The notes beneath the pieces are model-generated. The model ran no database searches. It saw only the letters and a list, made by a program, of their open reading frames with translations, and had not been told where the DNA came from. The translations under genes and the position numbers were made by a program. Below, piece after piece: positions 1 through 64,000 of a DNA stretch of 64,000 nt. Origin of the DNA: an archaeon (GTDB lineage Archaea; Nanobdellota; Nanobdellia; SCGC-AAA011-G17; GW2011-AR17). How positions within the stretch are numbered: position 1 is the stretch's first letter; every line of letters begins with the position of its first letter. The stretch spans positions 120,413 to 184,412 of the forward strand of contig JABHYY010000018.1 in the NCBI GenBank assembly GCA_018653605.1, given 5' to 3'.

Positions 1-704
1 TGACCTCTATTGTAGCTAACATCAATTTCCATGTCATAGTAACCAGTTGTAAAACCTTCTAAATCTAACAAGAAACTAATAGACTGAGAATCTTCTTCAT
101 CTTCATTACTATCTTCAGGAGAAGCAGCTAACTCATCAATATAAGCACTTGTACTAAAAGCACCAATTGTCAACTCAACTTTAATGTCTTCTTCTTTTCT
201 TTCACCATTGTTTTCAACTCTAATTTCAACAACATCATTGTCTTGCAAAATTGTGTCATAGATAACATCATAGATATCTAAGGAATGTCTTTGTTGTTCA
301 ACATAAACACTAAACCCATACATATCACTGTCTACATCATCATACACTTCTACATACAATGTAAAATCATTGTCATCAACATCCATGTCTTCAGGTATGT
401 TCAAGTACAAAGTTTTAGAATAAGTTACATTCGGTTCAACATCAAAAATATCAGATGTATCTTCAACATCACCATGTTCATAACCACCAATCCAAGCTTT
501 AACTTTCACATCATCAACATAATCAGTCCCAATAAAGTCAACAACAACTTTTGTGTCTTCTCCTAATTCAATTTGTGCAGTAACACCATCACTCATATCA
601 ACACCATTAATATCAATATCTGACACCTCATAACTCTGTGCACTTACTAGACCTGAAAAAACTATCAGCATCACAAATGCTAACAAAATACTTTTCACTC
701 TCAT
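1..704 (-). CDS. Partial CDS (C-terminus lies beyond the window start): secreted, very acidic (D/E-rich) surface protein with an N-terminal signal peptide
   Basis: Manual translation of the minus strand from the ATG at 704..702 gives MRVKSILLAFVMLIVFSGLVSAQSYEVSDIDINGVDM..., i.e. a signal peptide with an A-x-A-like cleavage site. The frame stays open to position 1. It is absent from the supplied ORF track, presumably because no stop codon falls inside the window. Confidence 0.6.
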   Translation of the reverse strand, partial: MRVKSILLAFVMLIVFSGLVSAQSYEVSDIDINGVDMSDGVTAQIELGEDTKVVVDFIGTDYVDDVKVKAWIGGYEHGDVEDTSDIFDVEPNVTYSKTLYLNIPEDMDVDDNDFTLYVEVYDDVDSDMYGFSVYVEQQRHSLDIYDVIYDTILQDNDVVEIRVENNGERKEEDIKVELTIGAFSTSAYIDELAASPEDSNEDEEDSQSISFLLDLEGFTTGYYDMEIDVSYNRG

Positions 705-754
705 TTTTATAAACCCCCTATATACCCCTCTTTTTTGTTTACCTTTTTAATTTC

Positions 755-775
755 AAAAGCAATATATAAACTTTA
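755..775 (-). promoter_or_regulatory. Candidate archaeal TATA box/BRE for the 1..704 gene
   Basis: The AT-rich element aatatataaac (minus strand gtttatatatt) lies about 55-65 nt upstream of the ATG. A second TATATA (717-726) lies too close to the ATG to serve a leaderless transcript. Confidence 0.25.
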
Positions 776-877
776 TTGTAGTAAAGTTTAAGGTGTCCTA
801 TTCGAGAGTAGCACCAAATTATTTTAAGTTTTTATTCACTTAGAATAGTAAAAACTGCAGTCATAACCCAACTGTCC

Positions 878-1537
878 CTACTTAACCAATTTCAAAACTT
901 CACTAATTTCAGTACCAGAAACAGAACAACCTCTTAACTTAACAGCCCACAACAAAGCATCTAATGCATTTTTCTTATCACCATACTTATCCAACAAACC
1001 CAATTCATAAGCAACAATCCCAAGCTCAACACTTCTTAAAACTTTCAAATCACCCAACCATTCTTTAAACTTACCTAATTTTTTAACATCTATAGTAACC
1101 TTAGTATGCATCTTCCTACCAAGAACTTCAGCCAAACTTTCAGGGTTTTCAACCAAAACCCTAGTTGTCCTTTCATCAACAACCAATGCAGCAGACTTAA
1201 CATTCCTTGCTAAAACCAAAGCACCAATCTCACCATCATGCATAATTCTAATAGCTCTTCCTCTAGCCTTAAACATTGTATTAACTAAAGCAGCAATTTC
1301 ATCCATACTAAAATCTGAGTTAACTTTCAAATCACCATCTTCAATAACATTCCTAACTTGCATTGCTTCAAGCTTAAACCTTCTAGATTTCAAAGGATGA
1401 TCAATTATTTCTTTTTTAACAGATTCAGAAACAAAAAACTCACCATCAAACTGTTTTCTTAAAGGCTTCAATATCCACAACAGATTATTCATAGCCAAAC
1501 TAATAATAGTACTTGCATCAAAAACCAGAGATCTCAT
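878..1537 (-). CDS. PIN-like domain protein (hypothetical)
   Basis: The N-terminus VFDASTIISLA followed by acidic residues (D..E..D, GEIGALVLARNV..VVDERTTR) resembles a PIN nuclease fold. The C-terminal half is unassigned. Its start overlaps the stop of the upstream gene by 4 nt (ATGA). Confidence 0.4.
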   Translation of the reverse strand: MRSLVFDASTIISLAMNNLLWILKPLRKQFDGEFFVSESVKKEIIDHPLKSRRFKLEAMQVRNVIEDGDLKVNSDFSMDEIAALVNTMFKARGRAIRIMHDGEIGALVLARNVKSAALVVDERTTRVLVENPESLAEVLGRKMHTKVTIDVKKLGKFKEWLGDLKVLRSVELGIVAYELGLLDKYGDKKNALDALLWAVKLRGCSVSGTEISEVLKLVK

Positions 1538-2103
1538 ACTCCAAATATCCTCCTAACATCCATCAACCTTTGTTTCATATTTTTACTATCAACAACTTTA
1601 ATATCACTCAACTTAGTACCACCAACATAACTCCTTAACTCCCAAGAACTAATCCCCATCAACTGTGAAGCTCTACCAATAGAAATCCCATGCTCATAAA
1701 CCCTACCACCTTTCTTAATCTTAGCTTGTTTCAATACTTCAGTAATATACATCCCAAAACTTTTTTCCAACTTCCCAATCAAATCAAAAATCTTCTTAAT
1801 ACGCTTTTTATATTCCTTACCATTATTTTTTGTAAGAAAACTTTGTGCACCAGAAATCTCATTCAAGATATCTTTTTTAAAATTAACAAACTGTTTAGTT
1901 TTTTGCAACCTTTCCCTAGAAAAAATCTTATACAAAGAATAAGCGATAACTGCAACAGAAGTAGAATCCTCATCTTGATAAATCCCAGCATTATGCAAAG
2001 TTGTATCACTAGACTTTTTTAAAATATCAATATCCCCTTTAGAAACACCATCATGTAACTCAGACAACACTCGAAGAACATCTCTTTTTACCCTCTCTTC
2101 CAT
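1534..2103 (-). CDS. Hypothetical protein with a C-terminal helix-turn-helix-like segment
   Basis: A 189-aa ORF. The C-terminus GISIGRASQLMGISSWELRSYVGG is HTH-like. It is translationally coupled to the downstream PIN-like gene. Confidence 0.4.
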   Translation of the reverse strand: MEERVKRDVLRVLSELHDGVSKGDIDILKKSSDTTLHNAGIYQDEDSTSVAVIAYSLYKIFSRERLQKTKQFVNFKKDILNEISGAQSFLTKNNGKEYKKRIKKIFDLIGKLEKSFGMYITEVLKQAKIKKGGRVYEHGISIGRASQLMGISSWELRSYVGGTKLSDIKVVDSKNMKQRLMDVRRIFGV

Positions 2104-2216
2104 AAAATAATACTAAATCTACAAACTTAATAAGTCTTTCTTTCACCCCCACTTAGCAACAAAAATATATAATTCAATAAAAAACACTTTTATACTTGAT
2201 AATAATTATATAATTT

Positions 2217-2735
2217 ATGCCAGACCTAGAAGAAATGCTTGTTGTAGTAAGTGAAAATAATAATCCACAAACATTCTTAACAAAAGCTAGAACTCATGAG
2301 AAAGAATTTTATCACAGATCAATTCAAGTTTATATAATTCAAGATGGCAAAATTTGGATACAACAAAGACCCTTAGATAAAAAATTTGGAGGGAAGTTTG
2401 AACCAGTTGGTGGCCATGTAAATGAAGATGACTACAATATAGATCAAGAAGGATACTTACAATGTGCAAGAAGAGAAACAATAGAAGAAGTAGGAATTGA
2501 TAGTAGAAGTTATGTACATTTGTTAGACATACCAGCAACAGAACAAACAGGTAAAGAATTCAACAGAGTTTACAAGTTAAGAACAGAATTAGATCCAAAA
2601 CCAAATCCAAAAGAAACAATACCAGAAGGATCATACTTTAGAACACCAGAAGAAATTGAAGAAATTATAGAAAGAGGTGAAGCATCACCAAGCTTAGTAC
2701 ACACTTGGCCATTGATTAAAGACCAATTAAAATGA
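2217..2735 (+). CDS. NUDIX hydrolase
   Basis: Nudix box GGHVNEDDYNIDQEGYLQCARRETIEEVGI (G-x5-E-x7-REUxEExGU). Confidence 0.8.
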   Translation: MPDLEEMLVVVSENNNPQTFLTKARTHEKEFYHRSIQVYIIQDGKIWIQQRPLDKKFGGKFEPVGGHVNEDDYNIDQEGYLQCARRETIEEVGIDSRSYVHLLDIPATEQTGKEFNRVYKLRTELDPKPNPKETIPEGSYFRTPEEIEEIIERGEASPSLVHTWPLIKDQLK

Positions 2736-3655
2736 GAAGAAGAACAATACTAATGGGAGGAAAAACCCATGTAATATCACTTCCATTAAAATGGATTAAA
2801 AAGTATCAAGTGAAAAAGGGCCAAGAATTAGAACTTCTAGAAAACCAAAACACAATTCTAGTCTCAACAGACTCAAAACCAGCATTAAAAGAAATTAATC
2901 TAAACTTAACAAACACAGACACTTCAACACTAGTAAGAAACATAGTAACATGTTACCAAACTGGTTACAATTTTTTAAACATAAAATTAGATAAAAAAAC
3001 TTTAAACATAAAAACAAACAATCAAGTAAAAACAATAGACCTAATTCAAGACACTTGTGACCAATTGATTGGTTTTGAAATAACAGAACAAAAAGAAGGT
3101 TTTTGCCATATTAAAGATATCACAGACAATTCAATAAATGAATTTAATAAAATCCTAAGAAGAACTTTCTTAATGCTTAATTGTTTAAGCACAGAAACAC
3201 TGGACTATGTTAAAGGCAAAGAAACAGAAGACCTTTACAAAAAACATGTTAACATAAGAAGATTTACAAATTACTGTAGAAGATACCTAAACATCTTTGG
3301 GGTTGAAGACAAAACAAACTATTACAATGAATTATTATTAAGCATTGAAGAGATTTCAAGAACTTACAGGTTAATCACAAAAAGACATAACCCTAATGAA
3401 AACAAAGATATTCAAAAGATTCTAAAAAGAACAATAAAATTACAAGAACATTTCCAAAAATTCTTTTACAAATACAAGATTGAAAAATCTACAGACATAA
3501 TAAAAGAAAGGCTAGAAATCTTCCAAGAGATAAACAAGTTTCAGAGTTCAGAAAAAGAAGACATAGTACTTGTACACAGAATCCCTAATATCTTGAATAG
3601 AGTTCTAACTTTAATCAATGTAACAATTGCAATCAATTTTAATCAGAACCAGTAG
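2732..3655 (+). CDS. PhoU-like domain protein with an N-terminal SpoVT/AbrB-type DNA-binding domain (putative phosphate-uptake regulator homolog)
   Basis: The N-terminus GGKTHVISLPLKWIKKY is a swapped-hairpin AbrB-like motif. The remainder is helical with repeated D/E-x3-R-like PhoU features. Its start overlaps the NUDIX stop. Confidence 0.45.
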   Translation: MRRRTILMGGKTHVISLPLKWIKKYQVKKGQELELLENQNTILVSTDSKPALKEINLNLTNTDTSTLVRNIVTCYQTGYNFLNIKLDKKTLNIKTNNQVKTIDLIQDTCDQLIGFEITEQKEGFCHIKDITDNSINEFNKILRRTFLMLNCLSTETLDYVKGKETEDLYKKHVNIRRFTNYCRRYLNIFGVEDKTNYYNELLLSIEEISRTYRLITKRHNPNENKDIQKILKRTIKLQEHFQKFFYKYKIEKSTDIIKERLEIFQEINKFQSSEKEDIVLVHRIPNILNRVLTLINVTIAINFNQNQ

Positions 3656-3959
3656 AATATTTTTTATTCATAGGAATAATTGTAATCCCTTGTAAACCAT
3701 CAATATCACTTGCACCAACTCTAAAATAATCTTCAAAATCTTTAGAATTAAAACCACGCCCATCTTTAGCAGTAGCAACAACAACCCTACTCAACTTATT
3801 ATCTAAAGTAGGCCCATCATTTTGTTCTCTAAGAATAGCAGGATTTGATTCATATTCAGTAAATGTAAACCCTCTTCTTTCTAATTCACTAAAAGCCTCA
3901 ACAGCAGTAGTAAACCCTCCTTCTAAAAGTACAAGATAAGCATTATGATGACTTCCCAT
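3639..3959 (-). CDS. Hypothetical protein (106 aa)
   Basis: A clean ORF with AT-rich third codon positions; no recognisable motif. An upstream TATA (tttatatata) at ~3975-3990 on the minus strand. Confidence 0.4.
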   Translation of the reverse strand: MGSHHNAYLVLLEGGFTTAVEAFSELERRGFTFTEYESNPAILREQNDGPTLDNKLSRVVVATAKDGRGFNSKDFEDYFRVGASDIDGLQGITIIPMNKKYSTGSD

Positions 3960-4000
3960 ATTATAAAAAATATAAAAACTATATATAAAAATATGTATAC

Positions 4001-4759
4001 TTAATCAGAACTAACTCTAGGAGCAAGAATAAAACTCAACCTTAACTTATCCAACAACTTATACTCAGCTCTCAAAGGATAATCAGGACCAAACTCTAAA
4101 CTAACTTGATCAGACAACTTAGAAGCTTTAGAAATTTTCTTCAAATACTCAATTGAATACTTAGAAAACACTTCTTCAGCAGAATCATTAATAATATTCA
4201 CATCCTCAGAACTTGGCATTGTAACTTTTGCATCTCTAAGATTACTTTCACATTTCACAATAAAGTTTTCTTTAGAACTAACCAAAGCAACACTTTCTGC
4301 AACAACACCCATATCTTCAATAGCTTCATCAAAAATAGAAGAAGATAAACTCACTTTTGTTGCAAAACTTAAATCAGGCAACTTATGTTCATTTTCATCA
4401 ATATTAATCAAAGGAATATTAAACTTCTTAGCACTCATTCCAGAAAAATTAACTTGCAACCTATTTTTTTCTTCATCCAACTCTAAAGTCAAAGTATCAA
4501 CAGGTTTAGCTCTTTTCAAAACAACTTTCAAATGTTCTAAATTAATAGCCAACTCTTGAGGCTTTGGAACTGAGTATTCAACAAATGCAGAACTTAATAG
4601 CTTAAAATCAATCATAGCAACATTAGCAGGATCAATAGCAATAATTTCAATCTTATCCTGATCTACCTTCAATGTAACCTCATTAACAAGCTCAGAAATG
4701 ATATTCATACTCTCTTTAAGCAACCTTGGTTCGGCTAAAGTTAATTTCATAACCAGCAA
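4001..4759 (-). CDS. pcn: DNA polymerase sliding clamp PCNA
   Basis: Full-length similarity to archaeal PCNA, including the N-terminal ...LKESMNIISELVNE and the C-terminal ...LSFILAPRVSSD (compare Pyrococcus LAPRVEE). The more likely start is MKLTL at 4750. Confidence 0.85.
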   Translation of the reverse strand: MLVMKLTLAEPRLLKESMNIISELVNEVTLKVDQDKIEIIAIDPANVAMIDFKLLSSAFVEYSVPKPQELAINLEHLKVVLKRAKPVDTLTLELDEEKNRLQVNFSGMSAKKFNIPLINIDENEHKLPDLSFATKVSLSSSIFDEAIEDMGVVAESVALVSSKENFIVKCESNLRDAKVTMPSSEDVNIINDSAEEVFSKYSIEYLKKISKASKLSDQVSLEFGPDYPLRAEYKLLDKLRLSFILAPRVSSD

Positions 4760-4808
4760 AAAGACAAACCTGCTTTTTATAGATTATTATTCTTCATCAC
4801 TCGTTTTA

Positions 4809-5192
4809 CTAAATATCCCATCCAAGCAAATCAAGTGCATTGTTCACAATAACAAACAATCCAAACACAATTACCAACGAACTTAACACATAAGAGTCAA
4901 CAGCCATGTCCATTACAAGAGGCAAAAAATCAAACACACCGAACTCTAAGCCTATTGGAAAAGCACCAAAGAAAAACAAACAAAGTGAAACTAAAAATCT
5001 CACCTTATTCTCTTTAAAGCCAAGAACAATTGCCTCTCTAAACACTACAACAGACAAGAAAATTAAAAACACCTCTAATATCCATGTACTCAAGTGATAA
5101 ACAAGTGCATACACACCAAGCAAAGCTACAAGTACACCTAAACCTAACTTTATACTCTCTCTCACCTTCTTTATTTTTGAAAATTTAATCAT
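4809..5192 (-). CDS. Small integral membrane protein (3-4 TM), hypothetical
   Basis: A hydrophobic ORF. The start is trimmed to MIKFSK at 5192 to avoid a ~110-nt overlap with TFS. Confidence 0.4.
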   Translation of the reverse strand: MIKFSKIKKVRESIKLGLGVLVALLGVYALVYHLSTWILEVFLIFLSVVVFREAIVLGFKENKVRFLVSLCLFFFGAFPIGLEFGVFDFLPLVMDMAVDSYVLSSLVIVFGLFVIVNNALDLLGWDI

Positions 5193-5502
5193 AGCTTCTC
5201 CACCTATGACTACATTTTGCACACTCAAAAAATCGAGTTTCAGCCTCATCAGAAGACCTAGTTTGCTGTGTCCAGAAATAAGCAGTATGGAAACCACACT
5301 CAGGGCACTTTTCTTTTGTTTTAGGCATAACCTCTTTAGTTGCTTTATCTAATATTTCTACCTTCTTAACAGCCTTAACATCTTCTCTCATAAGAATATC
5401 ATCTTTTTCAATAGAGTTATGACCACAAGTACAAATTAAATAAGTCTTCTTCCCCTCTTCTTTGGGACTCATAATACTTCCACATTTTGGACAAAATAAC
5501 AT
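5185..5502 (-). CDS. tfs: Transcription factor S / RNA polymerase subunit M (TFIIS-type zinc ribbon)
   Basis: N-terminal CPKCG...CTCG Zn ribbon and C-terminal CPECGFHTAYFWTQQTRSSDEAETRFFECAKCSHRW TFIIS ribbon with the acidic hairpin SDE. Confidence 0.9.
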   Translation of the reverse strand: MLFCPKCGSIMSPKEEGKKTYLICTCGHNSIEKDDILMREDVKAVKKVEILDKATKEVMPKTKEKCPECGFHTAYFWTQQTRSSDEAETRFFECAKCSHRWRSYD

Positions 5503-5508
5503 TTTTCA

Positions 5509-6063
5509 TTAACCTCCGATTAAGTTTGCAAAGACAAGTTTCACCCATCCAATCCAGGGAATCTTGTACAATGCCATTCCTTCAATTTCATTAATATTAA
5601 CATCAAAGGGATCAGGAGCATCATTATTGTCTCCTTTCACCACAACAGTATTTTCATCTTCATTTATAAATGTTACTCTATGTATGATAGGATAAACATA
5701 ACCACCTTGATAAACCACTATATCACCAACTTCAACATCTTTATTTTTCAAAATAATCACATCACCTTTGTTAAACCCATTTTTCATCCTAAAAGCTTCA
5801 AATTCAGCTTTCTCCACCCCATTTTCTTCATACCAAGCCCCATTCTCATCCCACCATTCATCTAAATCAAGACCCTCATGCTCCATACTACCACTAACAA
5901 CAGCCACCAAAGGATAATCAGTATCCAAAGCCCAACCTAATCCAGGAAAGATAATAAACTTAACAATCACAAAAGCAAGAATAATATTAACAATCCAAGA
6001 CCAAATAGAATTATCATGCACTAAAAAATGATAGAATTTTTTAAGGTCTTTTTTCCAATCCAT
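5509..6063 (-). CDS. Signal peptidase I (archaeal Sec11/S26B type)
   Basis: An N-terminal TM anchor. The catalytic box VVSGSMEH (SGSM), a second box GDIVVY...HRV and GDNN..D. Confidence 0.8.
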   Translation of the reverse strand: MDWKKDLKKFYHFLVHDNSIWSWIVNIILAFVIVKFIIFPGLGWALDTDYPLVAVVSGSMEHEGLDLDEWWDENGAWYEENGVEKAEFEAFRMKNGFNKGDVIILKNKDVEVGDIVVYQGGYVYPIIHRVTFINEDENTVVVKGDNNDAPDPFDVNINEIEGMALYKIPWIGWVKLVFANLIGG

Positions 6064-6105
6064 ACAGAATTACAGCCTTGACAAATTTAAATAGCTTTCG
6101 TAAAT

Positions 6106-6378
6106 TTATTTCAATTTTTTGAAAGCAGAAGCAAACTCTTTTGTACCTTTTTCCAGTCGAGAAATAGCATCTAAAAGTACTTTTTTAGGAACTTTAGTTT
6201 TTGTTTCTAAGATTAAAACAGGATTATCAACTTGAGGATGTTTAAGATTATAACCAGCAATAACAGTTTCCTTATCATTCCATAATTCTTTAACAATAGC
6301 ATTAACCAAAGTATGTGATTTTGCAACAAACTCCAACTTTATTCTATTCTTCTCAGATTCAACTACTTTAATTTCCAT
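6106..6378 (-). CDS. rpoL: DNA-directed RNA polymerase subunit L (Rpb11 homolog)
   Basis: A 90-aa protein: ...KSHTLVNAIVKELWND...AGYNLKHPQVDNPVLIL..., matching the RpoL/Rpb11 signature. Confidence 0.8.
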   Translation of the reverse strand: MEIKVVESEKNRIKLEFVAKSHTLVNAIVKELWNDKETVIAGYNLKHPQVDNPVLILETKTKVPKKVLLDAISRLEKGTKEFASAFKKLK

Positions 6379-6420
6379 CTTAAACTATAAGTTTACAATC
6401 TCTATTTTTAAAGGTTTCTA

Positions 6421-6843
6421 TTAGGCTGTTCTAGCCAGAGTTAACCTTTCCTGCAAATAATCAAATATCCTGGCCTCACCAGGCCCACCAATATCAAAAT
6501 AAGTATGATCCTGTTCCTGAAGTGCCGTTAATGCTTTCCTTCCATTAGGAGAACTCATCACAGGACCCCCATAAAAAACAATTACTGTACCAGAAGGAAC
6601 ATGATCAAAAACAACTTGGGGAGTTTCATAAGGACCAACAACATTTTCAGATTCATCACGCCAACAACCATCATTCAAAAAAGCATTAATAAGAACAGCA
6701 TCATAACCCCCCTTAAACATATCAAGAGCTTGCCGAACATTAGTTGCTCTATTAATTTCACACTGTTCATCAGCAAGTCTATTTTCCAAATTCTTACGAG
6801 CAATAGTGTCCATATCAACAATTAAAATTCTAGACCCTTTCAT
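6421..6843 (-). CDS. CheY-like receiver domain protein (possible pseudo-receiver)
   Basis: RILIVDMD...GGYDAVLINAFLNDG aligns to CheY GGYGFVISDWNMPNMDG, with Asn at the phospho-Asp position. The start is taken as MKGSRIL (6843) rather than the ORF-track Met. Confidence 0.4.
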   Translation of the reverse strand: MKGSRILIVDMDTIARKNLENRLADEQCEINRATNVRQALDMFKGGYDAVLINAFLNDGCWRDESENVVGPYETPQVVFDHVPSGTVIVFYGGPVMSSPNGRKALTALQEQDHTYFDIGGPGEARIFDYLQERLTLARTA

Positions 6844-6891
6844 AAAATAAAGAATAAAAAAAGAATATTTAAGTTTATCTAAGATCAATCC

Positions 6892-7197
6892 CTAAAACCT
6901 AACACTAAATTCAAACAAAGGCAATACAGGTCTCTCATAATCATTCAATCCAGGAAACAGAGTTTCTTCATAAGGCATAACTGTTCTCTCATACTCAAAA
7001 CCTGTATCCAATCTACTCCTATCAAATTCATAATCCAAAACACTCACCTCAGGACAAACTACAGCCTTAGACAAATCAGTTTCTAAACAATTCACAACAC
7101 AAGGTTGCAAAACTAAACTCAAAGCTAAACATGCTAAATTCATAATAACCACCTCCAATACTAAATATGACACACAACAACTTAAACCAAACCCCAA
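6892..7197 (-). CDS. Small Cys-rich protein with a hydrophobic N-terminus (possibly secreted)
   Basis: A 101-aa ORF with 7 Cys in the first 50 residues. It is packed tightly between flanking genes (3-nt and 13-nt spacers). Confidence 0.35.
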   Translation of the reverse strand: MGFGLSCCVSYLVLEVVIMNLACLALSLVLQPCVVNCLETDLSKAVVCPEVSVLDYEFDRSRLDTGFEYERTVMPYEETLFPGLNDYERPVLPLFEFSVRF

Positions 7198-7210
7198 TAA
7201 ATTATATAAA

Positions 7211-7828
7211 TTATGTACTTCTCAAACCCCAACACCCAACATCAATTCTTTTAATCCTTGATGTATGAAACCAAAACTTCTGTCTTAAAGGTAATTTATA
7301 TCTAAAAGTAATGAAAACCTTAAACCCATTCTCTTTAGCAAACTTTTCAACAAAATCTCTAGTATTAAATTTATGAAAAGAATAAATAATTTTAGATATC
7401 TCCATAGCTTTAATTAAAAACAATTTATCAGCATGTGTTTCTTTAACCCCAAATGGAGGATTTTGTATAACAACAGCAACTTTTTTATCAAAATCCTTAA
7501 CATCCATATTAAAAAATTCAGCTTTAAATTTCTTACCAACTAACTTTTCCATTTTTTTAAGATTATCTTTAGCTACCTTTATCGCCTCTTTATCAAACTC
7601 AACAAAATAAACTTTTCTTGCACCAAGAATCAGAGCACCAATACCAAATATTCCAGGACCAGCACCTAAATCAGCAATTGTTTTGCCAGTGATATGTTTA
7701 TTCAAATAAGCATTCCACAAACAGTCAGCAGCAATATCAGAAGAAGTAGAATACTGTTCTAATTTCACATCAGGATCCTGAAACTCCATCAATTGTGACA
7801 ATAACAACTCCAACTCTTTTTTATTCAT
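7211..7828 (-). CDS. Class I SAM-dependent N6-adenine methyltransferase, METTL5-like
   Basis: SAM motif I DLGAGPGIFGIGALILGA, an acidic box VYFVEFD and motif IV VIQNPPFG (NPPF). Confidence 0.7.
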   Translation of the reverse strand: MNKKELELLLSQLMEFQDPDVKLEQYSTSSDIAADCLWNAYLNKHITGKTIADLGAGPGIFGIGALILGARKVYFVEFDKEAIKVAKDNLKKMEKLVGKKFKAEFFNMDVKDFDKKVAVVIQNPPFGVKETHADKLFLIKAMEISKIIYSFHKFNTRDFVEKFAKENGFKVFITFRYKLPLRQKFWFHTSRIKRIDVGCWGLRST

Positions 7829-7851
7829 ACTAAATTACAAAGTAGAGAAAT

Positions 7852-8313
7852 TTATAAAACTATTGGAGTCAAATTTGGTTCAGAACCAGACTCCCTATAA
7901 AGCCCATTATCATCATCACCAGACTGAGTATCATAATAACTTCCATTAACATAAGCCTGACCTAAGGTACTACAAAAATTTCTAAGAGGCTTACAAGTAT
8001 CATCAACACTACCTGTTTTTAAAATATGTTCAATCCTAGCAACATGCCCACTTAGATAAGATAAGATCTCTCCACTTTCAGCTACAAGTATACTATCCAA
8101 TAATTCTGCGTGATTATCTAAAAAACTTTCATAATCTTCAGTAGTACAACCCTCAAGATCACCAGTTCTAAAATATCTGCCAGCTTTACAAACAGAATCC
8201 AAATACTGTCCAACACTTTTCAACCTTCTTTGCTCATCTGGAGAACTAACATCACCAGCTTCCAAAGCTTCACTCAGCCTTAAACATTGCATTCCTCTAG
8301 CTAATCTTTCCAT
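7852..8313 (-). CDS. Hypothetical protein (153 aa, acidic, Lys-poor)
   Basis: A clean ORF with no recognisable motif. Confidence 0.35.
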   Translation of the reverse strand: MERLARGMQCLRLSEALEAGDVSSPDEQRRLKSVGQYLDSVCKAGRYFRTGDLEGCTTEDYESFLDNHAELLDSILVAESGEILSYLSGHVARIEHILKTGSVDDTCKPLRNFCSTLGQAYVNGSYYDTQSGDDDNGLYRESGSEPNLTPIVL

Positions 8314-8367
8314 AAAAACAAAACAACATAAACATCATTTATTAACTTTATGTAATTCAAGAATACA

Positions 8368-8865
8368 CTATCCCTTCTTAAATTTAACCAAGTCACCAAT
8401 AGTAACAGCACTACTTTTAGTATTAAACTCTTTAACAGTATCTTCACTAACTTTCTCTTGCTCTTTGATCAATTTAACACCAAAGAATTGCTCTAATTTT
8501 TTAGCTAATTTCAAAGAAGGCTCTAAACTACCACTCTCAACCTTTTGCAGAACAGAAGATTTTTCAGCAATTGCCTTTGCAGCATCTTCCTGCTTCATTC
8601 CCATCTTAAGCCTAGCATTTTTAACAACAGCACCAAAATTACCAACAAGAGTTTCACCCTCAACAGACCTAACAGGCTTATGAACAGGATTTTTCCAAGA
8701 AGAACCCCTAAACTTCAAAGCTTTATCAACAGCATCCTGAGAAGGCTTCTTCATTTCAATAGCATTACCATACCGAACACACTCCCTACACACACTACGA
8801 ACACCACCCTCAACAATTGCATGCACAGTATTTGCAGTTTTTCCACATAGCTCACAAACTTCCAT
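8368..8865 (-). CDS. mbf1: Archaeal multiprotein-bridging factor 1 (Zn-ribbon plus XRE HTH)
   Basis: The N-terminus CELCGK...CRECVRYG is a Zn ribbon. The C-terminus LKMGMKQEDAAKAIAEKSSVLQKVESG is a cro/C1-type HTH. The start is taken at MEVCELCGK. Confidence 0.7.
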   Translation of the reverse strand: MEVCELCGKTANTVHAIVEGGVRSVCRECVRYGNAIEMKKPSQDAVDKALKFRGSSWKNPVHKPVRSVEGETLVGNFGAVVKNARLKMGMKQEDAAKAIAEKSSVLQKVESGSLEPSLKLAKKLEQFFGVKLIKEQEKVSEDTVKEFNTKSSAVTIGDLVKFKKG

Positions 8866-8951
8866 ATCAACTACAAAACACCCCAAACTTATAAATATTT
8901 ACCATCTACTTCTCCACAAATCTTTTAAACCAAAACTTAAAAATAAACCTA

Positions 8952-9959
8952 ATGGAATACACATTATACCTCTGCTTCATAATTAGTTTTGCAGTAACCT
9001 TCCTAATAGTACCTTTTTGGATAAGAGCATGTCATAGATTCAAGTTGATAAATAGGGATGTTCATAAAAATGACAACAAGAAAATCGCAGAACTTGGAGG
9101 TATAACAGTCCTTGTTGGATTTGTATTAGGTGTTCTTGCATATATTGCAATAAACACATTCATTATTGAAGGTTCAGTAACAGAACTACTAAACAAAAAC
9201 CTAAACATCATGGCATGTTTAGTAACAATTTTAATCGCAACTTTCATTGGAACAGTTGATGATCTGTTTGGCTGGAAAATAGGATTAAAACAATGGCAAA
9301 AACCAATCTTAATGGTAATTGCAGCAATCCCAGTAGCAGTAATCAATGCAGGTGAATCAATTGTAGGTTTACCAATTATAGGAAATTTTGACTTAGGTCT
9401 TTTGTTCCCATTACTAATAATTCCAATTGCAATCTCTGGCGCATCAAATGGCTTTAACATGATAGCAGGTTACAATGGATTAGAAGCAGGCATGGGGATG
9501 ATAATCTTAACAGCACTAGGTTACATTGCATGGCTTAACGATTACAGCTGGGTTACAATGATCGCACTCTGTATGGCAGCAGCACTAGCAGGATTTTACA
9601 TGTACAACAAAATACCAGCCAAGATATTTGGTGGCGACTCTTTAACATACCCAGTAGGAGCTCTGATAGGCTGCATTGCAATCTTAGGTAACATGGAAAA
9701 AGTATCACTAATTATATTCACTCCATACATAATTGAATTCTTTCTAAAAGCAAGAGGCAGGTTCAAAAAAGAAAGTTTTGCAAAACTAAACAAAGATGGT
9801 TCATTAAGCTTAAAATACAAAAAAATCTATGGCTTAGAACATTTGATATTATATCTAAAAACTAAAATGGGCAAAAAAGTTTATGAACAAGATGTAATCC
9901 TAACTTTATTCTTAATTCAACTACTGTTCATCATTCTTGGATTTATTTACATCTATTAA
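8952..9959 (+). CDS. aglH: Polyprenyl-phosphate HexNAc-1-phosphate transferase (MraY/WecA/AglH family)
   Basis: About 10 TM segments. Conserved cytoplasmic loops DDLFGWKIGLKQWQK and GASNGFNMIAGYNGLEAG are typical of GPT/MraY-family enzymes. Confidence 0.7.
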   Translation: MEYTLYLCFIISFAVTFLIVPFWIRACHRFKLINRDVHKNDNKKIAELGGITVLVGFVLGVLAYIAINTFIIEGSVTELLNKNLNIMACLVTILIATFIGTVDDLFGWKIGLKQWQKPILMVIAAIPVAVINAGESIVGLPIIGNFDLGLLFPLLIIPIAISGASNGFNMIAGYNGLEAGMGMIILTALGYIAWLNDYSWVTMIALCMAAALAGFYMYNKIPAKIFGGDSLTYPVGALIGCIAILGNMEKVSLIIFTPYIIEFFLKARGRFKKESFAKLNKDGSLSLKYKKIYGLEHLILYLKTKMGKKVYEQDVILTLFLIQLLFIILGFIYIY

Positions 9960-10760
9960 AGAACTAAACCCTTCTTCAAAAAACACTTTAGGAGACCAAT
10001 CCAACAACTCCTTAGCTTTTGAAACATTCATAACATACCTTTGAACAGCTTCCTCATGCGACAAAACCTTTTCAACTTTCAAACCAGGAAACTTTTTCTT
10101 TGCTATTTCCACAGCTTCATTCAAAGAAACTTCTTCACCAGTCCCTAGATTTATAACTTCACCTTTAACATCACTTTCAATAGCCAAACAAACAGCACCT
10201 AACAAATCATCCATATGCAAAAAGTCTCGAGTTACACCACCAGAACTTTGCATCACAAAAGGTTGATCATTTTCAATTGCATTTTTCAAATCAGAAAGGA
10301 ATCTAGTACCTGAATGCCCAGGACCATAAACAATCGGCAACCTAAAAACAACACCACCCTTTTCCAAACAGATCTTTTCAGCTAACTGTTTAGTTTTTGC
10401 ATAATCATTGGGTTCAGAACCAACCATGCTCTCTTCAAAAGGAGCATCATTGCCAGCATAAACCAAAGCACTACTAAAAAAAATAAATTTTCCATCACAA
10501 GCATCTAACACATTCTTAGTACAACCAAAATTAACAGAGTACAACTTTTCATAAGGCAAAGAAAAATTAGTCAACCCTGCCAAATGAATAACACAATCAG
10601 GTTTAATCGCCCTAACCTTTTCAAAAACTTTATCTTTATCAGTCAAATCCAAATCTTCAAAAGAAAAAGAATAAACATCATAACCTTCATTAACTAATCT
10701 CTCAATTACAAAGGAACCAATAAAGCCCCTTCCTCCAGTAACAAAAACTTTCTTAACCAT
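9921..10760 (-). CDS. NAD(P)-dependent sugar epimerase/reductase (extended SDR)
   Basis: Rossmann motif [14 protein letters not shown]. The catalytic-region spacing is typical of RmlD/GalE-like enzymes. The start is taken at MVKKVFV. Confidence 0.65.
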
Positions 10761-11724
10761 ATTTAGCAAGGAACTCTCTATACCAAGCAATTGTTCCCCT
10801 TAACCCTTCTTCAATTGAATGTTTAGGAACCCATCCAAGAACATTTTTAATTTTTTCACTTGATAAATACTGATCTTTAATTTCACCCTGTACTTCATTC
10901 AAAACAGTTGGTTGAATTACACTTGGATACAAACTTGAAGTTAACCTAACTAAGTCTAAAACATTAATCTTATTCATAGTACTAATGTTAAATGCCTCAC
11001 CCTTACACTTTTCAATGTTTTCAGCAATAGTAAGATAAGCATCAACAGCGTCAGCAAGATATAAATAATCTCTAATAAAAGTTCCATCACTTCTAATGAT
11101 TGGAGACTCATTCATGTACAAACTTCTAATAGTTCCAGGTATAATTCTGTTCCAATTCAAATCACCAGGACCATACAAGTTACCACACCTTGTAACACAA
11201 ACAGGCAACCCATAAGTTTTGTAAAAAGATAATGAAATCAAATCAGTACAAGACTTTGAAACATCATAAGGATGTTCACCTTGCAAAGGAGTTTCCTCAG
11301 TATAAGGCAAAACCTTTTGTGACCCATAAGCTTTATCACTTGAAGCAACAACAACACTTTTCACGAGTTTGCTAACTCTTGCAGCTTCAAGAACATGCCA
11401 AGTACCACGGATATTAGAATCAAAAGTTGACAATGGTGACCGATTAGCAGTTCCAACAATAGCTTGTGCAGCCAAGTGAAACACAGTATCAATTTCATAC
11501 TCATTAATAGTTCTCTCTAATAATAAATAATCTTGCAAAGCACCTCTTACAATGTTAACTCTCTTATCCAAACCTAACATAAAAAAATAAGAGTTATGAA
11601 CACCATCTCTAACAAGCACAGTAACATTAGCACCTTTCTCAACAAGAGCTTTAACTAAGTTGGAACCTAACAACCCAGTTCCACCAGTCACAAAAACATT
11701 TCTGTTCTTCCAAAACTCATTCAT
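10753..11724 (-). CDS. rfbG: CDP-glucose 4,6-dehydratase-like NDP-sugar dehydratase
   Basis: [21 protein letters not shown] mirrors RfbG FWQGKRVFVTGHTGFKG. The catalytic pair is YDVSKSC (YxxxK). It lies immediately downstream of rfbF. Confidence 0.65.
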
Positions 11725-12509
11725 CTCCAAACCCTCCAAGGCACTTGATTTGATTTCCAAATATTATTCAAATGCTGATGATCTCTTGTAGTATCCATAC
11801 ACTGCCAAAATCCTTTATGTTTGTATGACATAAACTGTTGCTCAGAAGCCAACTGTTTCAACGGCTCCCTTTCCAACATACAATCCGGATCTTCAGTCAA
11901 ATAATCAAATATCTTTTTATTAAAAACAAAAAAACCACCATCAATCCACCCTTCATGAATCTTAGTTTTCTTAGTAAAATCTAAAATCTGTCCATGCTCA
12001 TTAATTGTAAGGTTACCAAACCTAGTTGAAGGTCTAACAGTAGTCACAGTACCAACTTTCCCATGAGTTCTATGATAATTTAACAATTCAGGAATATTAA
12101 TGTCAGCAACACCATCACCATAAGTCACCATAAAATTATCACCAGTAATATGCTTTTCAATCTTTTTAATTCTACAACCAGTATTACTATGCAAACCAGT
12201 ATTAGCAAAAGTTATGTTCCAATCAGGAATTTCAGTATCACCATGAAATATTTTATCTCTTGTTCTCAAGTTAAAAGTATAATCTTTCACATGACTATGA
12301 AAATTCCTAAAATAATTCTTAATCATATCACCTTTGTAACCTAAACAAAGAACAAAATCATTAAACCCATAATGAGAATATGTTTTCATTATATGCCAAA
12401 GAATAGGATGAGAACCAACATTAACTAAGGGTTTAGGCATAAACTCGGTCTCTTTATTCATACGAGTACCCATTCCACCACATAATATTACAACCTTAGG
12501 TTTTTCCAT
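11721..12509 (-). CDS. rfbF: Glucose-1-phosphate cytidylyltransferase
   Basis: [56 protein letters not shown] closely matches the RfbF N-terminus (G-G-x-G-T-R signature). Confidence 0.8.
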
Positions 12510-13186
12510 TTTGCAATCCTCCATTGAATCATGTTTGTTAAAAATTCTTTAACAGTATTAAGACGAACATTAGACCTTCCAGCCTTTCTTTCATCGAATT
12601 TAACCAACACCTCATCTACTTTAAAAGGTTTATGAACCAATCCTAACATTATTTCAGCATCAATAAACCAATCCCTAGATCTCAGGTGTAAACTATCATA
12701 AAAGTCCCTAGAAAAAAACTTAGGCTTAGCATTAATATCTCTATATTTTGTTAAAAAGAACAAATGAAACAACCCATTATAAAAAAATGAAGCAAAGATT
12801 CGCTTTAACCCATCACCTCTAGCATACCTAATAGCCTTAGCAAAATCATTTCCTGACTCTTTCATCTTTTTATACACTTTCAACATATCTTCAGGAGAAA
12901 CTTGCCCATCTCCATCAGCATACCCTAAGATATCGCCTCTACAAGCTTTCAATCCATTAATTATACCCCAGCCATAACCTTGATTTACTCTAAGAGTTAC
13001 AACTTTAATTTTGTTAGATTTCAACCTGTCCAAAATCTCCCCAGTCTTATCTTTAGAACCATTATTAACAATAACCAACTCATAATCCAACCCTTCCTTA
13101 TCAAAAGCCTTTTGCATTTTAGTCACAACTGACTCAACAATATCTTGCTCATTATACATGGGCATTACAAAAGACAACTCTACCAT
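12488..13186 (-). CDS. Family-2 glycosyltransferase (GT-A, Dpm1/DPG-synthase-like)
   Basis: LSFVMPMYNEQD...YELVIVNNGSKDKT...YADGDGQ (DxD). Confidence 0.75.
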   Translation of the reverse strand: MVELSFVMPMYNEQDIVESVVTKMQKAFDKEGLDYELVIVNNGSKDKTGEILDRLKSNKIKVVTLRVNQGYGWGIINGLKACRGDILGYADGDGQVSPEDMLKVYKKMKESGNDFAKAIRYARGDGLKRIFASFFYNGLFHLFFLTKYRDINAKPKFFSRDFYDSLHLRSRDWFIDAEIMLGLVHKPFKVDEVLVKFDERKAGRSNVRLNTVKEFLTNMIQWRIAKWKNLRL

Positions 13187-13231
13187 CCAACTTCAAAATA
13201 AAATATCTATTATAAGCTTTTTGGAGCTCAG

Positions 13232-13271
13232 ACACATTCAATAAGAACTAACTTATAGAAAAGACTTCTAA
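13232..13271. repeat. 40-bp direct repeat, copy 1: a duplicated fragment of the 3' end of the 13692-14270 methyltransferase gene
   Basis: acacattcaataagaactaacttatagaaaagacttctaa is identical to 13696-13735. On the minus strand it reads ...SLFYKLVLIECV* followed by a stop. Confidence 0.85.
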
Positions 13272-13403
13272 TGCTGATCAAGAGAATTATTCATTTAGTC
13301 TTTAAAAATTGTGTACAACAATGTTGGGTCGGTGGTTGGTTAGGTGAGTGAGGGATTCTGAAGAATCCAAATATATATAAATAAAATAAACTTTTTTGAT
13401 GAT

Positions 13404-13652
13404 ATGTCATTATACACTGGAAGGCCTAAACAAAATGCTGAAGCTTATGGTGCAGATTTACAAGCTGGAAGGTTAGATCAATTAAAAGATCATTTTGTTG
13501 CTTATAAAAATGGAGAATTACTAGATTCTAATCCAACAATAGAAGGTTTACATGCTAAACTTACAGATGAACCTGAAAGTCTTTTTATCACAAAAGTTGG
13601 TGATGAGAGAGTTATTAAATTTAGAAGACCTAGAAGAGTAATAAAGGTTTAA
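13404..13652 (+). CDS. Small hypothetical protein (82 aa)
   Basis: A clean ORF lying between the two copies of the 40-bp repeat. It is also bracketed by a 13-nt direct repeat gattctgaagaat (13319-13331 and 13662-13674). Confidence 0.4.
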   Translation: MSLYTGRPKQNAEAYGADLQAGRLDQLKDHFVAYKNGELLDSNPTIEGLHAKLTDEPESLFITKVGDERVIKFRRPRRVIKV

Positions 13653-13691
13653 GATTAAATTTAGATTCTGAAGAATTGAACAAAACCAAGA

Positions 13692-14270
13692 TCAAACACA
13701 TTCAATAAGAACTAACTTATAGAAAAGACTTCTAAACATGTGATACCTTTTCACCTTAGAATAATTATTCAACATATCCTTTAACAGAAAAAAATCCCTA
13801 ATATGCTTACCTCTATCCAAACTATACAACACCCTACCAACCAGATTATACTTCTGTGGCACAGGCTCCATAATAAAAACACCTTTTTTTGCAATCCTCT
13901 TACACTCATGCATCACCTTCTCAAACTCATCATCATCCATATGGTGTAGAAAGTTTAGTAAAAGCACTTTATCATAACTCTTATCCTTAAAATCCATATT
14001 CATTGCATCCATCACTGCAAATTTTTTATCAGGAAACTCTCTCTTAGCTTTCACAATGAATTCATCAAAAAAATCAACTCCAGTATAATTTTTCTTAAAC
14101 AATTTTGAAAATATTCCAGTCCCACACCCAATCTCTAAAACAGTCTCATCATCTTTATGATCAACAAACTTTGTCAGATTACTAAACATTGGTTTGTACG
14201 AACCAAGAACACACCATCTAACAACATCAAACAATATTGGCAAATCAAACACTTTATCTTTAATTGACAT
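13692..14270 (-). CDS. Class I SAM-dependent methyltransferase
   Basis: Motif I VLEIGCGTGIFSKLF, an acidic motif II, and LLLNFLHHMDDDE. The start is taken at MSIKDK to avoid overlap with the upstream membrane-protein gene. Confidence 0.7.
   Translation of the reverse strand: MSIKDKVFDLPILFDVVRWCVLGSYKPMFSNLTKFVDHKDDETVLEIGCGTGIFSKLFKKNYTGVDFFDEFIVKAKREFPDKKFAVMDAMNMDFKDKSYDKVLLLNFLHHMDDDEFEKVMHECKRIAKKGVFIMEPVPQKYNLVGRVLYSLDRGKHIRDFFLLKDMLNNYSKVKRYHMFRSLFYKLVLIECV
13696..13735. repeat. 40-bp direct repeat, copy 2: the native 3' end of the methyltransferase gene
   Basis: Identical to 13232-13271. It encodes the last 12 codons plus the stop of the 13692-14270 CDS. Confidence 0.85.
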
Positions 14271-15723
14271 TTTGATAGAGACAAACCTCCTCACTTTTAA
14301 ACTTTTCTTCAAATCCACACATCTTCAAAGTTTCACAATGTTCATCAAATGTAATAATATCAGTAGTTTCTAGTTCAGTTATAACTTCAGTAAAACCTTC
14401 ACAATCTTGTGCTTCTAAAGTTTCCATAGTTTGCACTTCTAAAAGATCAAGATATTCTAAAGAAGGAATCGAATACCACCCAGATGAGGTTGAAAGGTTT
14501 AGGTAAAGTGCAGCATAAGAATAATAAGCCATTTCATAAGACCCTTGTTCCATACCTAAGATAAGAAAAGTTCCTTCAACATGTTCCATTGTTTCTATCA
14601 TAGTTTCATCAAAGGTACTATTTTCAATAAAGAAAGGAGTGTGTAAAGCACTGACAACAACACTAGCCACTGCTATTAGGATCAGTAATACTGGAATAAC
14701 TCTCTTAAGTTTTGTAAACCTTGTCTTCAAGAAGAAAAATAATGTAAAAAATATAAAAAAGTAATTATAAGTGTCTGGGTAAACATACTTCAAACCAGGA
14801 ACAAAAATTATCAACCTTGTTAACACTAAAAAAGCTAAACCTAAAACAGGTAAGAAAAATAAAAATTCTTTTTTAACATTCTTACCTTTCACATAAAAGA
14901 TAAAACAAGTTAGCACAGCTAATGAAGTTATGGTTGTAATCAAAGTTTGCAACAGATACTCAGAGTTGAATAACAATAATGTTTCAGTTAAAACTATTGT
15001 AACACCATGTGAACCAAAGAAATTCATCACATAGGGATACAACCAGAATGAACCTATTACTAAAGATAAAACAAAAATTAAAGCAATGTAAACTTTTTCT
15101 CTTCTAATCACAAAAAACCATAACAGCATCACAGTTCCAAGCATTGCAATAACCTGATGAGACAAGATTGTTAAAGTGTAAACAGGTAAACCAAGTAAAA
15201 AATACTTATCTAACTCCCTATCTTTGTAATAAATAAACAAGAGTAATAAAAAACTAAGCCAGAACAAACCAAAAAATTCATGCAACCTGCCTAAACGAAG
15301 GAAATTGCCAATTGCCATAGCATTCGCAGTGAAAAAAACAAACCAGAGCAAAGATCGCAAGCAAGACATTTTTAATTTCTTTCCAAAAACCAAAAATAAA
15401 ACCAAAAAGGCAACATAAGTACCAACAAGAGATAAGTAAGCAACAACTTGCACATTACCAATTAAAAGATACAAAGGATACATAACTAAAAACCAAGCAG
15501 GTGCAATCAAAAGAAATGAAATAAACCCCCCATACCAATAAGGACAAAACTCATGAAATCCACAAGATTGTAAAAAATGCAACTGAGTCATATAAGATGA
15601 CCAATCATTAACCATGTCAAAAGGGAAAGTAAACATTACTTGTGATTGATCAATTAACCTAATCACTAAATATGCAAATAATATAACTATAGGGGCTAAT
15701 AACCACCAATCTGACTTTTTCAT
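14260..15723 (-). CDS. Polytopic integral membrane protein (≥10 TM), possibly a GT-C-type glycosyltransferase
   Basis: A 487-aa highly hydrophobic protein in glycan-locus context. No catalytic motif could be recognised by eye. Confidence 0.4.
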   Translation of the reverse strand: MKKSDWWLLAPIVILFAYLVIRLIDQSQVMFTFPFDMVNDWSSYMTQLHFLQSCGFHEFCPYWYGGFISFLLIAPAWFLVMYPLYLLIGNVQVVAYLSLVGTYVAFLVLFLVFGKKLKMSCLRSLLWFVFFTANAMAIGNFLRLGRLHEFFGLFWLSFLLLLFIYYKDRELDKYFLLGLPVYTLTILSHQVIAMLGTVMLLWFFVIRREKVYIALIFVLSLVIGSFWLYPYVMNFFGSHGVTIVLTETLLLFNSEYLLQTLITTITSLAVLTCFIFYVKGKNVKKEFLFFLPVLGLAFLVLTRLIIFVPGLKYVYPDTYNYFFIFFTLFFFLKTRFTKLKRVIPVLLILIAVASVVVSALHTPFFIENSTFDETMIETMEHVEGTFLILGMEQGSYEMAYYSYAALYLNLSTSSGWYSIPSLEYLDLLEVQTMETLEAQDCEGFTEVITELETTDIITFDEHCETLKMCGFEEKFKSEEVCLYQNVN

Positions 15724-15775
15724 TCAAGCAGAAACATTCAAAACCTTTTTAAAACTTATCAAACTTTGCTAAATA

Positions 15776-16462
15776 ATGGATAAATCCTATGAACAAGAGT
15801 ATTTCAAGCTAGAAAAGGAATATTGGTGGTTTAAAGCAAGAAGACACCTGATTAAAAAAATAAAAATCAAACCAAACCAAAAAATTTTGGAAGTTGGCTG
15901 TGGCACAGGTTTAAACCTTAACCTATTCCCAAAAAATCAAAGACATGGTATTGACATTTCTAAAGAAGCAATAAAACAAATCAAAGATTTTCCAGCAGAA
16001 GTTGCAGACATACAAAAAGTTAAACTAAAAAAATATGACATTATCCTAGCTTTAGACCTTATTGAACACCTTGACAAAGACAAACAAACACTACAAAAAC
16101 TAACAAACGCTCTAAACCCAAAAGGTAAACTCATAATCACAGTCCCAGCATTCAAATGCCTCTGGTCAAAACATGATGAAGTAAATCATCACAAAAGAAG
16201 ATACAACAGAAAACAATTCAAAACAATCCTACCTAAACAACTAAAGACAAACATCCTAACATACTGGAATTTCAGCCTATTCCCCATAGTATTCATATTA
16301 AACAAACTAAACAAAAAAAAATCAAACCTAAAACCAATCAACCCAGTTCTAAATTTCATATTCTACAATAAACTTAAACTAGAAAATTGGCTAATTACAC
16401 AAGGAATCAACTTCCCTTTTGGAACAAGTATATTCTACATAGGTGAGAAAACAGATAAATAA
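15776..16462 (+). CDS. Class I SAM-dependent methyltransferase
   Basis: Motif I ILEVGCGTGLNLNLF; post-I D-I-S; motif II ILALDLIEHL. Confidence 0.7.
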   Translation: MDKSYEQEYFKLEKEYWWFKARRHLIKKIKIKPNQKILEVGCGTGLNLNLFPKNQRHGIDISKEAIKQIKDFPAEVADIQKVKLKKYDIILALDLIEHLDKDKQTLQKLTNALNPKGKLIITVPAFKCLWSKHDEVNHHKRRYNRKQFKTILPKQLKTNILTYWNFSLFPIVFILNKLNKKKSNLKPINPVLNFIFYNKLKLENWLITQGINFPFGTSIFYIGEKTDK

Positions 16463-16493
16463 AACTTATAAAGGGAAAACTAAACTCAAACCC

Positions 16494-17372
16494 ATGCTTG
16501 TAGTAATATCAATCCCAGCTTTGAATGAAGAGAAAACATTGCCTTTTGTTTTAACTGAAATAAAAACAGTAATGGCCAGAACAAAGTACAAATACAAAAT
16601 TCTAGTAATAAATGATGGTTCTACAGATAAAACAGTACAGGTTGCAAAAAAACATGGTGCAGTAGTCTATTCAAATTCAAGGAATAAAGGTCTAGCAGAA
16701 ACATTCAAGCATGAAATGAAAAGATGTTTAGAACTAAAAGCAGACATCATAGTACACACAGATGCAGATGGACAATATCCTGCTGAATACATCCCAAAAC
16801 TAATCCAAGAAATTGAAAATGGTGCAGAATTAGTTCTAGGAAGCAGATTTGCTGGAGAAATTGAATCAATGTCATTCATGAAAAAGTTTGGCAACATTGC
16901 ATTTGCAAAATTATTCTCAAGACTAACAAAAACTGACTTAACAGATTCAACAACAGGATTCAGAGCATTCACAAGACAAATTGCAGAAGAGATTGAATAC
17001 ACAACAGACTTCACTTACACTCACGAACAACTTATCAAAGCTTCAAGATTAAAATTCAAAATAAAAGAAATTCCAATCTTTGCAAGAAAAACAAGAGAAA
17101 GCAGACTAATGAAAGGTCCACTTGACTATGCAATGAAAGCATGGATTAACATATTCAGAATCCACAGAGATTTTGCACCTTTAGCATTCTTTGGAAAAAT
17201 TGGAATTGCATTCTTAGCATTAGGATCAATCTTAGGACTATGGGTAATCTTCAATGTTGTAGCTTATGGCCAGACAGGTGGAATCCCTAGAGTTATCCTT
17301 ACAGCAATCTTAATTCTAACTGGAATACAAATTATCCTCTTTGGATTCCTAGCAGACATGCAGAAGAAATAA
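16494..17372 (+). CDS. Family-2 glycosyltransferase, dolichyl-phosphate hexose synthase-like, with a C-terminal TM anchor
   Basis: LVVISIPALNEE...KILVINDGSTDKT...HTDADGQ (DxD); two C-terminal TM helices. The start is taken at MLVVIS. Confidence 0.75.
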   Translation: MLVVISIPALNEEKTLPFVLTEIKTVMARTKYKYKILVINDGSTDKTVQVAKKHGAVVYSNSRNKGLAETFKHEMKRCLELKADIIVHTDADGQYPAEYIPKLIQEIENGAELVLGSRFAGEIESMSFMKKFGNIAFAKLFSRLTKTDLTDSTTGFRAFTRQIAEEIEYTTDFTYTHEQLIKASRLKFKIKEIPIFARKTRESRLMKGPLDYAMKAWINIFRIHRDFAPLAFFGKIGIAFLALGSILGLWVIFNVVAYGQTGGIPRVILTAILILTGIQIILFGFLADMQKK

Positions 17373-17396
17373 AAAGGATAAATTTTACTCAACCCT

Positions 17397-18509
17397 ATGA
17401 AAATCACAGTTATTGGACCAACATTTCCATACAAAGGAGGAATTTCACACTATAACACAGTTTTCTGTCAAAAATTAATCAAAAAACACAAAATAGATGC
17501 AATCTCATTCAAAAGACAATACCCAAAATTACTCTTCCCAGGCAAGGACCAAAAAGACAATAAAAGCAAAGACAGAATCAAGTTCAGAGCAACAGAAATC
17601 ATTGACACATTAAACCCATTCACTTGGCTAAAAGCAGTAAAACGAATACACGAGTTCTGTCCAGAAATAGTTCTACTTTACTGGTGGACTCCATACTTCA
17701 CATTCAACTTTTTCACAATCAGCTACTTAGTAAAAAAACTAACAAGATCAAAAGTAGTTTTTCTATGCCACAATGTAGCACCACATGAAGCAAGGTTTGT
17801 TGACAAGTTTCTAACAAAGATTGGTCTATCATACGCAGACTCATTCATTGTACATGGTGAAGAAGAAAAAGAAACACTAAAATCAATGGTACCAAAAGCA
17901 AAAATCACAAAACATGTTCACCCAACTTATGACATTTTCAAAGAAAAGTTCAAAAAGCAAGATATAAATTTAAAACTAAGAAAAAAGGTTATTTTATTCT
18001 TTGGTTATGTGAGGAAGTATAAAGGTTTAGACCATTTGTTAGATGCACTACCAGAACTAGTTAAAAAATATCCTGATTTAGACTTGCTTATTGTTGGAGA
18101 ATTTTGGAAAGACTCTGATGAAACATTAGAAAAGATAAAAAATCATCCAGCAAAGGATCACATTAAACTAGTTGACTCATATGTACCAAATGAAAAAGTA
18201 GGAAATTACTTTGAAGTATGCGACATTTGTGTTCTACCTTACAACACAGCAACAAACTCAGGAATTGTACAAACAGCATTTGCATTTGAAAAACCATGTG
18301 TTGTAACAAGAGTTGGAGCACTACCAGAAGTTGTGACTCACGACAAAACAGGCTTAGTTATCGACAGAAAAAGCCCAAAAGCAATAGTAGAAGCAGTATC
18401 ACACTTTTATGATAAAAACAAAGCAAAAGAATACAAACAAAACATAATTAAAGAAAAAGACAGATTCTCTTGGGATAGACTAGTTGAAGTCTTAGAAAAA
18501 CAAAAATGA
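17397..18509 (+). CDS. GT-B glycosyltransferase, family 4-like
   Basis: GT-B C-terminal domain: GYVRKYKGLDHLLDA...LLIVGEF...E-x7-E-like. Paralogous to 24056-25207. Confidence 0.65.
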   Translation: MKITVIGPTFPYKGGISHYNTVFCQKLIKKHKIDAISFKRQYPKLLFPGKDQKDNKSKDRIKFRATEIIDTLNPFTWLKAVKRIHEFCPEIVLLYWWTPYFTFNFFTISYLVKKLTRSKVVFLCHNVAPHEARFVDKFLTKIGLSYADSFIVHGEEEKETLKSMVPKAKITKHVHPTYDIFKEKFKKQDINLKLRKKVILFFGYVRKYKGLDHLLDALPELVKKYPDLDLLIVGEFWKDSDETLEKIKNHPAKDHIKLVDSYVPNEKVGNYFEVCDICVLPYNTATNSGIVQTAFAFEKPCVVTRVGALPEVVTHDKTGLVIDRKSPKAIVEAVSHFYDKNKAKEYKQNIIKEKDRFSWDRLVEVLEKQK

Positions 18510-19573
18510 AACCTAAAGTCGCAATAATAAACAGCACTTATGAAAGGATAGATATTAAGGAACTACTAACTTCAATAGACTACACTCCAAAGAAAAAGAA
18601 AATTCTACTAAAACCTAACATTGTTGGTCCAAAAGATGAAAACTCACATGTCATCACAAACCCCAAAGTTTTGATAGCACTAATTGAATACTTCAAAGAT
18701 TATGAAATTGTTATTGGAGAAGGGTCAGTTGCAGGCACTGACACCAAATTATGTTTTAAATCAGCAGGTTATGAAGAAATTGCAAAGAAATACAATGTTA
18801 AGCTATTAGATTTCAATGTTTGCGAAAGAAAAAAAGTAAAATGGAAATATGGAGAACTTTCACTTCCAAAGATTCTTGACACACATGAATACATTAATGT
18901 TGCAAAAATGAAAACTCATCTGCAAACCACAGTGACCCTTGCAATGAAAAACCAAAAAGGTTTATTATCACCTTTAGACAAAAAAGAGTTCCACAAGTCA
19001 GGTGAAATTAATGCAAAGATTGCAGCATTGAATGAAGTTATTAAACCTGATTTGAATGTCATTGACGCAATTGACTGTATGGAAGGCAATGGTCCTGGTG
19101 CTGAAGGTACTAAAATAACAATCAACAAATTATTAGCATCAACAGATGTTTATGCAATTGACAATGCAGCACTAAAAATAATGGGCATTCCAATTAACAA
19201 AGTAAAGTATATGAAGAAGCAAGAATACGAAACAATTGGAATTTTATCAGAACACAGATTCAAAATGCCCGACGAGTACTACCACAAACTAGGTTTAAGA
19301 ATGTGGTTCAACAGTTCTTGCTCAGGATGCAACCATAACATCATGACAGCAATCAAAACACTACCTAAGTATCCATTCAAAACAATCAAATTCTTATTTT
19401 TAGTAACATTTGGAAAATTGAACATAATTGCAGGACCAGATTATAGCAAACTACCAAAAAAAGGTAAAATAATTTGTGTAGGCACATGCACAAAAAAACT
19501 AGCAAAAGAAAAGGGTTACTTTCATATAGATGGATGTCCACCAAAAGTTGAAGAGATCATAAAATGGTTGTAG
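18506..19573 (+). CDS. DUF362-family protein with a C-terminal Cys cluster (putative Fe-S protein)
   Basis: N-terminal KVAIINSTYERID...ILLKPNIVGP...VIGEGSVAG is DUF362-like. C-terminal CSGC...CVGTC...GCPP. Paralogous to 19564-20646 and 21767-22891. Confidence 0.5.
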   Translation: MKPKVAIINSTYERIDIKELLTSIDYTPKKKKILLKPNIVGPKDENSHVITNPKVLIALIEYFKDYEIVIGEGSVAGTDTKLCFKSAGYEEIAKKYNVKLLDFNVCERKKVKWKYGELSLPKILDTHEYINVAKMKTHLQTTVTLAMKNQKGLLSPLDKKEFHKSGEINAKIAALNEVIKPDLNVIDAIDCMEGNGPGAEGTKITINKLLASTDVYAIDNAALKIMGIPINKVKYMKKQEYETIGILSEHRFKMPDEYYHKLGLRMWFNSSCSGCNHNIMTAIKTLPKYPFKTIKFLFLVTFGKLNIIAGPDYSKLPKKGKIICVGTCTKKLAKEKGYFHIDGCPPKVEEIIKWL

Positions 19574-20646
19574 TAATAAAAAAAACAAAGTTGAAAAACA
19601 TTGACAAAGATGTAGCACAAGCTCTACAACAGATCAAATACCAACCAAAAAAGAAAAAAGTTATGATAAAACCTAATTTAGTCTATGGTACAGGTGCAAA
19701 ATCAGGAATAATCACACACCCAAAACTTGTTGAAGCACTAATTAAATTCCTACAAAAGTTTGATTGTGAAATAACAATAGCAGAAGGCAGTGGAGTTGGA
19801 CACAACACAAAACAAGTTTTCAAAAAAACTGGCTATGAAAACCTAGCAAACAAATATGGAGTAAAATTATTAGATTTGAATACCTGTGAAAGAAACGAAC
19901 ACAAATGGAAATATGGAAAAATAAAATTACCAAAGATTCTTGATGATCATGAATACATCAATGTTCCGACGCTAAAAACACACACAATCACAACAGTTAC
20001 ATTAGGAACAAAAAACCAAAAGGGATTATTAGATTGGCCAACAAAAAAATCATTCCACACAATTGGAGTTGACAAAAGTGTAAGAGCTTTAGCAGATGTA
20101 GTACAACCTGATTTAACAGTAATAAACGCATTATACTGTTTAGAAGGAAATTCTATTTCATTACTAAAAACAGGAAAGAAAATGAACATGATCATTGCAG
20201 GTCAAGACATGTTTGAAACTGACAACATTGGAATACAAGTTATGCAAACTGATTCTTCACAAATCAAACATTTTCCAATAATTAAAGACATCAAAATTAT
20301 AGGAGAAAAACTAGAAAAAGTACAAACTAAATTTGCAGAACCTCAAAAGATTAGAAAAATCCTAAACATTGAATTCCAAATGAATGGTTGCTCTGGTTGC
20401 AGTGTAAACATGGAAAGAACAATGAAAAAGATTGCAAAACACCCCTTACTACTCTTAAAATTCTTTTACTTAGCACTTTTCAAGAATATAACTTTTGTTT
20501 CTGGACATTCATTAAAGAGAGAATTAAGAAAAGGTACAAAAGTAATCTATGTTGGTATTTGCACACAAAAAATTTCTAACAACAAATACATCCAAGGGTG
20601 TCCACCAGAACCTGATTTGATCATTGAAGCTATTCGGAAAGCTTAA
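19564..20646 (+). CDS. DUF362-family protein with a C-terminal Cys cluster (putative Fe-S protein)
   Basis: VMIKPNLVYG...IAEGSGVG; C-terminal CSGC...GICTQK...GCPP. A tandem paralog of the preceding gene, overlapping it by 10 nt. Confidence 0.5.
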   Translation: MVVVIKKTKLKNIDKDVAQALQQIKYQPKKKKVMIKPNLVYGTGAKSGIITHPKLVEALIKFLQKFDCEITIAEGSGVGHNTKQVFKKTGYENLANKYGVKLLDLNTCERNEHKWKYGKIKLPKILDDHEYINVPTLKTHTITTVTLGTKNQKGLLDWPTKKSFHTIGVDKSVRALADVVQPDLTVINALYCLEGNSISLLKTGKKMNMIIAGQDMFETDNIGIQVMQTDSSQIKHFPIIKDIKIIGEKLEKVQTKFAEPQKIRKILNIEFQMNGCSGCSVNMERTMKKIAKHPLLLLKFFYLALFKNITFVSGHSLKRELRKGTKVIYVGICTQKISNNKYIQGCPPEPDLIIEAIRKA

Positions 20647-21770
20647 GAATTCAACCTTTTCTTCACAGACATAACATCTTTATACAAACCTTGCAAACTA
20701 GAAAGATTTCTAAAAGGACTACATAATGTAGAAAACCTGACATTATTATTAGCTTGATCAAAACAACAATTACAAATTGGATAAAAATCTCTTTTAGCTA
20801 ACTTCCTTCGAACACAATTAGCTTTCTTCCTTTCATCCCTCAAACATCCATCACGAACATTACCTTTTGGCTTCAATAACAAACAAGGCAACAACCCACC
20901 ATCATAATTAATTATCACATAAGAAAAAGGAATAAAACAAAAATAGTTTTTCATAACCCTATCATGGAAAAAACCTTTCTTCAACTTCAAATTCTTAAAA
21001 TATTCAACAATCCATTTCCTATTAAACTCTAAATCACAATCAACATCCAAATCAGAAGCAACAGCAATCCCCTTATCAATATACTCAATAATAGAATCAA
21101 CATCATAATCAGCAAACTCACTTTTATCACCAACAGCACCTAACTGAGGAAAATTACTCTCAATATTAATTGGTCTAAACATCACCTTACGAATACCTTT
21201 CTCCTTAGCCAACTTAACAATCTCAGGAATTTGTTTATAATTTTGACCCATTATAATCGATTCAAAAGAAATATTATCAAAACCTTTAGACTGGAACTTT
21301 TCAATACCTTTCATAATCATTTCATACAACTTAGGAGTTCGCCTACAATGATTATGCTCTTCAGCAACAGAAGAATCCAAAGAAATAATCAAAGAATCTA
21401 AATTCTTTAACAAAACCTCCATCTTATCATCAGACAAAACAGGCAACAATAAACCATTTGTAACAATTCCAACCTTAATTCCAGCCTCTTTCAACTTTTC
21501 AATTATCAAATAAATATCTTTTCTTAAAAAAACCTCACCACCACTCAAAGTCAAGTACTTAATACCCATGTCCTTCATCTCTTTAATCAACACCAAAGCT
21601 CTTTCAGTGCTAACTTCCTCTTCAGGCTTATACATATTCTTTATCCCCAATTCACAAAAGGGACACTTACAATTACACTGTGCTGTAATAATCCAATTAG
21701 CAATAAAAGGAGAATCCTTTTTACCATAATAAATATTCAACAATTTACCCATCTCTTTAACATTACTCAT
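20643..21770 (-). CDS. Radical SAM enzyme with a C-terminal SPASM/twitch-like Cys-rich domain
   Basis: CNCKCPFC (CX3CX2C), SGGEVFL; C-terminal CLLLKPKGNVRDGC...CNCCFD cluster. Confidence 0.75.
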   Translation of the reverse strand: MSNVKEMGKLLNIYYGKKDSPFIANWIITAQCNCKCPFCELGIKNMYKPEEEVSTERALVLIKEMKDMGIKYLTLSGGEVFLRKDIYLIIEKLKEAGIKVGIVTNGLLLPVLSDDKMEVLLKNLDSLIISLDSSVAEEHNHCRRTPKLYEMIMKGIEKFQSKGFDNISFESIIMGQNYKQIPEIVKLAKEKGIRKVMFRPINIESNFPQLGAVGDKSEFADYDVDSIIEYIDKGIAVASDLDVDCDLEFNRKWIVEYFKNLKLKKGFFHDRVMKNYFCFIPFSYVIINYDGGLLPCLLLKPKGNVRDGCLRDERKKANCVRRKLAKRDFYPICNCCFDQANNNVRFSTLCSPFRNLSSLQGLYKDVMSVKKRLNS

Positions 21771-22891
21771 TTCAAACTCCTCTTAACCCTTTTTTCAATA
21801 AATCTCCTCAAATAAGTCTTATGTATTTTAATTGCATCCTCAGGACAAACTTCATGACAACAGAAACATTTGATACACTTACTATAATCAATAACAGGTT
21901 TTTTATCTTTAGGACTAATAGCTTTTGCAGGACAAATCTTTATACAATTAAAACAAGACACACACTTATCAAGAACAATCACAGGTTTTGCATCAAACAA
22001 CCTTTTAGCTAAAGGATAAGATATCTTCTGAACTTTCCCAAAAATAGGAGAGCCAGTAAAAGAATCAGGCATTTTAATTGTCTTTCCAATGTAAACATGA
22101 TCACCAACAACTTCAGCCTCTTCATAAACTCCTCTTTCCTTAGCAATTCTCTGAATAGGAATCTCTGAATCTTTTTGACCAACAATTTTAACAACAGCAC
22201 TATCCAAAGCAAAAGCACTTTTAGAACATGCCATAAAGCCAAACTTCCTAGGAACACCATTTGAAGGACCATTCCCTTCCATCCCAACAACCCCATCCAA
22301 AATTGTCAAATCAGGTTTAACAAAATTAAAAACATCAATCAACATGTGAGCAAAAGCATCCCTATCCCTTCCAGTTTTGAAATGCATTTGATTTCTATTA
22401 TCAGGCTTAACCAACCCAAACATGTTTTTCACACCTAAAGTCAAACCCATCAAAGAATGTGTTTTCAGTTTAGCTAAACTAACAATAAAATCAGCCTTTG
22501 CTGCAACAGGAACTGCCAACTTCTTAAAATGCACATTAGAACTATTTTCAACAAACTCAAATTCTCCCAACTCTTTAATCTCAACATCCAAATCAGAACA
22601 AATTTTATCAACACCACACTTCTTTGCAGCATTCAAAGCAGAACCAATACTAGGAATCTCATAAATAAAAGGTTTACCACCCTTCTCAATAATAACCTTC
22701 AAAACAGCCTCGATAACAACAGGATGAGTGATAACAGCACTAGATGCATCTTTAGCCAAAAGAAAATTAGGCTTAACCAAAACAGACTTACCTTTCAAGT
22801 CCATATCAAAACAATCTTTAACAAAATCATAAACTTTCAAATCATAATTTTCAACATTCCTAATTAGAACTTTTTCCATTTCCTGCTCCAA
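21767..22891 (-). CDS. DUF362 domain fused to a 2x[4Fe-4S] ferredoxin domain
   Basis: VLVKPNFLLAKD...DGVVGMEGNGP is DUF362-like. C-terminal CVSCFNCIKICP and CIKCFCCHEVCP are two CxxCxxCxxxCP motifs. Stop/start overlaps with both flanking radical SAM genes. Confidence 0.65.
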   Translation of the reverse strand: MEQEMEKVLIRNVENYDLKVYDFVKDCFDMDLKGKSVLVKPNFLLAKDASSAVITHPVVIEAVLKVIIEKGGKPFIYEIPSIGSALNAAKKCGVDKICSDLDVEIKELGEFEFVENSSNVHFKKLAVPVAAKADFIVSLAKLKTHSLMGLTLGVKNMFGLVKPDNRNQMHFKTGRDRDAFAHMLIDVFNFVKPDLTILDGVVGMEGNGPSNGVPRKFGFMACSKSAFALDSAVVKIVGQKDSEIPIQRIAKERGVYEEAEVVGDHVYIGKTIKMPDSFTGSPIFGKVQKISYPLAKRLFDAKPVIVLDKCVSCFNCIKICPAKAISPKDKKPVIDYSKCIKCFCCHEVCPEDAIKIHKTYLRRFIEKRVKRSLK

Positions 22892-24059
22892 AAAAATAAT
22901 AGTAAAACACTTTAGTCAACTCTTTTGGACTCAAAACAGTATCCAAGAAAGATTGCCCTACTAAAGGACAATGACACTGGTTAGATTTTACAAACTTTCT
23001 CATCTCATTTGCTCTTTCAGAATGCCACAACTTATCAAAATCAAAAGCAAAGTCTCTAACATTACCCATCTCCTTCTGAAAGGCTTGCACATTACACAAC
23101 CACATTCCACCCCAAGGATTCAAATGAGAATTACTTATTCCAGCATAACAAGGAACAACTCTTTTACCACCAACCATAACTTTTTCAGCTCTTTTGTAAT
23201 ACACCAACCTCAAAGCCTGAACAAACCTACTAAACTTCCTATTAACTTTCATTTGCTCTCTAACATCATCCAACAAAAGACCAATCACTTTTTCATAATC
23301 ATTTCCAGTCGGTGTAACATGCAAATCACCCATCACACCCTCAAACTCATCTTGCAATTCTTTATCAGTATCAACATTAAACAATTCAGCTCTAGTGTCA
23401 GCAATCTCATGCAAAAAATTATCCAACCTAAACTCTTTTTCAACATACTCAGTAATTTCTTTAATATCACCAAGGTTACTCATACTAACAGTAACACCAG
23501 CATCCAAGTACAAGTTAGGATGCAACACTCTAATCTTAGCCAACCTTTTGTAAGTATCAACCAACTTATCAAAATTACCTTCAACACCTCTGATCTTATC
23601 ATGCTTTTCACCAATCCCATCCAAAGACAACTTAATTGTAAATTTAACATCCTTAGGAATCCTTCTCATAATACTCAAAGTCAACTTTTCAACTTTTTCA
23701 GGTGACAAACAATTAGTAGGAGTGTGAATCACTGTAGGCTTAAGATGTTTACAAGCAAGAACACAAATTTTATCCAAATCCTCTCTCAAAAAAGGTTCAC
23801 CACCACAAATACTCAACTGAAAAACAGGATCCATAGTCTTAAACACTTTTTCAATCTCATGCAAATTCAACTCTTTCTTCTCTTTTTCAGGAAACTCTTT
23901 ATACAACTTCCAAATATTACACATTGTACACTTAGATTGGCACTTATTAGTTATACTAAAATTAAAAAACAAAGGATGAGGAGGCCTAGCTAATCCCCAC
24001 ATAGCCAACTTATACTTTACCAATCTTGGAAAAACTTTCAAACCATATTTCAATATCAT
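22860..24059 (-). CDS. Radical SAM enzyme with a C-terminal SPASM/twitch-like Cys-rich domain
   Basis: CQSKCTMC (CX3CX2C), CGGEPFL; C-terminal VPCYAGISNS...WLCN...CHCP. Confidence 0.7.
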   Translation of the reverse strand: MILKYGLKVFPRLVKYKLAMWGLARPPHPLFFNFSITNKCQSKCTMCNIWKLYKEFPEKEKKELNLHEIEKVFKTMDPVFQLSICGGEPFLREDLDKICVLACKHLKPTVIHTPTNCLSPEKVEKLTLSIMRRIPKDVKFTIKLSLDGIGEKHDKIRGVEGNFDKLVDTYKRLAKIRVLHPNLYLDAGVTVSMSNLGDIKEITEYVEKEFRLDNFLHEIADTRAELFNVDTDKELQDEFEGVMGDLHVTPTGNDYEKVIGLLLDDVREQMKVNRKFSRFVQALRLVYYKRAEKVMVGGKRVVPCYAGISNSHLNPWGGMWLCNVQAFQKEMGNVRDFAFDFDKLWHSERANEMRKFVKSNQCHCPLVGQSFLDTVLSPKELTKVFYYYFFGAGNGKSSN

Positions 24060-25207
24060 TCTAAAACCCTCTCATACACTTCTGCAGTCTTTTTTGCAAC
24101 TCTTTCCCACTCAAACTGAGAATCAGCAATTCTTGCACCTAAAGATAACTTAGTTTGTAATTTTTTATCATTTAATAACTTTATCACACTATGAGCCAAC
24201 TTATTAACATTACCACCCTCAACAACCATAGCATTCTCACCATCTTTCAAAACTTCCATTATACCACCAACATCAGAAACAATAATTGGTTTGTTAAATG
24301 CTAACCCAACCAAAAGAGGACCACTTATAGTTTGTTCAGTGTTATGATAAGGCAAAACCATTATATCAGCCAAATCAAAATACTTGTGAACATCTTTATC
24401 TAAAATGTAATCAGGAAACATCCTAACATACTTTTCAATCCCTTCTAAATCATCTTCATACTCTTGCAAATCTTGCCAAAGTTCACCAGCAACAACCAAC
24501 CTAGCCTTAGGAACCTCTTTAATCACTTCTTTCATTGCCCTCAAAAGATATCTCAAACCTTTATACTCTCTAATATAACCAAAGAACAAAACAACTTGAT
24601 CATCATTTGACAATCCCATTTCCTTTCTCAAATCAGCCTTACTCTCTTTCTTCCACTTAGTAAAATATCCAAAAGTACCATGAGGCACAACATGAACATT
24701 AGAATCCTTAATCCCATAATCACCAACCAACCTTTTCCTATTCTGCTCAGCATGCACAATAAAATGATCAATCTTAGAAAAAACAGCTTTAGTAAAAACT
24801 TTATCAACAGCAGTTGACTCATGTGGCTCAATATTATGACAAGTTAAAACAGTTTTCTTCCTAGCAAAGAATTTATTCAAAACAAGAATCACATACTGCA
24901 AAGGTGTAAGCAAAGGTGAAACCCAATGTAAATGAATCACTTGATTATTTTTCAAAAAATTATAAGCCTTAACCCAAGACAAAGGATTGTACCAAGTTAC
25001 AAAATTATAACTTCTCTTGTAAAACCTAATCCCACTTCTATCTTTTGTAGGCAATTTACCTTTGTAAAAAAATGGAGGATACAATTTATCAAACCCAACC
25101 AACCTATGATCAACATACTCTTTCATAGAATTAGCCAAAAGTATACAGTATTGCACAATCCCACCTTGAAAAGGAGGATTATGCACCAACATTCCAACTC
25201 TAATCAT
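24056..25207 (-). CDS. GT-B glycosyltransferase, family 4-like
   Basis: Paralog of 17397-18509 (VGMLVHNPPFQGGIVQY versus ITVIGPTFPYKGGISHY). GT-B C-terminal domain. Confidence 0.65.
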   Translation of the reverse strand: MIRVGMLVHNPPFQGGIVQYCILLANSMKEYVDHRLVGFDKLYPPFFYKGKLPTKDRSGIRFYKRSYNFVTWYNPLSWVKAYNFLKNNQVIHLHWVSPLLTPLQYVILVLNKFFARKKTVLTCHNIEPHESTAVDKVFTKAVFSKIDHFIVHAEQNRKRLVGDYGIKDSNVHVVPHGTFGYFTKWKKESKADLRKEMGLSNDDQVVLFFGYIREYKGLRYLLRAMKEVIKEVPKARLVVAGELWQDLQEYEDDLEGIEKYVRMFPDYILDKDVHKYFDLADIMVLPYHNTEQTISGPLLVGLAFNKPIIVSDVGGIMEVLKDGENAMVVEGGNVNKLAHSVIKLLNDKKLQTKLSLGARIADSQFEWERVAKKTAEVYERVLE

Positions 25208-26645
25208 CTTTCTTAAACAATATCTTTCCCTTTATAATAGATTTTGCCCCCCTAAAAGTATATTTGAAATCTTCATAATTCTTAATCTTTGCAACTTGCG
25301 ACAACACATAAGATGGCCTTAAGAAAAACTTAGCATGTGCATTACTTACAATATCCTTCATCTCTTCACGAGGGATTATAGTTTTCAACACAGGCCCTGA
25401 AGTCATGTCAAACTTTGAACAATCATTCAAAACATCACTATAAAACCAATCATTCTCAATAGCCTGATCATACATCTCAGAACCAGGATGTGGAAACACT
25501 AACGAATACTGCACAGTGTCAGCTTCTAACTTCAAACCAAAATTAATAGTATTATCCATCTCAGCTTTAGTTTCCCAAGGAAACCCAACCATCAAATTCA
25601 CATGACAAATGATTCCAGCCAACTTAGTTAACTTAACTGCCCTTTCAGTCTGACCAACATCAATTTTTTTATTAGTTTTTTCCAAAGTTCTAGGATTCGC
25701 AGACTCAACACCATAACAAATCAATTTACACCCAGCTTGTTTCATTAACTGCAACATTTCCAAATCAACACAATCAACCCTTCCACTACAACTCCACACA
25801 ATATTAACATCTCTTCTTAAAATCTCATCACAAAACTCAACAACTCTTTTCTTAGAAATATTAAATGTCCCTTCATCAAAAAACACCTCTTCCATCCCAT
25901 ACCTCTTAATCAACCACTCCAACTCATCCACAACATTCTTTGCAGACCTAACCCTCACACTATGCCCATAATACACATGAGGCCAAAGACAAAAAGTACA
26001 CTTGTTAGGACACCCTCTTGCAGCCATCACAAAAGTAAAAGGAAAATTTCTAACATGCCCTTCAATATACCATTCATGTGGAATCAAGTCTCTATCAGGA
26101 AAAGGCAAAGTATCCAAATCCTTGATTAATTCAGCAGGTTCATTATTAACTATATCATCACCATCCATAAAACAAATCCCTTTAACTTTCTTTAAAGATC
26201 TTTTTTTCTTAATTGCATTAACAACATTCAAAGTAGTTTGATCCATCTCACCTTTAATCACAACATCAACTTTACTATTTTCAACAGTTTTTTCAGGGAA
26301 TTTGGTCACATGACTACCAGCCATCAAAACTTTAACATCAAACCTATCTTTAATTTTATTAACAACCTTCAAATCATAAGCATAAGTTGGAGTTGCAGTT
26401 TCAATAAAAATAACATCAGGATCAAAAGCACCAACTTCATCCAAAGTTCTTTTCAAATCAAAATCCTGAATCACAGAATCAATATATTTTACATCATAGC
26501 CATTCTCTTTAAGCAAAGTAGCCACATAACACAACAAAATCGGATATCTATTGGTTTTATCCCCTCTTTTCCTAGGCCACCTATTCTGGCTTCTAAGCCC
26601 ATAACCCTCTCCAGGCCATGGTGGATGCAAAAATAAGATTTTCAT
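25200..26645 (-). CDS. B12-binding-domain radical SAM enzyme (class B)
   Basis: An N-terminal B12-binding Rossmann-like domain (KILFLHPPW..., DVIFIE) followed by a radical SAM core AARGCPNKCTFC. Confidence 0.8.
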   Translation of the reverse strand: MKILFLHPPWPGEGYGLRSQNRWPRKRGDKTNRYPILLCYVATLLKENGYDVKYIDSVIQDFDLKRTLDEVGAFDPDVIFIETATPTYAYDLKVVNKIKDRFDVKVLMAGSHVTKFPEKTVENSKVDVVIKGEMDQTTLNVVNAIKKKRSLKKVKGICFMDGDDIVNNEPAELIKDLDTLPFPDRDLIPHEWYIEGHVRNFPFTFVMAARGCPNKCTFCLWPHVYYGHSVRVRSAKNVVDELEWLIKRYGMEEVFFDEGTFNISKKRVVEFCDEILRRDVNIVWSCSGRVDCVDLEMLQLMKQAGCKLICYGVESANPRTLEKTNKKIDVGQTERAVKLTKLAGIICHVNLMVGFPWETKAEMDNTINFGLKLEADTVQYSLVFPHPGSEMYDQAIENDWFYSDVLNDCSKFDMTSGPVLKTIIPREEMKDIVSNAHAKFFLRPSYVLSQVAKIKNYEDFKYTFRGAKSIIKGKILFKKDD

Positions 26646-26693
26646 TATAGAATTTTATTAATTCCTTCTTTTAAATGTTGCTAATCTCTAGTA

Positions 26694-27008
26694 TTAGGTA
26701 CTCGTAGACTTTACTAATTGTAAAGAAATATCATTAGGTTGAACAACAGTCCCATTCTTTCCAACAGGAATACCATCAGCAGTTATTTGTTCTAATTCAG
26801 ACATCAACAGATCTACTACCTCATGAGGATGAGGTTCATCACCAACAAGCCTTACAGGAATAGAATCAAAATGCTTTTGAACACGATAATTATCCAAAAA
26901 ACGAGGATTTAATTCATAATCATAAGTTGTTTGTCTACCAAGTAAACGACCTATTAGAGTAGGTGTTTTTACTTTTGGACCTGTGTAATAACCAATTAAA
27001 ACATGCAT
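26694..27008 (-). CDS. Hypothetical protein (104 aa, Lys-poor)
   Basis: A clean ORF between a B12-rSAM and a SPASM-rSAM; no motif recognised. Confidence 0.35.
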   Translation of the reverse strand: MHVLIGYYTGPKVKTPTLIGRLLGRQTTYDYELNPRFLDNYRVQKHFDSIPVRLVGDEPHPHEVVDLLMSELEQITADGIPVGKNGTVVQPNDISLQLVKSTST

Positions 27009-27095
27009 CTCCCAAAATGTTCATTCTTTATTTAAAAAACTTTCTACTAAGTCCTCAATAATAAAACTTTTATACCCCTTAGATTTCATAACAGG

Positions 27096-28100
27096 ATGCA
27101 AAAGCTAAAATTAATGGCAAAAACAGGAACAACCATCACAAAAGTAGGCCTAGGCTCAAGAATTCCACTAAGAGTAACTCACATTGTAACAAATGCATGC
27201 AACTTAAGATGTAAATATTGTTATGCAGAATCATTCCAAAAACAAAAAGAAATGTCAACCAAACAAATCATGGACATGATGCTTGAATTCAAAGCAATGG
27301 GCACAAAGATTTGGAAAATTGGAGGTGGCGAACCTCTTCTAAGAAAAGACATTGACAAAATAATCACATTTGGCAAAAAACAAGGGTTCACTATAAACAT
27401 GGACACCAATGGAACACTTGTTAAAAAAAACATTGAAACCTTAAAAAAATTAGACCATGTACAAATTAGCCTTGATGGCCCTGAAGAAGTGCATGATAAA
27501 ATCAGAGGAAAAGGTGTTTACAAACAATGCATAGAAGCTTTTGACTTATTAAACAAAGAGAATGTTAAACCGCTAATCAACTGTGTTATTAGCAAACACA
27601 ACATTGACCACATTGAATACATGTGCGACCTTGCAAAAGAAAAAGACACTTTTATCAATTTTCAACCAGTTGTTCCAGTTACAAAAGATGCAGAACAAGA
27701 ATTTTCAAAAGAAATCATAGAAAAAAAAGTGTTTGACAAGATTTTAGAGTTGAAAAAAACCAATAAACACATTGCAGTTTCAGATGCAAGCCTAAAAAGG
27801 TTCAAAGCATTTTATGAAGGAAAGATTACTAAGTTCCAAAAAAACTGTTTAGCAGGAAAAATATACTGCATTGTTTCGCCACAAGGCAAAGTTGGCAGAT
27901 GCATTGACGAACTTGGAACAAAAAATGTTGATGCTTTAGAACTTGGTTTCAAGAACGCATTTAAAGCACTTTCACAAGACTATTCCTGCGACTGCACTTT
28001 CTGTTGCTACTATGACTTATCAAGAGTTTACTCACTCAACCCAAAGCACAACCTAAGAGCTGCCTTTAATGTCCTTTCTGGCAGATGGGTCTACAACTAA
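27096..28100 (+). CDS. Radical SAM enzyme with a C-terminal SPASM/twitch-like domain
   Basis: CNLRCKYC (CX3CX2C), IGGGEPLL; C-terminal CLAGKIYC...GRC...CDCTFCC. Confidence 0.75.
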   Translation: MQKLKLMAKTGTTITKVGLGSRIPLRVTHIVTNACNLRCKYCYAESFQKQKEMSTKQIMDMMLEFKAMGTKIWKIGGGEPLLRKDIDKIITFGKKQGFTINMDTNGTLVKKNIETLKKLDHVQISLDGPEEVHDKIRGKGVYKQCIEAFDLLNKENVKPLINCVISKHNIDHIEYMCDLAKEKDTFINFQPVVPVTKDAEQEFSKEIIEKKVFDKILELKKTNKHIAVSDASLKRFKAFYEGKITKFQKNCLAGKIYCIVSPQGKVGRCIDELGTKNVDALELGFKNAFKALSQDYSCDCTFCCYYDLSRVYSLNPKHNLRAAFNVLSGRWVYN

Positions 28101-28985
28101 CTTCTTGTAAACCAAAGAAGGCAAACCAACCACCAATTCTGAACTTAACATCAAAACCCTATGCATCAAAGAAACAGTGATAGCTAATGCAGGATCAACA
28201 GAGAAAAATACCAAAGCTCCAACCAGAGTAATATCCCTCACACCCAACCCAGCAGGTGAAAGAGTAACAAACACAAAAAACTGTGAAGCATAAAATAGTA
28301 CTACAGGCAATAGTATCCCCAAGTTCACATCAAAAGCAAACAAAATAAAATAAAAAGCAAAGCCATGCAAAATAGCTAAGATCATGTTTAGAAAAAATGA
28401 ATAGTAAAAAGTCTTAGTTTTTCTGATTCTAGAAAACTGTAAGATTAATTTTTTAATAGCTTTTATTGGAACAAAATAAAATATTTTGGGATAGATTAAG
28501 AAACTAACCATTGTAATCAAAGCTACAAATCCTAAAACTTGCACCCAAACACCATAATCAATCAAAAACAATAAAAAGGTAACTGCGAAAAGACAAGCAG
28601 TCAACAACTCAGCAAAACTTTCAGCAAACATTGAAGAAATCTTTCCATCAAGATGTTTATAATAATCACTGCAAAGCTTGTACTTCATAACATAATTCAT
28701 TCCTTTAGGTGGAATATACTTATACATGTTTGAAATGAAATAAATAATGAACAAATCTGAAAAAGAAACCTCTCTGTTAAATATTTTTATCAAAATTGAC
28801 CACTTAAAGGCGCAAATAGTAACTATGATTAGGAATAAACCAAAAGCATAAGCCAAGTAATTCAAGTTAGCATTCTGTAAAGCATAAACAATAGTAGAAT
28901 AATATTTACTAGCATAGAATATCAAAGCTACAAACAGAGCCACATTCAGGAAATAAAAAAAATACTTAGTAAATGCCTTTTTCAT
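28053..28985 (-). CDS. Flippase-like membrane protein (lysylphosphatidylglycerol-synthase TM region / UPF0104 family)
   Basis: An 8-TM protein with the conserved LSPAGLGVRD motif typical of the LPG_synthase_TM/DUF2156 family that often accompanies GT2 enzymes. Its 3' end overlaps the convergent rSAM gene by 48 nt. Confidence 0.45.
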   Translation of the reverse strand: MKKAFTKYFFYFLNVALFVALIFYASKYYSTIVYALQNANLNYLAYAFGLFLIIVTICAFKWSILIKIFNREVSFSDLFIIYFISNMYKYIPPKGMNYVMKYKLCSDYYKHLDGKISSMFAESFAELLTACLFAVTFLLFLIDYGVWVQVLGFVALITMVSFLIYPKIFYFVPIKAIKKLILQFSRIRKTKTFYYSFFLNMILAILHGFAFYFILFAFDVNLGILLPVVLFYASQFFVFVTLSPAGLGVRDITLVGALVFFSVDPALAITVSLMHRVLMLSSELVVGLPSLVYKKLVVDPSARKDIKGSS

Positions 28986-29059
28986 GTCTAAACTTTATTA
29001 TTTTAGGTTTAAAAGATTTGTGCATAATTCTTATAAACAAAAAACTAAAAAACAATCTA

Positions 29060-30628
29060 ATGAAAAAAGCACTAATCTTTATATTTCTAGCATTAATAGT
29101 ACTAAAACTAATTCTATCTATATTCATCCAAGTACCATTAGGATACTCTGACTCCCTTGCTTACATGCAATCAGCAGGTGACTTTTTTGAAGATAAAAGC
29201 CTGCTAGACCAAGCTGAAAACAAATTTCCCTTCCTTTACCCAATAATAATATCCCCAGCATACTTTTTCAATGACATCCACTTTGGAATCATTCTAATCA
29301 ATGCAATCCTTACCTCAGCAATTCTTTTCCCAGCATACCTTTTTAGTAGAGAATTCCTAAACAAGAAAAAAAGTTTAGCAATAGCATCAATAACAGCACT
29401 GATTCCACCAATCTTCATATTCACATTCATTTTCATGAGCGAAAGCTTGTTTTACACTTTATTCCTATTCACAATATACTTCATTTACAAAGCATTCAAA
29501 GATAACACACTCAAATGGAACATCCTAGCAGGAATTGGAATTGCTTTATGTTTTCAAACAAAAATATTAGCACTATTCTTATTCCCAACAATAATAATTC
29601 TAACAATCCTAAACAGAGAAAAAATATACAACAAAGTAATACTATTATTTACAGCACTAATAGCAACCCTACCATGGATAATTGCAAGAGGAACTTTGTA
29701 TGGTTACAAAATATCAAGTGTGATTGGCTACCCAGACTCAATTGAAGTGAGCAGTGGACTTCACCTAACCTCAAAGTTAACCTGGTTCTTCCTACACATT
29801 GATTACCTAATCATTGCAACAGGAATAATTTTCTTAATCCTAACACTACAAGCAGTAATCCAATACAAACAACTAACACAAAACCAAAAATTGTTAACAC
29901 AAGTAACATTGATTTCAACTTTCTTCCTTTTCCTAATCACAGCAAACCACAGTGGATCATACCAACACTACTATGACTACAGAATTGTTGGTAGATACAT
30001 TGCATGCATTTTTCCATTATTCATACTACTAGGTGCAACAACTTTAACAAAATTCAAAAAAATCTCAAAAACAGCAACCCTAACAACAGCAGGATACATT
30101 GCACTAACAACACCATTTTTACTTTATGACACTTTCTTCCCAATCAACAATTCATCCTGGGCACACATTGGAATTTTAAAATACATCCTACCCTCAACAG
30201 CACTAATTACAATACTTTTAGTAATAGCAACTTTAGTTTTCCTAAAAAACATAAAAATACAAAAATTGTTAACACTAGCAATTATATATTTTTTATTAAT
30301 GTCTTTGTTAAGCACAGCAATCATAATTTATGACACAGAGTACAGGTGGAAACCAACAGAACCAGTACAATTAGGTTTATTCTTTGAAGAAAATAAAGGA
30401 ACAGTACTAATTGATGAAACTTTGACAGAGTTTGAATACAACAAAACAGAAGATCTCACAGATCCCAATGAAAGACAGATTGAAGTAATGGCTTATTGGC
30501 TTGAAGAATATACAATAGGTGAAATAGCAAGCTACCAAGAATATGATTATATTGTAACAAAGCAATCACTTTCATTACCAATAGTTTTTGTCACAGAACA
30601 AGCAACTAAAGTGTATTATAATCCATAG
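29060..30628 (+). CDS. Polytopic membrane protein, GT-C (PMT_2/ArnT-like) glycosyltransferase candidate
   Basis: At least 11 TM helices; a first-loop acidic segment YSDSLAYMQSAGDFFED; a large C-terminal soluble domain. The start is taken at MKKALIF. Confidence 0.4.
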   Translation: MKKALIFIFLALIVLKLILSIFIQVPLGYSDSLAYMQSAGDFFEDKSLLDQAENKFPFLYPIIISPAYFFNDIHFGIILINAILTSAILFPAYLFSREFLNKKKSLAIASITALIPPIFIFTFIFMSESLFYTLFLFTIYFIYKAFKDNTLKWNILAGIGIALCFQTKILALFLFPTIIILTILNREKIYNKVILLFTALIATLPWIIARGTLYGYKISSVIGYPDSIEVSSGLHLTSKLTWFFLHIDYLIIATGIIFLILTLQAVIQYKQLTQNQKLLTQVTLISTFFLFLITANHSGSYQHYYDYRIVGRYIACIFPLFILLGATTLTKFKKISKTATLTTAGYIALTTPFLLYDTFFPINNSSWAHIGILKYILPSTALITILLVIATLVFLKNIKIQKLLTLAIIYFLLMSLLSTAIIIYDTEYRWKPTEPVQLGLFFEENKGTVLIDETLTEFEYNKTEDLTDPNERQIEVMAYWLEEYTIGEIASYQEYDYIVTKQSLSLPIVFVTEQATKVYYNP

Positions 30629-30669
30629 GATCAGTAGAAGCTTTGACTACTATGATTTGAATTGATAAA

Positions 30670-31020
30670 TTAATTCTCAACTATACTATCAATACTTACA
30701 AAAGGCAAAGATGGATTTACAGGATTACTTTTACCCCTTCTTCTAAGACTTCTATTACATTGTTCCATATTTTTCCCCCAACCATCCACAGATAACAAAG
30801 GGAAATAACAAACTTGACCTTCAGTTGTTGTACTATGTCCAAAACCAAATCTAACAAATCTCTCACCCTCAAAAATAACTCCTTGTCCCACATCTATTTC
30901 ATCAATACCTTTACCATAAGGAAGATCAACTGTTCTAATAGAAAAAATCCCTGGATTCCCAGGATCATCAGACCATTCATGAATAACTACTCGTGTTCCA
31001 ATATAATCTTGTTCTGTCAT
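30670..31020 (-). CDS. Hypothetical protein (116 aa, Lys-poor, Arg/Gly-rich)
   Basis: A clean ORF whose composition is atypical for this genome. Confidence 0.35.
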   Translation of the reverse strand: MTEQDYIGTRVVIHEWSDDPGNPGIFSIRTVDLPYGKGIDEIDVGQGVIFEGERFVRFGFGHSTTTEGQVCYFPLLSVDGWGKNMEQCNRSLRRRGKSNPVNPSLPFVSIDSIVEN

Positions 31021-31079
31021 ACAATTATATAGTGCAAGATCTTATATAAATTTTATCAAACTACAAACAATCCCTAGAG

Positions 31080-31880
31080 TCAATATAAACTTTGAAAACT
31101 ATGTGTCCTACTTAAAGGAGTTATAATATCTGAAGCCGGAATAAATCTACACCCAAAATAACCCTCTCTTTCTAAAATTTCACAACCTACCTCAATATCT
31201 TCTTCAAAAGACCCCTCATTTTCTATAGCAGTCATTCCTACATCAATATATATCCTTTCAGTCAAAGGCTTAACAACAAAAGGAGACAAATCTTTAAAGT
31301 ATTGATAACCTTCATCAGTTAAAGTTATTTCAACAACACCTAAAGGAGAAACAATTCCACTAACATAATTTCCATCAGGATATTTTTTCCTAAATCCTTT
31401 ATTCCTTTCCACCATTGCAGCAAGATCTGTCCCAGAAGGTAAACCAATTAACTGTAAACCTCCTAATCTTCTTTCCCAATCTTCATCATTGTGATTATGA
31501 TAATCTCCTATAGAATCACACCTATCTACAACATAACTCCAGTAATCAAAATTAATTTTTGTACTATATTCATTTGACACTATCCCAGCTTCATGCCAAG
31601 TTTCTTCACAATGAGAATAAAGCCAACTATCCTCCATATCAGAAGTCCTTGACAATTGAATCAATGTTACTAAACCATCTCTTTCATTTTGATAACTTAT
31701 TGTTCTAAAAGAATCATTAAGATTAATAACAGGTTCTTCCACCACTATTTCTGTTATTGGTTCTTTCCTAAAAACAAAAGGATTTTTAATGATACCATAT
31801 GAATATGCAATTACAACTCCAGCAATAATAGGACCAACAATTGAGGGTATTATTGATTTAAATATAGAACTTCTTCCCAT
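31080..31880 (-). CDS. Hypothetical membrane-anchored protein (266 aa)
   Basis: An N-terminal TM helix (SIIPSIVGPIIAGVVIAY). An HNHNDED...SGTD segment could be a degenerate HxH...SxxD metal site. Confidence 0.35.
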   Translation of the reverse strand: MGRSSIFKSIIPSIVGPIIAGVVIAYSYGIIKNPFVFRKEPITEIVVEEPVINLNDSFRTISYQNERDGLVTLIQLSRTSDMEDSWLYSHCEETWHEAGIVSNEYSTKINFDYWSYVVDRCDSIGDYHNHNDEDWERRLGGLQLIGLPSGTDLAAMVERNKGFRKKYPDGNYVSGIVSPLGVVEITLTDEGYQYFKDLSPFVVKPLTERIYIDVGMTAIENEGSFEEDIEVGCEILEREGYFGCRFIPASDIITPLSRTHSFQSLY

Positions 31881-31948
31881 TTTATAAAAATAATATTTGT
31901 AGTTTATATTTAAAGGTTTAGAACTTCAATTTCTTCAAACCTAATACA

Positions 31949-31971
31949 AACAATCCATAAACCTTAAAAAA
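31949..31971. promoter_or_regulatory. Partial copy of the repeated promoter module (aacaatccataaaccttaaaaaa) upstream of wzx
   Basis: Its 23 nt are identical to 42593-42615. The TATA-like ttaaaaaa lies ~25 nt upstream of the wzx ATG. Confidence 0.5.
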
Positions 31972-31992
31972 CAATCTTCTATTAACTAAATA

Positions 31993-33465
31993 ATGAAACA
32001 CCCTCTTAGAAACATTGCAAAAGGTGCAGGTATTGTACTCTTTGGAATAATCATCTCAAAATTCTTAGGTTATCTTTACAGAATCATCATTGCAAGGCTT
32101 GGACCAGAAGCCTATGGTGAGCTATCCTTAGGCCTTGCAGTTTTCGGAATTCTAAGCATTGTTTCAATATTAGGTCTGGACATGGGAATTCTCAGATACA
32201 TTTCAATATACAAAAGCAAAAACCAGAATGAACAAATCAAAGGCACAATAACCTTTGCAATGAAAACAACAGTAACAATAGCAATAATACTAGGAACATT
32301 ACTATTCATTTTCGCAAACCAAATATCAACATTTTTCTTTCACACTGAAAACATCACAATCTTAATAAAAATAATAGCATTCGCACTACCATTTGAAGCA
32401 ATTCGAGTTATCACAGTAAACACATTCAAAGCATTCTCAAAAATCCAATACGATGTTTACACAAGAATTTTAACAGAAAACACACTAAAAATAATTTTAA
32501 CCCTAATATTCATACAACTAGGACTGAGTGTAACAGGAGCAATACTAGCTTTCACCCTATCAATAATAATCAGCACAATTTTCTCATTAACAGTATTACA
32601 AACAAAAGTATTCAAACTAACAAACAAAATAAAATCAATCTGCAAAAGAAAAGAAGTTCTGCTATACTCAATCCCATTATTATTCAACTCATTAACAATC
32701 ATGATAATAACTTGGATTGACACCTTAATGCTTGGCTTTTTCAGAACAACAGCAGAAGTTGGTATTTACAACGCAGCAATCCCAACAGCAAAACTAATCT
32801 TAATCCTACCAACAGCAATGATTGGACTTTTCATTCCAACAATCTCAGAATACTTAGACAACAAAACCCAACTAAGAAGACTGTTTTACATAACAACAAA
32901 ATGGATTTTAATAATTAACCTGCTATTCCTTTCACTAGCAATAATTTTCAGCCAAGAACTACTAACCATCCTATTCGGCTCACAATACACAGCAGGTTAC
33001 ATAGCACTAACAATCTTAATCACTGGATATTTCATAAATGGCCTTGTTTACACATCAAGAGACATCTTAATGCTACTCAAAAAAAGCAAAATAATCTTAA
33101 TAGCAACTTTAATAGGCGGTACGCTAAACATAATCTTGAACTACATCCTAATTCCAATATACGGCTTCAATGGCGCAGCAATGGCAACAGCAATATCACT
33201 AATAATCCTAAGCTTAATCCTGTTCATAAAAACAAAAATAAAACTAATAAACTTTAAACTAATCAAAGTATTCATAGTTGGAGCACTGTCAGCTCTATTA
33301 ACATACTACATAATAACATTAATAACAATACAAAACCAAATCTTACTAGTATTAACAGGAACCATTATAATGCTAACAATCTATCCAATAGCATTATACA
33401 TAACAAACAGCTTTGAAAAACAAGACATAACAATAATGAAGACAATCAGAAGCAAGCTAAAATGA
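31993..33465 (+). CDS. wzx: Oligosaccharide/polysaccharide flippase (Wzx, MOP superfamily)
   Basis: A 490-aa protein with ~14 TM helices. The N-terminus NIAKGAGIVLFGIIISKFLGYLYRIIIAR is typical of polysaccharide-biosynthesis flippases. Confidence 0.7.
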   Translation: MKHPLRNIAKGAGIVLFGIIISKFLGYLYRIIIARLGPEAYGELSLGLAVFGILSIVSILGLDMGILRYISIYKSKNQNEQIKGTITFAMKTTVTIAIILGTLLFIFANQISTFFFHTENITILIKIIAFALPFEAIRVITVNTFKAFSKIQYDVYTRILTENTLKIILTLIFIQLGLSVTGAILAFTLSIIISTIFSLTVLQTKVFKLTNKIKSICKRKEVLLYSIPLLFNSLTIMIITWIDTLMLGFFRTTAEVGIYNAAIPTAKLILILPTAMIGLFIPTISEYLDNKTQLRRLFYITTKWILIINLLFLSLAIIFSQELLTILFGSQYTAGYIALTILITGYFINGLVYTSRDILMLLKKSKIILIATLIGGTLNIILNYILIPIYGFNGAAMATAISLIILSLILFIKTKIKLINFKLIKVFIVGALSALLTYYIITLITIQNQILLVLTGTIIMLTIYPIALYITNSFEKQDITIMKTIRSKLK

Positions 33466-35339
33466 ACAAATACACCTATGAGATAAAGAAATCACCTAAA
33501 GCAACACCAATCAAAGCTTACAGATTCTTCAGAAAAAAAGTAGTTCTAAACATAAAAAGCCAATACATCAAATTCAAACCAATAAAAGTAAGTGACCAAG
33601 ACTTTTACAAACTTAACAATGTAAAAACAAAAAAGCAACTAATGCGAAAAATAAACCAAAAATTCCTTTTCATAAACACAATCAAGCTAAGAGATAAAGA
33701 ATTAATAGAAAAAGCAAACAACATTTTAAAAAAACAATACACTTACCTAGGAAAAACATACAAACTCAAAACAATAAACTGGCACCAAGATTTCAACTCA
33801 AAAAAAGTTTGGCCACTAGAACATTTCTCAACAATGCAATATGAAAATCTCAAAGACAACTCAGACATTAAAATTGTATGGGACTTTAACAGATTTCACC
33901 ATTTCCCAATCTTAGGTATAGCATACCAACAAACAAAAAACAAAAAATATGTTAAAGAATTTCAAGAACAAGTTATTAACTGGATAAAAAACAACCCAGT
34001 AGAATTCGGACCAAACTGGCTAACTCCAATGGAAGTTTCAATCAGAGCAATCAACTGGATCTACGCCTACCATCTTTTCAAAGATTGCACTGACATTGAT
34101 GAAAGGTTTTGGAAAGAATACTTCAAACAACTCTACTACAAAGGCAAATACATTAGAAACAACCTAGAATGGAGCCCAAAAAAAGAAAACCATTACATTT
34201 CAGACATTGTAGGCTTATTTTTCATAGGAACCACATTCAAAAACACAGACTTTGGAAAAAAATGGATCATATTTGCAAGAAAAGAACTTGAAAAAGAAAT
34301 AACAAAACAAGTTTCAGAAGATGGAGTAGACTATGAAGCTTCAATCAACTACCACAGACTTGTAACAGAACTATTCATGCTTACATACTTACTTGCACAA
34401 AAAAATAAAATAAAATTAAGTGAAAATTACACAAAAAGATTAGAAAACATGCTTGAATTCATCATGTACTACACAAAACCAAATGGCCAAGCATCAAGAA
34501 TTGGAGACACTGACAATGGCAGAGTGATAGACTTATGGACAGAAGACATCAATGACCATAGAGAACTCCTTTCAATAGGAGCTGTACTTTTCAGTAGAAG
34601 AGATTTCAAACACCATAGCAAAGATAACAAAACCTTACCATGGATAATGGGCTATGATACTTATAAGAAATACAAAACCATGAAAAAAGAAAAAAAAGAA
34701 TTACAATCAAAAACATTCAAACACTATCATATCATGCGAGACAAAGACTTTTTCTTAATGATACACTGTGGAGACATTGGAAGAGCTGGTTTTGGAGGCC
34801 ATGGCCATTGCGACCAACTTAGCTTTGAACTTTACTACAAAAAAGACATTGTAATTGACCCTGGAACTTTTTGCTACACTTCAAATGTAAGACAAAGACA
34901 CTTGTTCAGATCAAGTGCATACCATAACACAGTAAAAGTCAATGGAACTGAAATGGACGAAATAGAAATAGGCAAACCATTCTCAATGCTTTGGAAATCA
35001 AAAGCAAAATGCATCAAATGGGAAACAGGAGAAAAAGATGTTTTTGTTGGCAAACACCAGGGTTTTGACCCACACACTCACCTAAGAAGAATCATTTATG
35101 ACAAAAAAAGAAAAGAGGTCTTAATTACAGACAAAGTTACAAAATTCCCCAAAAGATTAGAGATAAACTTTCACATAGACAACAAAGACTTCAAAAAAGC
35201 AATAACAAGTAGTGTCAAACTAAAACCAATCAAAGGCTGGAAATCAGATTCATATGGAGTTAGAAAACCTTCAACAATTCTACAAGCAAAAACAGGTGAA
35301 ATTGAAATAACCACAATTATCAACCTACAAAAAGCTTAA
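33462..35339 (+). CDS. Heparinase II/III-like (alginate-lyase-fold) protein
   Basis: NWHQDF...WDFNRFHHF...GPNWLTPMEVSIRAINWIYAYHLF matches the conserved W/NW...E.SIR..NW core of Hepar_II_III-family proteins found in glycan loci. Its start overlaps the wzx stop. Confidence 0.5.
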   Translation: MNKYTYEIKKSPKATPIKAYRFFRKKVVLNIKSQYIKFKPIKVSDQDFYKLNNVKTKKQLMRKINQKFLFINTIKLRDKELIEKANNILKKQYTYLGKTYKLKTINWHQDFNSKKVWPLEHFSTMQYENLKDNSDIKIVWDFNRFHHFPILGIAYQQTKNKKYVKEFQEQVINWIKNNPVEFGPNWLTPMEVSIRAINWIYAYHLFKDCTDIDERFWKEYFKQLYYKGKYIRNNLEWSPKKENHYISDIVGLFFIGTTFKNTDFGKKWIIFARKELEKEITKQVSEDGVDYEASINYHRLVTELFMLTYLLAQKNKIKLSENYTKRLENMLEFIMYYTKPNGQASRIGDTDNGRVIDLWTEDINDHRELLSIGAVLFSRRDFKHHSKDNKTLPWIMGYDTYKKYKTMKKEKKELQSKTFKHYHIMRDKDFFLMIHCGDIGRAGFGGHGHCDQLSFELYYKKDIVIDPGTFCYTSNVRQRHLFRSSAYHNTVKVNGTEMDEIEIGKPFSMLWKSKAKCIKWETGEKDVFVGKHQGFDPHTHLRRIIYDKKRKEVLITDKVTKFPKRLEINFHIDNKDFKKAITSSVKLKPIKGWKSDSYGVRKPSTILQAKTGEIEITTIINLQKA

Positions 35340-35355
35340 AAATACCACAAAAAAC

Positions 35356-36819
35356 TTGACTACAATGCGAATACTATTCCTTATTCCAGAAATTCGAATT
35401 GCTAGGTACACACTACCCTTCTGGCTAAAAAGGCTAAACCCACCAGAATCACCACACCTAGGTGTAGCACAACTCTGCGAAATCTTGAAACAAAATGGCC
35501 ATCTAGTAAAAGTTATAGATTTGCAACTAAAAAACAAAGCTTATGCTAATAGAATTATCAAAAAGTTCAAACCAAATGTAATAGGCTTCACAATAACAAG
35601 CTACTGCACAGAAAAAGTTTACAATCATATTAGAAAAATAAAAGAACAACACCCAAGAACACCAATAATGGTAGGTGGTGCACACCCTTCTTGTGTTGGA
35701 AAAGATGTTCTAAAACAATGCGAAAAGATAGACTTTGCAGTTGTTGGTGAAGGTGAACAAACAATAATTGAATTGTTAAATGCTATTAAAAAAAATAAAG
35801 GTTTTTCAGATATTGATGGTTTAGGTTGGAGAAAGAATGGGGAGATTATAGCTAACAAACCAAGAAAATTCATTGACAACCTTGATGAAGTACCATTTCC
35901 AAAATACCATGAATTCAATTTACCCAAATATCAAGATTGGAAACAAAATAGTATATCAATGATAACTTCAAGAGGTTGCCCTTTCAGTTGTGTTTACTGT
36001 TCTGTGTTCCAAAGCATGGGGAAAAAGTTTAGAGTTCGTACAGCAGAGAATGTTGTAAAAGAAATTGAATACTGGCACAAAAGAGGGATTAAGAAATTTA
36101 ACTTCAATGACGACTGTTTCACACTAAAACCAAAACGAGTTGAAGAAATCTGTGACTTGATTCTTAAGAAAAAATTGAAAATTGAGTATAGGCTGTACAA
36201 TGGGATTAGAGTTGATTTATTGACCAAAGAATTAGTACACAAAATGAAACTAGCAGGTTGCACATCAACTTCTTTAGGTATAGAGACTGGAAATGAAGAA
36301 ACAATGCGACACATTAAGAAAAATATTAACTTTGACCAAGTTTTTAAGGCTATTAAATGGTTAAAAGAAGAAAAAATTGCTACTGTTGGAAACTTTATCA
36401 TCGGTCACCCATATGAAACTTACGAAAAAGGTTTAGATACAATCAAAATGTCAGAAAAAATAGAAACCGACTATATTAATTTTAATAATGTAATTCCATA
36501 TCCAGGAACAGAATTATTTGACTGGATAAAAACTCATGGTAAATTTACAATCTCTCCTGAAGTTTACCTTAACAATGTTTCAGGCAAAAGAATGAAAATG
36601 CCTCTTTTTGAAACCAAAGATTTTTCAGTTAAAGAAAGAGAAAAGTTATTGAAAAAAGGAGTTTATAATTTCAGGAAAAGGTACATTAGGAGCAAAGTTA
36701 GAAAACCTTTTTCAGAAATTTTAGTATATTTAGCAAAGTCCGATATAGCATTTGGTTTAATCGAAACAGCTAAAAACATGAAGATATTTACTATAATTAA
36801 GAAGAGTTTGATGAAATAA
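35356..36819 (+). CDS. B12-binding-domain radical SAM enzyme (class B)
   Basis: A B12-binding N-terminal domain followed by TSRGCPFSCVYC (CX3CX2C). Confidence 0.8.
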   Translation: MTTMRILFLIPEIRIARYTLPFWLKRLNPPESPHLGVAQLCEILKQNGHLVKVIDLQLKNKAYANRIIKKFKPNVIGFTITSYCTEKVYNHIRKIKEQHPRTPIMVGGAHPSCVGKDVLKQCEKIDFAVVGEGEQTIIELLNAIKKNKGFSDIDGLGWRKNGEIIANKPRKFIDNLDEVPFPKYHEFNLPKYQDWKQNSISMITSRGCPFSCVYCSVFQSMGKKFRVRTAENVVKEIEYWHKRGIKKFNFNDDCFTLKPKRVEEICDLILKKKLKIEYRLYNGIRVDLLTKELVHKMKLAGCTSTSLGIETGNEETMRHIKKNINFDQVFKAIKWLKEEKIATVGNFIIGHPYETYEKGLDTIKMSEKIETDYINFNNVIPYPGTELFDWIKTHGKFTISPEVYLNNVSGKRMKMPLFETKDFSVKEREKLLKKGVYNFRKRYIRSKVRKPFSEILVYLAKSDIAFGLIETAKNMKIFTIIKKSLMK

Positions 36820-36820
36820 A

Positions 36821-37345
36821 ATGGCAAGAGTAATAATACCAAAAACATGGGTTCCAATTGATGGACCCTTTGTATATCTAGCAGGACCTATTAGAGGTGC
36901 ACCAAATTGGCAAGATGAAGCTGTAAAATATCTTGTTTCACAAAAACAAGATATTACTATTATTTCACCAAGAAGAGAGATTAGAGAAGCCATTGAACGA
37001 TATGTTGTAAAAGGAGAAGAAGGTGCATTTGATAGACAAAGAAAATGGGAAAGGCAATACATGGACATGGCTATGATTGGAGGACAAGGGGTAATTATGT
37101 TTTGGCTACCAGGTGAAACTAATCATTTATGTCAAAAACCATATGGTGCAATGACAAGGTTTGAACTTGGATATGTATTAGCAAACCATAGAAATGACAG
37201 ATCAGCAAAATTTTGTATAGGAAGTGATGGAAATTTTCCTGAATTAAGAACTATAGAGGTTGATTTGAGTATAGATTCACCTTTAACAACAGTTTATGAA
37301 ACTTTAGAAGCAACTTGTTATAAAGCATTAAATTTAATGAAATGA
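36821..37345 (+). CDS. Nucleoside 2-deoxyribosyltransferase-like protein (NDT/Rcl/BlsM-type N-glycosidase fold)
   Basis: FVYLAGPIRGAPNW...VIMFWLPGE...GAMTRFELGYVLAN is the hallmark VYLAGP N-terminus with a conserved Glu in the flavodoxin-like fold. Confidence 0.5.
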   Translation: MARVIIPKTWVPIDGPFVYLAGPIRGAPNWQDEAVKYLVSQKQDITIISPRREIREAIERYVVKGEEGAFDRQRKWERQYMDMAMIGGQGVIMFWLPGETNHLCQKPYGAMTRFELGYVLANHRNDRSAKFCIGSDGNFPELRTIEVDLSIDSPLTTVYETLEATCYKALNLMK

Positions 37346-38356
37346 AATTCTATCAACATCCATACTTTCCATATTAGATGGACAATCAGAACACAACTTA
37401 ATTCTCATCTTATCTCTTAAAATCTGTGTTCTAAAAGCAACAAACTTTTCATTATTCCAAACAGACATAAATCCACCATCAGAAACATTACCAAACTTAA
37501 AATGTTCAAAAGCATCAAAACAACAAGGAACAACATTACCATCATAATTAATACTAGCTCCAACCCACAACCCATCACACCCATTAACAATGTTTTTCTT
37601 ATAACTCAACTTCCCATCAACAATCCTATACCTAGAATACTTTTCATTAGGTAAAAACTCTTTAGCTCGATCCTCATTCCCAAAAAGAAAAACAGTTTTC
37701 AAAATCAACTCATTCACACCTAGCTCTTTAGCCAATTTCTTAATATCCTCAATCTGATCCTCATTCTGCTTCATAACAATAAACTGCATTGAAACAAAAG
37801 GAAAATACCTATCACCTTTCTCTTTAGCCAACAACTTCAACCCTTTCAAATTAGCATTAAAATCACAATTCCCTCTATACTTCAAATAAGTTTTCTCATC
37901 AACACCATCAATAGCAACAATCAACTCATCCAACCCAGAATCAATAATTTTTTTAACATTATCCATATCCCTAAAAGCAACTCCATTTGTACTTGTAATG
38001 ACTTTCAACCCTTTTTTCTTAGCCAACTTAATCATTTGAATCAAATTCTTATTCAAAAAAGGCTCACCATAATTCCACAAAGTCACAGAAAATGCAGTAT
38101 CACCCAACTCATCCAACAACTTTTTGTACTCCTTAATTCCCATAACACCTTGCTTCTTAGTTAACTTTCCATTACCTCTAGGACAAAGACAACACTTAGC
38201 ATTACAAATATTAGTAGGCTCAATAAACAAAGAAAGAGGCTTACCCCAAACTTTAGGCCTTTTCAATTTCAAAGACAAATGCACTAAAAAGTAATTCCAC
38301 ATTCTTTTCAAAGTTAAATTCTTTGAATAAATCCTAAATTTCTTGACTAAACTCAT
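37334..38356 (-). CDS. Radical SAM enzyme with a C-terminal SPASM-like domain
   Basis: CNAKCCLC (CX3CX2C); C-terminal CDGLW...GNVVPCCFD...CSDCP cluster. Confidence 0.75.
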   Translation of the reverse strand: MSLVKKFRIYSKNLTLKRMWNYFLVHLSLKLKRPKVWGKPLSLFIEPTNICNAKCCLCPRGNGKLTKKQGVMGIKEYKKLLDELGDTAFSVTLWNYGEPFLNKNLIQMIKLAKKKGLKVITSTNGVAFRDMDNVKKIIDSGLDELIVAIDGVDEKTYLKYRGNCDFNANLKGLKLLAKEKGDRYFPFVSMQFIVMKQNEDQIEDIKKLAKELGVNELILKTVFLFGNEDRAKEFLPNEKYSRYRIVDGKLSYKKNIVNGCDGLWVGASINYDGNVVPCCFDAFEHFKFGNVSDGGFMSVWNNEKFVAFRTQILRDKMRIKLCSDCPSNMESMDVDRISFH

Positions 38357-38397
38357 TCAGAATAAGCAATAAACTACTCTTTAAAAGATTTTCCAAG

Positions 38398-38688
38398 CTA
38401 ATCTCTATATCCACACTTCTTTGCAGCTCTTTGAGAAAAACCTTCTAAACAAAAAAAAGAATACCAAACCCCATATCCAACACAAAGATCACCAGTTTTA
38501 CCACATCTATATTCAGTTCTAGTAGGAACAGTATTTTCAACTACAACAGGAGTAGCTACTGAAATATCTGAATCATCAACACTTAAAGTTACAAAACTAG
38601 TAGCATTTTGTATACCTTTCTCAAAATCACTCAAGGGAACCTTTTCTTTCAAAATATGTGAACAAACATCTTCAACTGCCATAAACAC
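38398..38688 (-). CDS. Small Cys-rich protein (96 aa) immediately upstream of a SPASM radical SAM gene
   Basis: The C-terminal 35 aa carry 4 Cys plus Asp/Glu (RCGKTGDLCVGYGVWYSFFCLEGFSQRAAKKCGYRD). A 41-nt spacer separates it from the rSAM gene. Confidence 0.4.
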   Translation of the reverse strand: MFMAVEDVCSHILKEKVPLSDFEKGIQNATSFVTLSVDDSDISVATPVVVENTVPTRTEYRCGKTGDLCVGYGVWYSFFCLEGFSQRAAKKCGYRD

Positions 38689-38705
38689 TTCAAAAAAATG
38701 TCCTC

Positions 38706-39782
38706 TTATAAAGTTTGTGTATTTAACACATCACTCCACTCTTCACTCAACCTAGAAACATCATACTTCCCCTCAACAAACTCTCTTCCTTTCCTACCCA
38801 TAGCAAACATTTTATCTTGATTCTTAGAACACCAAATAATCCTTTCCTTCAAAGCTTCCTTATCCCTCTGCCCAACCAGAAAACCATAATCCTTTCCAAC
38901 AATCTCCTTAGGACCAACACAATCAGTTGAAATCACAGCAGTACCACAAGCCAAAGATTCCAATAAAACAATCCCATACAACTCTTCCCACCCTTTAATT
39001 TTATAAGAATTCAAAACAAAAACAGAACTTTCACCAAACACCTTAGCTAACTCATCCCTATCATTAATATGACCTAAAAACTTAACATTAGGCAAGGTGC
39101 AATCCTTAAGCTCTGACTCCATTGCCCCAGACCCAGCAAACCTAAAATCTATTTCAGGCAACTCCTTAGCAATCTCTAAAATATCTTTAATCCCTTTCTC
39201 CCTAACCAACCTACCAGTGAACAACACAGTAAACTTCTCTAATTTTTTACAAGGTTTAAACACTTCAAGATCAACAGCATGTGGTATTTGTACAACTTGT
39301 CTAGTATACTTTAACAAACCCTTTCTTGCAGTATCAGAAATGGTTACAGCTTTTACATTTTTTAAGAATCTCTCCCAAAAAAAGAGTTTGATTTTGTTAG
39401 GCTTGAAAACATAATCTCTACCATTCCAAAAAGGCCAAGAAGTCATATACACCAGATCTTTTTTGAACTGTTTCAACAACCACAGATAAACACCCATCCA
39501 ACTATAAGGTGCAAAAAGAACAACCACTTTCTTCTTAGTAAACAACAACTGAAAATAAGAAAAAAATGAATTAAACAAAGTACTAAACTTAACTTTCTTC
39601 ACATTCAAAGGTTTACCTAAAAAATCATGCGCCAAAATCCTCAAAGAGCCAAACCGAGAATAAATAAACAAGAAACATAAGTAAAAAAACCTAGAATCTC
39701 TAAACTCAACATTACCTTTAACCCTTCTAAGAGCTCTATAATAATCCTTTGTTGGACACTCAGTAAACACAATCACTTCCAT
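38706..39782 (-). CDS. GT-B glycosyltransferase, family 4
   Basis: GT4 C-terminal core: FTGRLVREKGI...ESLACGTAVISTDCVGPKEIV. Confidence 0.7.
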   Translation of the reverse strand: MEVIVFTECPTKDYYRALRRVKGNVEFRDSRFFYLCFLFIYSRFGSLRILAHDFLGKPLNVKKVKFSTLFNSFFSYFQLLFTKKKVVVLFAPYSWMGVYLWLLKQFKKDLVYMTSWPFWNGRDYVFKPNKIKLFFWERFLKNVKAVTISDTARKGLLKYTRQVVQIPHAVDLEVFKPCKKLEKFTVLFTGRLVREKGIKDILEIAKELPEIDFRFAGSGAMESELKDCTLPNVKFLGHINDRDELAKVFGESSVFVLNSYKIKGWEELYGIVLLESLACGTAVISTDCVGPKEIVGKDYGFLVGQRDKEALKERIIWCSKNQDKMFAMGRKGREFVEGKYDVSRLSEEWSDVLNTQTL

Positions 39783-39829
39783 AAACCTTAAAAAATAAAC
39801 TCCAATTTATAAAACCTATGGAACAACAA
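39778..39829. promoter_or_regulatory. 52-nt repeated divergent-promoter module, copy A
   Basis: tccataaaccttaaaaaataaactccaatttataaaacctatggaacaacaa is identical to 42601-42652. It carries TATA-like boxes in both orientations and includes a relic ATG GAA CAA CAA start of a methyltransferase gene. Confidence 0.7.
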
Positions 39830-42557
39830 AGAACTCATTATATGAATAAATATAAGGAGAATAAGAAAATTCATAACTAGTACTAAAATTCTTTCTTGTA
39901 TAATTTTTTCCAGTAATAATTGCTTGTATACTCCCTCTATTAGAATGTATTGCAGAATTTACAGGAATCAAAACCCCTTTTAGTTTTAACAACCTAACCA
40001 TAGTTTTACTATATTCAATAATTGTATCATACAAATGAACTGGACTAACCTCATTTAATATTTTATAATTTGGTTGTATACTCAAAACTAAATAATTATT
40101 CACATTTCTAAAAATGACTCCACCACAAGCATTTTTATCTTTATCCCATATAATCATCTGCAAGAAATCAGGCATATTCCACAACCTATCATCAGGAGCA
40201 ACACAAACCCCCATATTAAACATTGCAACAGAATGCAACTTTCTCTTACTTAACATAAAAGTATATTTTATTCCTCCTCTCCCTTGAGCATGATGAGTAT
40301 GCTCAAACTTATCCACCTCTTTATACATTTTGTTATAATCTTCACCAATCAACATAGCAAATATGTTAGTCATTGTTTGCTTGCTCATAGTTCCAGCAGA
40401 ATGGTGTTCTAACCATGATTTAACATCTTCCCATGAAGAAACATGCCAATCAATTCTATCTACTAAAATCCCATTCTTAGAAAGTATTTTTTTTATCTTT
40501 TGCTCTTTATCTGGATTTTTAGACATCCACAAACCATACAATTGCTTAGCTAATCCAGTAAACTTCTTTGGTTTCTCTATTCTAGCAACTAAATCAGTGA
40601 ACTCTTGTCTTCTATTCTCATGAGATATTTTTAAAGCACTATAAATCAAATCATTTTTCAACCTGTCTCCAACAAACTCTTTATATTTCATCAAACTACT
40701 ATGTTCAGTATTAAAATCAGGTAAACCCTCTCCTCTTGTTAAGGAAAATAAATATAATTTCTTCAAATAATACTTCTTTCTCTTCCTTAAATCACTAGAA
40801 GCAAAACCTCTTAATAATTCTAAACCAAGAGTTTCTGTATCAACAGTTTTTGTTTCAGAAGCATTTACCTCTTTAACAACTTCAATCAAATCATTCCATG
40901 CTTCTGTATTAATCTCCTCATTTTCTTTTAATTTATATCCTCCTTTAGATATCTTAACAGTAATTCCAGATAATCTATTCAATATATTGGGTATATCAAC
41001 TTGCCTATCATTTCTTTTACCATAAATTTGTTTGTAACTCTCTCTTGAAACAGTTAGTTCAGGAGAAAATACAGAATACAAAACAGCTGAGAGAATATTT
41101 TCATCATATTTTTTCTTTAAAATACCATTATATATTTCCTTCTTTACTCCTTTTAGATCTTTAAACATCTTTTTTAAATTTTTTTCATCACCCTTTTCTT
41201 TTAAATTTTTATATTTTTTGTAGATTTCTAATTCATCTATAGGAGAATGTTTTAAAAAATAAATTATATGTTCCTTTTCTTCTACCATAGAAAGAATAAC
41301 TTTTTTTTGTATTCCAGGAACTAAAACTTGCTCTAAAAAATCATTTGCTTTAAATCCTCTTCTTTTTAATACTTGTAATATAACTTTAATATCCTCATTT
41401 GTTTGAATAAATTCTTCAATTTTTATATAATTCTTAAAACATAAAAAAGAAGCAATAGTTTGTGACTTTAGTGTTGGAAAAATTAATAAATCAAATAATC
41501 CAATTCCAAATCTATTAAATAAGGGTTTTAATTTTTTTAATGAGTCGATTGTTTCATTCTCTACACCTTTGCAATAGTCTAACACCTTTAGAAGTTTTTT
41601 AACTAAAATTGGCCAAGTATTTTCAGTAATTAAATAATTTACTGCATAAATCCCATAAATATATAAATTAGATGCATTCTCACCAGCAGTTTTTGCTATT
41701 CTGATAAATCCATCTACAAATATTAAAAAATTGTCATTAGTAATCAAATGTTTTACAGAAGGAATTCCAAATTGAAACATACTATGTGCAGATTTACCTG
41801 CAGCCTCAACCATCCTAACAAAACCAGGCCAAGTTTCTTCGTTAATCAAATAAGCTATTTCTGGGAATCCATAGAAAAAAAGATCATTTGAATTTTCACC
41901 AGAAGCCTCAGCCATCCTAACAAAACCAGGCCATCTTTCTTCAGTAATCAAATCCCTCACAGCAGGGATACCAGATCTAAACAGGTACCTAACATTATCA
42001 TTCTCACCAGAAGCCTTAATCATTCTAATAAAACCATCAACAAACATTGGCCAAGTCCTCTCATTAATCAAATCTTTAATAGCTGGAATAGTAGGTTCAA
42101 ATAAATCCATTGAATAAGAACTAGAAGCTTCAACCAGACTAATAAAACCATCAACAAACATTGGCCAAGTCCTCTCATTAATCAAATCTTTAACAGCTGG
42201 AATTGTATATCTAAACAAATAATTGAAATTATTACCAGCCTCAACCATCCTAACAAAATCAGGCCAAGTCCTCTTATTAATTAAATCCTTAACATTATGA
42301 ATATCATATTGAAACAAATAATGTGAATACTCACCAGCAGCCTCAACCATCCTAATAAAACCAGGCCATCTTTCTTCAGTAATAAAATCCCCCACAGTAG
42401 GAATACCATCTCTAAACAATTCTGTTGAATACTGGCCAGTAGCCTTAATAATCTTAACCAAATCATCAGAATGTTGAGCAAGAAAATCAGCTAACTCAGG
42501 ATATTCATTTATAGGAAATTCATACTTACGCAAAATTTCATAACCTTCATCAACCAT
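39816..42557 (-). CDS. Large hypothetical protein (913 aa) with ~8 tandem ~38-aa alpha-helical repeats
   Basis: The unit IPAVKDLINERTWPMFVDGFIRMVEASGEN...LF recurs 8 times in the N-terminal 330 aa. The C-terminal 550 aa are unassigned. Confidence 0.55.
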   Translation of the reverse strand: MVDEGYEILRKYEFPINEYPELADFLAQHSDDLVKIIKATGQYSTELFRDGIPTVGDFITEERWPGFIRMVEAAGEYSHYLFQYDIHNVKDLINKRTWPDFVRMVEAGNNFNYLFRYTIPAVKDLINERTWPMFVDGFISLVEASSSYSMDLFEPTIPAIKDLINERTWPMFVDGFIRMIKASGENDNVRYLFRSGIPAVRDLITEERWPGFVRMAEASGENSNDLFFYGFPEIAYLINEETWPGFVRMVEAAGKSAHSMFQFGIPSVKHLITNDNFLIFVDGFIRIAKTAGENASNLYIYGIYAVNYLITENTWPILVKKLLKVLDYCKGVENETIDSLKKLKPLFNRFGIGLFDLLIFPTLKSQTIASFLCFKNYIKIEEFIQTNEDIKVILQVLKRRGFKANDFLEQVLVPGIQKKVILSMVEEKEHIIYFLKHSPIDELEIYKKYKNLKEKGDEKNLKKMFKDLKGVKKEIYNGILKKKYDENILSAVLYSVFSPELTVSRESYKQIYGKRNDRQVDIPNILNRLSGITVKISKGGYKLKENEEINTEAWNDLIEVVKEVNASETKTVDTETLGLELLRGFASSDLRKRKKYYLKKLYLFSLTRGEGLPDFNTEHSSLMKYKEFVGDRLKNDLIYSALKISHENRRQEFTDLVARIEKPKKFTGLAKQLYGLWMSKNPDKEQKIKKILSKNGILVDRIDWHVSSWEDVKSWLEHHSAGTMSKQTMTNIFAMLIGEDYNKMYKEVDKFEHTHHAQGRGGIKYTFMLSKRKLHSVAMFNMGVCVAPDDRLWNMPDFLQMIIWDKDKNACGGVIFRNVNNYLVLSIQPNYKILNEVSPVHLYDTIIEYSKTMVRLLKLKGVLIPVNSAIHSNRGSIQAIITGKNYTRKNFSTSYEFSYSPYIYSYNEFFVVP

Positions 42558-42600
42558 ATAAATAATAACACATACAACCCTTAAATACTTTACTCAACAA

Positions 42601-42652
42601 TCCATAAACCTTAAAAAATAAACTCCAATTTATAAAACCTATGGAACAACAA
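42601..42652. promoter_or_regulatory. 52-nt repeated divergent-promoter module, copy B
   Basis: Identical to 39778-39829. The TATA-like ttaaaaaataaa lies ~25 nt upstream of the methyltransferase ATG at 42641. Confidence 0.7.
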
Positions 42653-43306
42653 GATTTCGAAGAAAATTACTTCACAAACTACAAAGAACAAACTTTCAGA
42701 TGGAAATTTTGGAGCAATTACATAAAAAATAATTTTCAAGGTCCAATCCTAGAAATTGGTTGCTCTTATGGTTTTCTGTACAAATACCTAAAAGATTACA
42801 CAGGTATAGACATTTCAAAACATGCAATAAAGATAGCACAAAAACAAAACAAAGACAAATTCTCAGTAATGGACGCAGAAAAACTTGATTTCAAAGACAA
42901 CCAATTCAACTTAATCCTAACCTTAGACTTACTAGAACACCTAAACAACCCAGAAGAGTGTATCAAAGAATGTGCAAGAGTACTAAAAAATAAAGGATCA
43001 ATAATAATTAGCACTCCAAACCCAGAATCAAAAAGTAAAAGAGTAAAAGGAAAAAACTGGTTTGCAAACAAAGACAAAACACATGTTTCAATTCACAATG
43101 CAAACTACTGGATAAAACTTCTAAGAAAACACAATTTTGTAGTCACAGTCAACAAAACAATAGATCTGTTTGACTTCCCCTACTTCAACAAACTATTCAT
43201 ACTAATCAACCTAATCCTATACAAGATAAACAAACCTTTTTTAAAAAAATCAGGTGACAACTTAGTAATAATTGCTAAGATCGATAAAACTTCTCAAACT
43301 CAGTAA
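42641..43306 (+). CDS. Class I SAM-dependent methyltransferase
   Basis: Motif I ILEIGCSYGFLYKYL; D-I-S; LILTLDLLEHL. Confidence 0.7.
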   Translation: MEQQDFEENYFTNYKEQTFRWKFWSNYIKNNFQGPILEIGCSYGFLYKYLKDYTGIDISKHAIKIAQKQNKDKFSVMDAEKLDFKDNQFNLILTLDLLEHLNNPEECIKECARVLKNKGSIIISTPNPESKSKRVKGKNWFANKDKTHVSIHNANYWIKLLRKHNFVVTVNKTIDLFDFPYFNKLFILINLILYKINKPFLKKSGDNLVIIAKIDKTSQTQ

Positions 43307-44408
43307 CAACATTACTAACCAAATACTCCTTAGCCTTAACAGAATTATGCTCCTTCATCTTATCAACTAACTTCTTATCATTAATCAACCTTAACATAAC
43401 TTTTCCCAACTCATCCAAATTCCTATAATCAAAAAGAAAACCTTCATCAGCACCAACAACAAAACTTCCACCCTCAGTTCGAGTACTAACCAAAGCACAA
43501 CCTCGAGCCATAGCTTCAATCAAAACAATACCAAAAGCCTCCCACTCAGATGGCAAAACAAAAATATCAGTCGCATCCAACCCAGCCAACTTTTCAGAAT
43601 CAGAAACCCGACCAGCAAGAATTAAATGCTTCTCAACCTTTAACTCCTTAGCCAAGCTTCTAAGCTTAGCATATTCACCATCAACCTCACCCCCCATTAC
43701 CAAAAAAACAATAGAAGGATCCACTTTGACCAAAAAAGGCAAAACTTCAACAATTTGCCTCAACCCCTTATACTTCTGAACCCTACCAATATAACCAATA
43801 ACCAATTTCCTTTTCAAATTAAAAAATCTTTTCTCATTAACATCAGAAAAAATACTTTCAGGAATAGAATTAGGTATAAACTTAATTCCTTGCTTGCAAA
43901 ACCCGTACTTCTCCATCCATCTATACTGAGAAGGATTTACTTGCACAGAACCATGATACAACATGTTAACTGGATACTCAATTGTAACATATAAAAACCT
44001 CAACAAAGCTTGCCACCAAGGATACTTTTCAAGCGCCATAAAAGGACCATGTGGAGTGTTAACCAATTTCGTTTTAGTAAACAACCTTCTAAGCAAAACA
44101 CCAAGATCTTGAAAAATAAAACCAATACTTTGCACATGCAAAACATCTAGCTTATACCCCAAATGTTTGAAAGCAATTCCAGGATTAAAATTCAAATAAT
44201 ATTTATAATTTAAAAAAGACCTACTTCTATGGATTTGTACACCATCAACAGTTTCATCTTTAGAAAACACTTTACCACCCTTCCGATCAGAGGTAAACAC
44301 ATGCACTTCATGACCCTTTTTAGCCAACTCTTTAGCAATTCCAAAAGTCAACTCTTCCATCCCACCAGTTGCAGGATAAAAATAATTTGCCATAAACCCA
44401 ATTTTCAT
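43275..44408 (-). CDS. GT-B glycosyltransferase, family 4
   Basis: N-terminus MANYFYPATGGMEE; C-terminal E-x7-E region PSEWEAFGIVLIEAMARGCALVST. Confidence 0.7.
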   Translation of the reverse strand: MKIGFMANYFYPATGGMEELTFGIAKELAKKGHEVHVFTSDRKGGKVFSKDETVDGVQIHRSRSFLNYKYYLNFNPGIAFKHLGYKLDVLHVQSIGFIFQDLGVLLRRLFTKTKLVNTPHGPFMALEKYPWWQALLRFLYVTIEYPVNMLYHGSVQVNPSQYRWMEKYGFCKQGIKFIPNSIPESIFSDVNEKRFFNLKRKLVIGYIGRVQKYKGLRQIVEVLPFLVKVDPSIVFLVMGGEVDGEYAKLRSLAKELKVEKHLILAGRVSDSEKLAGLDATDIFVLPSEWEAFGIVLIEAMARGCALVSTRTEGGSFVVGADEGFLFDYRNLDELGKVMLRLINDKKLVDKMKEHNSVKAKEYLVSNVVTEFEKFYRS

Positions 44409-44506
44409 AAAAATGAGTTAAAATAACTATTCTTATACCTTTTGGTTACCAAATAATTATTTAACATACATAATTCTTATAAACCCTCTTCCAAGATTTC
44501 AAAGGG

Positions 44507-45649
44507 ATGAGAATAGCTATAGTTAGTCAGTTCTTCCTACCAACAATTGGTGGAGTAGAAAAGGTAATTGAAGTTCTAGCAAAAGAATACATTAAACAAG
44601 GCCACACAGTAGATGTTTTCACTTCAGACACTGACAAATACAAAAGAATAAAGAAAAAGTTTGAAATAATTGATGGTATAAGAATTCACAGATCAAGATA
44701 CATAGCAAAACTATCATTCAACACATACATATTCCCAGGAGTGTTTCTAAAACTACTAAAACATGACTTTGATGTAATCCACACACATGTTGGAGCAAGA
44801 GATTATGTTTTATACGCAGGTTTGATTGCAAAATATAAGAAAAAACCACACATTCACACAACACACTGCCCATGGACAGACAAGTTCAGACCACTAGCAG
44901 TAAGAATACCATTATTTTTCACAGACAAAATATTCAACTACATCTCATTCAACCTTTGCAACAAAATAATTGCAATCACACCCTGGGAAGTTCCAATCCT
45001 AAAAAAATGGGTTAAAGAAGAAAAAATAAAAGTTCTACACAATGGAATGGAAGGTTCTTTATTCAAAAAAATAAAAAATAATCCTTTCAGAAAACAAATC
45101 ATGAATGATCCAAAGAAAAAATTAGTTCTATTCTTTGGAAGACTACACCCAACAAAATCACCTCACCACTTTGCACAAGTTGCAAAAGAAATACTTGATG
45201 AAAGATGTGATATTGAATTTGCAATGATCGGTCCTGATGAAGGTATGATGGGCCAAGTTAAAGAAGTTGCAAACAATCACCCAGACATTCATATTATAGG
45301 CCCTTGGCCATATGAAAAAATTGGACAAATGTACCAAGGTTCAGACCTTTATGTTTTAACTTCATACAGAGAAGGTCTGCCACTAACTCTATTCGAAGCA
45401 ATGGCATCAGAACTACCAGTTGTTTCAACCCCAGTGAATGGAATTTCATATGAAATGGAAGATGGTGTCAATGGCTACCTTTATCCACATGGTGACTTAA
45501 AACAACTCAAAGAAAAAATATTGAAAGTTATAGAAAATCCAGACTTAGCAAAAAAATTCTCACAAAACAACATCAAAAAAGTTAAAGAATACACCTGGGA
45601 AAACATTGCAAACGAAACACTCAAAATATACAGGGAAGAAATGAAATGA
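44507..45649 (+). CDS. GT-B glycosyltransferase, family 4
   Basis: N-terminus IVSQFFLPTIGGVE; C-terminal SYREGLPLTLFEAMASELPVVSTPVNG. Confidence 0.75.
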   Translation: MRIAIVSQFFLPTIGGVEKVIEVLAKEYIKQGHTVDVFTSDTDKYKRIKKKFEIIDGIRIHRSRYIAKLSFNTYIFPGVFLKLLKHDFDVIHTHVGARDYVLYAGLIAKYKKKPHIHTTHCPWTDKFRPLAVRIPLFFTDKIFNYISFNLCNKIIAITPWEVPILKKWVKEEKIKVLHNGMEGSLFKKIKNNPFRKQIMNDPKKKLVLFFGRLHPTKSPHHFAQVAKEILDERCDIEFAMIGPDEGMMGQVKEVANNHPDIHIIGPWPYEKIGQMYQGSDLYVLTSYREGLPLTLFEAMASELPVVSTPVNGISYEMEDGVNGYLYPHGDLKQLKEKILKVIENPDLAKKFSQNNIKKVKEYTWENIANETLKIYREEMK

Positions 45650-47022
45650 AAGTATTACTAGTCTACCCAAACATTGTAGAATCACCTAAAGACATGTCTA
45701 TTGGACTAGGTATCATATCAGCTATGTTAAAAGAAAAAGGACACAAAGTTGAACTAATTGACACAACTTTCAAAGTTTCAGATGACGAAATCATAGACAA
45801 AGTTGACCAATTCAACCCAGACCTAGTTGCAGTCACTGCAGCAACCAATGACCTTCAAAACGCAATAAGAATCTCACAGATAATCAAAGAAACTAAAGAA
45901 GTACCAATCATCTGTGGTGGTTACCATGCAACTGTTGCACCAAAAGACATCATAGACCAAGATTGCTTTGACATGGTTGCAATTGGAGAATCAGAACAAT
46001 CACTAATCAAACTAACAAAAGATCTAAACAACACTAAAATTCCAAACATCTGGTTCAAAAAAGGTAAAAAGATAACAAAAAATGAAATAGGAAAACTAAC
46101 TGAAGATCTAGACAAACTCCCTTTCCCAGACAGAGAAATATTCAACTACCAAAAATACATTGACTCAAACAGAGGCTTAGCAACTTTCATGTCAAGCAAA
46201 GGTTGCCCTTTCTTATGTTCATATTGTATAAACAAAGTTTTGATTGACAAATACAAAGGAAAAGGAAAATTCCTAAGATTCAGATCAATTGACAATTTAA
46301 TGAAAGAAATGAAAGAAGTCATAACAAAATACAAAGTTAAAGAAATTGAATTCTACGACGACACTTTCACTATAAACAAACAAAGACTAAGAGATTTCGC
46401 AAAAAGATATCCAAAAGAAATTGGACTACCATTCTACATTAATGCAAGAGTAAACGCAGTAACAAAAGAAGATTTCAAACTATTGAAAGAAGCAGGATGT
46501 GTAAGAGTATCAATTGGAATCGAAGCAGGCGACCCATACATAAGAAATGACATTCTAAAAAGGTTTCAAAGCAACAAACAAATCATTGACACTTTTCAAT
46601 GGGCAAAAGAAGAAGGACTAAGAACATACTCATTCAACATGATAGGAGTTCCATTTGAAACACAAGAAAGCATAAAAAAAACAATTGAACTCAACAGAAA
46701 AGTTCAACCTGACTATGTAGGAATTTCCATTTTCAATGCATTCAAAGGAACAGAACTGTACGACATATGCAAAAAGAACAAATGGCTAAAGGACAAAGCA
46801 TCAGCATCATACTTCCAATCAAGTAATGTTAACCATCCAAACTTCACAATAAAAGAACTAAAGAAAATAAGAGACAGTTTCGGATTCGAAGTTTACAAAA
46901 ATGCAGACAAAAAAAGAGCATACATTGACTTGATAGACAAAAAACTAACAAAAGTCCCTTTATACACAAAAACAAGATCTTTACTAATAGAAAAAGGGAT
47001 TAAAAAACTCATAGAAAAATGA
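45646..47022 (+). CDS. B12-binding-domain radical SAM enzyme (class B)
   Basis: A B12-binding N-terminal domain followed by SSKGCPFLCSYC. Confidence 0.8.
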   Translation: MKVLLVYPNIVESPKDMSIGLGIISAMLKEKGHKVELIDTTFKVSDDEIIDKVDQFNPDLVAVTAATNDLQNAIRISQIIKETKEVPIICGGYHATVAPKDIIDQDCFDMVAIGESEQSLIKLTKDLNNTKIPNIWFKKGKKITKNEIGKLTEDLDKLPFPDREIFNYQKYIDSNRGLATFMSSKGCPFLCSYCINKVLIDKYKGKGKFLRFRSIDNLMKEMKEVITKYKVKEIEFYDDTFTINKQRLRDFAKRYPKEIGLPFYINARVNAVTKEDFKLLKEAGCVRVSIGIEAGDPYIRNDILKRFQSNKQIIDTFQWAKEEGLRTYSFNMIGVPFETQESIKKTIELNRKVQPDYVGISIFNAFKGTELYDICKKNKWLKDKASASYFQSSNVNHPNFTIKELKKIRDSFGFEVYKNADKKRAYIDLIDKKLTKVPLYTKTRSLLIEKGIKKLIEK

Positions 47023-47906
47023 TCACAGTAATTATAACTGCATACAAAGAGGAAAGAACAGTTGGCAAAGCAATCCAAGCTTTCCTTAACCAAGATTATC
47101 CAGAAGAGATAGAAATTCTAGTAGCTTGCCCTGACAAAGAAACAAAAGCAGTGATAGACCAGTACACAAAGAAACACAAAAATGTAAAATATGTTAAAGA
47201 CCCTGGAAAAGGTAAACCAATAGCACTTAACATCTGTTTCAAAAAAGCAAAAGGTGAGAAATTAATTCTAACTGATGGAGATGTATATGTCAGCAATAAC
47301 AGCATAAAAGAATTAATGAAACAACTAAACAAAGAAAACATTGGAGCAGTCACTTCAAGGCCAAGATCAGTAAACCCAAGGACAACAATGTTAGGCTATT
47401 TCTCGCACCTTTTAACAGACATTGGAGCTCATCACACAAGACTAAAATATGTCAAAAAAAACCAATTTATCGTCTGCTCAGGCTACTTATTTGCAATGAA
47501 AAAACTATTTACAGAAATTCCAGAAGATGCTCTGTCAGATGACGCTGTGATGTCGTATATGATAGCAAACAAAGGCTACAAAATTGGATACGCACCAAAA
47601 GCACAAGTTTATGTTAAATTCCCTACACACCTCAAAGACTGGATTAAACAAAAAAGAAGGTCAGCTGGAGGTTACAACCAAATTGAAACTTACTTCCCAA
47701 AACACAAAAGAATGCGATCATTCTGGGAAGAAATAAAAGAAGGTTGGTACAAACCATTCACATACCCAGAAAACTTTCAAGAATACACCTGGACAGTTTA
47801 CCTATACTTCATAAGACTATACCTTTGGTTCTTAATTTACAAAGATATTAACATAAAAAAGAAAGACTTCAATGAAATTTGGGTTAGAATAGAATCAACA
47901 AAATAA
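47019..47906 (+). CDS. Family-2 glycosyltransferase
   Basis: ITVIITAYKEERTVGKAIQAFLNQDYPEEIEILV...TDGD (DxD). Confidence 0.7.
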   Translation: MITVIITAYKEERTVGKAIQAFLNQDYPEEIEILVACPDKETKAVIDQYTKKHKNVKYVKDPGKGKPIALNICFKKAKGEKLILTDGDVYVSNNSIKELMKQLNKENIGAVTSRPRSVNPRTTMLGYFSHLLTDIGAHHTRLKYVKKNQFIVCSGYLFAMKKLFTEIPEDALSDDAVMSYMIANKGYKIGYAPKAQVYVKFPTHLKDWIKQKRRSAGGYNQIETYFPKHKRMRSFWEEIKEGWYKPFTYPENFQEYTWTVYLYFIRLYLWFLIYKDINIKKKDFNEIWVRIESTK

Positions 47907-47948
47907 AAAATCCTGATTTTTTATCCTTAATTTTCAATTAAGATATAA

Positions 47949-50900
47949 TTATTTCTTAAAAAATCTTAACTTTTTCTTAATCTCATTAATCTCACTATCT
48001 TCTTTAGAAATTTTAGACTTCAAACCATCTTGCCTAACTGCAAACTTCTTCTTAATATCACCTTGCTTTTGCTCAAACTTCCTTTTATTACTATAATTTT
48101 CAAAATTCTTTTTAACATTACTAAACACATTTCTCTTAGATCCACCCATCATACTCTCTCTTTCAAATTCAATTTTGTTTACAAACTTTCTTTTTTCAGT
48201 ATCCATTTTTAATTTCAAAGATGTTAACCTTTCAATATCTCTTCTTTTCTCATCCTCAAACTTATTTTCAAGTTCTTCCAACCTACCTTTTTGATCAATA
48301 ATCATATTTTGTAATCTTCTCTCATCCTCTTCCTTTTGCTTCTGTATAACCAACCTTCTCTTCTCTTCTTCTTCCTTCCTTCTTTGAATTTTAGCTTCCT
48401 TCTCTTTTCTCTCTTTTTCTCTTTGCATCTCCCTATACTTTTTCCCAATACCAACATAAGCACCAATAATAGAATTCCTGACATCCCTTCTAAACTTCTT
48501 AACTGCCTTTTTCCTTCTTTCTTTTCTCTTAAGAGCATCAAACCTTGCCTTCTTCTTCTCTTCTTCTCTTTTTTTAGCAGCTTCCATATCCAACCTAACC
48601 TTCTCCTTCTTCTCTTCTTTCTCTTTCCTCTCTTTCTCTTTTTCTTCTCTCTCCTTCTCTCTCTCTTCCTTTATTTCTCTTTTCTCTTCAGCTTTCTCTT
48701 CTTTTAATTTTATTATTTCTTTTTCTTTCTCTTCCTTTATTTCTTTAATCTCCTCAACTTTCTCTTCTCTTAACTTTCTTTGTTCTTCCTCTTTCTTCTC
48801 TTTCAACTCTCTTCTTTCCTTATCCTTTTCCTCTCTCATCTCCTTTTTTGCTATCTTAATTCTTTCCTTCTCAGCTTTTCTCCTTGCCTTCTCTTCAATT
48901 CTCCTTCTCTTTCTCTCCTCTTTCCTTCTCCTTCTCTCTTCTCTAATAGCAAACCTTTCTTGTTTTAATTTTTCAAGTCTTTCTTGCCTCTCATTCTCTT
49001 TTTTCTCTTTTTTTACTTTCTTTTCTTCAAGAAGTTCAGCCTTTTTCTTATCACTCTCTTCCCTACTTTTCTCTCTCTCTTCTAACATTTTTTGCTTAAG
49101 AACAATTTCCTTCTCTTCAACACCTTTTAATTCTTTCAACCTTTTTCTTTCTAACAATTCTTTCTTTCTTTCAAAACTAGCTTTTGCCATTCTTTTCTTC
49201 CAACCAACATACCATCTTCTTACAGGAGCATAGGCTTTGGATAAAAAAGAACGCATAGCTTTCTTCCTTTTTGCTTCCAACATCTTTTTCTTAAGAGCAT
49301 CTTCTTTTTCTTCAACATGTTTTAATTGTTTTAACTTTTTACTCTCTAATTGATCTTTTTTCTTTTCAGCTTCAGCTTTTGCTTTTCTTTTCTTACTATG
49401 AGCACGCCATTTTTTTATTGGATTAAAAACTTTAACAATATGCATAAACAAGGCATGATTAACACTCTTACAATCTTTCTTAAAACCTTTAATTCTCAAT
49501 CTTAAACTCTTTTTCTTAGACTCAATCTTCTTAGAATGCCTTCTTGGAATAATAACTCTCAAATAAGCCTGGATAAAGAATATGAAATAAGTTAACACAA
49601 ACAAGAATAATAATATTACAATCAAACCAACTAACCAACAAGTAGGATTTGTCCATGAACAGAAAGCAAAGCTAGACTGTAAACCTGGAGAAGCTTCAAC
49701 AACATCAAACACATAAGATGAAGTTCCAGTTGATCCAACATAAGAAGCTATAGCACCAAAAACATAAGTACCAGTTCTAAAATCAGCAGGGAAATCAATA
49801 GTTTTAATAAAAGAAACTTGAGAATCAACAACAACAGTTTCAGTTTCACTATATAAACTGTTTCCATTTAAATCTTTAACAAAATATTCAACATCAATAC
49901 TTAAAGCATCTTCATCCATTAAATTGTACATCCTAACTGTTGGATTAATTTCCATTCCAGGAACAACATCAACAGTAGGAAAGTTAATATTCATATCAAA
50001 CAACACTTCACTACTTTCAACCTCAACAACAACAGGAAGCAGATCAGTAGAATCAACAGTATCAACATCAACACTACCAATATAAATTCCAGGCAAATAC
50101 TCAATATCATCAATAGCACTATTAAATTGCATTGTAACAACTTTAGTCTGGCCAGGAGTTAACTCAAAATCAGTATCAGACAAACTAAGTATTTCACCAA
50201 AGTTAGAACCAAGATTAACACTTTCAGTCGTATCACCTGTGTTCATCACCCTAAACTCACTCTCAAGCGATTCTTGCTCATTCAATAAAACTTTAATCAT
50301 GATCTGATCAATCTCTAAATCACTAGTAGAAACATCAGAACCAGGAGATAACCCTATATTAGAAACAAACAACACCCCAACAAGAGTTAAAATTAAAGCA
50401 AGCAATACAAAGAATAAAGGAACAATCCTAAAGGCAGTCTTGTGCTTCTTAGCTTCTTTTGCCTCTTTCTTTTCTTTCCACCTTTGTTTTAACTTTCTCT
50501 TTTTTCTCCAAGCAACAAAAGGATTTCTAATAGCATTATAAATTTTCTTGTAAACTCCAAAAATACTAAACAATGATTTAAAATAATTTTTAATATTCTT
50601 TCTCTTTTGCCTTTTCCTAGACATAATTAATTTTCTTTTATCTTTCAAATATTTTTCTTTATCAGATAACTTTCTCAATCTAGCCTTCTCTTTTTTACTT
50701 TCCTCAACAGCCTCTCTTCTAAGATCAGCAGGAGTCTTAAACAAACCAAATATTCTAAAAATAGACTTAAATCCATCAATTCTAGCTCTTCTACGAACTT
50801 CTTTTAATTTTTTCTCCTCTCTTAAGAATTTTAATTTAACAGAAATATCCTTCAATTCGTTTTGATGCCTTCTTTTATCAGCAGTTGCCTCTTTCCTAAT

Positions 50901-52304
50901 CTCATCTTTAGTTTTGAAAAACCCTAAGAAATGGAAAAATCCCTTTACCAAAGAATCTCTTTTCCTCTTCTTCAACCTATGCTTTAACTCCCTTTTCCTT
51001 TCAAGTAAATGCTTCAACTCTTTTTCTTTTTTCAATTTAAGAATCTGTGACTTAACTCTTTTTTCTCTCATATTAGCTAAAACTTTCTTAAAAGAAGAGA
51101 TAGCTTTTGAAGAATAATGTGCAATTATAGACAATACTAAAATAATTACAATACCCAAAATAAGGAAATAAATCTGTACAGGAACAGAAGAAAACAATGC
51201 AGTTAAATTAATAGAAACATCAGCTCTAAATATATAAACAATCAAAGCAATAACCAAAACAAACAAAACAAGAATCAAATAATGAATAAGTTTAAACCTT
51301 TCTTTACTCTTAACTTTATCAACAGTTCTTCTATAAACTTCCTTAGGCTTCAAAACAACAAGCTCATGTAAGTAAGCTCTGAAGTACAACACAACATAAC
51401 TCAACACAAATAAGAATAATAAAGCTAAAATGAAAAATATCAACCAACAAGAAGGATTACCTGAAGAACAAAAACCAGCACTAGCCTGAACAACCTCTTC
51501 TTCTTCCTCACCAACAACATCAAACACATAAGATGAAGTACCAGTTGATCCAGCATAAGATGCAACAGCACCAAAAACATAAGTTCCAACCCTAAAAGTT
51601 TCAGGAATTTCTATTGTTTTAGTGAAGGACACTTGATTATCAACTACAACAGTTTCAGTTTCAGAAAAAAATGTATTTCCATCCAAATCTTTTACAAAAT
51701 AATCCATTGTAATACTCATAGCAGTTTGATCCATCAGATTATATAATCTTACAGTTGGATTAATTTCATCACCAGGATCAACTGTAGTATCAGGAAAATT
51801 AATATTCATATCAAAAAGAACTTCAGTACTCTCAACTTCAATAACAACAGGAATTGTTTCTACATCACCTTCACTTTCAATTTCAACACTTCCAATATAG
51901 ATTCCAGGAATATATTCTATATTGTTTTCTTCAATAATACTATCAAATATAATGCTCACAACTTTAGTTTGCCCAGAAGACAACTCAAAACTACTTTCAG
52001 AAAAAGTTAAAATCCCTCCCAACCCAGAACTCAAAGAAATACTCTTAACACCATCACCAGTGTTCATAACTCTTAATTCTCTAGTTAAACTTTCACCATC
52101 ATTTAATAAAAGTTTGAATATTGCTTGATCAACTTCAACCTCATGAGCAACAACCTCAGGCTCACTAGTTAAATTCATATTAAACACAAAAAATACACCA
52201 ATCAAGATTAGAACAAGTACTAGGATTACAAAGAATAATGGGACTAATTTATTTATATGACTATTTCTATTACTGCTTTGCCTCTTTTGGGTCACCAATT
52301 CCAC
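47949..52304 (-). CDS. Surface protein built from two tandem copies of a signal-anchor + two-beta-domain + TM module, with a ~500-aa E/K/R-rich C-terminal tail
   Basis: Residues ~20-330 and ~620-910 are paralogous (for example DQAIFKLLLNDGESL...FDMNINFPD and DQIMIKVLLNEQESL...FDMNINFPT). Each is followed by a TM helix and a KR-rich stretch. The last ~500 aa are almost pure E/K/R. Confidence 0.55.
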   Translation of the reverse strand: MELVTQKRQSSNRNSHINKLVPLFFVILVLVLILIGVFFVFNMNLTSEPEVVAHEVEVDQAIFKLLLNDGESLTRELRVMNTGDGVKSISLSSGLGGILTFSESSFELSSGQTKVVSIIFDSIIEENNIEYIPGIYIGSVEIESEGDVETIPVVIEVESTEVLFDMNINFPDTTVDPGDEINPTVRLYNLMDQTAMSITMDYFVKDLDGNTFFSETETVVVDNQVSFTKTIEIPETFRVGTYVFGAVASYAGSTGTSSYVFDVVGEEEEEVVQASAGFCSSGNPSCWLIFFILALLFLFVLSYVVLYFRAYLHELVVLKPKEVYRRTVDKVKSKERFKLIHYLILVLFVLVIALIVYIFRADVSINLTALFSSVPVQIYFLILGIVIILVLSIIAHYSSKAISSFKKVLANMREKRVKSQILKLKKEKELKHLLERKRELKHRLKKRKRDSLVKGFFHFLGFFKTKDEIRKEATADKRRHQNELKDISVKLKFLREEKKLKEVRRRARIDGFKSIFRIFGLFKTPADLRREAVEESKKEKARLRKLSDKEKYLKDKRKLIMSRKRQKRKNIKNYFKSLFSIFGVYKKIYNAIRNPFVAWRKKRKLKQRWKEKKEAKEAKKHKTAFRIVPLFFVLLALILTLVGVLFVSNIGLSPGSDVSTSDLEIDQIMIKVLLNEQESLESEFRVMNTGDTTESVNLGSNFGEILSLSDTDFELTPGQTKVVTMQFNSAIDDIEYLPGIYIGSVDVDTVDSTDLLPVVVEVESSEVLFDMNINFPTVDVVPGMEINPTVRMYNLMDEDALSIDVEYFVKDLNGNSLYSETETVVVDSQVSFIKTIDFPADFRTGTYVFGAIASYVGSTGTSSYVFDVVEASPGLQSSFAFCSWTNPTCWLVGLIVILLFLFVLTYFIFFIQAYLRVIIPRRHSKKIESKKKSLRLRIKGFKKDCKSVNHALFMHIVKVFNPIKKWRAHSKKRKAKAEAEKKKDQLESKKLKQLKHVEEKEDALKKKMLEAKRKKAMRSFLSKAYAPVRRWYVGWKKRMAKASFERKKELLERKRLKELKGVEEKEIVLKQKMLEEREKSREESDKKKAELLEEKKVKKEKKENERQERLEKLKQERFAIREERRRRKEERKRRRIEEKARRKAEKERIKIAKKEMREEKDKERRELKEKKEEEQRKLREEKVEEIKEIKEEKEKEIIKLKEEKAEEKREIKEEREKEREEKEKERKEKEEKKEKVRLDMEAAKKREEEKKKARFDALKRKERRKKAVKKFRRDVRNSIIGAYVGIGKKYREMQREKERKEKEAKIQRRKEEEEKRRLVIQKQKEEDERRLQNMIIDQKGRLEELENKFEDEKRRDIERLTSLKLKMDTEKRKFVNKIEFERESMMGGSKRNVFSNVKKNFENYSNKRKFEQKQGDIKKKFAVRQDGLKSKISKEDSEINEIKKKLRFFKK
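48300..49160. repeat. About 0.9 kb polypyrimidine (plus-strand CT-rich) low-complexity tract
   Basis: The plus strand here is almost exclusively c/t (ctcttcttccttcc...), because it is the reverse complement of GAA/AAG/AGA codons encoding the ER/K tail. Confidence 0.8.
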
Positions 52305-52387
52305 CTCTTTTAATTAATTATAAACCAAATACAAGCATTCTATGTTTATAAAACTTATCTTCCAACTATATCTTCCAATTAATTAGT

Positions 52388-53527
52388 TTAGAATAACTTA
52401 TTTTTTCTAAATTTTGCTTTTAATTCCTTTTCTAGCTCTGATCTAACCTCTTTCTGTGTTTTACTTTGCCAGAAATCTAACTTTTTTTCCATTTCTTTAA
52501 CAGATTTCAACCCTTTCAAAGCCTTAGTTTGCTTAAACTGCCTTCTCTTCAACTTCTGCAACTCTTTCTTAATCATCAATTCATAGTCTTTTTTAACCTT
52601 CTTTGAACCTCTTGCTTTCTTCAAAGCTACTTTCTCTTCTTTCTCTAAATCCTTCAAAGAAAATTTATACTCCAAAGAATGTTGTCTAGACAACTCAGCT
52701 AACAACCTATTCCTTTCACCAACAGTTCTCAAAAATAAAATCAAAATTACAACCAAAAAAAGAAGAATTGCAACAGAAATAATCCCTGTATAAACCATAT
52801 TATTTTCTGAATAAGAAACTTTTTTATCAACTACACTAAAGAAATCACTAGCAGTTCCAAAAGACTCTTCATTCTCAACAAGAACAATAAAAACATAATC
52901 ACCTAAATTAACATCACTAGGCAAATTAAAACTTTTTGTAATAGAAATATCAGTTCCAACAACAATACTTTCACTCTCGGTAAACAACACTTCAGAATCT
53001 AAATTTTGAATCTGATAAGTCACATCCAAAGTATGATCTTTAGTATCTTTAACATTAACAATTCTAACAGAAGAAACAAAATCATTACCAGGAACAACTT
53101 CCTTATAATTATGTGAAACATCTAAGTTAGGAACAAAATAAACATTTTGTGTTTGAACCTCAATAACAATAGGAACCATCTCAGAAGTAACCCCAGTAGA
53201 GACAGATAAATAACCAACATAAACTCCAGCTTCAACATCAACAGCATTAAAACTTAGTTCCACAACCCTCTCTTCACCCTTACTCAAACTAAACTCACTC
53301 TCACTTAAAGCAAAAAAATCAAACCCTACAACATCAACACTATAACTAGTATCAGTAAAACTTTCTATAGTAATATCCTGACTAATTTCCTCACCCTGCT
53401 TAACAACTGACTTCAAAAGAAAAATATCAACCTCAAATTCTTCATTACAAACTAAACATAAACTTAGAACAATCAACAAAATAAACAAAACTACTCCAAT
53501 CAAACCAAGAATATACCTCTTTTTCAT
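52388..53527 (-). CDS. Surface protein with signal-anchor + two-beta-domain module + TM + KR-rich tail
   Basis: A single copy of the module shared with 47949-52304 and with the C-terminus of the giant protein (FNAVDVEAGVYVGYLSV...; FVPNLDVSHNY...). Confidence 0.55.
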   Translation of the reverse strand: MKKRYILGLIGVVLFILLIVLSLCLVCNEEFEVDIFLLKSVVKQGEEISQDITIESFTDTSYSVDVVGFDFFALSESEFSLSKGEERVVELSFNAVDVEAGVYVGYLSVSTGVTSEMVPIVIEVQTQNVYFVPNLDVSHNYKEVVPGNDFVSSVRIVNVKDTKDHTLDVTYQIQNLDSEVLFTESESIVVGTDISITKSFNLPSDVNLGDYVFIVLVENEESFGTASDFFSVVDKKVSYSENNMVYTGIISVAILLFLVVILILFLRTVGERNRLLAELSRQHSLEYKFSLKDLEKEEKVALKKARGSKKVKKDYELMIKKELQKLKRRQFKQTKALKGLKSVKEMEKKLDFWQSKTQKEVRSELEKELKAKFRKNKLF

Positions 53528-53531
53528 TTAT

Positions 53532-56500
53532 TTATCTAAAGGGTAAGAGCTTTTTATACTTTACGATTACTATAATCAAGAATATAAGTACAACAACACT
53601 CAAAGTTAAAGTTAAAATCCACTGTGATTCTGATAACTCTGTATCTACAACAGCAAACTGTTCACTCGCAGTTGCAACACCACCAGAGTAAACAACCTCA
53701 GCACCATACACATAATCACCAACAGGTAAACCACTAATATCCAACTCTTTGTTAAACAATGCTTGTTCAAACACAGCAATTGTATCACTTTCTGTTAACA
53801 AAGTGTTACCATAAAAATCCTTAACAACATAATTCAAAGTAACATCCTCTTTCTGTTGGAACCCTGCTTGTAATAAGAAAATTTGGCCAGTAATTTTATC
53901 ACCAGGTGCAATCCTTTTATCAAACAAGTTTACATTAATATCAAACAAACTTTTTTCAGACTGAACATTAATTGAAACAGGAATATTAAACACTTCATTA
54001 CCATAATACAACTTAATAGTACCAGCAAACACACCAGTTTCAGTCGGCACTAAATTAAAACTAATGCTTCTTGATTCACCTGGCTGTAAAGTTATTACAC
54101 TGCCTTCAATGTCCAGAATATCCAAGCCAATTAATTCAATAGTAACTTCAATAGGGACTAACAAATTATTATTTATTTCAAATGAATCACTTGTTATAAA
54201 TCCTTTAACAGCACTAAAATCAAATGAATATTCATCAACTGAAAAAGATTGAACAGGGATTTCTGGTGCCCTAATTATACTTTCATTTTCATCATCATCT
54301 TTACTGGATCCTCCACCGCCTCCACCACCACCGCCACCAACAGCAGCAGCCTCTTCCTCTTCAGCAGCAACAGCAACAATAGTAACACTCAAATTATCAC
54401 TCCAAGAACTCCAACCATTACCATCATAAATTCTTACAGACAAACTCCAAACATCTCCACCAGTCAAATTAGCAGAAGCAACAGTTGTAGAATTTAACAA
54501 CCCACTCTGTAAAGCATCATCTTTTGACCACCTAGTTTCATTCAAAACCTGACTATCTCCATCAATATCACTAAAAGTCCAAGAACTTTGTAAATTTCCA
54601 CTAGTTAAATTCTCATCAGAACTGGAGTTCATTGTAACAACAAAACTTGGCAAACTATTCAAAACAGTTAAAGAGTTAGTCCAAACAGTAGCACCATCAA
54701 CAAACCCATCATTAGGTGTAACAGAAGCATTCCAAACATCACCACCACCAATCTCTTCAGCAACAATAACATTATCACTAGCATATATAGCTCTAACTTG
54801 TTCAACACTTAAACTTTGATTAAAAATCATAACTTCATCAAGAGACCCATTAAACTCAAACCTAGAATAACCATAAATATAAGAACCAATACAAAGTTCT
54901 TCACCAGTAGCATTAAACCCATCCATAACACCAGAAAGAGTTATTGATAAAGCATCACCATCAAAATAAAGACTATAATTATATCCTTCAGTATAAACAG
55001 CAGCAACATGATGCCAACCACCATCACTAAACCCTACACTATTAACATAACCAGCACCACCAACATCACCAAAATAAAGCCTATCATTACTAGCCTGATA
55101 ACCAACATAATACCCTTTATTATTACCAACTCTACCATTTGAAACCATTTTCCTTTCTTCAGTATCACTCACAGGAGCTAAATTTTTCATCCAAAAAACA
55201 ATTGAAAAATTTTCATCCTCAAAATCATACCTTCCATCATTTGGAACAGCTATATAATCTTCATAAAACACATAAGCACCTGACCCATCATAACCACCAC
55301 TTTGATTCCAAACAGGTTTAAATTCAAAAGTAGCATTACCTAAAGTACCATTATTACTATACTCAGAATAATCCTTAACACCACTAGAATTATCTTCACT
55401 TCCATTAATATCAAAAGGCATATTTAGCACAGTAAGAGAAGCACCATCTTTGTACCAATTAACAATATTTTTAACACTATCACTATCAACATCAGAAGAA
55501 TAATTATACAAAGTAATATTATCAGTTGTAATATTGGTTCCACTAAAATTCAAACTAGGCACACCTTGGTAAGGAGGAGCATTCAAAGTTGTAACACTTA
55601 AATTGTCAATCCAACCACCCCAAGAAGTCCCATCAAAAACTCTAACAGAAAAATTCCAAACTTCTTCTTTACTAACATTACCTTCAGTAACACTTGTAGA
55701 ATTTAACAAACTACTCTGCAAAGCACTATCCTTAAACCACCTAGTCTCATTCAAAACTTCACTATCACTATCTAAATCACTAAAAGTCCAAGAAGTTTGT
55801 AAAGTGGAATTACTATAATTAGTAGAACTAGTTGCATTCATAGCAAAGTTAGTAACATAAGGAGCAGGATTATCCAAAGTAACACTAACATTAGAACTCC
55901 AACCACTCCAAGAAGTACCATCATAAACTCTTATACTAAGATTCCAAACTTCACCACCAGTTAAATTGCCTGCAACAACATTTGTTGAATTAATAATCTG
56001 TAAAGCACCATCTTTAAACCAACGAGTCTCATTCAAAACCTGACTATCACTATCCAAATCATTGAAAGTCCAAGAACTTTGTAAAGTGGAATTACTATAA
56101 TTGTTAACACTTGTAGAATTCATTACTAAATTAGTAACATAAGGAGCAGGATTACTCAAAGTAACACTAACATTACTACTCCAACCACTCCAAGAAGTAC
56201 CATCATAAACTCTAATACTTAAATTCCAAACCTCACCACCAGTTAAATTTCCTGCAACAATAGTAGTAAAATTTAACAAACCACTCTGTAAAGAACCATC
56301 CTTAAACCAACGAGTCTCATTCAAAACTTGGCTATCACTATCCAAATCATTGAAAGTCCAAGAACTTTGTAAAGTTCCATTACTATAATTATTAACACTT
56401 GTTGAATTCATAACCAAATTAGTAATATAAGGAGCAGGATTACCCAAGGTAACACTAACATTACTACTCCAAGAACTCCAAACAGTACCATCATAAACTC

Positions 56501-59500
56501 TAATAGACAAGTTCCAAACTTCACCGCCAGTTAAATTCCCTAAAGCAACATCAGTAGAATTTAACAAACCACTCTGTAAAGCACCATCCTTAAACCAACG
56601 AGTCTCATTCAAAACTTGGCTATCAGCATCAGCATCTCCAAAATCCCAAGAACTTTGCAAAGTACCATTACTGTAATTATTAACACTAGTTGAATTCATT
56701 GTAATGTTACCAACAGTAGGAGCAGAATTTGAAATAGTTAAAGAATTAGACCAAACAGAAGCACCATCAATTAAACCATCATTAGGTGTAATTGTAACAT
56801 TCCAAACATCATCAGAAGAAATTTCTTGTGAAACAATCTTGTTAGTTTGATTCATATAAAGAGCTTCAACTTGTTCAGCTGACAAACTTCTATTCCAAAC
56901 CATAACTTCATCTATTGTTCCATTAAACTCATAAGTATAATCTCTAGTCCCAACATGAAATTTACTTGTACTCCCTTCAATAGAAGAAATAGTTGAAGTT
57001 GTTTCTGTACTTAAATTACCATTTCTATACATTTTCATTCCATTAGTATTAGTAGTTCCATCCCATGTTGCAACAATATGAACCCATGTATTCAAAGGAA
57101 CATCTGTAGTATCTGTTGCTTGAGTTCCAGTAGAAGAATCTGCAATTATAAAAATTGGATCTCTACTAAACAACCCAATATAATAATCAACATCAGAATA
57201 AGGCCCTAAATCTTCATCTAATTTCCCAGCAATATGTGAATGATCAGAAGGTCCATAACCTTTTATATAAATCCAAGAAGAAATACTAATAGGACCAGTA
57301 ATATTCAAACTAGAAGACCAACTAACATTTATTGAATCTGCATTTCCATCAAACTCATAAGCACCAAAACCATCATAGCCACCAGTGCTATTCCAAGTAG
57401 CACCTATATTAGTTCCATTATTACCATACCCAGAATAATCTTTTCCACCCTCATCACTACCATTATTTTCAAAAGGAATATTCAACACAGTAGTACTATT
57501 CCCATTTAGATACCAATTATAAACATTCTTAACATTATCACTATCAGCGTCAGCAGTACTTACATTATACACAGTTAAATTATCACTAGTAGTATTACTA
57601 CTAGTTGTAGCATTCAAAATAGGTGTTCCTTGTGTAGGAGCACTATTCAAAATAGTAACAGAGTTAGACCAAACAGTAGCACCATCAATCAAACCATCGT
57701 TAGGTGTAACAGTAGCATTCCAAACATCACCTTTAGAAGTTTCTTGAGAAACCATTTTATTACTCTGATTCATATAAAGAGCTCTAACTTGCTCAGCAGA
57801 GAGACTATGATTAAAAACCATTACCTCATCAATACTTCCATTATAATCTCTAGCACCATTCCCATTTAAACCAATAAGTAATTCTTTGGTAGTATTTATG
57901 TCACCAATACTTGATATATCAGAACTTACATCAAATGCTCCATCAACATATATACTCATATCTGCATCTCTATCAAAAGTAACAGAAACATGATGCCAAG
58001 TACCATCAGCTACTGTTACAGTTCCAACCTTAAAAACTTCATCAAATTCAGTATCAGAAATCTCACAATAAACTTTATCAGTTCCTGCATTACTACAAAA
58101 AAATCCAGGAGCACTACTCAAACCATTCCTTTTAGAGATTACATCTTCACCAACACCATCATCATCATTTATCCAATAAGATAAAGAAAAGTCAGTAAAA
58201 TTCCCAAAATCAAATTTATTATTATCAGATACAACAATCTTATCATTCACTCCATCAAACTCATAAGCACCAAAACCATCATAACCACCAGTGCTATTCC
58301 AAGTAGCACCTGCTTTAGTACCATTATTCTCATAACCGGAATAATCTTTTCCACCTTCATCACTACCATTATTTTCAAAAGGCATGTTCAACACAGTAAT
58401 ACTTGTTCCATTCTTATACCAATTAATAATATTCTTCACAGCACCACCATCAGCGTCAGCAGTACTTACATTATATACAGTCAAATTAGCACTAGTTAAA
58501 TTTGCACTTGTGGTAGCATTCAAAACAGGAGTTCCTTGATGAGGTGCAGAATTTAAAATACTAATACTAACATTATAACTCCAACCACTCCAAGAAGTAC
58601 CATCATAAAGACGAACAGACAAATTCCAAACCTCAGCACCAGATAAATTCCCTGCAACAACAGTTGTAGAATTTAATAACCCACTTTGTAAAGCACCATC
58701 CTTAAACCATTTTGTTTCATTCAAAACTTGTGAATCACTATCCAAGTCACTAAAGGTCCAAGAACTTTGTAAAGTCCCATTACTATAATTGTTAGCATTA
58801 GTTGAATTCATAACTAAATTAGTAACATAAGGAGGTGGATTTCCAAGACTAATACTTACATTAGAACTCCAAGCACTCCAAACAGTTCCATCATAAACCC
58901 TAATACTAAGATTCCAAACTTCACCACCAGTTAAATTCCCTAAATCAACAGTTGTAGAATTTAAAACTTGCAAAATGCCATCTCTAAACCACCTAGTTTC
59001 ATTCAAAACTTGTGAATCAACATCAGCATCACCCATATCCCAAGAACTTTGCAAAGTACCATTACTATAATTGTTAGAACTAGTTGAATTCATTGTAATG
59101 TTTCCAACAGTTGGAGCAAAATTTGCAGCAACAACAGTAACTGAATTAGACCAAACAGTAGCACCATCAATAGTACCATCATTAGGTGTAATTGTAGCAT
59201 TCCAAACATCAGCTGCAGAAATTTCTTGTGAAACAATTACATTAGTTTGATTCATATAAATAGCTCTTACTTGTTCAGCAGATAAAGATCTATTCCAAAT
59301 CATAACTTCATCTATATTTCCACTAAATCTATGGGATGAATCTCCATCTCTAGAGCCAATATACAAGTCATTGTTAGTATCAGAAGTAGCAGATTGAATA
59401 GTACCAGTTACTGTTCCTCCTTCTTCAACACCATTTATATACATAGTTATGTTAGGTACTGATGTATCATATACCGCAGCCAAATGATACCAAGTATCTA

Positions 59501-62500
59501 CTTGTAAAGAAGTTACTCCAGTTTTATAAAAAGAATTAGAACCATCATTCATATAAAATCTCATAACATCCCCACCATTAAGAACAGCCACATACCAATT
59601 TCTAGGACTACTTTGATCTTTAGATATCACATAAGCATCTTGAGTATCTGATGGAAGTGAATAAAAATAAACCCATGTTGATATTGTCCTATCTTTGGTC
59701 AAACTTAATGAAGTAGAATCTAGAACTTTAAAATAAGTTTGGGAGGCACCAGAAAAAGTATAAGCACCAAAACCATCATAACCACCAGTAAGATTCCAAG
59801 TTGCAGCAGCATTAGTTCCATTATTTTCATAACCAGAATAATCTTTTCCACCTTCATCACTACCATTATTTTCAAAAGGCATGTTCAACACAATAGTACT
59901 ATTTCCATTAAGATACCAATTATAAATATTCTTCACAGCACCACCATCAGCGTCGGCAGTACTTACATTCCAAACAGTCAAGTTAGCACTAGTTAAATTT
60001 GCACTAGTTGTAGCATTCAAAGTAGGAGTATTTTGTATTGGTGCAGCATTAACAATACTAATACTTACATTTGCACTCCAAGAACTCCAAACAGTGCCAT
60101 CATAAACTCTAATAGACAAGTTCCAAACTTCATCCTTACTAATATTACCACCAGCAACAGTTGTAGAATTTAATAACCCACTCTGTAAAGCACCATCCTT
60201 AAACCACCTAGTTTCATTCAAAACTTGACTATCAGCATCAGCATCACCCATGTCCCAAGAACTTTGTAAAGTACCATTACTATAATTATTAACACTAGTT
60301 GAATTCATTGTAATATTACCAACAGTAGGAGCACTATTCAAAACAGTTAAAGTATTAGACCAAATTGTAGCACCATCAATCAAACCATCATTAGGTGTTA
60401 CAGTAGCATTCCAAACATCACCAGTAGAAGTCTCTTGTGAAACTATTTTATCAGTTTGATTCATATAAAGAGCTCTAATTTGTTCTGGAGATAAGGTTGA
60501 ATTAAATACTAAAATATCATCTACACTCCCTTCAAAATAATTACTCTTCCCACCATTATTAATCTCTCCTGTCCCTATAAATCCATTGTCTAACCCAGTT
60601 AAATCATTAAACCATTTAGTTTTGTCATTTGAACTAATAAATGTTTGAGCAACCTCTACTCCATTAACATATACTACTGGACTAACCCCATCTTGAACTA
60701 AAGCTACATGTGTCCAAACGCCATTAGAAAAGGCTGCAGAATTAGTGTCAATTTGCCATTGGAGTGAACCAGCATCATATACAATTGCCCTGAATTTTGC
60801 ATCTGTTGATACTTGTATAAGTACAAATTCATTTGCATTAGTATCTGCAAAACCAAAAACTCTATCATTAGATGCTGGTGTAGCATCGACAGGTTTCCAC
60901 CACATTGACCATGTTCCTTGTGTTGTACTCGATAAAGAGTTTGTTAAAGAATTTGTAATTTCAATATAACTACTACTACCATCAAACTCATAAGCACCAA
61001 AGCCATCAAAACCACCAGAACTACTCCAAGTTGCACCAACATTAGTTCCATTATTATCAGAACCAGAATAATCTTTAGCATTTGTTGAATTTGTATCTCC
61101 TTCAAAAGGCATATTAAGAACTGTCAAACTATTCCCATTTAGGTACCAATTATAAACATTCTTAACAGCACCACCATCAGCGTCGGCAGTACTTACATTC
61201 CAAACAGTCAAATTAGCACTAGTTAAATTTGCAGTAGTTGTAGCATTCAAAGTAGGAGTACCTTGTGTAGGAGCACTATTCAAAACAGTTAAACTATTAG
61301 ACCAAGTTGTAGCACCATCAACAGTTCCATCATTAGGTGTAATTGTAGCATTCCAAACATCACCAGTAGAAGTTTCTTGTGAAACAATTACATTGGTTTG
61401 ATTCATATACAAAGCTCTTACTTGTTCTGCAGATAAAGAACTATTAAAAATCATAACATCATCAATTGAACCATTAAAATAACTTGTAGCTGAAGAACCA
61501 AACCTACCAATAGCCAAAATACCAGAAGTATCTAAATTCCCAACTGAAGATATGCTATCTCTATCTTCTTCAATACCATTAACATAAATTACTTGATCAC
61601 CATCTCTATCTAATGTCCAAGCAACATGATACCAATCATTATTACTAACATTTGTAGTTCCTATTGAAGGGATATTATTTGAACCATCATTAACTCTTGC
61701 AAGAATTGCTCCAGTTGTTGTTACTTGTAATCGATATAATGGGGTTGAACCAGCACTCTTAGCTATAATCTCCTGAGTATTTTTCAAAGTTTTTATCCAT
61801 AAAGAAATACTCAAGTCAGTTGCAGTCCCAATGTCAATTTTATCACCCAAATCAATATAGTCACCACTTCCATCAAACTCATAAGCACCAAAGCCATCAT
61901 AACCACCAGTTCCATTCCAAACAGCATTATACCTTGTACCATTATAACTCAATTCAGAATAATCTTTAGTATTAGAAGAGTTTGAATCACCTTCAAAAGG
62001 CATATTCAAAACAGAAATACTTGTACTATTCTTATACCAGTTAATAATATTCTTCACAGCACCACCATCAGCATCGGCAGTACTTACATTGTATACAGTT
62101 AAATTACCACTAGTTAAATTTGCAGTAGTGGTAGCATTCAAAATAGGAGTATCATGTATTGGTATAGCATTAACAATACTAATACTAACATTAGAACTCC
62201 ATGCACTCCAAGAAGTACCATCATAAACTCTAATACTTAAATTCCAAACTTCACTCTGACTAATATTACCACCATCAACAGTTGTAGAATTTAACAAACC
62301 ACTCTGTAAAGCATCATCCTTAAACCAACGAGTCTCATTCAAAGACTGAGAATCACCATCAGCATCACCCATGTCCCAGTAACTTTGCAAAGTACCATTA
62401 CTATAATTGTTAGAACTAGTTGAATTCATTGTAATGTTACCAACAGTAGGAGCAGAATTTGCAGCAACAACAGTAACAGAGTTAGACCAAGTTGTAGCAC

Positions 62501-64000
62501 CATCAATCAAACCATCATTAGGTGTTACTGTAGCATTCCAAACCTCACCAACAGAAGTTTCATTTGAATGTATAAAATTAGTTTGATTTTCATATATAGC
62601 AAGTATTTGATTTGCACTCAAACTCCTATTAATAATCATTACTTCATCTATAGTTCCATTAAAAAAACCAGCACCTGCAACATTATATTTTCCAATAAAT
62701 ACATCATTACCATTAACTATTGAACCTGGAACAGAAGTTTGAGTCCTATCAAAAGCCCCATTAACATAAAAACTAAGATCAGTACCATTTTTTGTAACGG
62801 CCAAATGATACCAAGTCCCATCATCAATTCCACTTATTGCACCAGAACTAGTAGTTAAGGAAGTACCATTATGTATTAACAGAAGTTGCGCTCCACCAAC
62901 CCCTATTCTCCAATGCCAGTAAGGAGATGAATTTCTTTTTGATACTATTGCAAATGAATCTCCTCCAGGAACTTCGCTATCAGCTTTTACCCATGCTGCC
63001 ATTGTAAAAGTATCACTCACACCTAATGTTGTAGGATTACCTACATCAATATAATCATCAACACCATCAAACTCAAAAGCACCAAAGCCATCATAACCAC
63101 CAGTTAGATTATGATAAGCACCAGGATTAACTGCGCCCCAAACTAAAGTACCATTATTTCCATAACCAGAATAATCTTTAATAACAGAAGTATTACTATT
63201 ATGTCCTTCCATAGGCATATTCAACACAGCTAAACTAATACCATCCTTAAACCAATTAATAACATTCTTCACAGGGTTACCATCAGCGTCGGCAGTACTA
63301 ACATTATACACAGTTAAATTTGCACTAGTTAAATTTGCAGTAGTGGTAGCATTCAAAATAGGAGTGCTTTGTGTAGGAGCACTATTCAAAATAGTTAAAC
63401 TATTAGACCAAGCAGTCGCACCATTAATATAACCATCATTAGGTGTCATTGTTGCATTCCAAACTTGACCTGTAACAGTTTCTTGTGAAACTAAAACTTC
63501 AGTTTGATTCATATACAATGCTCTAATTTGTTCAGCTGACAAATCCCTATTATAGATAACAATCTCATCCAACCAACCTGTAAAATAATCACTAACAGCC
63601 TCACAAGCCACATAAATCATTTCATTATTAACAATGCTACCACTATCAGCTTCACTAACTTCAAAAGCACCATCAATATAAATACTCTTTGTTGTTTTAT
63701 TCTTAACTAAAGCAACTTGATGCCACTGTGAATCACTCACATCAGTTGTTGAAACTAAACCATCATCAACAGCAACAAACTTAATTTTTCCATTTCCATT
63801 ATCTAAAGCTACAGCCCAACCTGCATTTCCACCACCAGCCTGGTCCCTTTCAAATAAAACTTTACTAGAATACCAATCACCACTATCTCCAGTATCAGAA
63901 GTGTTAACCCAAAAAACAATAGTCATAGCTTCAGAATCTAAAGAAGCAGAATTAGCAATTGTAAAATAATCTCCACTTCCATCAAAATAATAAGCACCCC
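53532..64000 (-). CDS. Partial CDS (N-terminus beyond the window end): giant surface protein longer than 3,464 aa, with ≥11 laminin-G/ConA-like lectin domains, interleaved Ig-like repeats, dense N-glycosylation sequons and a C-terminal two-domain module + TM anchor
   Basis: The recurrent LamG_3 end motif is G(S/T)IDEVM(I/V)(F/W)N(R/S)SLSAEQ(V/I)RALYMNQT. The ~95-aa repeats read ITMNSTSxNNYSNGTLQSSWD...RWFKDGALQSGLLNSTTV...EVWNLSIRVYDGTxWSxWSSNVSI. A Gly10 linker precedes the C-terminal module and TM helix. Reading upstream of the Met at 63926 stays open (…GAYYFDGSGDYFTIANSASLDSEA-M…) to the window edge. Confidence 0.7.
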   Translation of the reverse strand, partial: GAYYFDGSGDYFTIANSASLDSEAMTIVFWVNTSDTGDSGDWYSSKVLFERDQAGGGNAGWAVALDNGNGKIKFVAVDDGLVSTTDVSDSQWHQVALVKNKTTKSIYIDGAFEVSEADSGSIVNNEMIYVACEAVSDYFTGWLDEIVIYNRDLSAEQIRALYMNQTEVLVSQETVTGQVWNATMTPNDGYINGATAWSNSLTILNSAPTQSTPILNATTTANLTSANLTVYNVSTADADGNPVKNVINWFKDGISLAVLNMPMEGHNSNTSVIKDYSGYGNNGTLVWGAVNPGAYHNLTGGYDGFGAFEFDGVDDYIDVGNPTTLGVSDTFTMAAWVKADSEVPGGDSFAIVSKRNSSPYWHWRIGVGGAQLLLIHNGTSLTTSSGAISGIDDGTWYHLAVTKNGTDLSFYVNGAFDRTQTSVPGSIVNGNDVFIGKYNVAGAGFFNGTIDEVMIINRSLSANQILAIYENQTNFIHSNETSVGEVWNATVTPNDGLIDGATTWSNSVTVVAANSAPTVGNITMNSTSSNNYSNGTLQSYWDMGDADGDSQSLNETRWFKDDALQSGLLNSTTVDGGNISQSEVWNLSIRVYDGTSWSAWSSNVSISIVNAIPIHDTPILNATTTANLTSGNLTVYNVSTADADGGAVKNIINWYKNSTSISVLNMPFEGDSNSSNTKDYSELSYNGTRYNAVWNGTGGYDGFGAYEFDGSGDYIDLGDKIDIGTATDLSISLWIKTLKNTQEIIAKSAGSTPLYRLQVTTTGAILARVNDGSNNIPSIGTTNVSNNDWYHVAWTLDRDGDQVIYVNGIEEDRDSISSVGNLDTSGILAIGRFGSSATSYFNGSIDDVMIFNSSLSAEQVRALYMNQTNVIVSQETSTGDVWNATITPNDGTVDGATTWSNSLTVLNSAPTQGTPTLNATTTANLTSANLTVWNVSTADADGGAVKNVYNWYLNGNSLTVLNMPFEGDTNSTNAKDYSGSDNNGTNVGATWSSSGGFDGFGAYEFDGSSSYIEITNSLTNSLSSTTQGTWSMWWKPVDATPASNDRVFGFADTNANEFVLIQVSTDAKFRAIVYDAGSLQWQIDTNSAAFSNGVWTHVALVQDGVSPVVYVNGVEVAQTFISSNDKTKWFNDLTGLDNGFIGTGEINNGGKSNYFEGSVDDILVFNSTLSPEQIRALYMNQTDKIVSQETSTGDVWNATVTPNDGLIDGATIWSNTLTVLNSAPTVGNITMNSTSVNNYSNGTLQSSWDMGDADADSQVLNETRWFKDGALQSGLLNSTTVAGGNISKDEVWNLSIRVYDGTVWSSWSANVSISIVNAAPIQNTPTLNATTSANLTSANLTVWNVSTADADGGAVKNIYNWYLNGNSTIVLNMPFENNGSDEGGKDYSGYENNGTNAAATWNLTGGYDGFGAYTFSGASQTYFKVLDSTSLSLTKDRTISTWVYFYSLPSDTQDAYVISKDQSSPRNWYVAVLNGGDVMRFYMNDGSNSFYKTGVTSLQVDTWYHLAAVYDTSVPNITMYINGVEEGGTVTGTIQSATSDTNNDLYIGSRDGDSSHRFSGNIDEVMIWNRSLSAEQVRAIYMNQTNVIVSQEISAADVWNATITPNDGTIDGATVWSNSVTVVAANFAPTVGNITMNSTSSNNYSNGTLQSSWDMGDADVDSQVLNETRWFRDGILQVLNSTTVDLGNLTGGEVWNLSIRVYDGTVWSAWSSNVSISLGNPPPYVTNLVMNSTNANNYSNGTLQSSWTFSDLDSDSQVLNETKWFKDGALQSGLLNSTTVVAGNLSGAEVWNLSVRLYDGTSWSGWSYNVSISILNSAPHQGTPVLNATTSANLTSANLTVYNVSTADADGGAVKNIINWYKNGTSITVLNMPFENNGSDEGGKDYSGYENNGTKAGATWNSTGGYDGFGAYEFDGVNDKIVVSDNNKFDFGNFTDFSLSYWINDDDGVGEDVISKRNGLSSAPGFFCSNAGTDKVYCEISDTEFDEVFKVGTVTVADGTWHHVSVTFDRDADMSIYVDGAFDVSSDISSIGDINTTKELLIGLNGNGARDYNGSIDEVMVFNHSLSAEQVRALYMNQSNKMVSQETSKGDVWNATVTPNDGLIDGATVWSNSVTILNSAPTQGTPILNATTSSNTTSDNLTVYNVSTADADSDNVKNVYNWYLNGNSTTVLNIPFENNGSDEGGKDYSGYGNNGTNIGATWNSTGGYDGFGAYEFDGNADSINVSWSSSLNITGPISISSWIYIKGYGPSDHSHIAGKLDEDLGPYSDVDYYIGLFSRDPIFIIADSSTGTQATDTTDVPLNTWVHIVATWDGTTNTNGMKMYRNGNLSTETTSTISSIEGSTSKFHVGTRDYTYEFNGTIDEVMVWNRSLSAEQVEALYMNQTNKIVSQEISSDDVWNVTITPNDGLIDGASVWSNSLTISNSAPTVGNITMNSTSVNNYSNGTLQSSWDFGDADADSQVLNETRWFKDGALQSGLLNSTDVALGNLTGGEVWNLSIRVYDGTVWSSWSSNVSVTLGNPAPYITNLVMNSTSVNNYSNGTLQSSWTFNDLDSDSQVLNETRWFKDGSLQSGLLNFTTIVAGNLTGGEVWNLSIRVYDGTSWSGWSSNVSVTLSNPAPYVTNLVMNSTSVNNYSNSTLQSSWTFNDLDSDSQVLNETRWFKDGALQIINSTNVVAGNLTGGEVWNLSIRVYDGTSWSGWSSNVSVTLDNPAPYVTNFAMNATSSTNYSNSTLQTSWTFSDLDSDSEVLNETRWFKDSALQSSLLNSTSVTEGNVSKEEVWNFSVRVFDGTSWGGWIDNLSVTTLNAPPYQGVPSLNFSGTNITTDNITLYNYSSDVDSDSVKNIVNWYKDGASLTVLNMPFDINGSEDNSSGVKDYSEYSNNGTLGNATFEFKPVWNQSGGYDGSGAYVFYEDYIAVPNDGRYDFEDENFSIVFWMKNLAPVSDTEERKMVSNGRVGNNKGYYVGYQASNDRLYFGDVGGAGYVNSVGFSDGGWHHVAAVYTEGYNYSLYFDGDALSITLSGVMDGFNATGEELCIGSYIYGYSRFEFNGSLDEVMIFNQSLSVEQVRAIYASDNVIVAEEIGGGDVWNASVTPNDGFVDGATVWTNSLTVLNSLPSFVVTMNSSSDENLTSGNLQSSWTFSDIDGDSQVLNETRWSKDDALQSGLLNSTTVASANLTGGDVWSLSVRIYDGNGWSSWSDNLSVTIVAVAAEEEEAAAVGGGGGGGGGGSSKDDDENESIIRAPEIPVQSFSVDEYSFDFSAVKGFITSDSFEINNNLLVPIEVTIELIGLDILDIEGSVITLQPGESRSISFNLVPTETGVFAGTIKLYYGNEVFNIPVSINVQSEKSLFDINVNLFDKRIAPGDKITGQIFLLQAGFQQKEDVTLNYVVKDFYGNTLLTESDTIAVFEQALFNKELDISGLPVGDYVYGAEVVYSGGVATASEQFAVVDTELSESQWILTLTLSVVVLIFLIIVIVKYKKLLPFR
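54400..63900. repeat. Intragenic tandem repeats (~0.9-1.2 kb units and ~285-bp subunits) within the giant surface protein gene
   Basis: Near-identical DNA blocks recur, for example ccaaacagtagcaccatcaatcaaaccatcattaggtgtaacagtagcattccaaacatcacc and aaaggcatgttcaacac.... Confidence 0.75.

What the first reader, a model, noticed from the sequence alone, without database searches (positions are those of the whole stretch)
25200..47022. Three paralogous B12-binding radical SAM genes, each beside a glycosyltransferase
The genes at 25200-26645, 35356-36819 and 45646-47022 all show an N-terminal cobalamin-binding domain plus a CX3CX2C core (GCPNKCTFC, GCPFSCVYC, GCPFLCSYC). Each is adjacent to or coupled with a GT4 or GT2 gene, or with Wzx/heparinase-like genes. 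Class B radical SAM enzymes typically methylate unactivated carbon or phosphorus centres. Archaeal class B members also include the tetraether-lipid ring synthases (GrsA/B). In a glycan locus they would predict C-methylated or otherwise radical-modified sugars. Three copies suggest either several modifications or duplication-driven diversification, which fits the duplicated promoter modules seen nearby.
Basis: partly seen in the sequence, partly recalled or inferred. Interest (0 to 1): 0.55.

Follow-up and report, generated by a model that had tools for sequence, protein, structure and literature searches.

The report
Three old radical-SAM genes in glycan island
An uncultivated marine archaeon's cell-surface sugar-building gene island holds three distantly related radical SAM enzymes with a vitamin B12-type domain, each joined to a glycosyltransferase gene; they probably modify sugars by radical chemistry, but which reaction each performs is unknown.

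Summary
ORFs 25200-26645(-), 35365-36819(+) and 45646-47022(+) each have a Pfam B12-binding domain, a Radical_SAM domain and a CX3CX2C motif. Each sits in its own tightly packed operon with glycosyltransferase or glycan-export genes.

"Paralogous by duplication" does not hold. The three are only 28-29% identical. Each belongs to a separate, widespread family, with orthologues at 62-75% identity in other Woesearchaeota/Nanoarchaeota genomes. For rSAM1, relatives at about 42% identity also occur in bacteria.

None reaches the cutoff of any curated family.
- rSAM1 is closest to HpnJ, the putative sugar ring-contraction enzyme of hopanoid synthesis (290 bits against a 578-bit cutoff, aligned end to end).
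- rSAM2 and rSAM3 lie about equally far from methylating and non-methylating members.

The cobalamin-binding motifs are present and conserved in all three families. The predicted folds match solved class B enzymes, but match the cobalamin-free AprD4 equally well.

Gene neighbourhoods recur across phyla: GT2/GT4, a dolichyl-phosphate-sugar-synthase-like GT2, a flippase-like protein, a GT-C, DUF362 iron-sulfur proteins and further radical SAM genes.

Best reading: these are glycan-tailoring class B radical SAM enzymes. Whether they C-methylate or rearrange the sugar is unresolved. They are new members of a known kind, of moderate interest.

The parts
25200..26645 (-). rSAM1: class B-type radical SAM, 481 aa, HpnJ-like. 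First enzyme gene of a five-gene operon.
   Evidence: Pfam B12-binding plus Radical_SAM. HpnJ model 290 bits end to end, cutoff 578. AF2 model pLDDT 90.2. Foldseek top hits TsrM, MgmA, AprD4, OxsB.
24056..25207 (-). GT4 glycosyltransferase; overlaps the rSAM1 gene by 8 nt.
   Evidence: Pfam Glycos_transf_1 and Glyco_transf_4. A 58% orthologue lies in the Woesearchaeota module L006.
22860..24059 (-). Radical SAM without a B12 domain, 399 aa, weak SPASM/twitch end; same operon.
   Evidence: 57% orthologue in L006.
21767..22891 (-). DUF362 fused to a 2x[4Fe-4S] ferredoxin domain; candidate electron donor for the operon's radical SAM enzymes (inferred).
   Evidence: Pfam DUF362 175.8 bits plus Fer4 families.
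20643..21770 (-). Radical SAM without a B12 domain, 375 aa; last gene of the operon.
   Evidence: 66% orthologue in L006.
27096..28100 (+). Radical SAM without a B12 domain, 334 aa; divergent from the rSAM1 operon.
   Evidence: 61% orthologue in L006.
28053..28985 (-). Flippase-like membrane protein (LPG_synthase_TM / TIGR00374).
   Evidence: Pfam 74.6 bits. TIGR00374 61.2 bits, cutoff 43.2. Lies next to the rSAM1 orthologue in L006.
28973..30628 (+). GT-C glycosyltransferase (PMT_2), which would use a polyprenyl-phosphate sugar donor.
   Evidence: PMT_2 recurs beside homologues of rSAM1 and rSAM2.
16443..17372 (+). GT2 resembling dolichyl/polyprenyl-phosphate hexose synthases.
   Evidence: Best NCBIfam matches are AglJ, Dol-P-hexose transferase, PgfS, PpgS and ArnC, all below cutoff. 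Its 59% orthologue sits two genes upstream of the rSAM1 orthologue in L006.
31993..33465 (+). Wzx-type flippase; first gene of the rSAM2 operon.
   Evidence: Pfam Polysacc_synt.
33462..35339 (+). Heparinase II/III-like protein.
   Evidence: Pfam Hepar_II_III_N and _C. Also found beside an rSAM2 homologue in L094.
35365..36819 (+). rSAM2: class B-type radical SAM, 484 aa counted from the ATG.
   Evidence: Public gene call of 484 aa.
36821..37345 (+). 174-aa protein resembling nucleoside 2-deoxyribosyltransferase; starts 1 nt after rSAM2 ends.
   Evidence: Pfam PF15891, 34.9 bits.
37334..38356 (-). Radical SAM/SPASM protein, 340 aa.
44507..45649 (+). GT4 glycosyltransferase; overlaps rSAM3 by 4 nt.
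   Evidence: A GT4 lies directly upstream of 15 of 30 close rSAM3 homologues.
45646..47022 (+). rSAM3: class B-type radical SAM, 458 aa; family well conserved in DPANN archaea.
   Evidence: AF2 model pLDDT 91.6. Foldseek top hits AprD4, MgmA, TsrM, OxsB.
47019..47906 (+). GT2 glycosyltransferase; overlaps rSAM3 by 4 nt and is its conserved partner.
   Evidence: An orthologue (46-71% identity) lies directly downstream on the same strand in 23 of 31 rSAM3 homologues with at least 55% identity, and in 0 of 28 below that.

Best explanation
The three genes encode genuine class B-type radical SAM enzymes: an N-terminal Rossmann cobalamin-binding domain followed by a CX3CX2C partial TIM barrel. They lie in a surface-glycan island of about 39 kb (roughly 8.9-47.9 kb of the window) in an uncultivated marine DPANN archaeon of the Woesearchaeota/Nanoarchaeota type. 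They represent three old, separate orthologous families rather than local duplicates, and each is transcribed with its own glycosyltransferase partners.

Most likely mechanism (inferred from established class B chemistry, not shown here):
1. The reduced [4Fe-4S] cluster cleaves SAM to give a 5'-deoxyadenosyl radical.
2. The radical abstracts a hydrogen from an unactivated carbon of a sugar. That sugar has just been added by the adjacent glycosyltransferase to a lipid-linked (dolichyl-phosphate) intermediate.
3. The cobalamin cofactor then either donates a methyl group, giving a C-methyl branched sugar, or supports a skeletal rearrangement of the sugar radical.

For rSAM1 the nearest characterised relative is HpnJ, which is genetically linked to ring contraction of a lipid-bound glucosamine. 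rSAM1 also belongs to a conserved Woesearchaeal module with a Dol-P-hexose-synthase-like GT2, a flippase-like protein and, in this window but not found in L006, a GT-C transferase. A modified single sugar carried on dolichyl phosphate and transferred outside the cell is therefore the favoured picture. rSAM3 would act between the GT4 and GT2 steps of its three-gene unit. The DUF362-ferredoxin fusion in the rSAM1 operon is the probable electron donor.

My estimates: glycan tailoring 0.7; at least one of the three is a C-methylase 0.5; rSAM1 is a non-methylating, HpnJ-like rearrangement enzyme 0.35.
For: Architecture:
- Pfam domains above cutoff.
- The cobalamin motifs defined in PMC9204698 are present and at least 90% conserved within each family. 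These are an S/T motif on the beta3 loop, GG-x-H on beta4 (A-G-x-H in rSAM1) and GE at alpha5.
- AF2 models have pLDDT 90-92 and match TsrM, MgmA, OxsB, CysS and TokK at TM 0.65-0.73.

Separate families:
- 28-29% pairwise identity; hhalign between family profiles gives 27%.
- All 360 homologues best-hit their own window protein.

Glycan role:
- Start/stop overlaps of 4-8 nt with GT genes.
- L006 (Woesearchaeota B3_Woes) keeps orthologues of rSAM1, both GT4s, the Dol-P-synthase-like GT2, the flippase-like gene and three radical SAM genes without a B12 domain.
- Bacterial rSAM1 relatives at about 40% identity mostly have a GT2 directly upstream and a GT4 downstream, and one has PMT_2, DUF362 and Wzx nearby.
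- rSAM2 homologues sit next to GT4, PMT/PMT_2, DUF362, a heparinase-like gene and Wzx.
- The rSAM3-GT2 pair is kept in 23 of 31 close homologues.

Other:
- HpnJ proximity: 290 bits, end to end.
- Archaeal origin: PCNA and TFS genes; best named homologues are Woese-, Pace- and Nanoarchaeota; NCBI labels the protein 'archaeon'.
Against: - No biochemical data exist for any member of the three families. No paper on them was found.
- No curated family cutoff is reached, so the reaction type cannot be transferred from any known enzyme.
- Fold and sequence match the cobalamin-free AprD4 as well as true cobalamin enzymes.
- DPANN archaea are generally thought unable to make cobalamin (general knowledge), and the window has no corrinoid uptake or salvage gene.
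- A lipid-linked rather than nucleotide-linked substrate is inferred only from neighbouring genes.
- No HpnK-type deacetylase or hopanoid gene is present. The HpnJ reaction itself rests on genetics only (PMC13459092).
Confidence: 0.6

Rival explanations
1. All three are cobalamin-dependent sugar C-methyltransferases, like GenK, GenD1 and MoeK5. The glycan would then carry several C-methyl branched sugars.
For: Most characterised class B enzymes are methylases (review PMC12931638). rSAM2's top curated match, ApyD, is a C-beta methylase. The rSAM1 family has C-x3-C-x2-C-L-W, with the Trp at the position of TokK Trp215, which is conserved in TokK-type methylases. The cobalamin motifs are conserved.
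Against: The best curated matches for rSAM1 and rSAM3 are the non-methylating HpnJ and BchE. No reference model for GenK, GenD1 or MoeK5 was available to test. Three ordinary class I SAM methyltransferases are already in the island (13692-14318, 15776-16462, 42641-43306), although those would not methylate unactivated carbon.
Confidence: 0.3
2. One or more of the three are cobalamin-independent enzymes with a degenerate Rossmann domain, like AprD4. They would dehydrate or deoxygenate a sugar diol rather than use B12.
For: AprD4 (6fd2) is the best solved-structure match by sequence for rSAM1 and rSAM3 and the top fold hit for rSAM3. AprD4 acts on a sugar and does not bind cobalamin (PMC12931638). 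A B12-free enzyme would suit a reduced-genome DPANN organism.
Against: The sequence match to AprD4 and to its NCBIfam model covers only the radical SAM core (query residues ~150-405) and reaches 80-105 bits against a 500-bit cutoff. The N-terminal domains pass the Pfam B12-binding threshold. They keep GG-x-H (A-G-x-H in rSAM1), GE and the beta3-loop S/T motif at 90% conservation or more.
Confidence: 0.12
3. They modify membrane lipids or the dolichol carrier, for example by Grs-like cyclisation or isoprenoid methylation, rather than sugars.
For: GrsA/B, HpnP/R, the ladderane enzyme and HpnJ are lipid-pathway members of class B (PMC13459092). The TIGR04072 lipid model scores 125-137 bits.
Against: All are far below cutoff (360 for TIGR04072). 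No lipid-synthesis gene is in the window. Every examined neighbourhood is dominated by glycosyltransferases. DPANN archaea mostly lack lipid synthesis (general knowledge).
Confidence: 0.06
4. They modify proteins or peptides after translation, as ApyD, MgmA and PoyC do. Possible targets are the giant surface proteins encoded downstream or an unrecognised small precursor peptide.
For: The ApyD, MgmA and rSAM_ocin_1 models score 60-180 bits. MgmA (9ccb) is a top structural match. Large surface proteins are encoded at 47949-63926.
Against: All are below cutoff. No RRE domain, protease, ABC exporter or obvious precursor gene is present. Coupling to GT genes is conserved in many genomes.
Confidence: 0.05

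Closest known systems
HpnJ (TIGR03471), the hopanoid-associated class B radical SAM
   Same: rSAM1 aligns end to end with the HpnJ model (residues 1-469 against model positions 1-462 of 472), and HpnJ is its best curated match. HpnJ follows a GT2 gene (HpnI) and is thought to act on a lipid-bound sugar. rSAM1 orthologues likewise mostly follow a GT2.
   Different: The score is half the family cutoff (290 against 578). The host is an archaeon, and no hopanoid, HpnK or squalene-hopene cyclase gene is present. The rSAM1 orthologue group has its own signature, an N-terminal GYGxRSQNR loop and CxxCLW, which its wider set of HpnJ-scoring relatives lacks. rSAM2 and rSAM3 score only 171 and 156 bits.
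Sugar-modifying class B methylases (GenK, GenD1, Fms7, MoeK5)
   Same: Same two-domain architecture, with a sugar as the likely substrate. MoeK5 acts in a lipid-linked phosphoglycolipid pathway (my own knowledge; these enzymes are listed as Csp3-methyltransferases in PMC12931638).
   Different: Those enzymes belong to antibiotic pathways of actinomycetes. Sequence relatedness could not be tested here because no reference models were available.
AprD4 (PDB 6fd2), a radical SAM 1,2-diol dehydratase
   Same: Best PDB match by sequence for rSAM1 and rSAM3 and a top fold match for both modelled proteins (TM 0.72-0.73). It acts on a sugar (paromamine).
   Different: AprD4 binds no cobalamin. The similarity is confined to the radical SAM core. 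The window proteins keep the cobalamin-binding motifs. The NF033070 cutoff is not met (80-105 bits against 500).
Structurally solved cobalamin radical SAM enzymes (TsrM, MgmA/QCMT, OxsB, TokK, CysS)
   Same: Same fold (Foldseek probability 1.0, TM 0.65-0.73), the same GG and GE motifs, and a base-off type Rossmann domain.
   Different: Sequence identity is 14-20%. The substrates differ (tryptophan, an MCR glutamine, a nucleotide, carbapenem and cystobactamid intermediates). The window proteins have only a short helical C-terminal region, not the larger cap domains of TokK and OxsB.
Three-part lipid-linked sugar systems (Gtr, or ArnC/ArnT with ArnD modifying the sugar on the lipid)
   Same: The window holds a polyprenyl-phosphate sugar synthase-like GT2, a flippase-like protein and a GT-C, together with an enzyme that could modify the sugar while it is on the carrier. 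The first two also lie beside the rSAM1 orthologue in L006, and PMT_2 lies beside a bacterial rSAM1 relative.
   Different: The modifying enzyme would be a radical SAM rather than a hydrolase. This analogy rests on gene content only.

Membership tests
Class B (cobalamin-dependent) radical SAM enzymes | CX3CX2C cluster motif in a radical SAM partial TIM barrel | tested here: met
   The motifs are seen in the translations. PF04055 scores 77-93 bits. The Cys triad is invariant in all three family alignments. The models show the barrel.
Class B (cobalamin-dependent) radical SAM enzymes | N-terminal Rossmann-type cobalamin-binding domain | tested here: met
   PF02310 scores 55.6, 67.6 and 75.1 bits against a 32.1-bit cutoff. 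The predicted beta-alpha Rossmann domain spans residues ~2-146 in rSAM1 and ~2-125 in rSAM3.
Class B (cobalamin-dependent) radical SAM enzymes | Cobalamin-contacting motifs: S/T motif on the beta3 loop, Gly-Gly on beta4, Gly-Glu at alpha5 (PMC9204698) | tested here: met
   rSAM1 has ETATP, AGSH and KGE. rSAM2 has FTITS, GGAH and GEGE. rSAM3 has VTAATN, GGYH and GESE. The key residues are at least 90% conserved within each family (criteria).
Class B (cobalamin-dependent) radical SAM enzymes | Actual binding of and dependence on cobalamin | not testable with these tools
   This needs purified protein. The fold search cannot separate true binders from AprD4.
HpnJ (TIGR03471) | Score at or above the equivalog cutoff of 577.6 bits | tested here: not met
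   290.4, 170.9 and 155.9 bits. The bacterial relative P0078 scores 298 bits. Ten further relatives score at most 340 bits, two of them below the listing threshold.
HpnJ (TIGR03471) | Hopanoid gene context (hpnI, hpnK, hpnH, squalene-hopene cyclase) | tested here: not met
   No such family appears in the ORFs scanned, which cover nearly all ORFs of 100 aa or more in the window. The host is an archaeon.
BchE (TIGR02026) | Score at or above 481 bits | tested here: not met
   201.7, 177.5 and 132.4 bits.
AprD4 family (NF033070) | Score at or above 500 bits with a full-length alignment | tested here: not met
   105, 80.9 and 79.6 bits, covering the radical SAM core only.
MgmA/QCMT (TIGR04014) | Score at or above 360 bits | tested here: not met
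   122.6, 122.6 and 68.6 bits.
Sugar C-methylases GenK, GenD1, MoeK5, Fom3 | Phylogenetic grouping with characterised members | not tested
   No reference sequences or models for these enzymes could be reached with the tools.
GDGT ring synthases GrsA/GrsB | Orthology to Saci_1585 and Saci_0240, and a tetraether-lipid context | not tested
   No reference sequence was available. The context here is glycan, not lipid.

The most novel reading that the evidence does not exclude
The conserved Woesearchaeal module makes a skeletally rearranged sugar on a dolichyl-phosphate carrier and transfers it to the cell surface. The product could be a carbocyclic, cyclitol-type sugar, as HpnJ and calditol synthase are thought to make on lipids. 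The module comprises a Dol-P-hexose-synthase-like GT2, a flippase-like protein, an HpnJ-like class B radical SAM, three further radical SAM enzymes and two GT4s; this window adds a GT-C transferase and a DUF362-ferredoxin fusion. This would be a new kind of archaeal surface glycosylation. It would also make the envelope of these reduced-genome symbionts depend on cobalamin scavenged from hosts or the community.
Probability: 0.12. Interest if true: 0.8.

Novelty: new member of a known kind. Interest (0 to 1): 0.45.

Why it matters
Class B radical SAM enzymes are known mainly from antibiotic, cofactor, chlorophyll, lipid and methyl-coenzyme M reductase pathways. Here three uncharacterised families are tied by conserved gene order to cell-surface glycan assembly. 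The association occurs in DPANN archaea and, for related families, in CPR bacteria, Omnitrophota, Desulfobacterota, Anaerolineae and Asgard archaea.

If they are active, some of the smallest known genomes spend several oxygen-sensitive, cofactor-expensive enzymes on decorating their surface. These organisms probably cannot make cobalamin themselves. That points to unusual sugars that may matter for host attachment, and to a vitamin dependency.

The rSAM3-GT2 pair, usually preceded by a GT4, and the rSAM1 module are compact, well-defined targets for heterologous reconstitution.

Tried and rejected
- tRNA and Rfam scans of the window found nothing.
- Literature searches combining B12/radical SAM with DPANN, Woesearchaeota, Nanoarchaeota or polysaccharide gene clusters found no description of these families.
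- The calditol synthase paper (PMC6305003) is not held, so I could not check whether Cds is class B or related to rSAM1.
- I looked for a true HpnJ among GTDB relatives to compare motifs directly. None of ten candidates reached the cutoff.
- Fold searches against the PDB could not tell cobalamin-binding enzymes from AprD4-like ones.
- The 104-aa ORF upstream of rSAM1 and the 174-aa ORF downstream of rSAM2 are unrelated to each other.
- Recent tandem duplication is rejected by the identity values and by reciprocal best hits.
- I considered that the duplicated 52-nt promoter-like module drives the three genes. It does not. Its copies lie upstream of Wzx and of the methyltransferase at 42641, and at the junction around 39.8 kb.
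- RiPP and lipid readings are kept only as low-probability rivals.
- Not used: the one protein-representative search and the third fold search. Neither library carries annotation that would settle the reaction type.

Full report

Yes. ORFs lie at 25200-26645 (-, 481 aa), 35356-36819 (+) and 45646-47022 (+, 458 aa). Their translations carry RGCPNKCTFC, RGCPFSCVYC and KGCPFLCSYC.

All three pass Pfam thresholds for the B12-binding domain (55.6, 67.6 and 75.1 bits; cutoff 32.1) and for Radical_SAM (76.7-92.7 bits; cutoff 29.5).

The second gene probably starts at the ATG at 35365, giving 484 aa. Public gene calls on identical contigs use that start.

The stated neighbours are correct:
- rSAM1 overlaps a GT4 gene (24056-25207) by 8 nt.
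- rSAM3 overlaps a GT4 (44507-45649) and a GT2 (47019-47906) by 4 nt each.
- rSAM2 follows Wzx (31993-33465) and a heparinase II/III-like gene (33462-35339). A 174-aa gene starts 1 nt after it ends.

**2. The surroundings**

The window comes from an archaeon. It encodes PCNA (4001-4759) and a TFS/TFIIS-type factor (5185-5502). NCBI holds the identical proteins as 'radical SAM protein [archaeon]'. The closest named homologues are from Woesearchaeota, Pacearchaeota and Nanoarchaeota genomes. GC content is about 32%. The source is most likely a marine DPANN archaeon.

The three genes lie in a glycan island running from about 8.9 to 47.9 kb. The island contains:
- an AglH/WecA-type initiating transferase;
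- a sugar nucleotidyltransferase, a 4,6-dehydratase and an SDR epimerase/reductase;
- several GT2 and GT4 genes;
- three ordinary SAM methyltransferases;
- a Wzx flippase, a flippase-like TIGR00374 protein and a GT-C (PMT_2).

The region also holds four radical SAM genes without a B12 domain and three DUF362 genes, one fused to a 2x[4Fe-4S] ferredoxin.

Immediately downstream are very large probable surface proteins: 1451 aa, 379 aa, and 3464 aa with eight LamG-type domains.

rSAM1 heads a five-gene operon whose genes overlap one another: rSAM1, GT4, radical SAM, DUF362-ferredoxin, radical SAM.

**3. Are they paralogues made by duplication?**

No. Pairwise identity is 28%, 28% and 29%, and profile-profile identity between two of the families is 27%.

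Each protein has its own family.

| Protein | Closest homologues | Wider distribution |
|---|---|---|
| rSAM1 | 60-74% in DPANN genomes | about 42% in Desulfobacterota, Syntrophobacter and Anaerolineae |
| rSAM3 | more than 120 clusters at 52-75%; every named one is archaeal | not seen outside archaea among named hits |
| rSAM2 | a looser family at 35-53% | DPANN, Omnitrophota, Chloroflexi |

All 360 retrieved homologues are closer to 'their' window protein than to the other two. The three are old lineages that were brought together.

**4. Is the B12 domain credible?**

The review PMC9204698 defines the contacts seen in OxsB, TsrM and TokK: an S/T motif on the beta3 loop, Gly-Gly on beta4 and Gly-Glu at the start of alpha5.

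A merged alignment of the three families shows all three motifs in each protein.

| Protein | beta3 loop | beta4 | alpha5 |
|---|---|---|---|
| rSAM1 | ETATP | AGSH | KGE |
| rSAM2 | FTITS | GGAH | GEGE |
| rSAM3 | VTAATN | GGYH | GESE |

The key residues are invariant or at least 90% conserved within each family.

AlphaFold models of rSAM1 (pLDDT 90.2) and rSAM3 (pLDDT 91.6) show the Rossmann domain followed by the barrel. They match TsrM, MgmA (9ccb), OxsB, CysS and TokK at TM 0.65-0.73.

The caveat is that AprD4, which has a related domain but binds no cobalamin (PMC12931638), matches just as well by fold. It is also the best PDB match by sequence for rSAM1 and rSAM3. That sequence match covers only the radical SAM core. 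Cobalamin binding is therefore likely but not shown.

The three proteins differ in the beta1-alpha1 loop. It is about 27 residues long in rSAM1 and carries an invariant PPWxGxGxGxRSxxR signature. In rSAM3 it is about 11 residues.

The rSAM1 orthologue group alone has that loop signature together with CxxCLW. The Trp sits where TokK has Trp215.

**5. Which known family?**

None of the 18,950 NCBIfam models is matched at its cutoff.
- **rSAM1:** HpnJ 290 bits end to end (cutoff 578), then BchE 202 and ApyD 170.
- **rSAM2:** ApyD 180, BchE 177, HpnJ 171, and the P-methylases Sden_1168 and PhpK at 166 and 156.
- **rSAM3:** HpnJ 156, BchE 132, the ladderane-lipid enzyme 125 and PhpK 124.

HpnJ and BchE do not methylate (PMC9204698). 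ApyD is a C-beta methylase (PMC10635010).

Only rSAM1 has a clear nearest relative. It is a sister of HpnJ, not HpnJ itself. Bacterial relatives also score only about 210-340 bits where they score at all, and there is no hopanoid context.

**6. Evidence from neighbourhoods**

*rSAM1.* In Woesearchaeota B3_Woes (L006) the rSAM1 orthologue (62%) lies directly after a flippase-like gene and a GT2 that is 59% identical to the window's GT2 at 16443. The same locus carries orthologues of both GT4s (48% and 58%) and of three of the radical SAM genes without a B12 domain (57-66%).

That GT2 best matches AglJ, Dol-P-hexose transferase, PpgS and ArnC. These are polyprenyl-phosphate sugar synthases, and all the matches are below cutoff.

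In a bacterial relative at 42% identity (L007) the gene overlaps an upstream GT2. It is surrounded by another AglJ-like GT2, PMT_2, DUF362, GT4, a radical SAM/SPASM gene and Wzx.

Among the GTDB loci with at least 39% identity, a GT2 directly upstream and/or a GT4 directly downstream is the rule.

*rSAM2.* Homologues have a GT4 directly upstream, with PMT/PMT_2, DUF362, GT2 and methyltransferase genes nearby. One locus (L094) repeats nearly the whole gene set of the window in another order.

*rSAM3.* Among homologues with at least 55% identity, a GT2 orthologous to 47019-47906 lies directly downstream on the same strand in 23 of 31 loci. A GT4 is adjacent upstream in 15 of 30. Below 55% identity the GT2 pairing is absent (0 of 28).

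*Arrays.* More distant relatives often form arrays of two to six class B genes mixed with GT2 genes. These occur in CPR bacteria, DPANN, Omnitrophota, Elusimicrobia, Asgard and Bathyarchaeia.

**7. Most likely mechanism**

The architecture and the conserved linkage to glycan genes are shown. The rest is inferred from established class B chemistry.

The reduced cluster cleaves SAM. The 5'-deoxyadenosyl radical removes a hydrogen from a sugar carbon. Cobalamin then either delivers a methyl group or supports a rearrangement.

The partner genes suggest that the sugar sits on a dolichyl-phosphate carrier. rSAM1's module would modify a single carried sugar before it is flipped and then transferred by the GT-C enzyme. 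rSAM3 would act between the GT4 and GT2 steps of its three-gene unit. The DUF362-ferredoxin fusion is a plausible electron donor.

I cannot decide between C-methylation and rearrangement. I give 0.5 that at least one of the three is a methylase and 0.35 that rSAM1 is a non-methylating, HpnJ-like enzyme.

**8. Rivals**

- All three are methylases: 0.30.
- Cobalamin-free, AprD4-like dehydratases: 0.12.
- Lipid modification: 0.06.
- Protein or peptide modification: 0.05.

**9. Novelty and score**

No paper describing these families was found. They are new, uncharacterised members of a known enzyme class, in a setting (cell-surface glycan assembly of DPANN archaea) where that class has not been studied.

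This is a good lead for enzyme discovery, and it raises a question about vitamin dependency. But nothing in the sequence is outside what class B enzymes are known to look like. Interest: 0.45.

Noticed in passing
window 39778-39829, 42601-42652, 31949-31990: A perfect 52-nt direct repeat has a third copy at 83% identity. It contains a TATA-like CCTTAAAAAA box about 20-25 nt before an ATG. The copies lie just upstream of the methyltransferase gene (42641) and of Wzx (31993), and at the junction between the 913-aa ORF and the GT4 at 38706-39782. It looks like a reused archaeal promoter plus start module for leaderless transcripts.
   Followed up: partly
window 18506-19573, 19564-20646, 21767-22891: There are three DUF362 genes. 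The first two are tandem copies (178 nt at 71% identity). The third is fused to a 2x[4Fe-4S] ferredoxin domain inside the rSAM1 operon. DUF362 also recurs beside class B radical SAM genes in unrelated genomes (L007, L093, L094, L116, L117, L128).
   Followed up: partly
window 20643-21770, 22860-24059, 27096-28100, 37334-38356: Four further radical SAM genes without a B12 domain bring the total to seven in about 27 kb. None reaches any NCBIfam cutoff. Three of them have 57-66% orthologues in the Woesearchaeota locus L006.
   Followed up: partly
window 39816-42557: A 913-aa ORF with no Pfam match contains about seven tandem copies of a ~102-nt (34-aa) repeat at 41585-42439.
   Followed up: no
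window 47949-52304 and 53532-63926: Two very large ORFs lie on the minus strand. One is 1451 aa with no Pfam match; it has a CT-rich low-complexity stretch (48596-49033) and an internal 300-nt repeat. The other is 3464 aa with eight LamG/ConA-like domains plus sialidase-N and toxin receptor-binding-like domains. These are probable surface proteins and possible targets of the glycosylation.
   Followed up: no
window 1-64000: The plus strand has more C than G in nearly every 2-kb window (GC skew mostly -0.1 to -0.6), and in most windows more A than T, whichever strand the genes are on. This suggests a strand-wide mutational bias on top of coding bias.
   Followed up: no
window 8952-13186: An AglH/WecA-type initiating transferase, an SDR epimerase/reductase, an NDP-sugar 4,6-dehydratase, a sugar nucleotidyltransferase and a GT2 lie here. 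This is a 6-deoxyhexose-type nucleotide-sugar pathway at the left edge of the island.
   Followed up: no
L012 1498-12002; L029; L044: Other uncultivated genomes carry arrays of five or six class B radical SAM genes within about 12 kb, mixed with GT2 and GT4 genes. In L012 an amine-oxidase/phytoene-desaturase-like gene is also present.
   Followed up: partly
L009 10001-11699: Reverse-transcriptase (RVT_1) genes lie directly downstream of the GT4, rSAM3-like and radical SAM/SPASM unit in a Woesearchaeota contig. A phage-type integrase lies upstream in the sister contigs L010 and L011.
   Followed up: no
window 27096-28100 and 28053-28985: The radical SAM gene on the plus strand and the flippase-like gene on the minus strand converge and overlap by 48 nt.
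   Followed up: no

What the first reader, a model, noticed from the sequence alone, without database searches (positions are those of the whole stretch)
47949..53527. Three consecutive surface proteins share a C-terminal anchoring module, and one is an in-frame tandem fusion ending in a ~500-aa E/K/R-rich tail
The same ~300-aa module (two beta-rich domains, a hydrophobic TM helix and a basic segment) appears three times. It ends the giant protein, forms the 379-aa protein, and occurs twice within the 1,451-aa protein. There, each copy is preceded by a signal-anchor-like helix (residues ~20-45 and ~625-650), and the junction reads like the start of a separate gene. The protein then ends in ~500 residues of almost pure Glu/Lys/Arg, which resembles a single-alpha-helix (ER/K) or coiled-coil domain on the cytoplasmic side. 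This suggests a family of membrane-anchored surface modules with variable ectodomains and cytoplasmic spacers or scaffolds. The fusion could be real, or it could be a missed stop or frameshift. The encoding DNA at 48300-49160 is a ~0.9 kb polypurine/polypyrimidine tract prone to slippage and H-DNA formation.
Basis: partly seen in the sequence, partly recalled or inferred. Interest (0 to 1): 0.55.

Follow-up and report, generated by a model that had tools for sequence, protein, structure and literature searches.

The report
Membrane-stapled Ig-module family of DPANN archaea
Three neighbouring genes of a tiny symbiotic-type (DPANN) archaeon really do share one outer-surface module, and they belong to a large protein family with no match in the libraries searched; I infer, but have not shown, that it ties sugar-coated surface adhesins to long, positively charged helical tails inside the cell.

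Summary
All three minus-strand genes carry one homologous unit of about 220 aa, made of two Ig-like beta-sandwiches next to a membrane helix. The genes are A (47949-52304), B (52388-53527) and C (53532 to beyond 63926). A carries the unit twice, at 58% identity.

A is not a missed stop or frameshift. Three independent assemblies reproduce it, and a 71%-identical ortholog keeps the same junction in frame. That ortholog lacks copy 1 through an in-frame deletion between two membrane-helix codings. The "fusion" is therefore an old internal duplication of a TM-module-TM cassette that leaves membrane topology unchanged.

The tail is cytoplasmic by the positive-inside rule, at net +81. Only about 250 of its 542 residues are ER/K-like. 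The rest is conserved basic helix.

The module defines a family with 4,805 cluster representatives and no Pfam or NCBIfam model. Loci with organism labels are mostly Woesearchaeota or Nanoarchaeota. It has three architectural classes. A class I gene (variable ectodomain, module, C-terminal TM) lies directly upstream of a class II or III gene in 39 loci.

My best reading, which is inferred and not shown, is that the modules pair in the membrane. That would couple a glycosylated LamG adhesin to a cytoplasmic helical scaffold.

The parts
47949..52304 (-). Gene A. It is 1,451 aa from the GTG at 52304. Gene callers start at the GTG at 52295, giving 1,448 aa (P0008). It is a class III-like long-tail protein with two module cassettes.
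52182..52238 (-). A TM1 (res 23-41). Signal-anchor helix, running in to out.
   Evidence: hydropathy and charge; AF2 helix 14-42
51444..52181 (-). A module copy 1 (res 42-287). Two Ig-like sandwiches, net charge -34, extracellular by inference.
51387..51443 (-). A TM2 (res 288-306), preceded by the class III juxtamembrane motif FCxxxNPxCW.
51123..51278 (-). A TM3-loop-TM4 hairpin (res 343-394). The ortholog in L001 fuses TM1 directly to TM3 here.
50427..51122 (-). A cytoplasmic linker (res 395-626, net +57). Four long helices are broken at three corner motifs.
   Evidence: dN/dS 0.18
50901..50939 (-). Corner motif 1, FFHFLGFFKTKDE (res 456-468). This is the family signature [F/L]Hx[I/L]G[L]YKTPEE.
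50724..50762 (-). Corner motif 2, IFRIFGLFKTPAD (res 515-527).
50535..50573 (-). Corner motif 3, a degenerate copy, LFSIFGVYKKIYN (res 578-590).
50370..50426 (-). A TM5 (res 627-645). This is the 'junction' helix and is homologous to TM1.
49635..50369 (-). A module copy 2 (res 646-890, net -33). It is orthologous to the only module of the L001 protein.
49578..49634 (-). A TM6 (res 891-909).
47952..49577 (-). A cytoplasmic tail (res 910-1451). It has 201 K+R and 120 D+E, net +81.
49083..49454 (-). Tandem duplication of about 65 aa inside the tail (res 951-1009 against 1016-1074, 51% identity, E 6e-16). The L001 ortholog has a single copy.
48477..49091 (-). ER/K-like segment (res 1072-1276, 205 aa). 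Composition is E 30%, K 27%, R 17%, with no G or P. It is encoded by the purine-rich, indel-prone tract.
47952..48599 (-). Conserved C-terminal region (res 1236-1451). It is 78% identical to the ortholog, with dN/dS 0.09. Its last ~70 aa are shared by P0010, P0011, P0021 and P0157.
52388..53527 (-). Gene B (379 aa), class II. TM 9-27, module 28-247, TM 248-266, then the juxtamembrane motif ERNRLL and a 113-aa basic tail (net +20). Its start lies 4 nt after the stop codon of C.
53532..64000 (-). Gene C, class I. A giant LamG-repeat glycoprotein that is open to the window edge. It is at least 3,488 aa here and 4,103 aa in L050. It carries 171 N-X-S/T sequons.
53562..54284 (-). C's membrane-proximal module (res 3215-3436 of the 3,464-aa numbering) plus its single C-terminal TM. 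A 9-aa basic end, KYKKLLPFR, follows.

Best explanation
**Shown**
- C, B and A are three real genes. They represent the three architectural classes of a large family that has no Pfam or NCBIfam model. Where an organism label was available (41 loci), the labels are mostly DPANN archaea.
- The family is built around one module of about 220 aa. The module is two tandem PapD/ASH/MSP-type Ig sandwiches next to the membrane.
  - Class I (C): a variable ectodomain, here LamG repeats rich in N-glycosylation sequons, then the module, one C-terminal TM and a stub of about 9 aa.
  - Class II (B): TM, module, TM, then a basic tail of about 110-130 aa.
  - Class III (A): TM, module, TM, then a basic helical tail of 300-1,300 aa. 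The tail is punctuated by conserved helix-corner motifs of the type FLHxIGLYKTPEE.
- A is one polypeptide with six TM helices. An old in-frame duplication of the TM-module-TM cassette gave it two modules.
- The cassette enters and leaves the membrane from the cytoplasmic side. It can therefore be gained or lost without changing the topology of the rest of the protein. The ortholog in L001 lost copy 1 this way, through an ILV-codon microhomology between TM1 and TM3.

**Inferred**
- Both modules face outward, and the linker and tail are cytoplasmic.
- About 205 aa of the tail could be a single charged helix roughly 30 nm long.

**Proposed mechanism (inferred, not shown)**
- The glycan-free modules of a class I protein and of its class II or III neighbour pair side by side on the outer face of the membrane.
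- An adhesin that has almost no cytoplasmic part of its own would then be tied to a long polycationic helical scaffold under the membrane.
- With two modules, A could dock two partners.
For: **The ORF is real**
- L050 is 99.988% identical to the window over 24,347 nt with 0 gaps.
- L007 spans the junction at 99.97% identity.
- L001 and L002 keep the junction in frame.
- dN/dS is 0.09-0.41 in all parts tested.

**Topology**
- Six hydrophobic helices alternate between acidic loops (-34, -33) and basic loops (+6, +57, +81).
- In class I the module follows a sequon-rich LamG ectodomain or a signal peptide.

**Fold**
- AF2 gives pLDDT 84.6 for B and 85-95 for both modules in A.

**Family**
- The profile search returns 4,805 hits, of which 1,309 are at E<=1e-30.
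- Pfam and NCBIfam give nothing above threshold.
- The 41 loci are labelled mostly Woesearchaeota or Nanoarchaeia.

**Classes and duplication history**
- The NJ tree places (P0010, M1) at 76% and (L001, (P0009, M2)) at 100% bootstrap.
- The deletion junction is visible at the DNA level.

**Pairing of classes**
- Class I lies immediately upstream on the same strand of class III in 34 loci.
- Class I lies upstream of class II in five lineages, separated by a 4-nt gap, a 4-nt overlap or, in L051, a 34-nt gap.
- Distances between class I and class III modules correlate at r = 0.87-0.90. The partial r is 0.63-0.83 after controlling for a neighbouring control gene, with Mantel p = 0.0005.
- Modules are depleted in N-glycosylation sequons. 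There is 1 against 9.4 expected in this locus, and 114 against 325 family-wide. C's ectodomain has 171 against 72 expected.

**Tail**
- The corner motif occurs 49 times in 55 long proteins, against 0.7 in shuffles.
- AF2 helices break exactly at the motifs.
Against: - No experiment and no complex prediction supports module-module pairing. Adjacency could be a relic of tandem duplication.
- The mirror-tree signal could arise because both partners are paralogs of one fold with similar saturation, or from gene conversion.
- Sequon depletion was judged only against shuffles. It could also reflect closeness to the membrane.
- The AF2 model of A 1-930 has pTM 0.37, so it says nothing reliable about domain packing.
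- Topology rests on the positive-inside rule and on homology, not on a dedicated predictor or an experiment.
- The i/i+4 charge pattern of the ER/K-like segment is only weakly SAH-like, at 68 against 52.
- All assemblies are short-read metagenomes.
- Canonical class III proteins sit among housekeeping genes, which gives no functional hint.
Confidence: 0.5

Rival explanations
1. The three proteins are independent paralogs. The module is only a passive membrane-proximal stalk inherited through tandem gene duplication. C acts alone as an adhesin, and A and B have unrelated roles.
For: - The module has a generic Ig fold with no catalytic or ligand motif.
- Tandem paralogs are often adjacent.
- In canonical pairs the median intergenic gap is 250 nt, so co-translation is not implied.
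Against: - The three classes are separate old clades, yet they remain neighbours in the same order in about 39 loci across orders.
- C to B spacing is 4 nt. A 4-nt overlap occurs in L003 and L052.
- The partial mirror-tree correlation is 0.63-0.83.
- Modules are depleted in sequons.
Confidence: 0.3
2. The tails are not spacers. They are polycations that bind an anionic partner such as nucleoid DNA, RNA or ribosomes, or acidic lipid head-groups. Together they form a sub-membrane skeleton or tether, and the outside module only positions it.
For: - The tails have net charge +81 in A, +20 in B, a median of +48 in long tails and +24 in short tails.
- Amphipathic helices of about 40-65 aa are joined by conserved aromatic corners.
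- The C-terminal region is under strong purifying selection, with dN/dS 0.09.
- This reading is compatible with the best explanation.
Against: - No nucleic-acid-binding or lipid-binding domain was detected.
- Composition alone is not specific.
Confidence: 0.25
3. Class II and III modules are membrane-tethered PapD-like chaperones or assembly factors. They would hold or present the class I module by beta-strand complementation during its export and glycosylation.
For: - The module has a two-Ig-domain layout.
- The class I gene is always immediately upstream.
Against: - Only one domain aligns, about 110-125 residues. ASH and MSP domains score equally well.
- No sequence family membership was found.
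- Chaperone-usher systems are bacterial, periplasmic and soluble.
- A chaperone role does not explain the long cytoplasmic tails.
Confidence: 0.05
4. The 1,451-aa ORF is an assembly or sequencing artefact, caused by a missed stop or frameshift, or by a chimeric join of two paralogous genes.
For: - The two copies are 76% identical at DNA level over 485 nt.
- Only short-read assemblies are available.
- Contigs L007 and L008 end inside the gene.
Against: - Three independent assemblies agree, and L050 covers the whole gene with no indel.
- The junction is conserved and under purifying selection in an ortholog at about 78% DNA identity.
- The six-TM topology is self-consistent.
- No start codon lies near the junction.
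Confidence: 0.02

Closest known systems
ER/K single alpha-helix (SAH) domains, for example the myosin lever extensions (PMC5812594, PMC5378345)
   Same: Residues 1072-1276 are 74% E+K+R, have no G or P, are 15% hydrophobic, and show no heptad signal. Such helices act as rigid connectors or springs.
   Different: Only about 250 of the 542 tail residues qualify. The net charge is strongly positive, unlike the roughly balanced classical SAHs. The i/i+4 pattern is weak. The rest of the tail has conserved hydrophobic corners and a conserved C-terminal region. Monomeric state is untested.
PapD-like / ASH / MSP Ig-fold domains (Hydin, CFAP65, VAP MSP, fimbrial chaperones; Pfam PF22544, PF07610)
   Different: No sequence-level membership. 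Here there are two domains in tandem held between two TM helices on the archaeal cell surface. The known families are cytoplasmic or ciliary, or are soluble periplasmic chaperones.
Large LamG/ConA-like lectin-type surface proteins of DPANN archaea, proposed as host-attachment systems in nanohaloarchaea (PMC7443923)
   Same: C is a giant protein with at least eight LamG_3 domains and 171 N-glycosylation sequons. It lies next to a glycosylation gene cluster.
   Different: In the one passage of that paper that I read, no membrane-proximal module or partner protein is mentioned. The shared module, its class II and III partners and their tails are what this analysis adds.
Bitopic bacterial scaffolds with long charged helical domains (EzrA, TolA domain II). 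From my own knowledge, not tested here.
   Same: A TM anchor plus hundreds of residues of charged alpha-helix used as a membrane-attached scaffold or spacer.
   Different: No homology was detected. TolA's helix is periplasmic. Neither has an ectodomain held at both ends, nor a paralogous partner gene.
[not shown]
   Same: Ig-like domains, glycosylation, and a single C-terminal TM followed by a short basic end, as in C.
   Different: There is no PGF-CTERM motif. C ends in KYKKLLPFR. No sequence similarity was found. A role as an S-layer is not shown.

Membership tests
ER/K single alpha-helix (SAH) domain | A long stretch dominated by E, K and R, poor in hydrophobic residues, without helix breakers | tested here: met
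   Met for residues 1072-1276 (205 aa) and 1288-1330 (43 aa) only. Not met for the whole 542-aa tail.
ER/K single alpha-helix (SAH) domain | A dense network of i to i+4 (and i+3) opposite-charge pairs that outweighs same-charge pairs | tested here: inconclusive
   There are 68 opposite-charge against 52 same-charge i/i+4 pairs in 1072-1276, and 16 against 4 in 1288-1330. My own simple score was used, not Waggawagga or SCAN4CSAH.
ER/K single alpha-helix (SAH) domain | A monomeric, stable helix in solution | not testable with these tools
   Needs CD and AUC or SAXS on a peptide.
Canonical coiled coil | Heptad (3.5-residue) periodicity of hydrophobic residues at about 28% or more | tested here: not met
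   In windows 1041-1180 the power at 3.5 is 0.01-0.04 and the hydrophobic fraction is 16-27%. Weak signals appear elsewhere, at 985-1040 and 1321-1376.
PapD-like / ASH / MSP Ig fold | Beta-sandwich of that topology, judged by structure comparison | tested here: met
   [not shown]
Pfam HYDIN_VesB_CFA65-like_Ig (PF22544), DUF1573 (PF07610), Wzt_C, DUF4625 | Score at or above the family's gathering threshold | tested here: not met
   A scores 19 bits against 30.4 for Wzt_C and 15.2 against 26.1 for DUF1573. B scores 14.3 against 27 for DUF4625. A canonical class I protein scores 24.9 against 25.5 for PF22544.
Chaperone-usher PapD-type chaperones | Soluble periplasmic two-domain boomerang that aligns over both domains | tested here: not met
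   Alignments cover about 110-125 residues, which is one domain. The module is anchored to the membrane at both ends in an archaeon.
The TM-2Ig-TM family of DPANN-labelled archaea described here (no existing name found) | A profile match over the whole module, flanked by TM helices | tested here: met
   A twice at E about 1e-105 to 1e-107, B at 8e-109 and C at 5e-77. The global profile search gives 4,805 hits.
Long-tail (class III) subfamily | An FCx(4-6)C loop before the second TM, AYL after it, corner motifs [F/L]HxxG[L]xKT in a cytoplasmic basic region at least 300 aa long, and an N-terminal KRYIxKHGKKxGPYYY domain | tested here: inconclusive
   The Cys loop, AYL, the motifs (at 457 and 516, plus a degenerate one at 579) and the long tail are present. 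The module clade with class III has 100% support for the A clade but weak support deeper in the tree. The N-terminal KRYI domain is absent and an extra TM3-TM4 hairpin is present, so A belongs to a divergent subclade together with P0010, P0011, P0021 and P0157-159.
Archaeosortase / PGF-CTERM anchored surface proteins | A C-terminal PGF motif, then TM, then a basic end | tested here: not met
   C ends ...SESQW-[TM]-KYKKLLPFR with no PGF.

The most novel reading that the evidence does not exclude
Woesearchaeales-type DPANN archaea possess a previously undescribed two-part transmembrane coupling system. A class I surface protein has a variable, often giant and glycosylated, ectodomain. It docks through its membrane-proximal two-Ig module onto the paralogous module of a class II or III protein. 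The polycationic helical tail of that partner, 300-1,300 aa long and built of helices joined by conserved FLHxIGLYKTPEE corners, forms a sub-membrane skeleton or tether. The TM-module-TM cassette behaves as a topologically neutral unit that can be duplicated or deleted in frame to change docking valency, as seen between the window protein and its L001 ortholog.
Probability: 0.3. Interest if true: 0.75.

Novelty: new variant of a known kind. Interest (0 to 1): 0.55.

Why it matters
- DPANN archaea are thought to live attached to hosts. The paper I consulted predicts that their large LamG/ConA-like proteins belong to a host-attachment system (PMC7443923). I found no description of how these proteins are held in the cell envelope.
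- This locus shows that the adhesin shares its membrane-proximal module with partner proteins. Those partners carry very long cytoplasmic tails.
- The same gene pair is a conserved feature of dozens of Woesearchaeota-type genomes, with thousands of family members and no Pfam or NCBIfam model.
- If the modules do pair, this would be the first candidate physical link between surface adhesins and the cell interior in these organisms.
- It also provides a clean natural example of protein evolution by gain and loss of a topologically neutral TM-ectodomain-TM cassette.
- If the modules do not pair, the result is still a well-delimited new family. It also settles that the long ORF is genuine.

Tried and rejected
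- **Artefact or frameshift.** Rejected using three independent assemblies and the ortholog.
- **Separate gene start at the junction.** Rejected. No in-frame start codon lies in the 48 codons upstream, and the only Shine-Dalgarno-like AAGGTGG is not followed by a start.
- **Known family.** Pfam and NCBIfam on A, B, the tails, the linker and canonical members gave nothing above threshold. PDB sequence searches with the module profile and with the tail gave nothing.
- **RNA genes.** Rfam and tRNA scans of the window were empty.
- **Structure libraries.** The afdb50 fold library was unavailable.
- **Locus search.** The search for related loci with the broad alignment A1 failed for lack of conserved stretches. 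It succeeded with the narrower alignment A2.
- **Exact look-up.** Looking up the 1,451-aa translation failed because callers use the GTG three codons downstream.
- **L051 protein.** I tested whether the TM-less 719-aa charged protein downstream of a class I and II pair in L051 is a detached tail. No homology was detectable, so I gave it no weight.
- **AF2 model of A 1-930.** It has pTM 0.37, so I did not interpret domain packing.
- **Literature.** Five searches found no description of this family.
- **Reversed topology.** Modules inside and tail outside was rejected. In class I proteins the same module follows secreted, sequon-rich or Cys-rich ectodomains.


Full report
**1. What is in the sequence**

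The region holds three consecutive minus-strand ORFs.
- A is 47949-52304, 1,451 aa from a GTG.
- B is 52388-53527, 379 aa.
- C is 53532-63926.

Gene callers in public assemblies start A three codons later, giving 1,448 aa (P0008). C has no stop up to the window edge, so it is at least 3,488 aa here. It is 4,103 aa in a near-identical contig. The window is 29-35% G+C.

BLASTP confirms the shared unit.
- A 31-264 and A 638-870 match B 6-234 at E 3e-28 and 6e-33.
- They match the C-terminus of C (3269-3458) at E 2e-18 and 2e-10.

The two copies inside A are 58% identical over 298 aa (E 3e-116). A profile HMM of the module finds exactly these four copies in the 64-kb window and no others.

**2. 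Anatomy**

Kyte-Doolittle scanning gives A six hydrophobic helices: 23-41, 288-306, 343-361, 376-394, 627-645 and 891-909. The loops between them alternate in charge.
- N-terminus: +3
- Module 1: -34
- Short loop: +6
- 14-aa loop: -1
- Linker: +57
- Module 2: -33
- Tail: +81

This is a self-consistent topology under the positive-inside rule. Both modules face outward, and the linker and tail are inside.

B has two helices around an acidic module (-28) and a +20 tail. C has one C-terminal helix followed by KYKKLLPFR.

An extracellular position for the module is supported independently by class I proteins. In these the module directly follows a LamG ectodomain with 171 N-X-S/T sequons against 72 expected by shuffling. 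In other genomes it follows a signal peptide and a Cys-rich domain. The N-terminal hydrophobic stretches are 22-23 residues long. From this I infer uncleaved signal anchors. That inference is not tested.

AlphaFold2 predicts B 1-280 as helix, two beta-sandwiches (31-125 and 131-232), then helix, with mean pLDDT 84.6. In A 1-930 both modules have pLDDT 85-95. The overall pTM is 0.37, so I do not interpret packing.

**3. Is the long ORF real?**

Yes, on four lines of evidence.
- L050 (ENA ERZ27250158) is 99.988% identical to the window over 24,347 nt, with three mismatches and no gap. It encodes the same protein apart from one substitution.
- L007 (ERZ4200990) and L008 (ERZ4200997) are two further assemblies at 99.97% and 99.9%. 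L007 spans the junction.
- A syntenic relative, L001 (GCA_974502265.1), and L002 (a Logan assembly) have DNA identity of about 78-89%. They encode a 1,105-aa ortholog that is 71% identical over 1,056 aligned residues.
- That ortholog contains the whole linker, TM5, module 2, TM6 and tail in one frame.

No ATG, GTG or TTG lies in frame in the 48 codons before TM5.

Nei-Gojobori dN/dS values are as follows.
- Linker: 0.18
- Module 2: 0.21
- Last 216 aa: 0.09
- Module 1 against module 2: 0.41

**4. What the "fusion" really is**

The L001 ortholog lacks A residues of about 30-346. Its N-terminus reads KLVPLFFVILV|FVLIIALLIYIF, which is A's TM1 joined to A's TM3. At the DNA level the join lies within ATC CTA GT(A/T), an I-L-V codon microhomology present in both helices. 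The event removes two membrane passes and keeps the topology.

An NJ tree of modules gives (P0011, ((P0010, A-M1) 76%, (L001-M, (P0009, A-M2) 96%) 100%) 93%). This topology means that:
- the M1/M2 duplication predates the split between the window lineage and L001;
- L001 later lost M1;
- relatives such as P0010 carry only an M1-type module.

The repeated unit runs exactly from the basic residue before the incoming TM to the AYL after the outgoing TM. It is a TM-module-TM cassette that starts and ends in the cytoplasm. Among the 161 family proteins I retrieved, only the window's protein has two full modules.

A second, smaller tandem duplication lies in the tail. Residues 951-1009 and 1016-1074 are 51% identical (E 6e-16), and the segment is single-copy in L001.

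**5. The tail and linker**

The tail is 542 aa, with 201 K+R and 120 D+E. Only 1072-1276 (205 aa; E 30%, K 27%, R 17%, hydrophobic 15%, no G or P) and 1288-1330 meet a simple ER/K criterion. Hydrophobic periodicity at 3.5 residues is absent there. That argues against a classical coiled coil. However, i/i+4 opposite-charge pairs only modestly exceed same-charge pairs, at 68 against 52. An SAH of about 30 nm is therefore plausible but not established.

The DNA encoding this part is 79-91% purine on the coding strand, with pure runs up to 74 nt and many imperfect short repeats. Compared with L001 it differs by several in-frame indels, and L001 has extra REEELREKKE-type units. Length instability is real. 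H-DNA formation was not tested.

The flanks are not low-complexity filler. The last 216 aa are 78% identical to the ortholog, and the final ~70 aa recur in P0010, P0011, P0021 and P0157.

The linker and the tails of relatives carry a conserved motif, [F/L]Hx[I/L]G[L]YKTPEE. It occurs 49 times in 55 long proteins, against 0.7 in shuffles and once in 106 short proteins. A has it at 457 and 516, plus a degenerate copy at 579. AF2 breaks the linker helices exactly there, giving helices 374-459, 466-517, 525-578 and 586-648. I read the motif as a helix C-cap, aromatic knob and TPEE N-cap corner. This is an inference. Four helices of similar length between TM4 and TM5 would fit an up-down-up-down arrangement. 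That is speculation.

**6. The family and its genomic rule**

A profile of the module was searched against 1.84 billion representatives. It finds 4,805 proteins at E<=1e-3 and 1,309 at E<=1e-30. They fall into two size groups, about 400 aa and 700-1,670 aa.

The scan of one genome per species gave 41 loci. Most are labelled Woesearchaeota, Nanoarchaeia or Nanoarchaeota, with a few Pacearchaeota and Aenigmatarchaeota. Fourteen are labelled "uncultured Methanosarcinales" but share the same synteny, so I doubt that label. Close relatives of A come from a TARA mesopelagic 0.1-0.22 um fraction.

Three module clades match three architectures.
- Class I: ectodomain, module, TM.
- Class II: TM, module, TM, the motif ERNRLL, then a tail of about 130 aa.
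- Class III: a cytoplasmic N-terminal KRYIxKHGKKxGPYYY domain, TM, module with an FCx(4-6)C loop, TM, then a long tail. Long tails have a median length of 640 aa, up to 1,327 aa, and a median net charge of +48.

In 34 loci a class I gene lies immediately upstream of the class III gene on the same strand, with a median gap of 250 nt. The class I gene is about 400 aa, or 768-2,541 aa in three loci. The pair sits in a fixed housekeeping neighbourhood that includes an Asn-synthase-like gene, DUF371, a PUA protein, aIF5B and a DRG GTPase.

In five lineages a class I gene lies directly upstream of a class II gene. These are the window, L001, L003-6, L051 and L052. The spacing is a 4-nt gap, a 4-nt overlap or, in L051, a 34-nt gap.

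The window locus runs C, then B, then A. It combines both rules and lies beside a glycosylation and radical-SAM cluster that is conserved in L001.

**7. How it most likely works**

The following points are shown:
- the architecture;
- the reality of the ORF;
- the cassette history;
- the family's size and taxonomic labels;
- the gene-order rule.

The rest is inferred. Class I proteins have almost no cytoplasmic part. Class II and III proteins have almost no ectodomain beyond the module. Each class supplies what the other lacks, and they are kept adjacent over large evolutionary distances. I therefore propose that their modules pair laterally on the outer face of the membrane. This would link a variable surface protein, here a giant glycosylated LamG lectin-type adhesin, to a cytoplasmic polycationic helical scaffold.

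Two weak supports exist.
- **Sequon depletion.** Modules are about three-fold depleted in N-glycosylation sequons, at 114 against 325 family-wide and 1 against 9.4 in this locus. The adjoining ectodomain is 2.4-fold enriched.
- **Mirror tree.** Across 21-22 genomes, class I and class III module distances correlate at r = 0.87-0.90. The partial r is 0.63-0.83 after controlling for a neighbouring control gene, with Mantel p = 0.0005. Class I against the control, given class III, is about zero.

Both supports have alternative explanations, namely closeness to the membrane and the shared fold and saturation of paralogs. My confidence is about 0.9 for the structural and evolutionary description and about 0.4 for the pairing mechanism.

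What the tail binds is unknown. Possibilities are nothing (a pure spacer), acidic lipids, nucleic acid or another protein.

**8. Comparison with what is known**

Large LamG/ConA-like, heavily N-glycosylated proteins of nanohaloarchaea have been proposed as host-specific attachment systems (PMC7443923). C fits that description. SAH domains are described as rigid connectors or springs made mostly of charged residues (PMC5812594, PMC5378345). Part of the tail resembles them in composition.

I found no description of the module family, the class I with class II or III gene pair, the corner motif or the cassette behaviour. I looked in Pfam, NCBIfam, PDB sequences and five full-text literature searches.

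**9. Verdict**

The finding is real and the artefact reading is excluded.
- A arose by an internal cassette duplication, not a gene fusion.
- A has six TM helices.
- About 250 residues of the tail are ER/K-like, not 500.

The interesting part lies beyond the original coordinates. It is a large family without a Pfam or NCBIfam model, found mostly in genomes labelled as DPANN archaea, with a conserved two-gene arrangement whose function is open.

Noticed in passing
window 53532-64000 (-); L050:1-8764: The giant LamG protein C runs off the window edge. It is 4,103 aa in a 99.988%-identical contig. Its ectodomain has 171 N-X-S/T sequons against 72 expected by shuffling, while its terminal module has none.
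   Followed up: partly
L001:1-9996: The relative has two giant class I genes (2,250 and 2,625 aa) that overlap by 8 nt, each ending in its own module and TM. The window has one longer gene. Both loci hold four modules in total: 2+1+1 in L001 and 1+1+2 in the window. This may be coincidence.
   Followed up: partly
window 39816-42557 (-): A 913-aa ORF with no Pfam hit. Its N-terminal half consists of tandem repeats of about 40 aa of the type '(E)RTWPxFVDGFIRMVEASGE..LF..GIPAVKDLI'. It sits inside the glycosyltransferase cluster and is conserved in L001 and L050.
   Followed up: no
window 33462-47906: A glycosylation and modification cluster. It holds a heparinase II/III-like protein, two B12-binding radical SAM enzymes and a radical SAM/SPASM enzyme, four GT4 enzymes, one GT2 and a methyltransferase. 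It is conserved in order with L001 at 88-89% nt identity and may glycosylate the adjacent giant protein.
   Followed up: partly
L051:2453-4612: A 719-aa K/E-rich protein with no module hit (net +84) lies directly downstream of a class I and class II pair. It resembles a detached long tail in composition, but no homology was detectable.
   Followed up: partly
L039:5974-9921: This class III gene contains a run of Ns inside exact repeats that each include a corner motif (a 78-aa stretch occurs twice verbatim). Tail repeats probably collapse in short-read assemblies, so tail lengths in MAGs may be underestimates.
   Followed up: no
L010, L015, L016, L018, L020 and nine other loci: Fourteen MAGs are titled 'uncultured Methanosarcinales archaeon'. 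They carry the same gene pair, and those with enough flanking sequence show the same housekeeping synteny, as Woesearchaeota MAGs. The taxonomic label is doubtful.
   Followed up: no
P0004, P0005, P0007 (class II tails); L003, L052: Some class II tails end in short repeats such as 'KWKKQGYDTGVLEK' or 'AYNSGYISEEAYRK'. From memory these resemble SHOCT-like oligomerisation motifs. This was not tested.
   Followed up: no
A residues 343-394 (window 51123-51278); P0158 and P0159 351-435: The extra TM3-loop-TM4 hairpin of the A subclade gives faint HMM matches to the start and end of the module cassette (E 0.2-7). It could be the remnant of a collapsed cassette.
   Followed up: no
L052:2937-5064: Three toxin-antitoxin-type gene sets lie just upstream of a class I and class II pair: a ParE toxin, HicA with a HicB-like antitoxin, and PemK with an RHH protein.
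   Followed up: no
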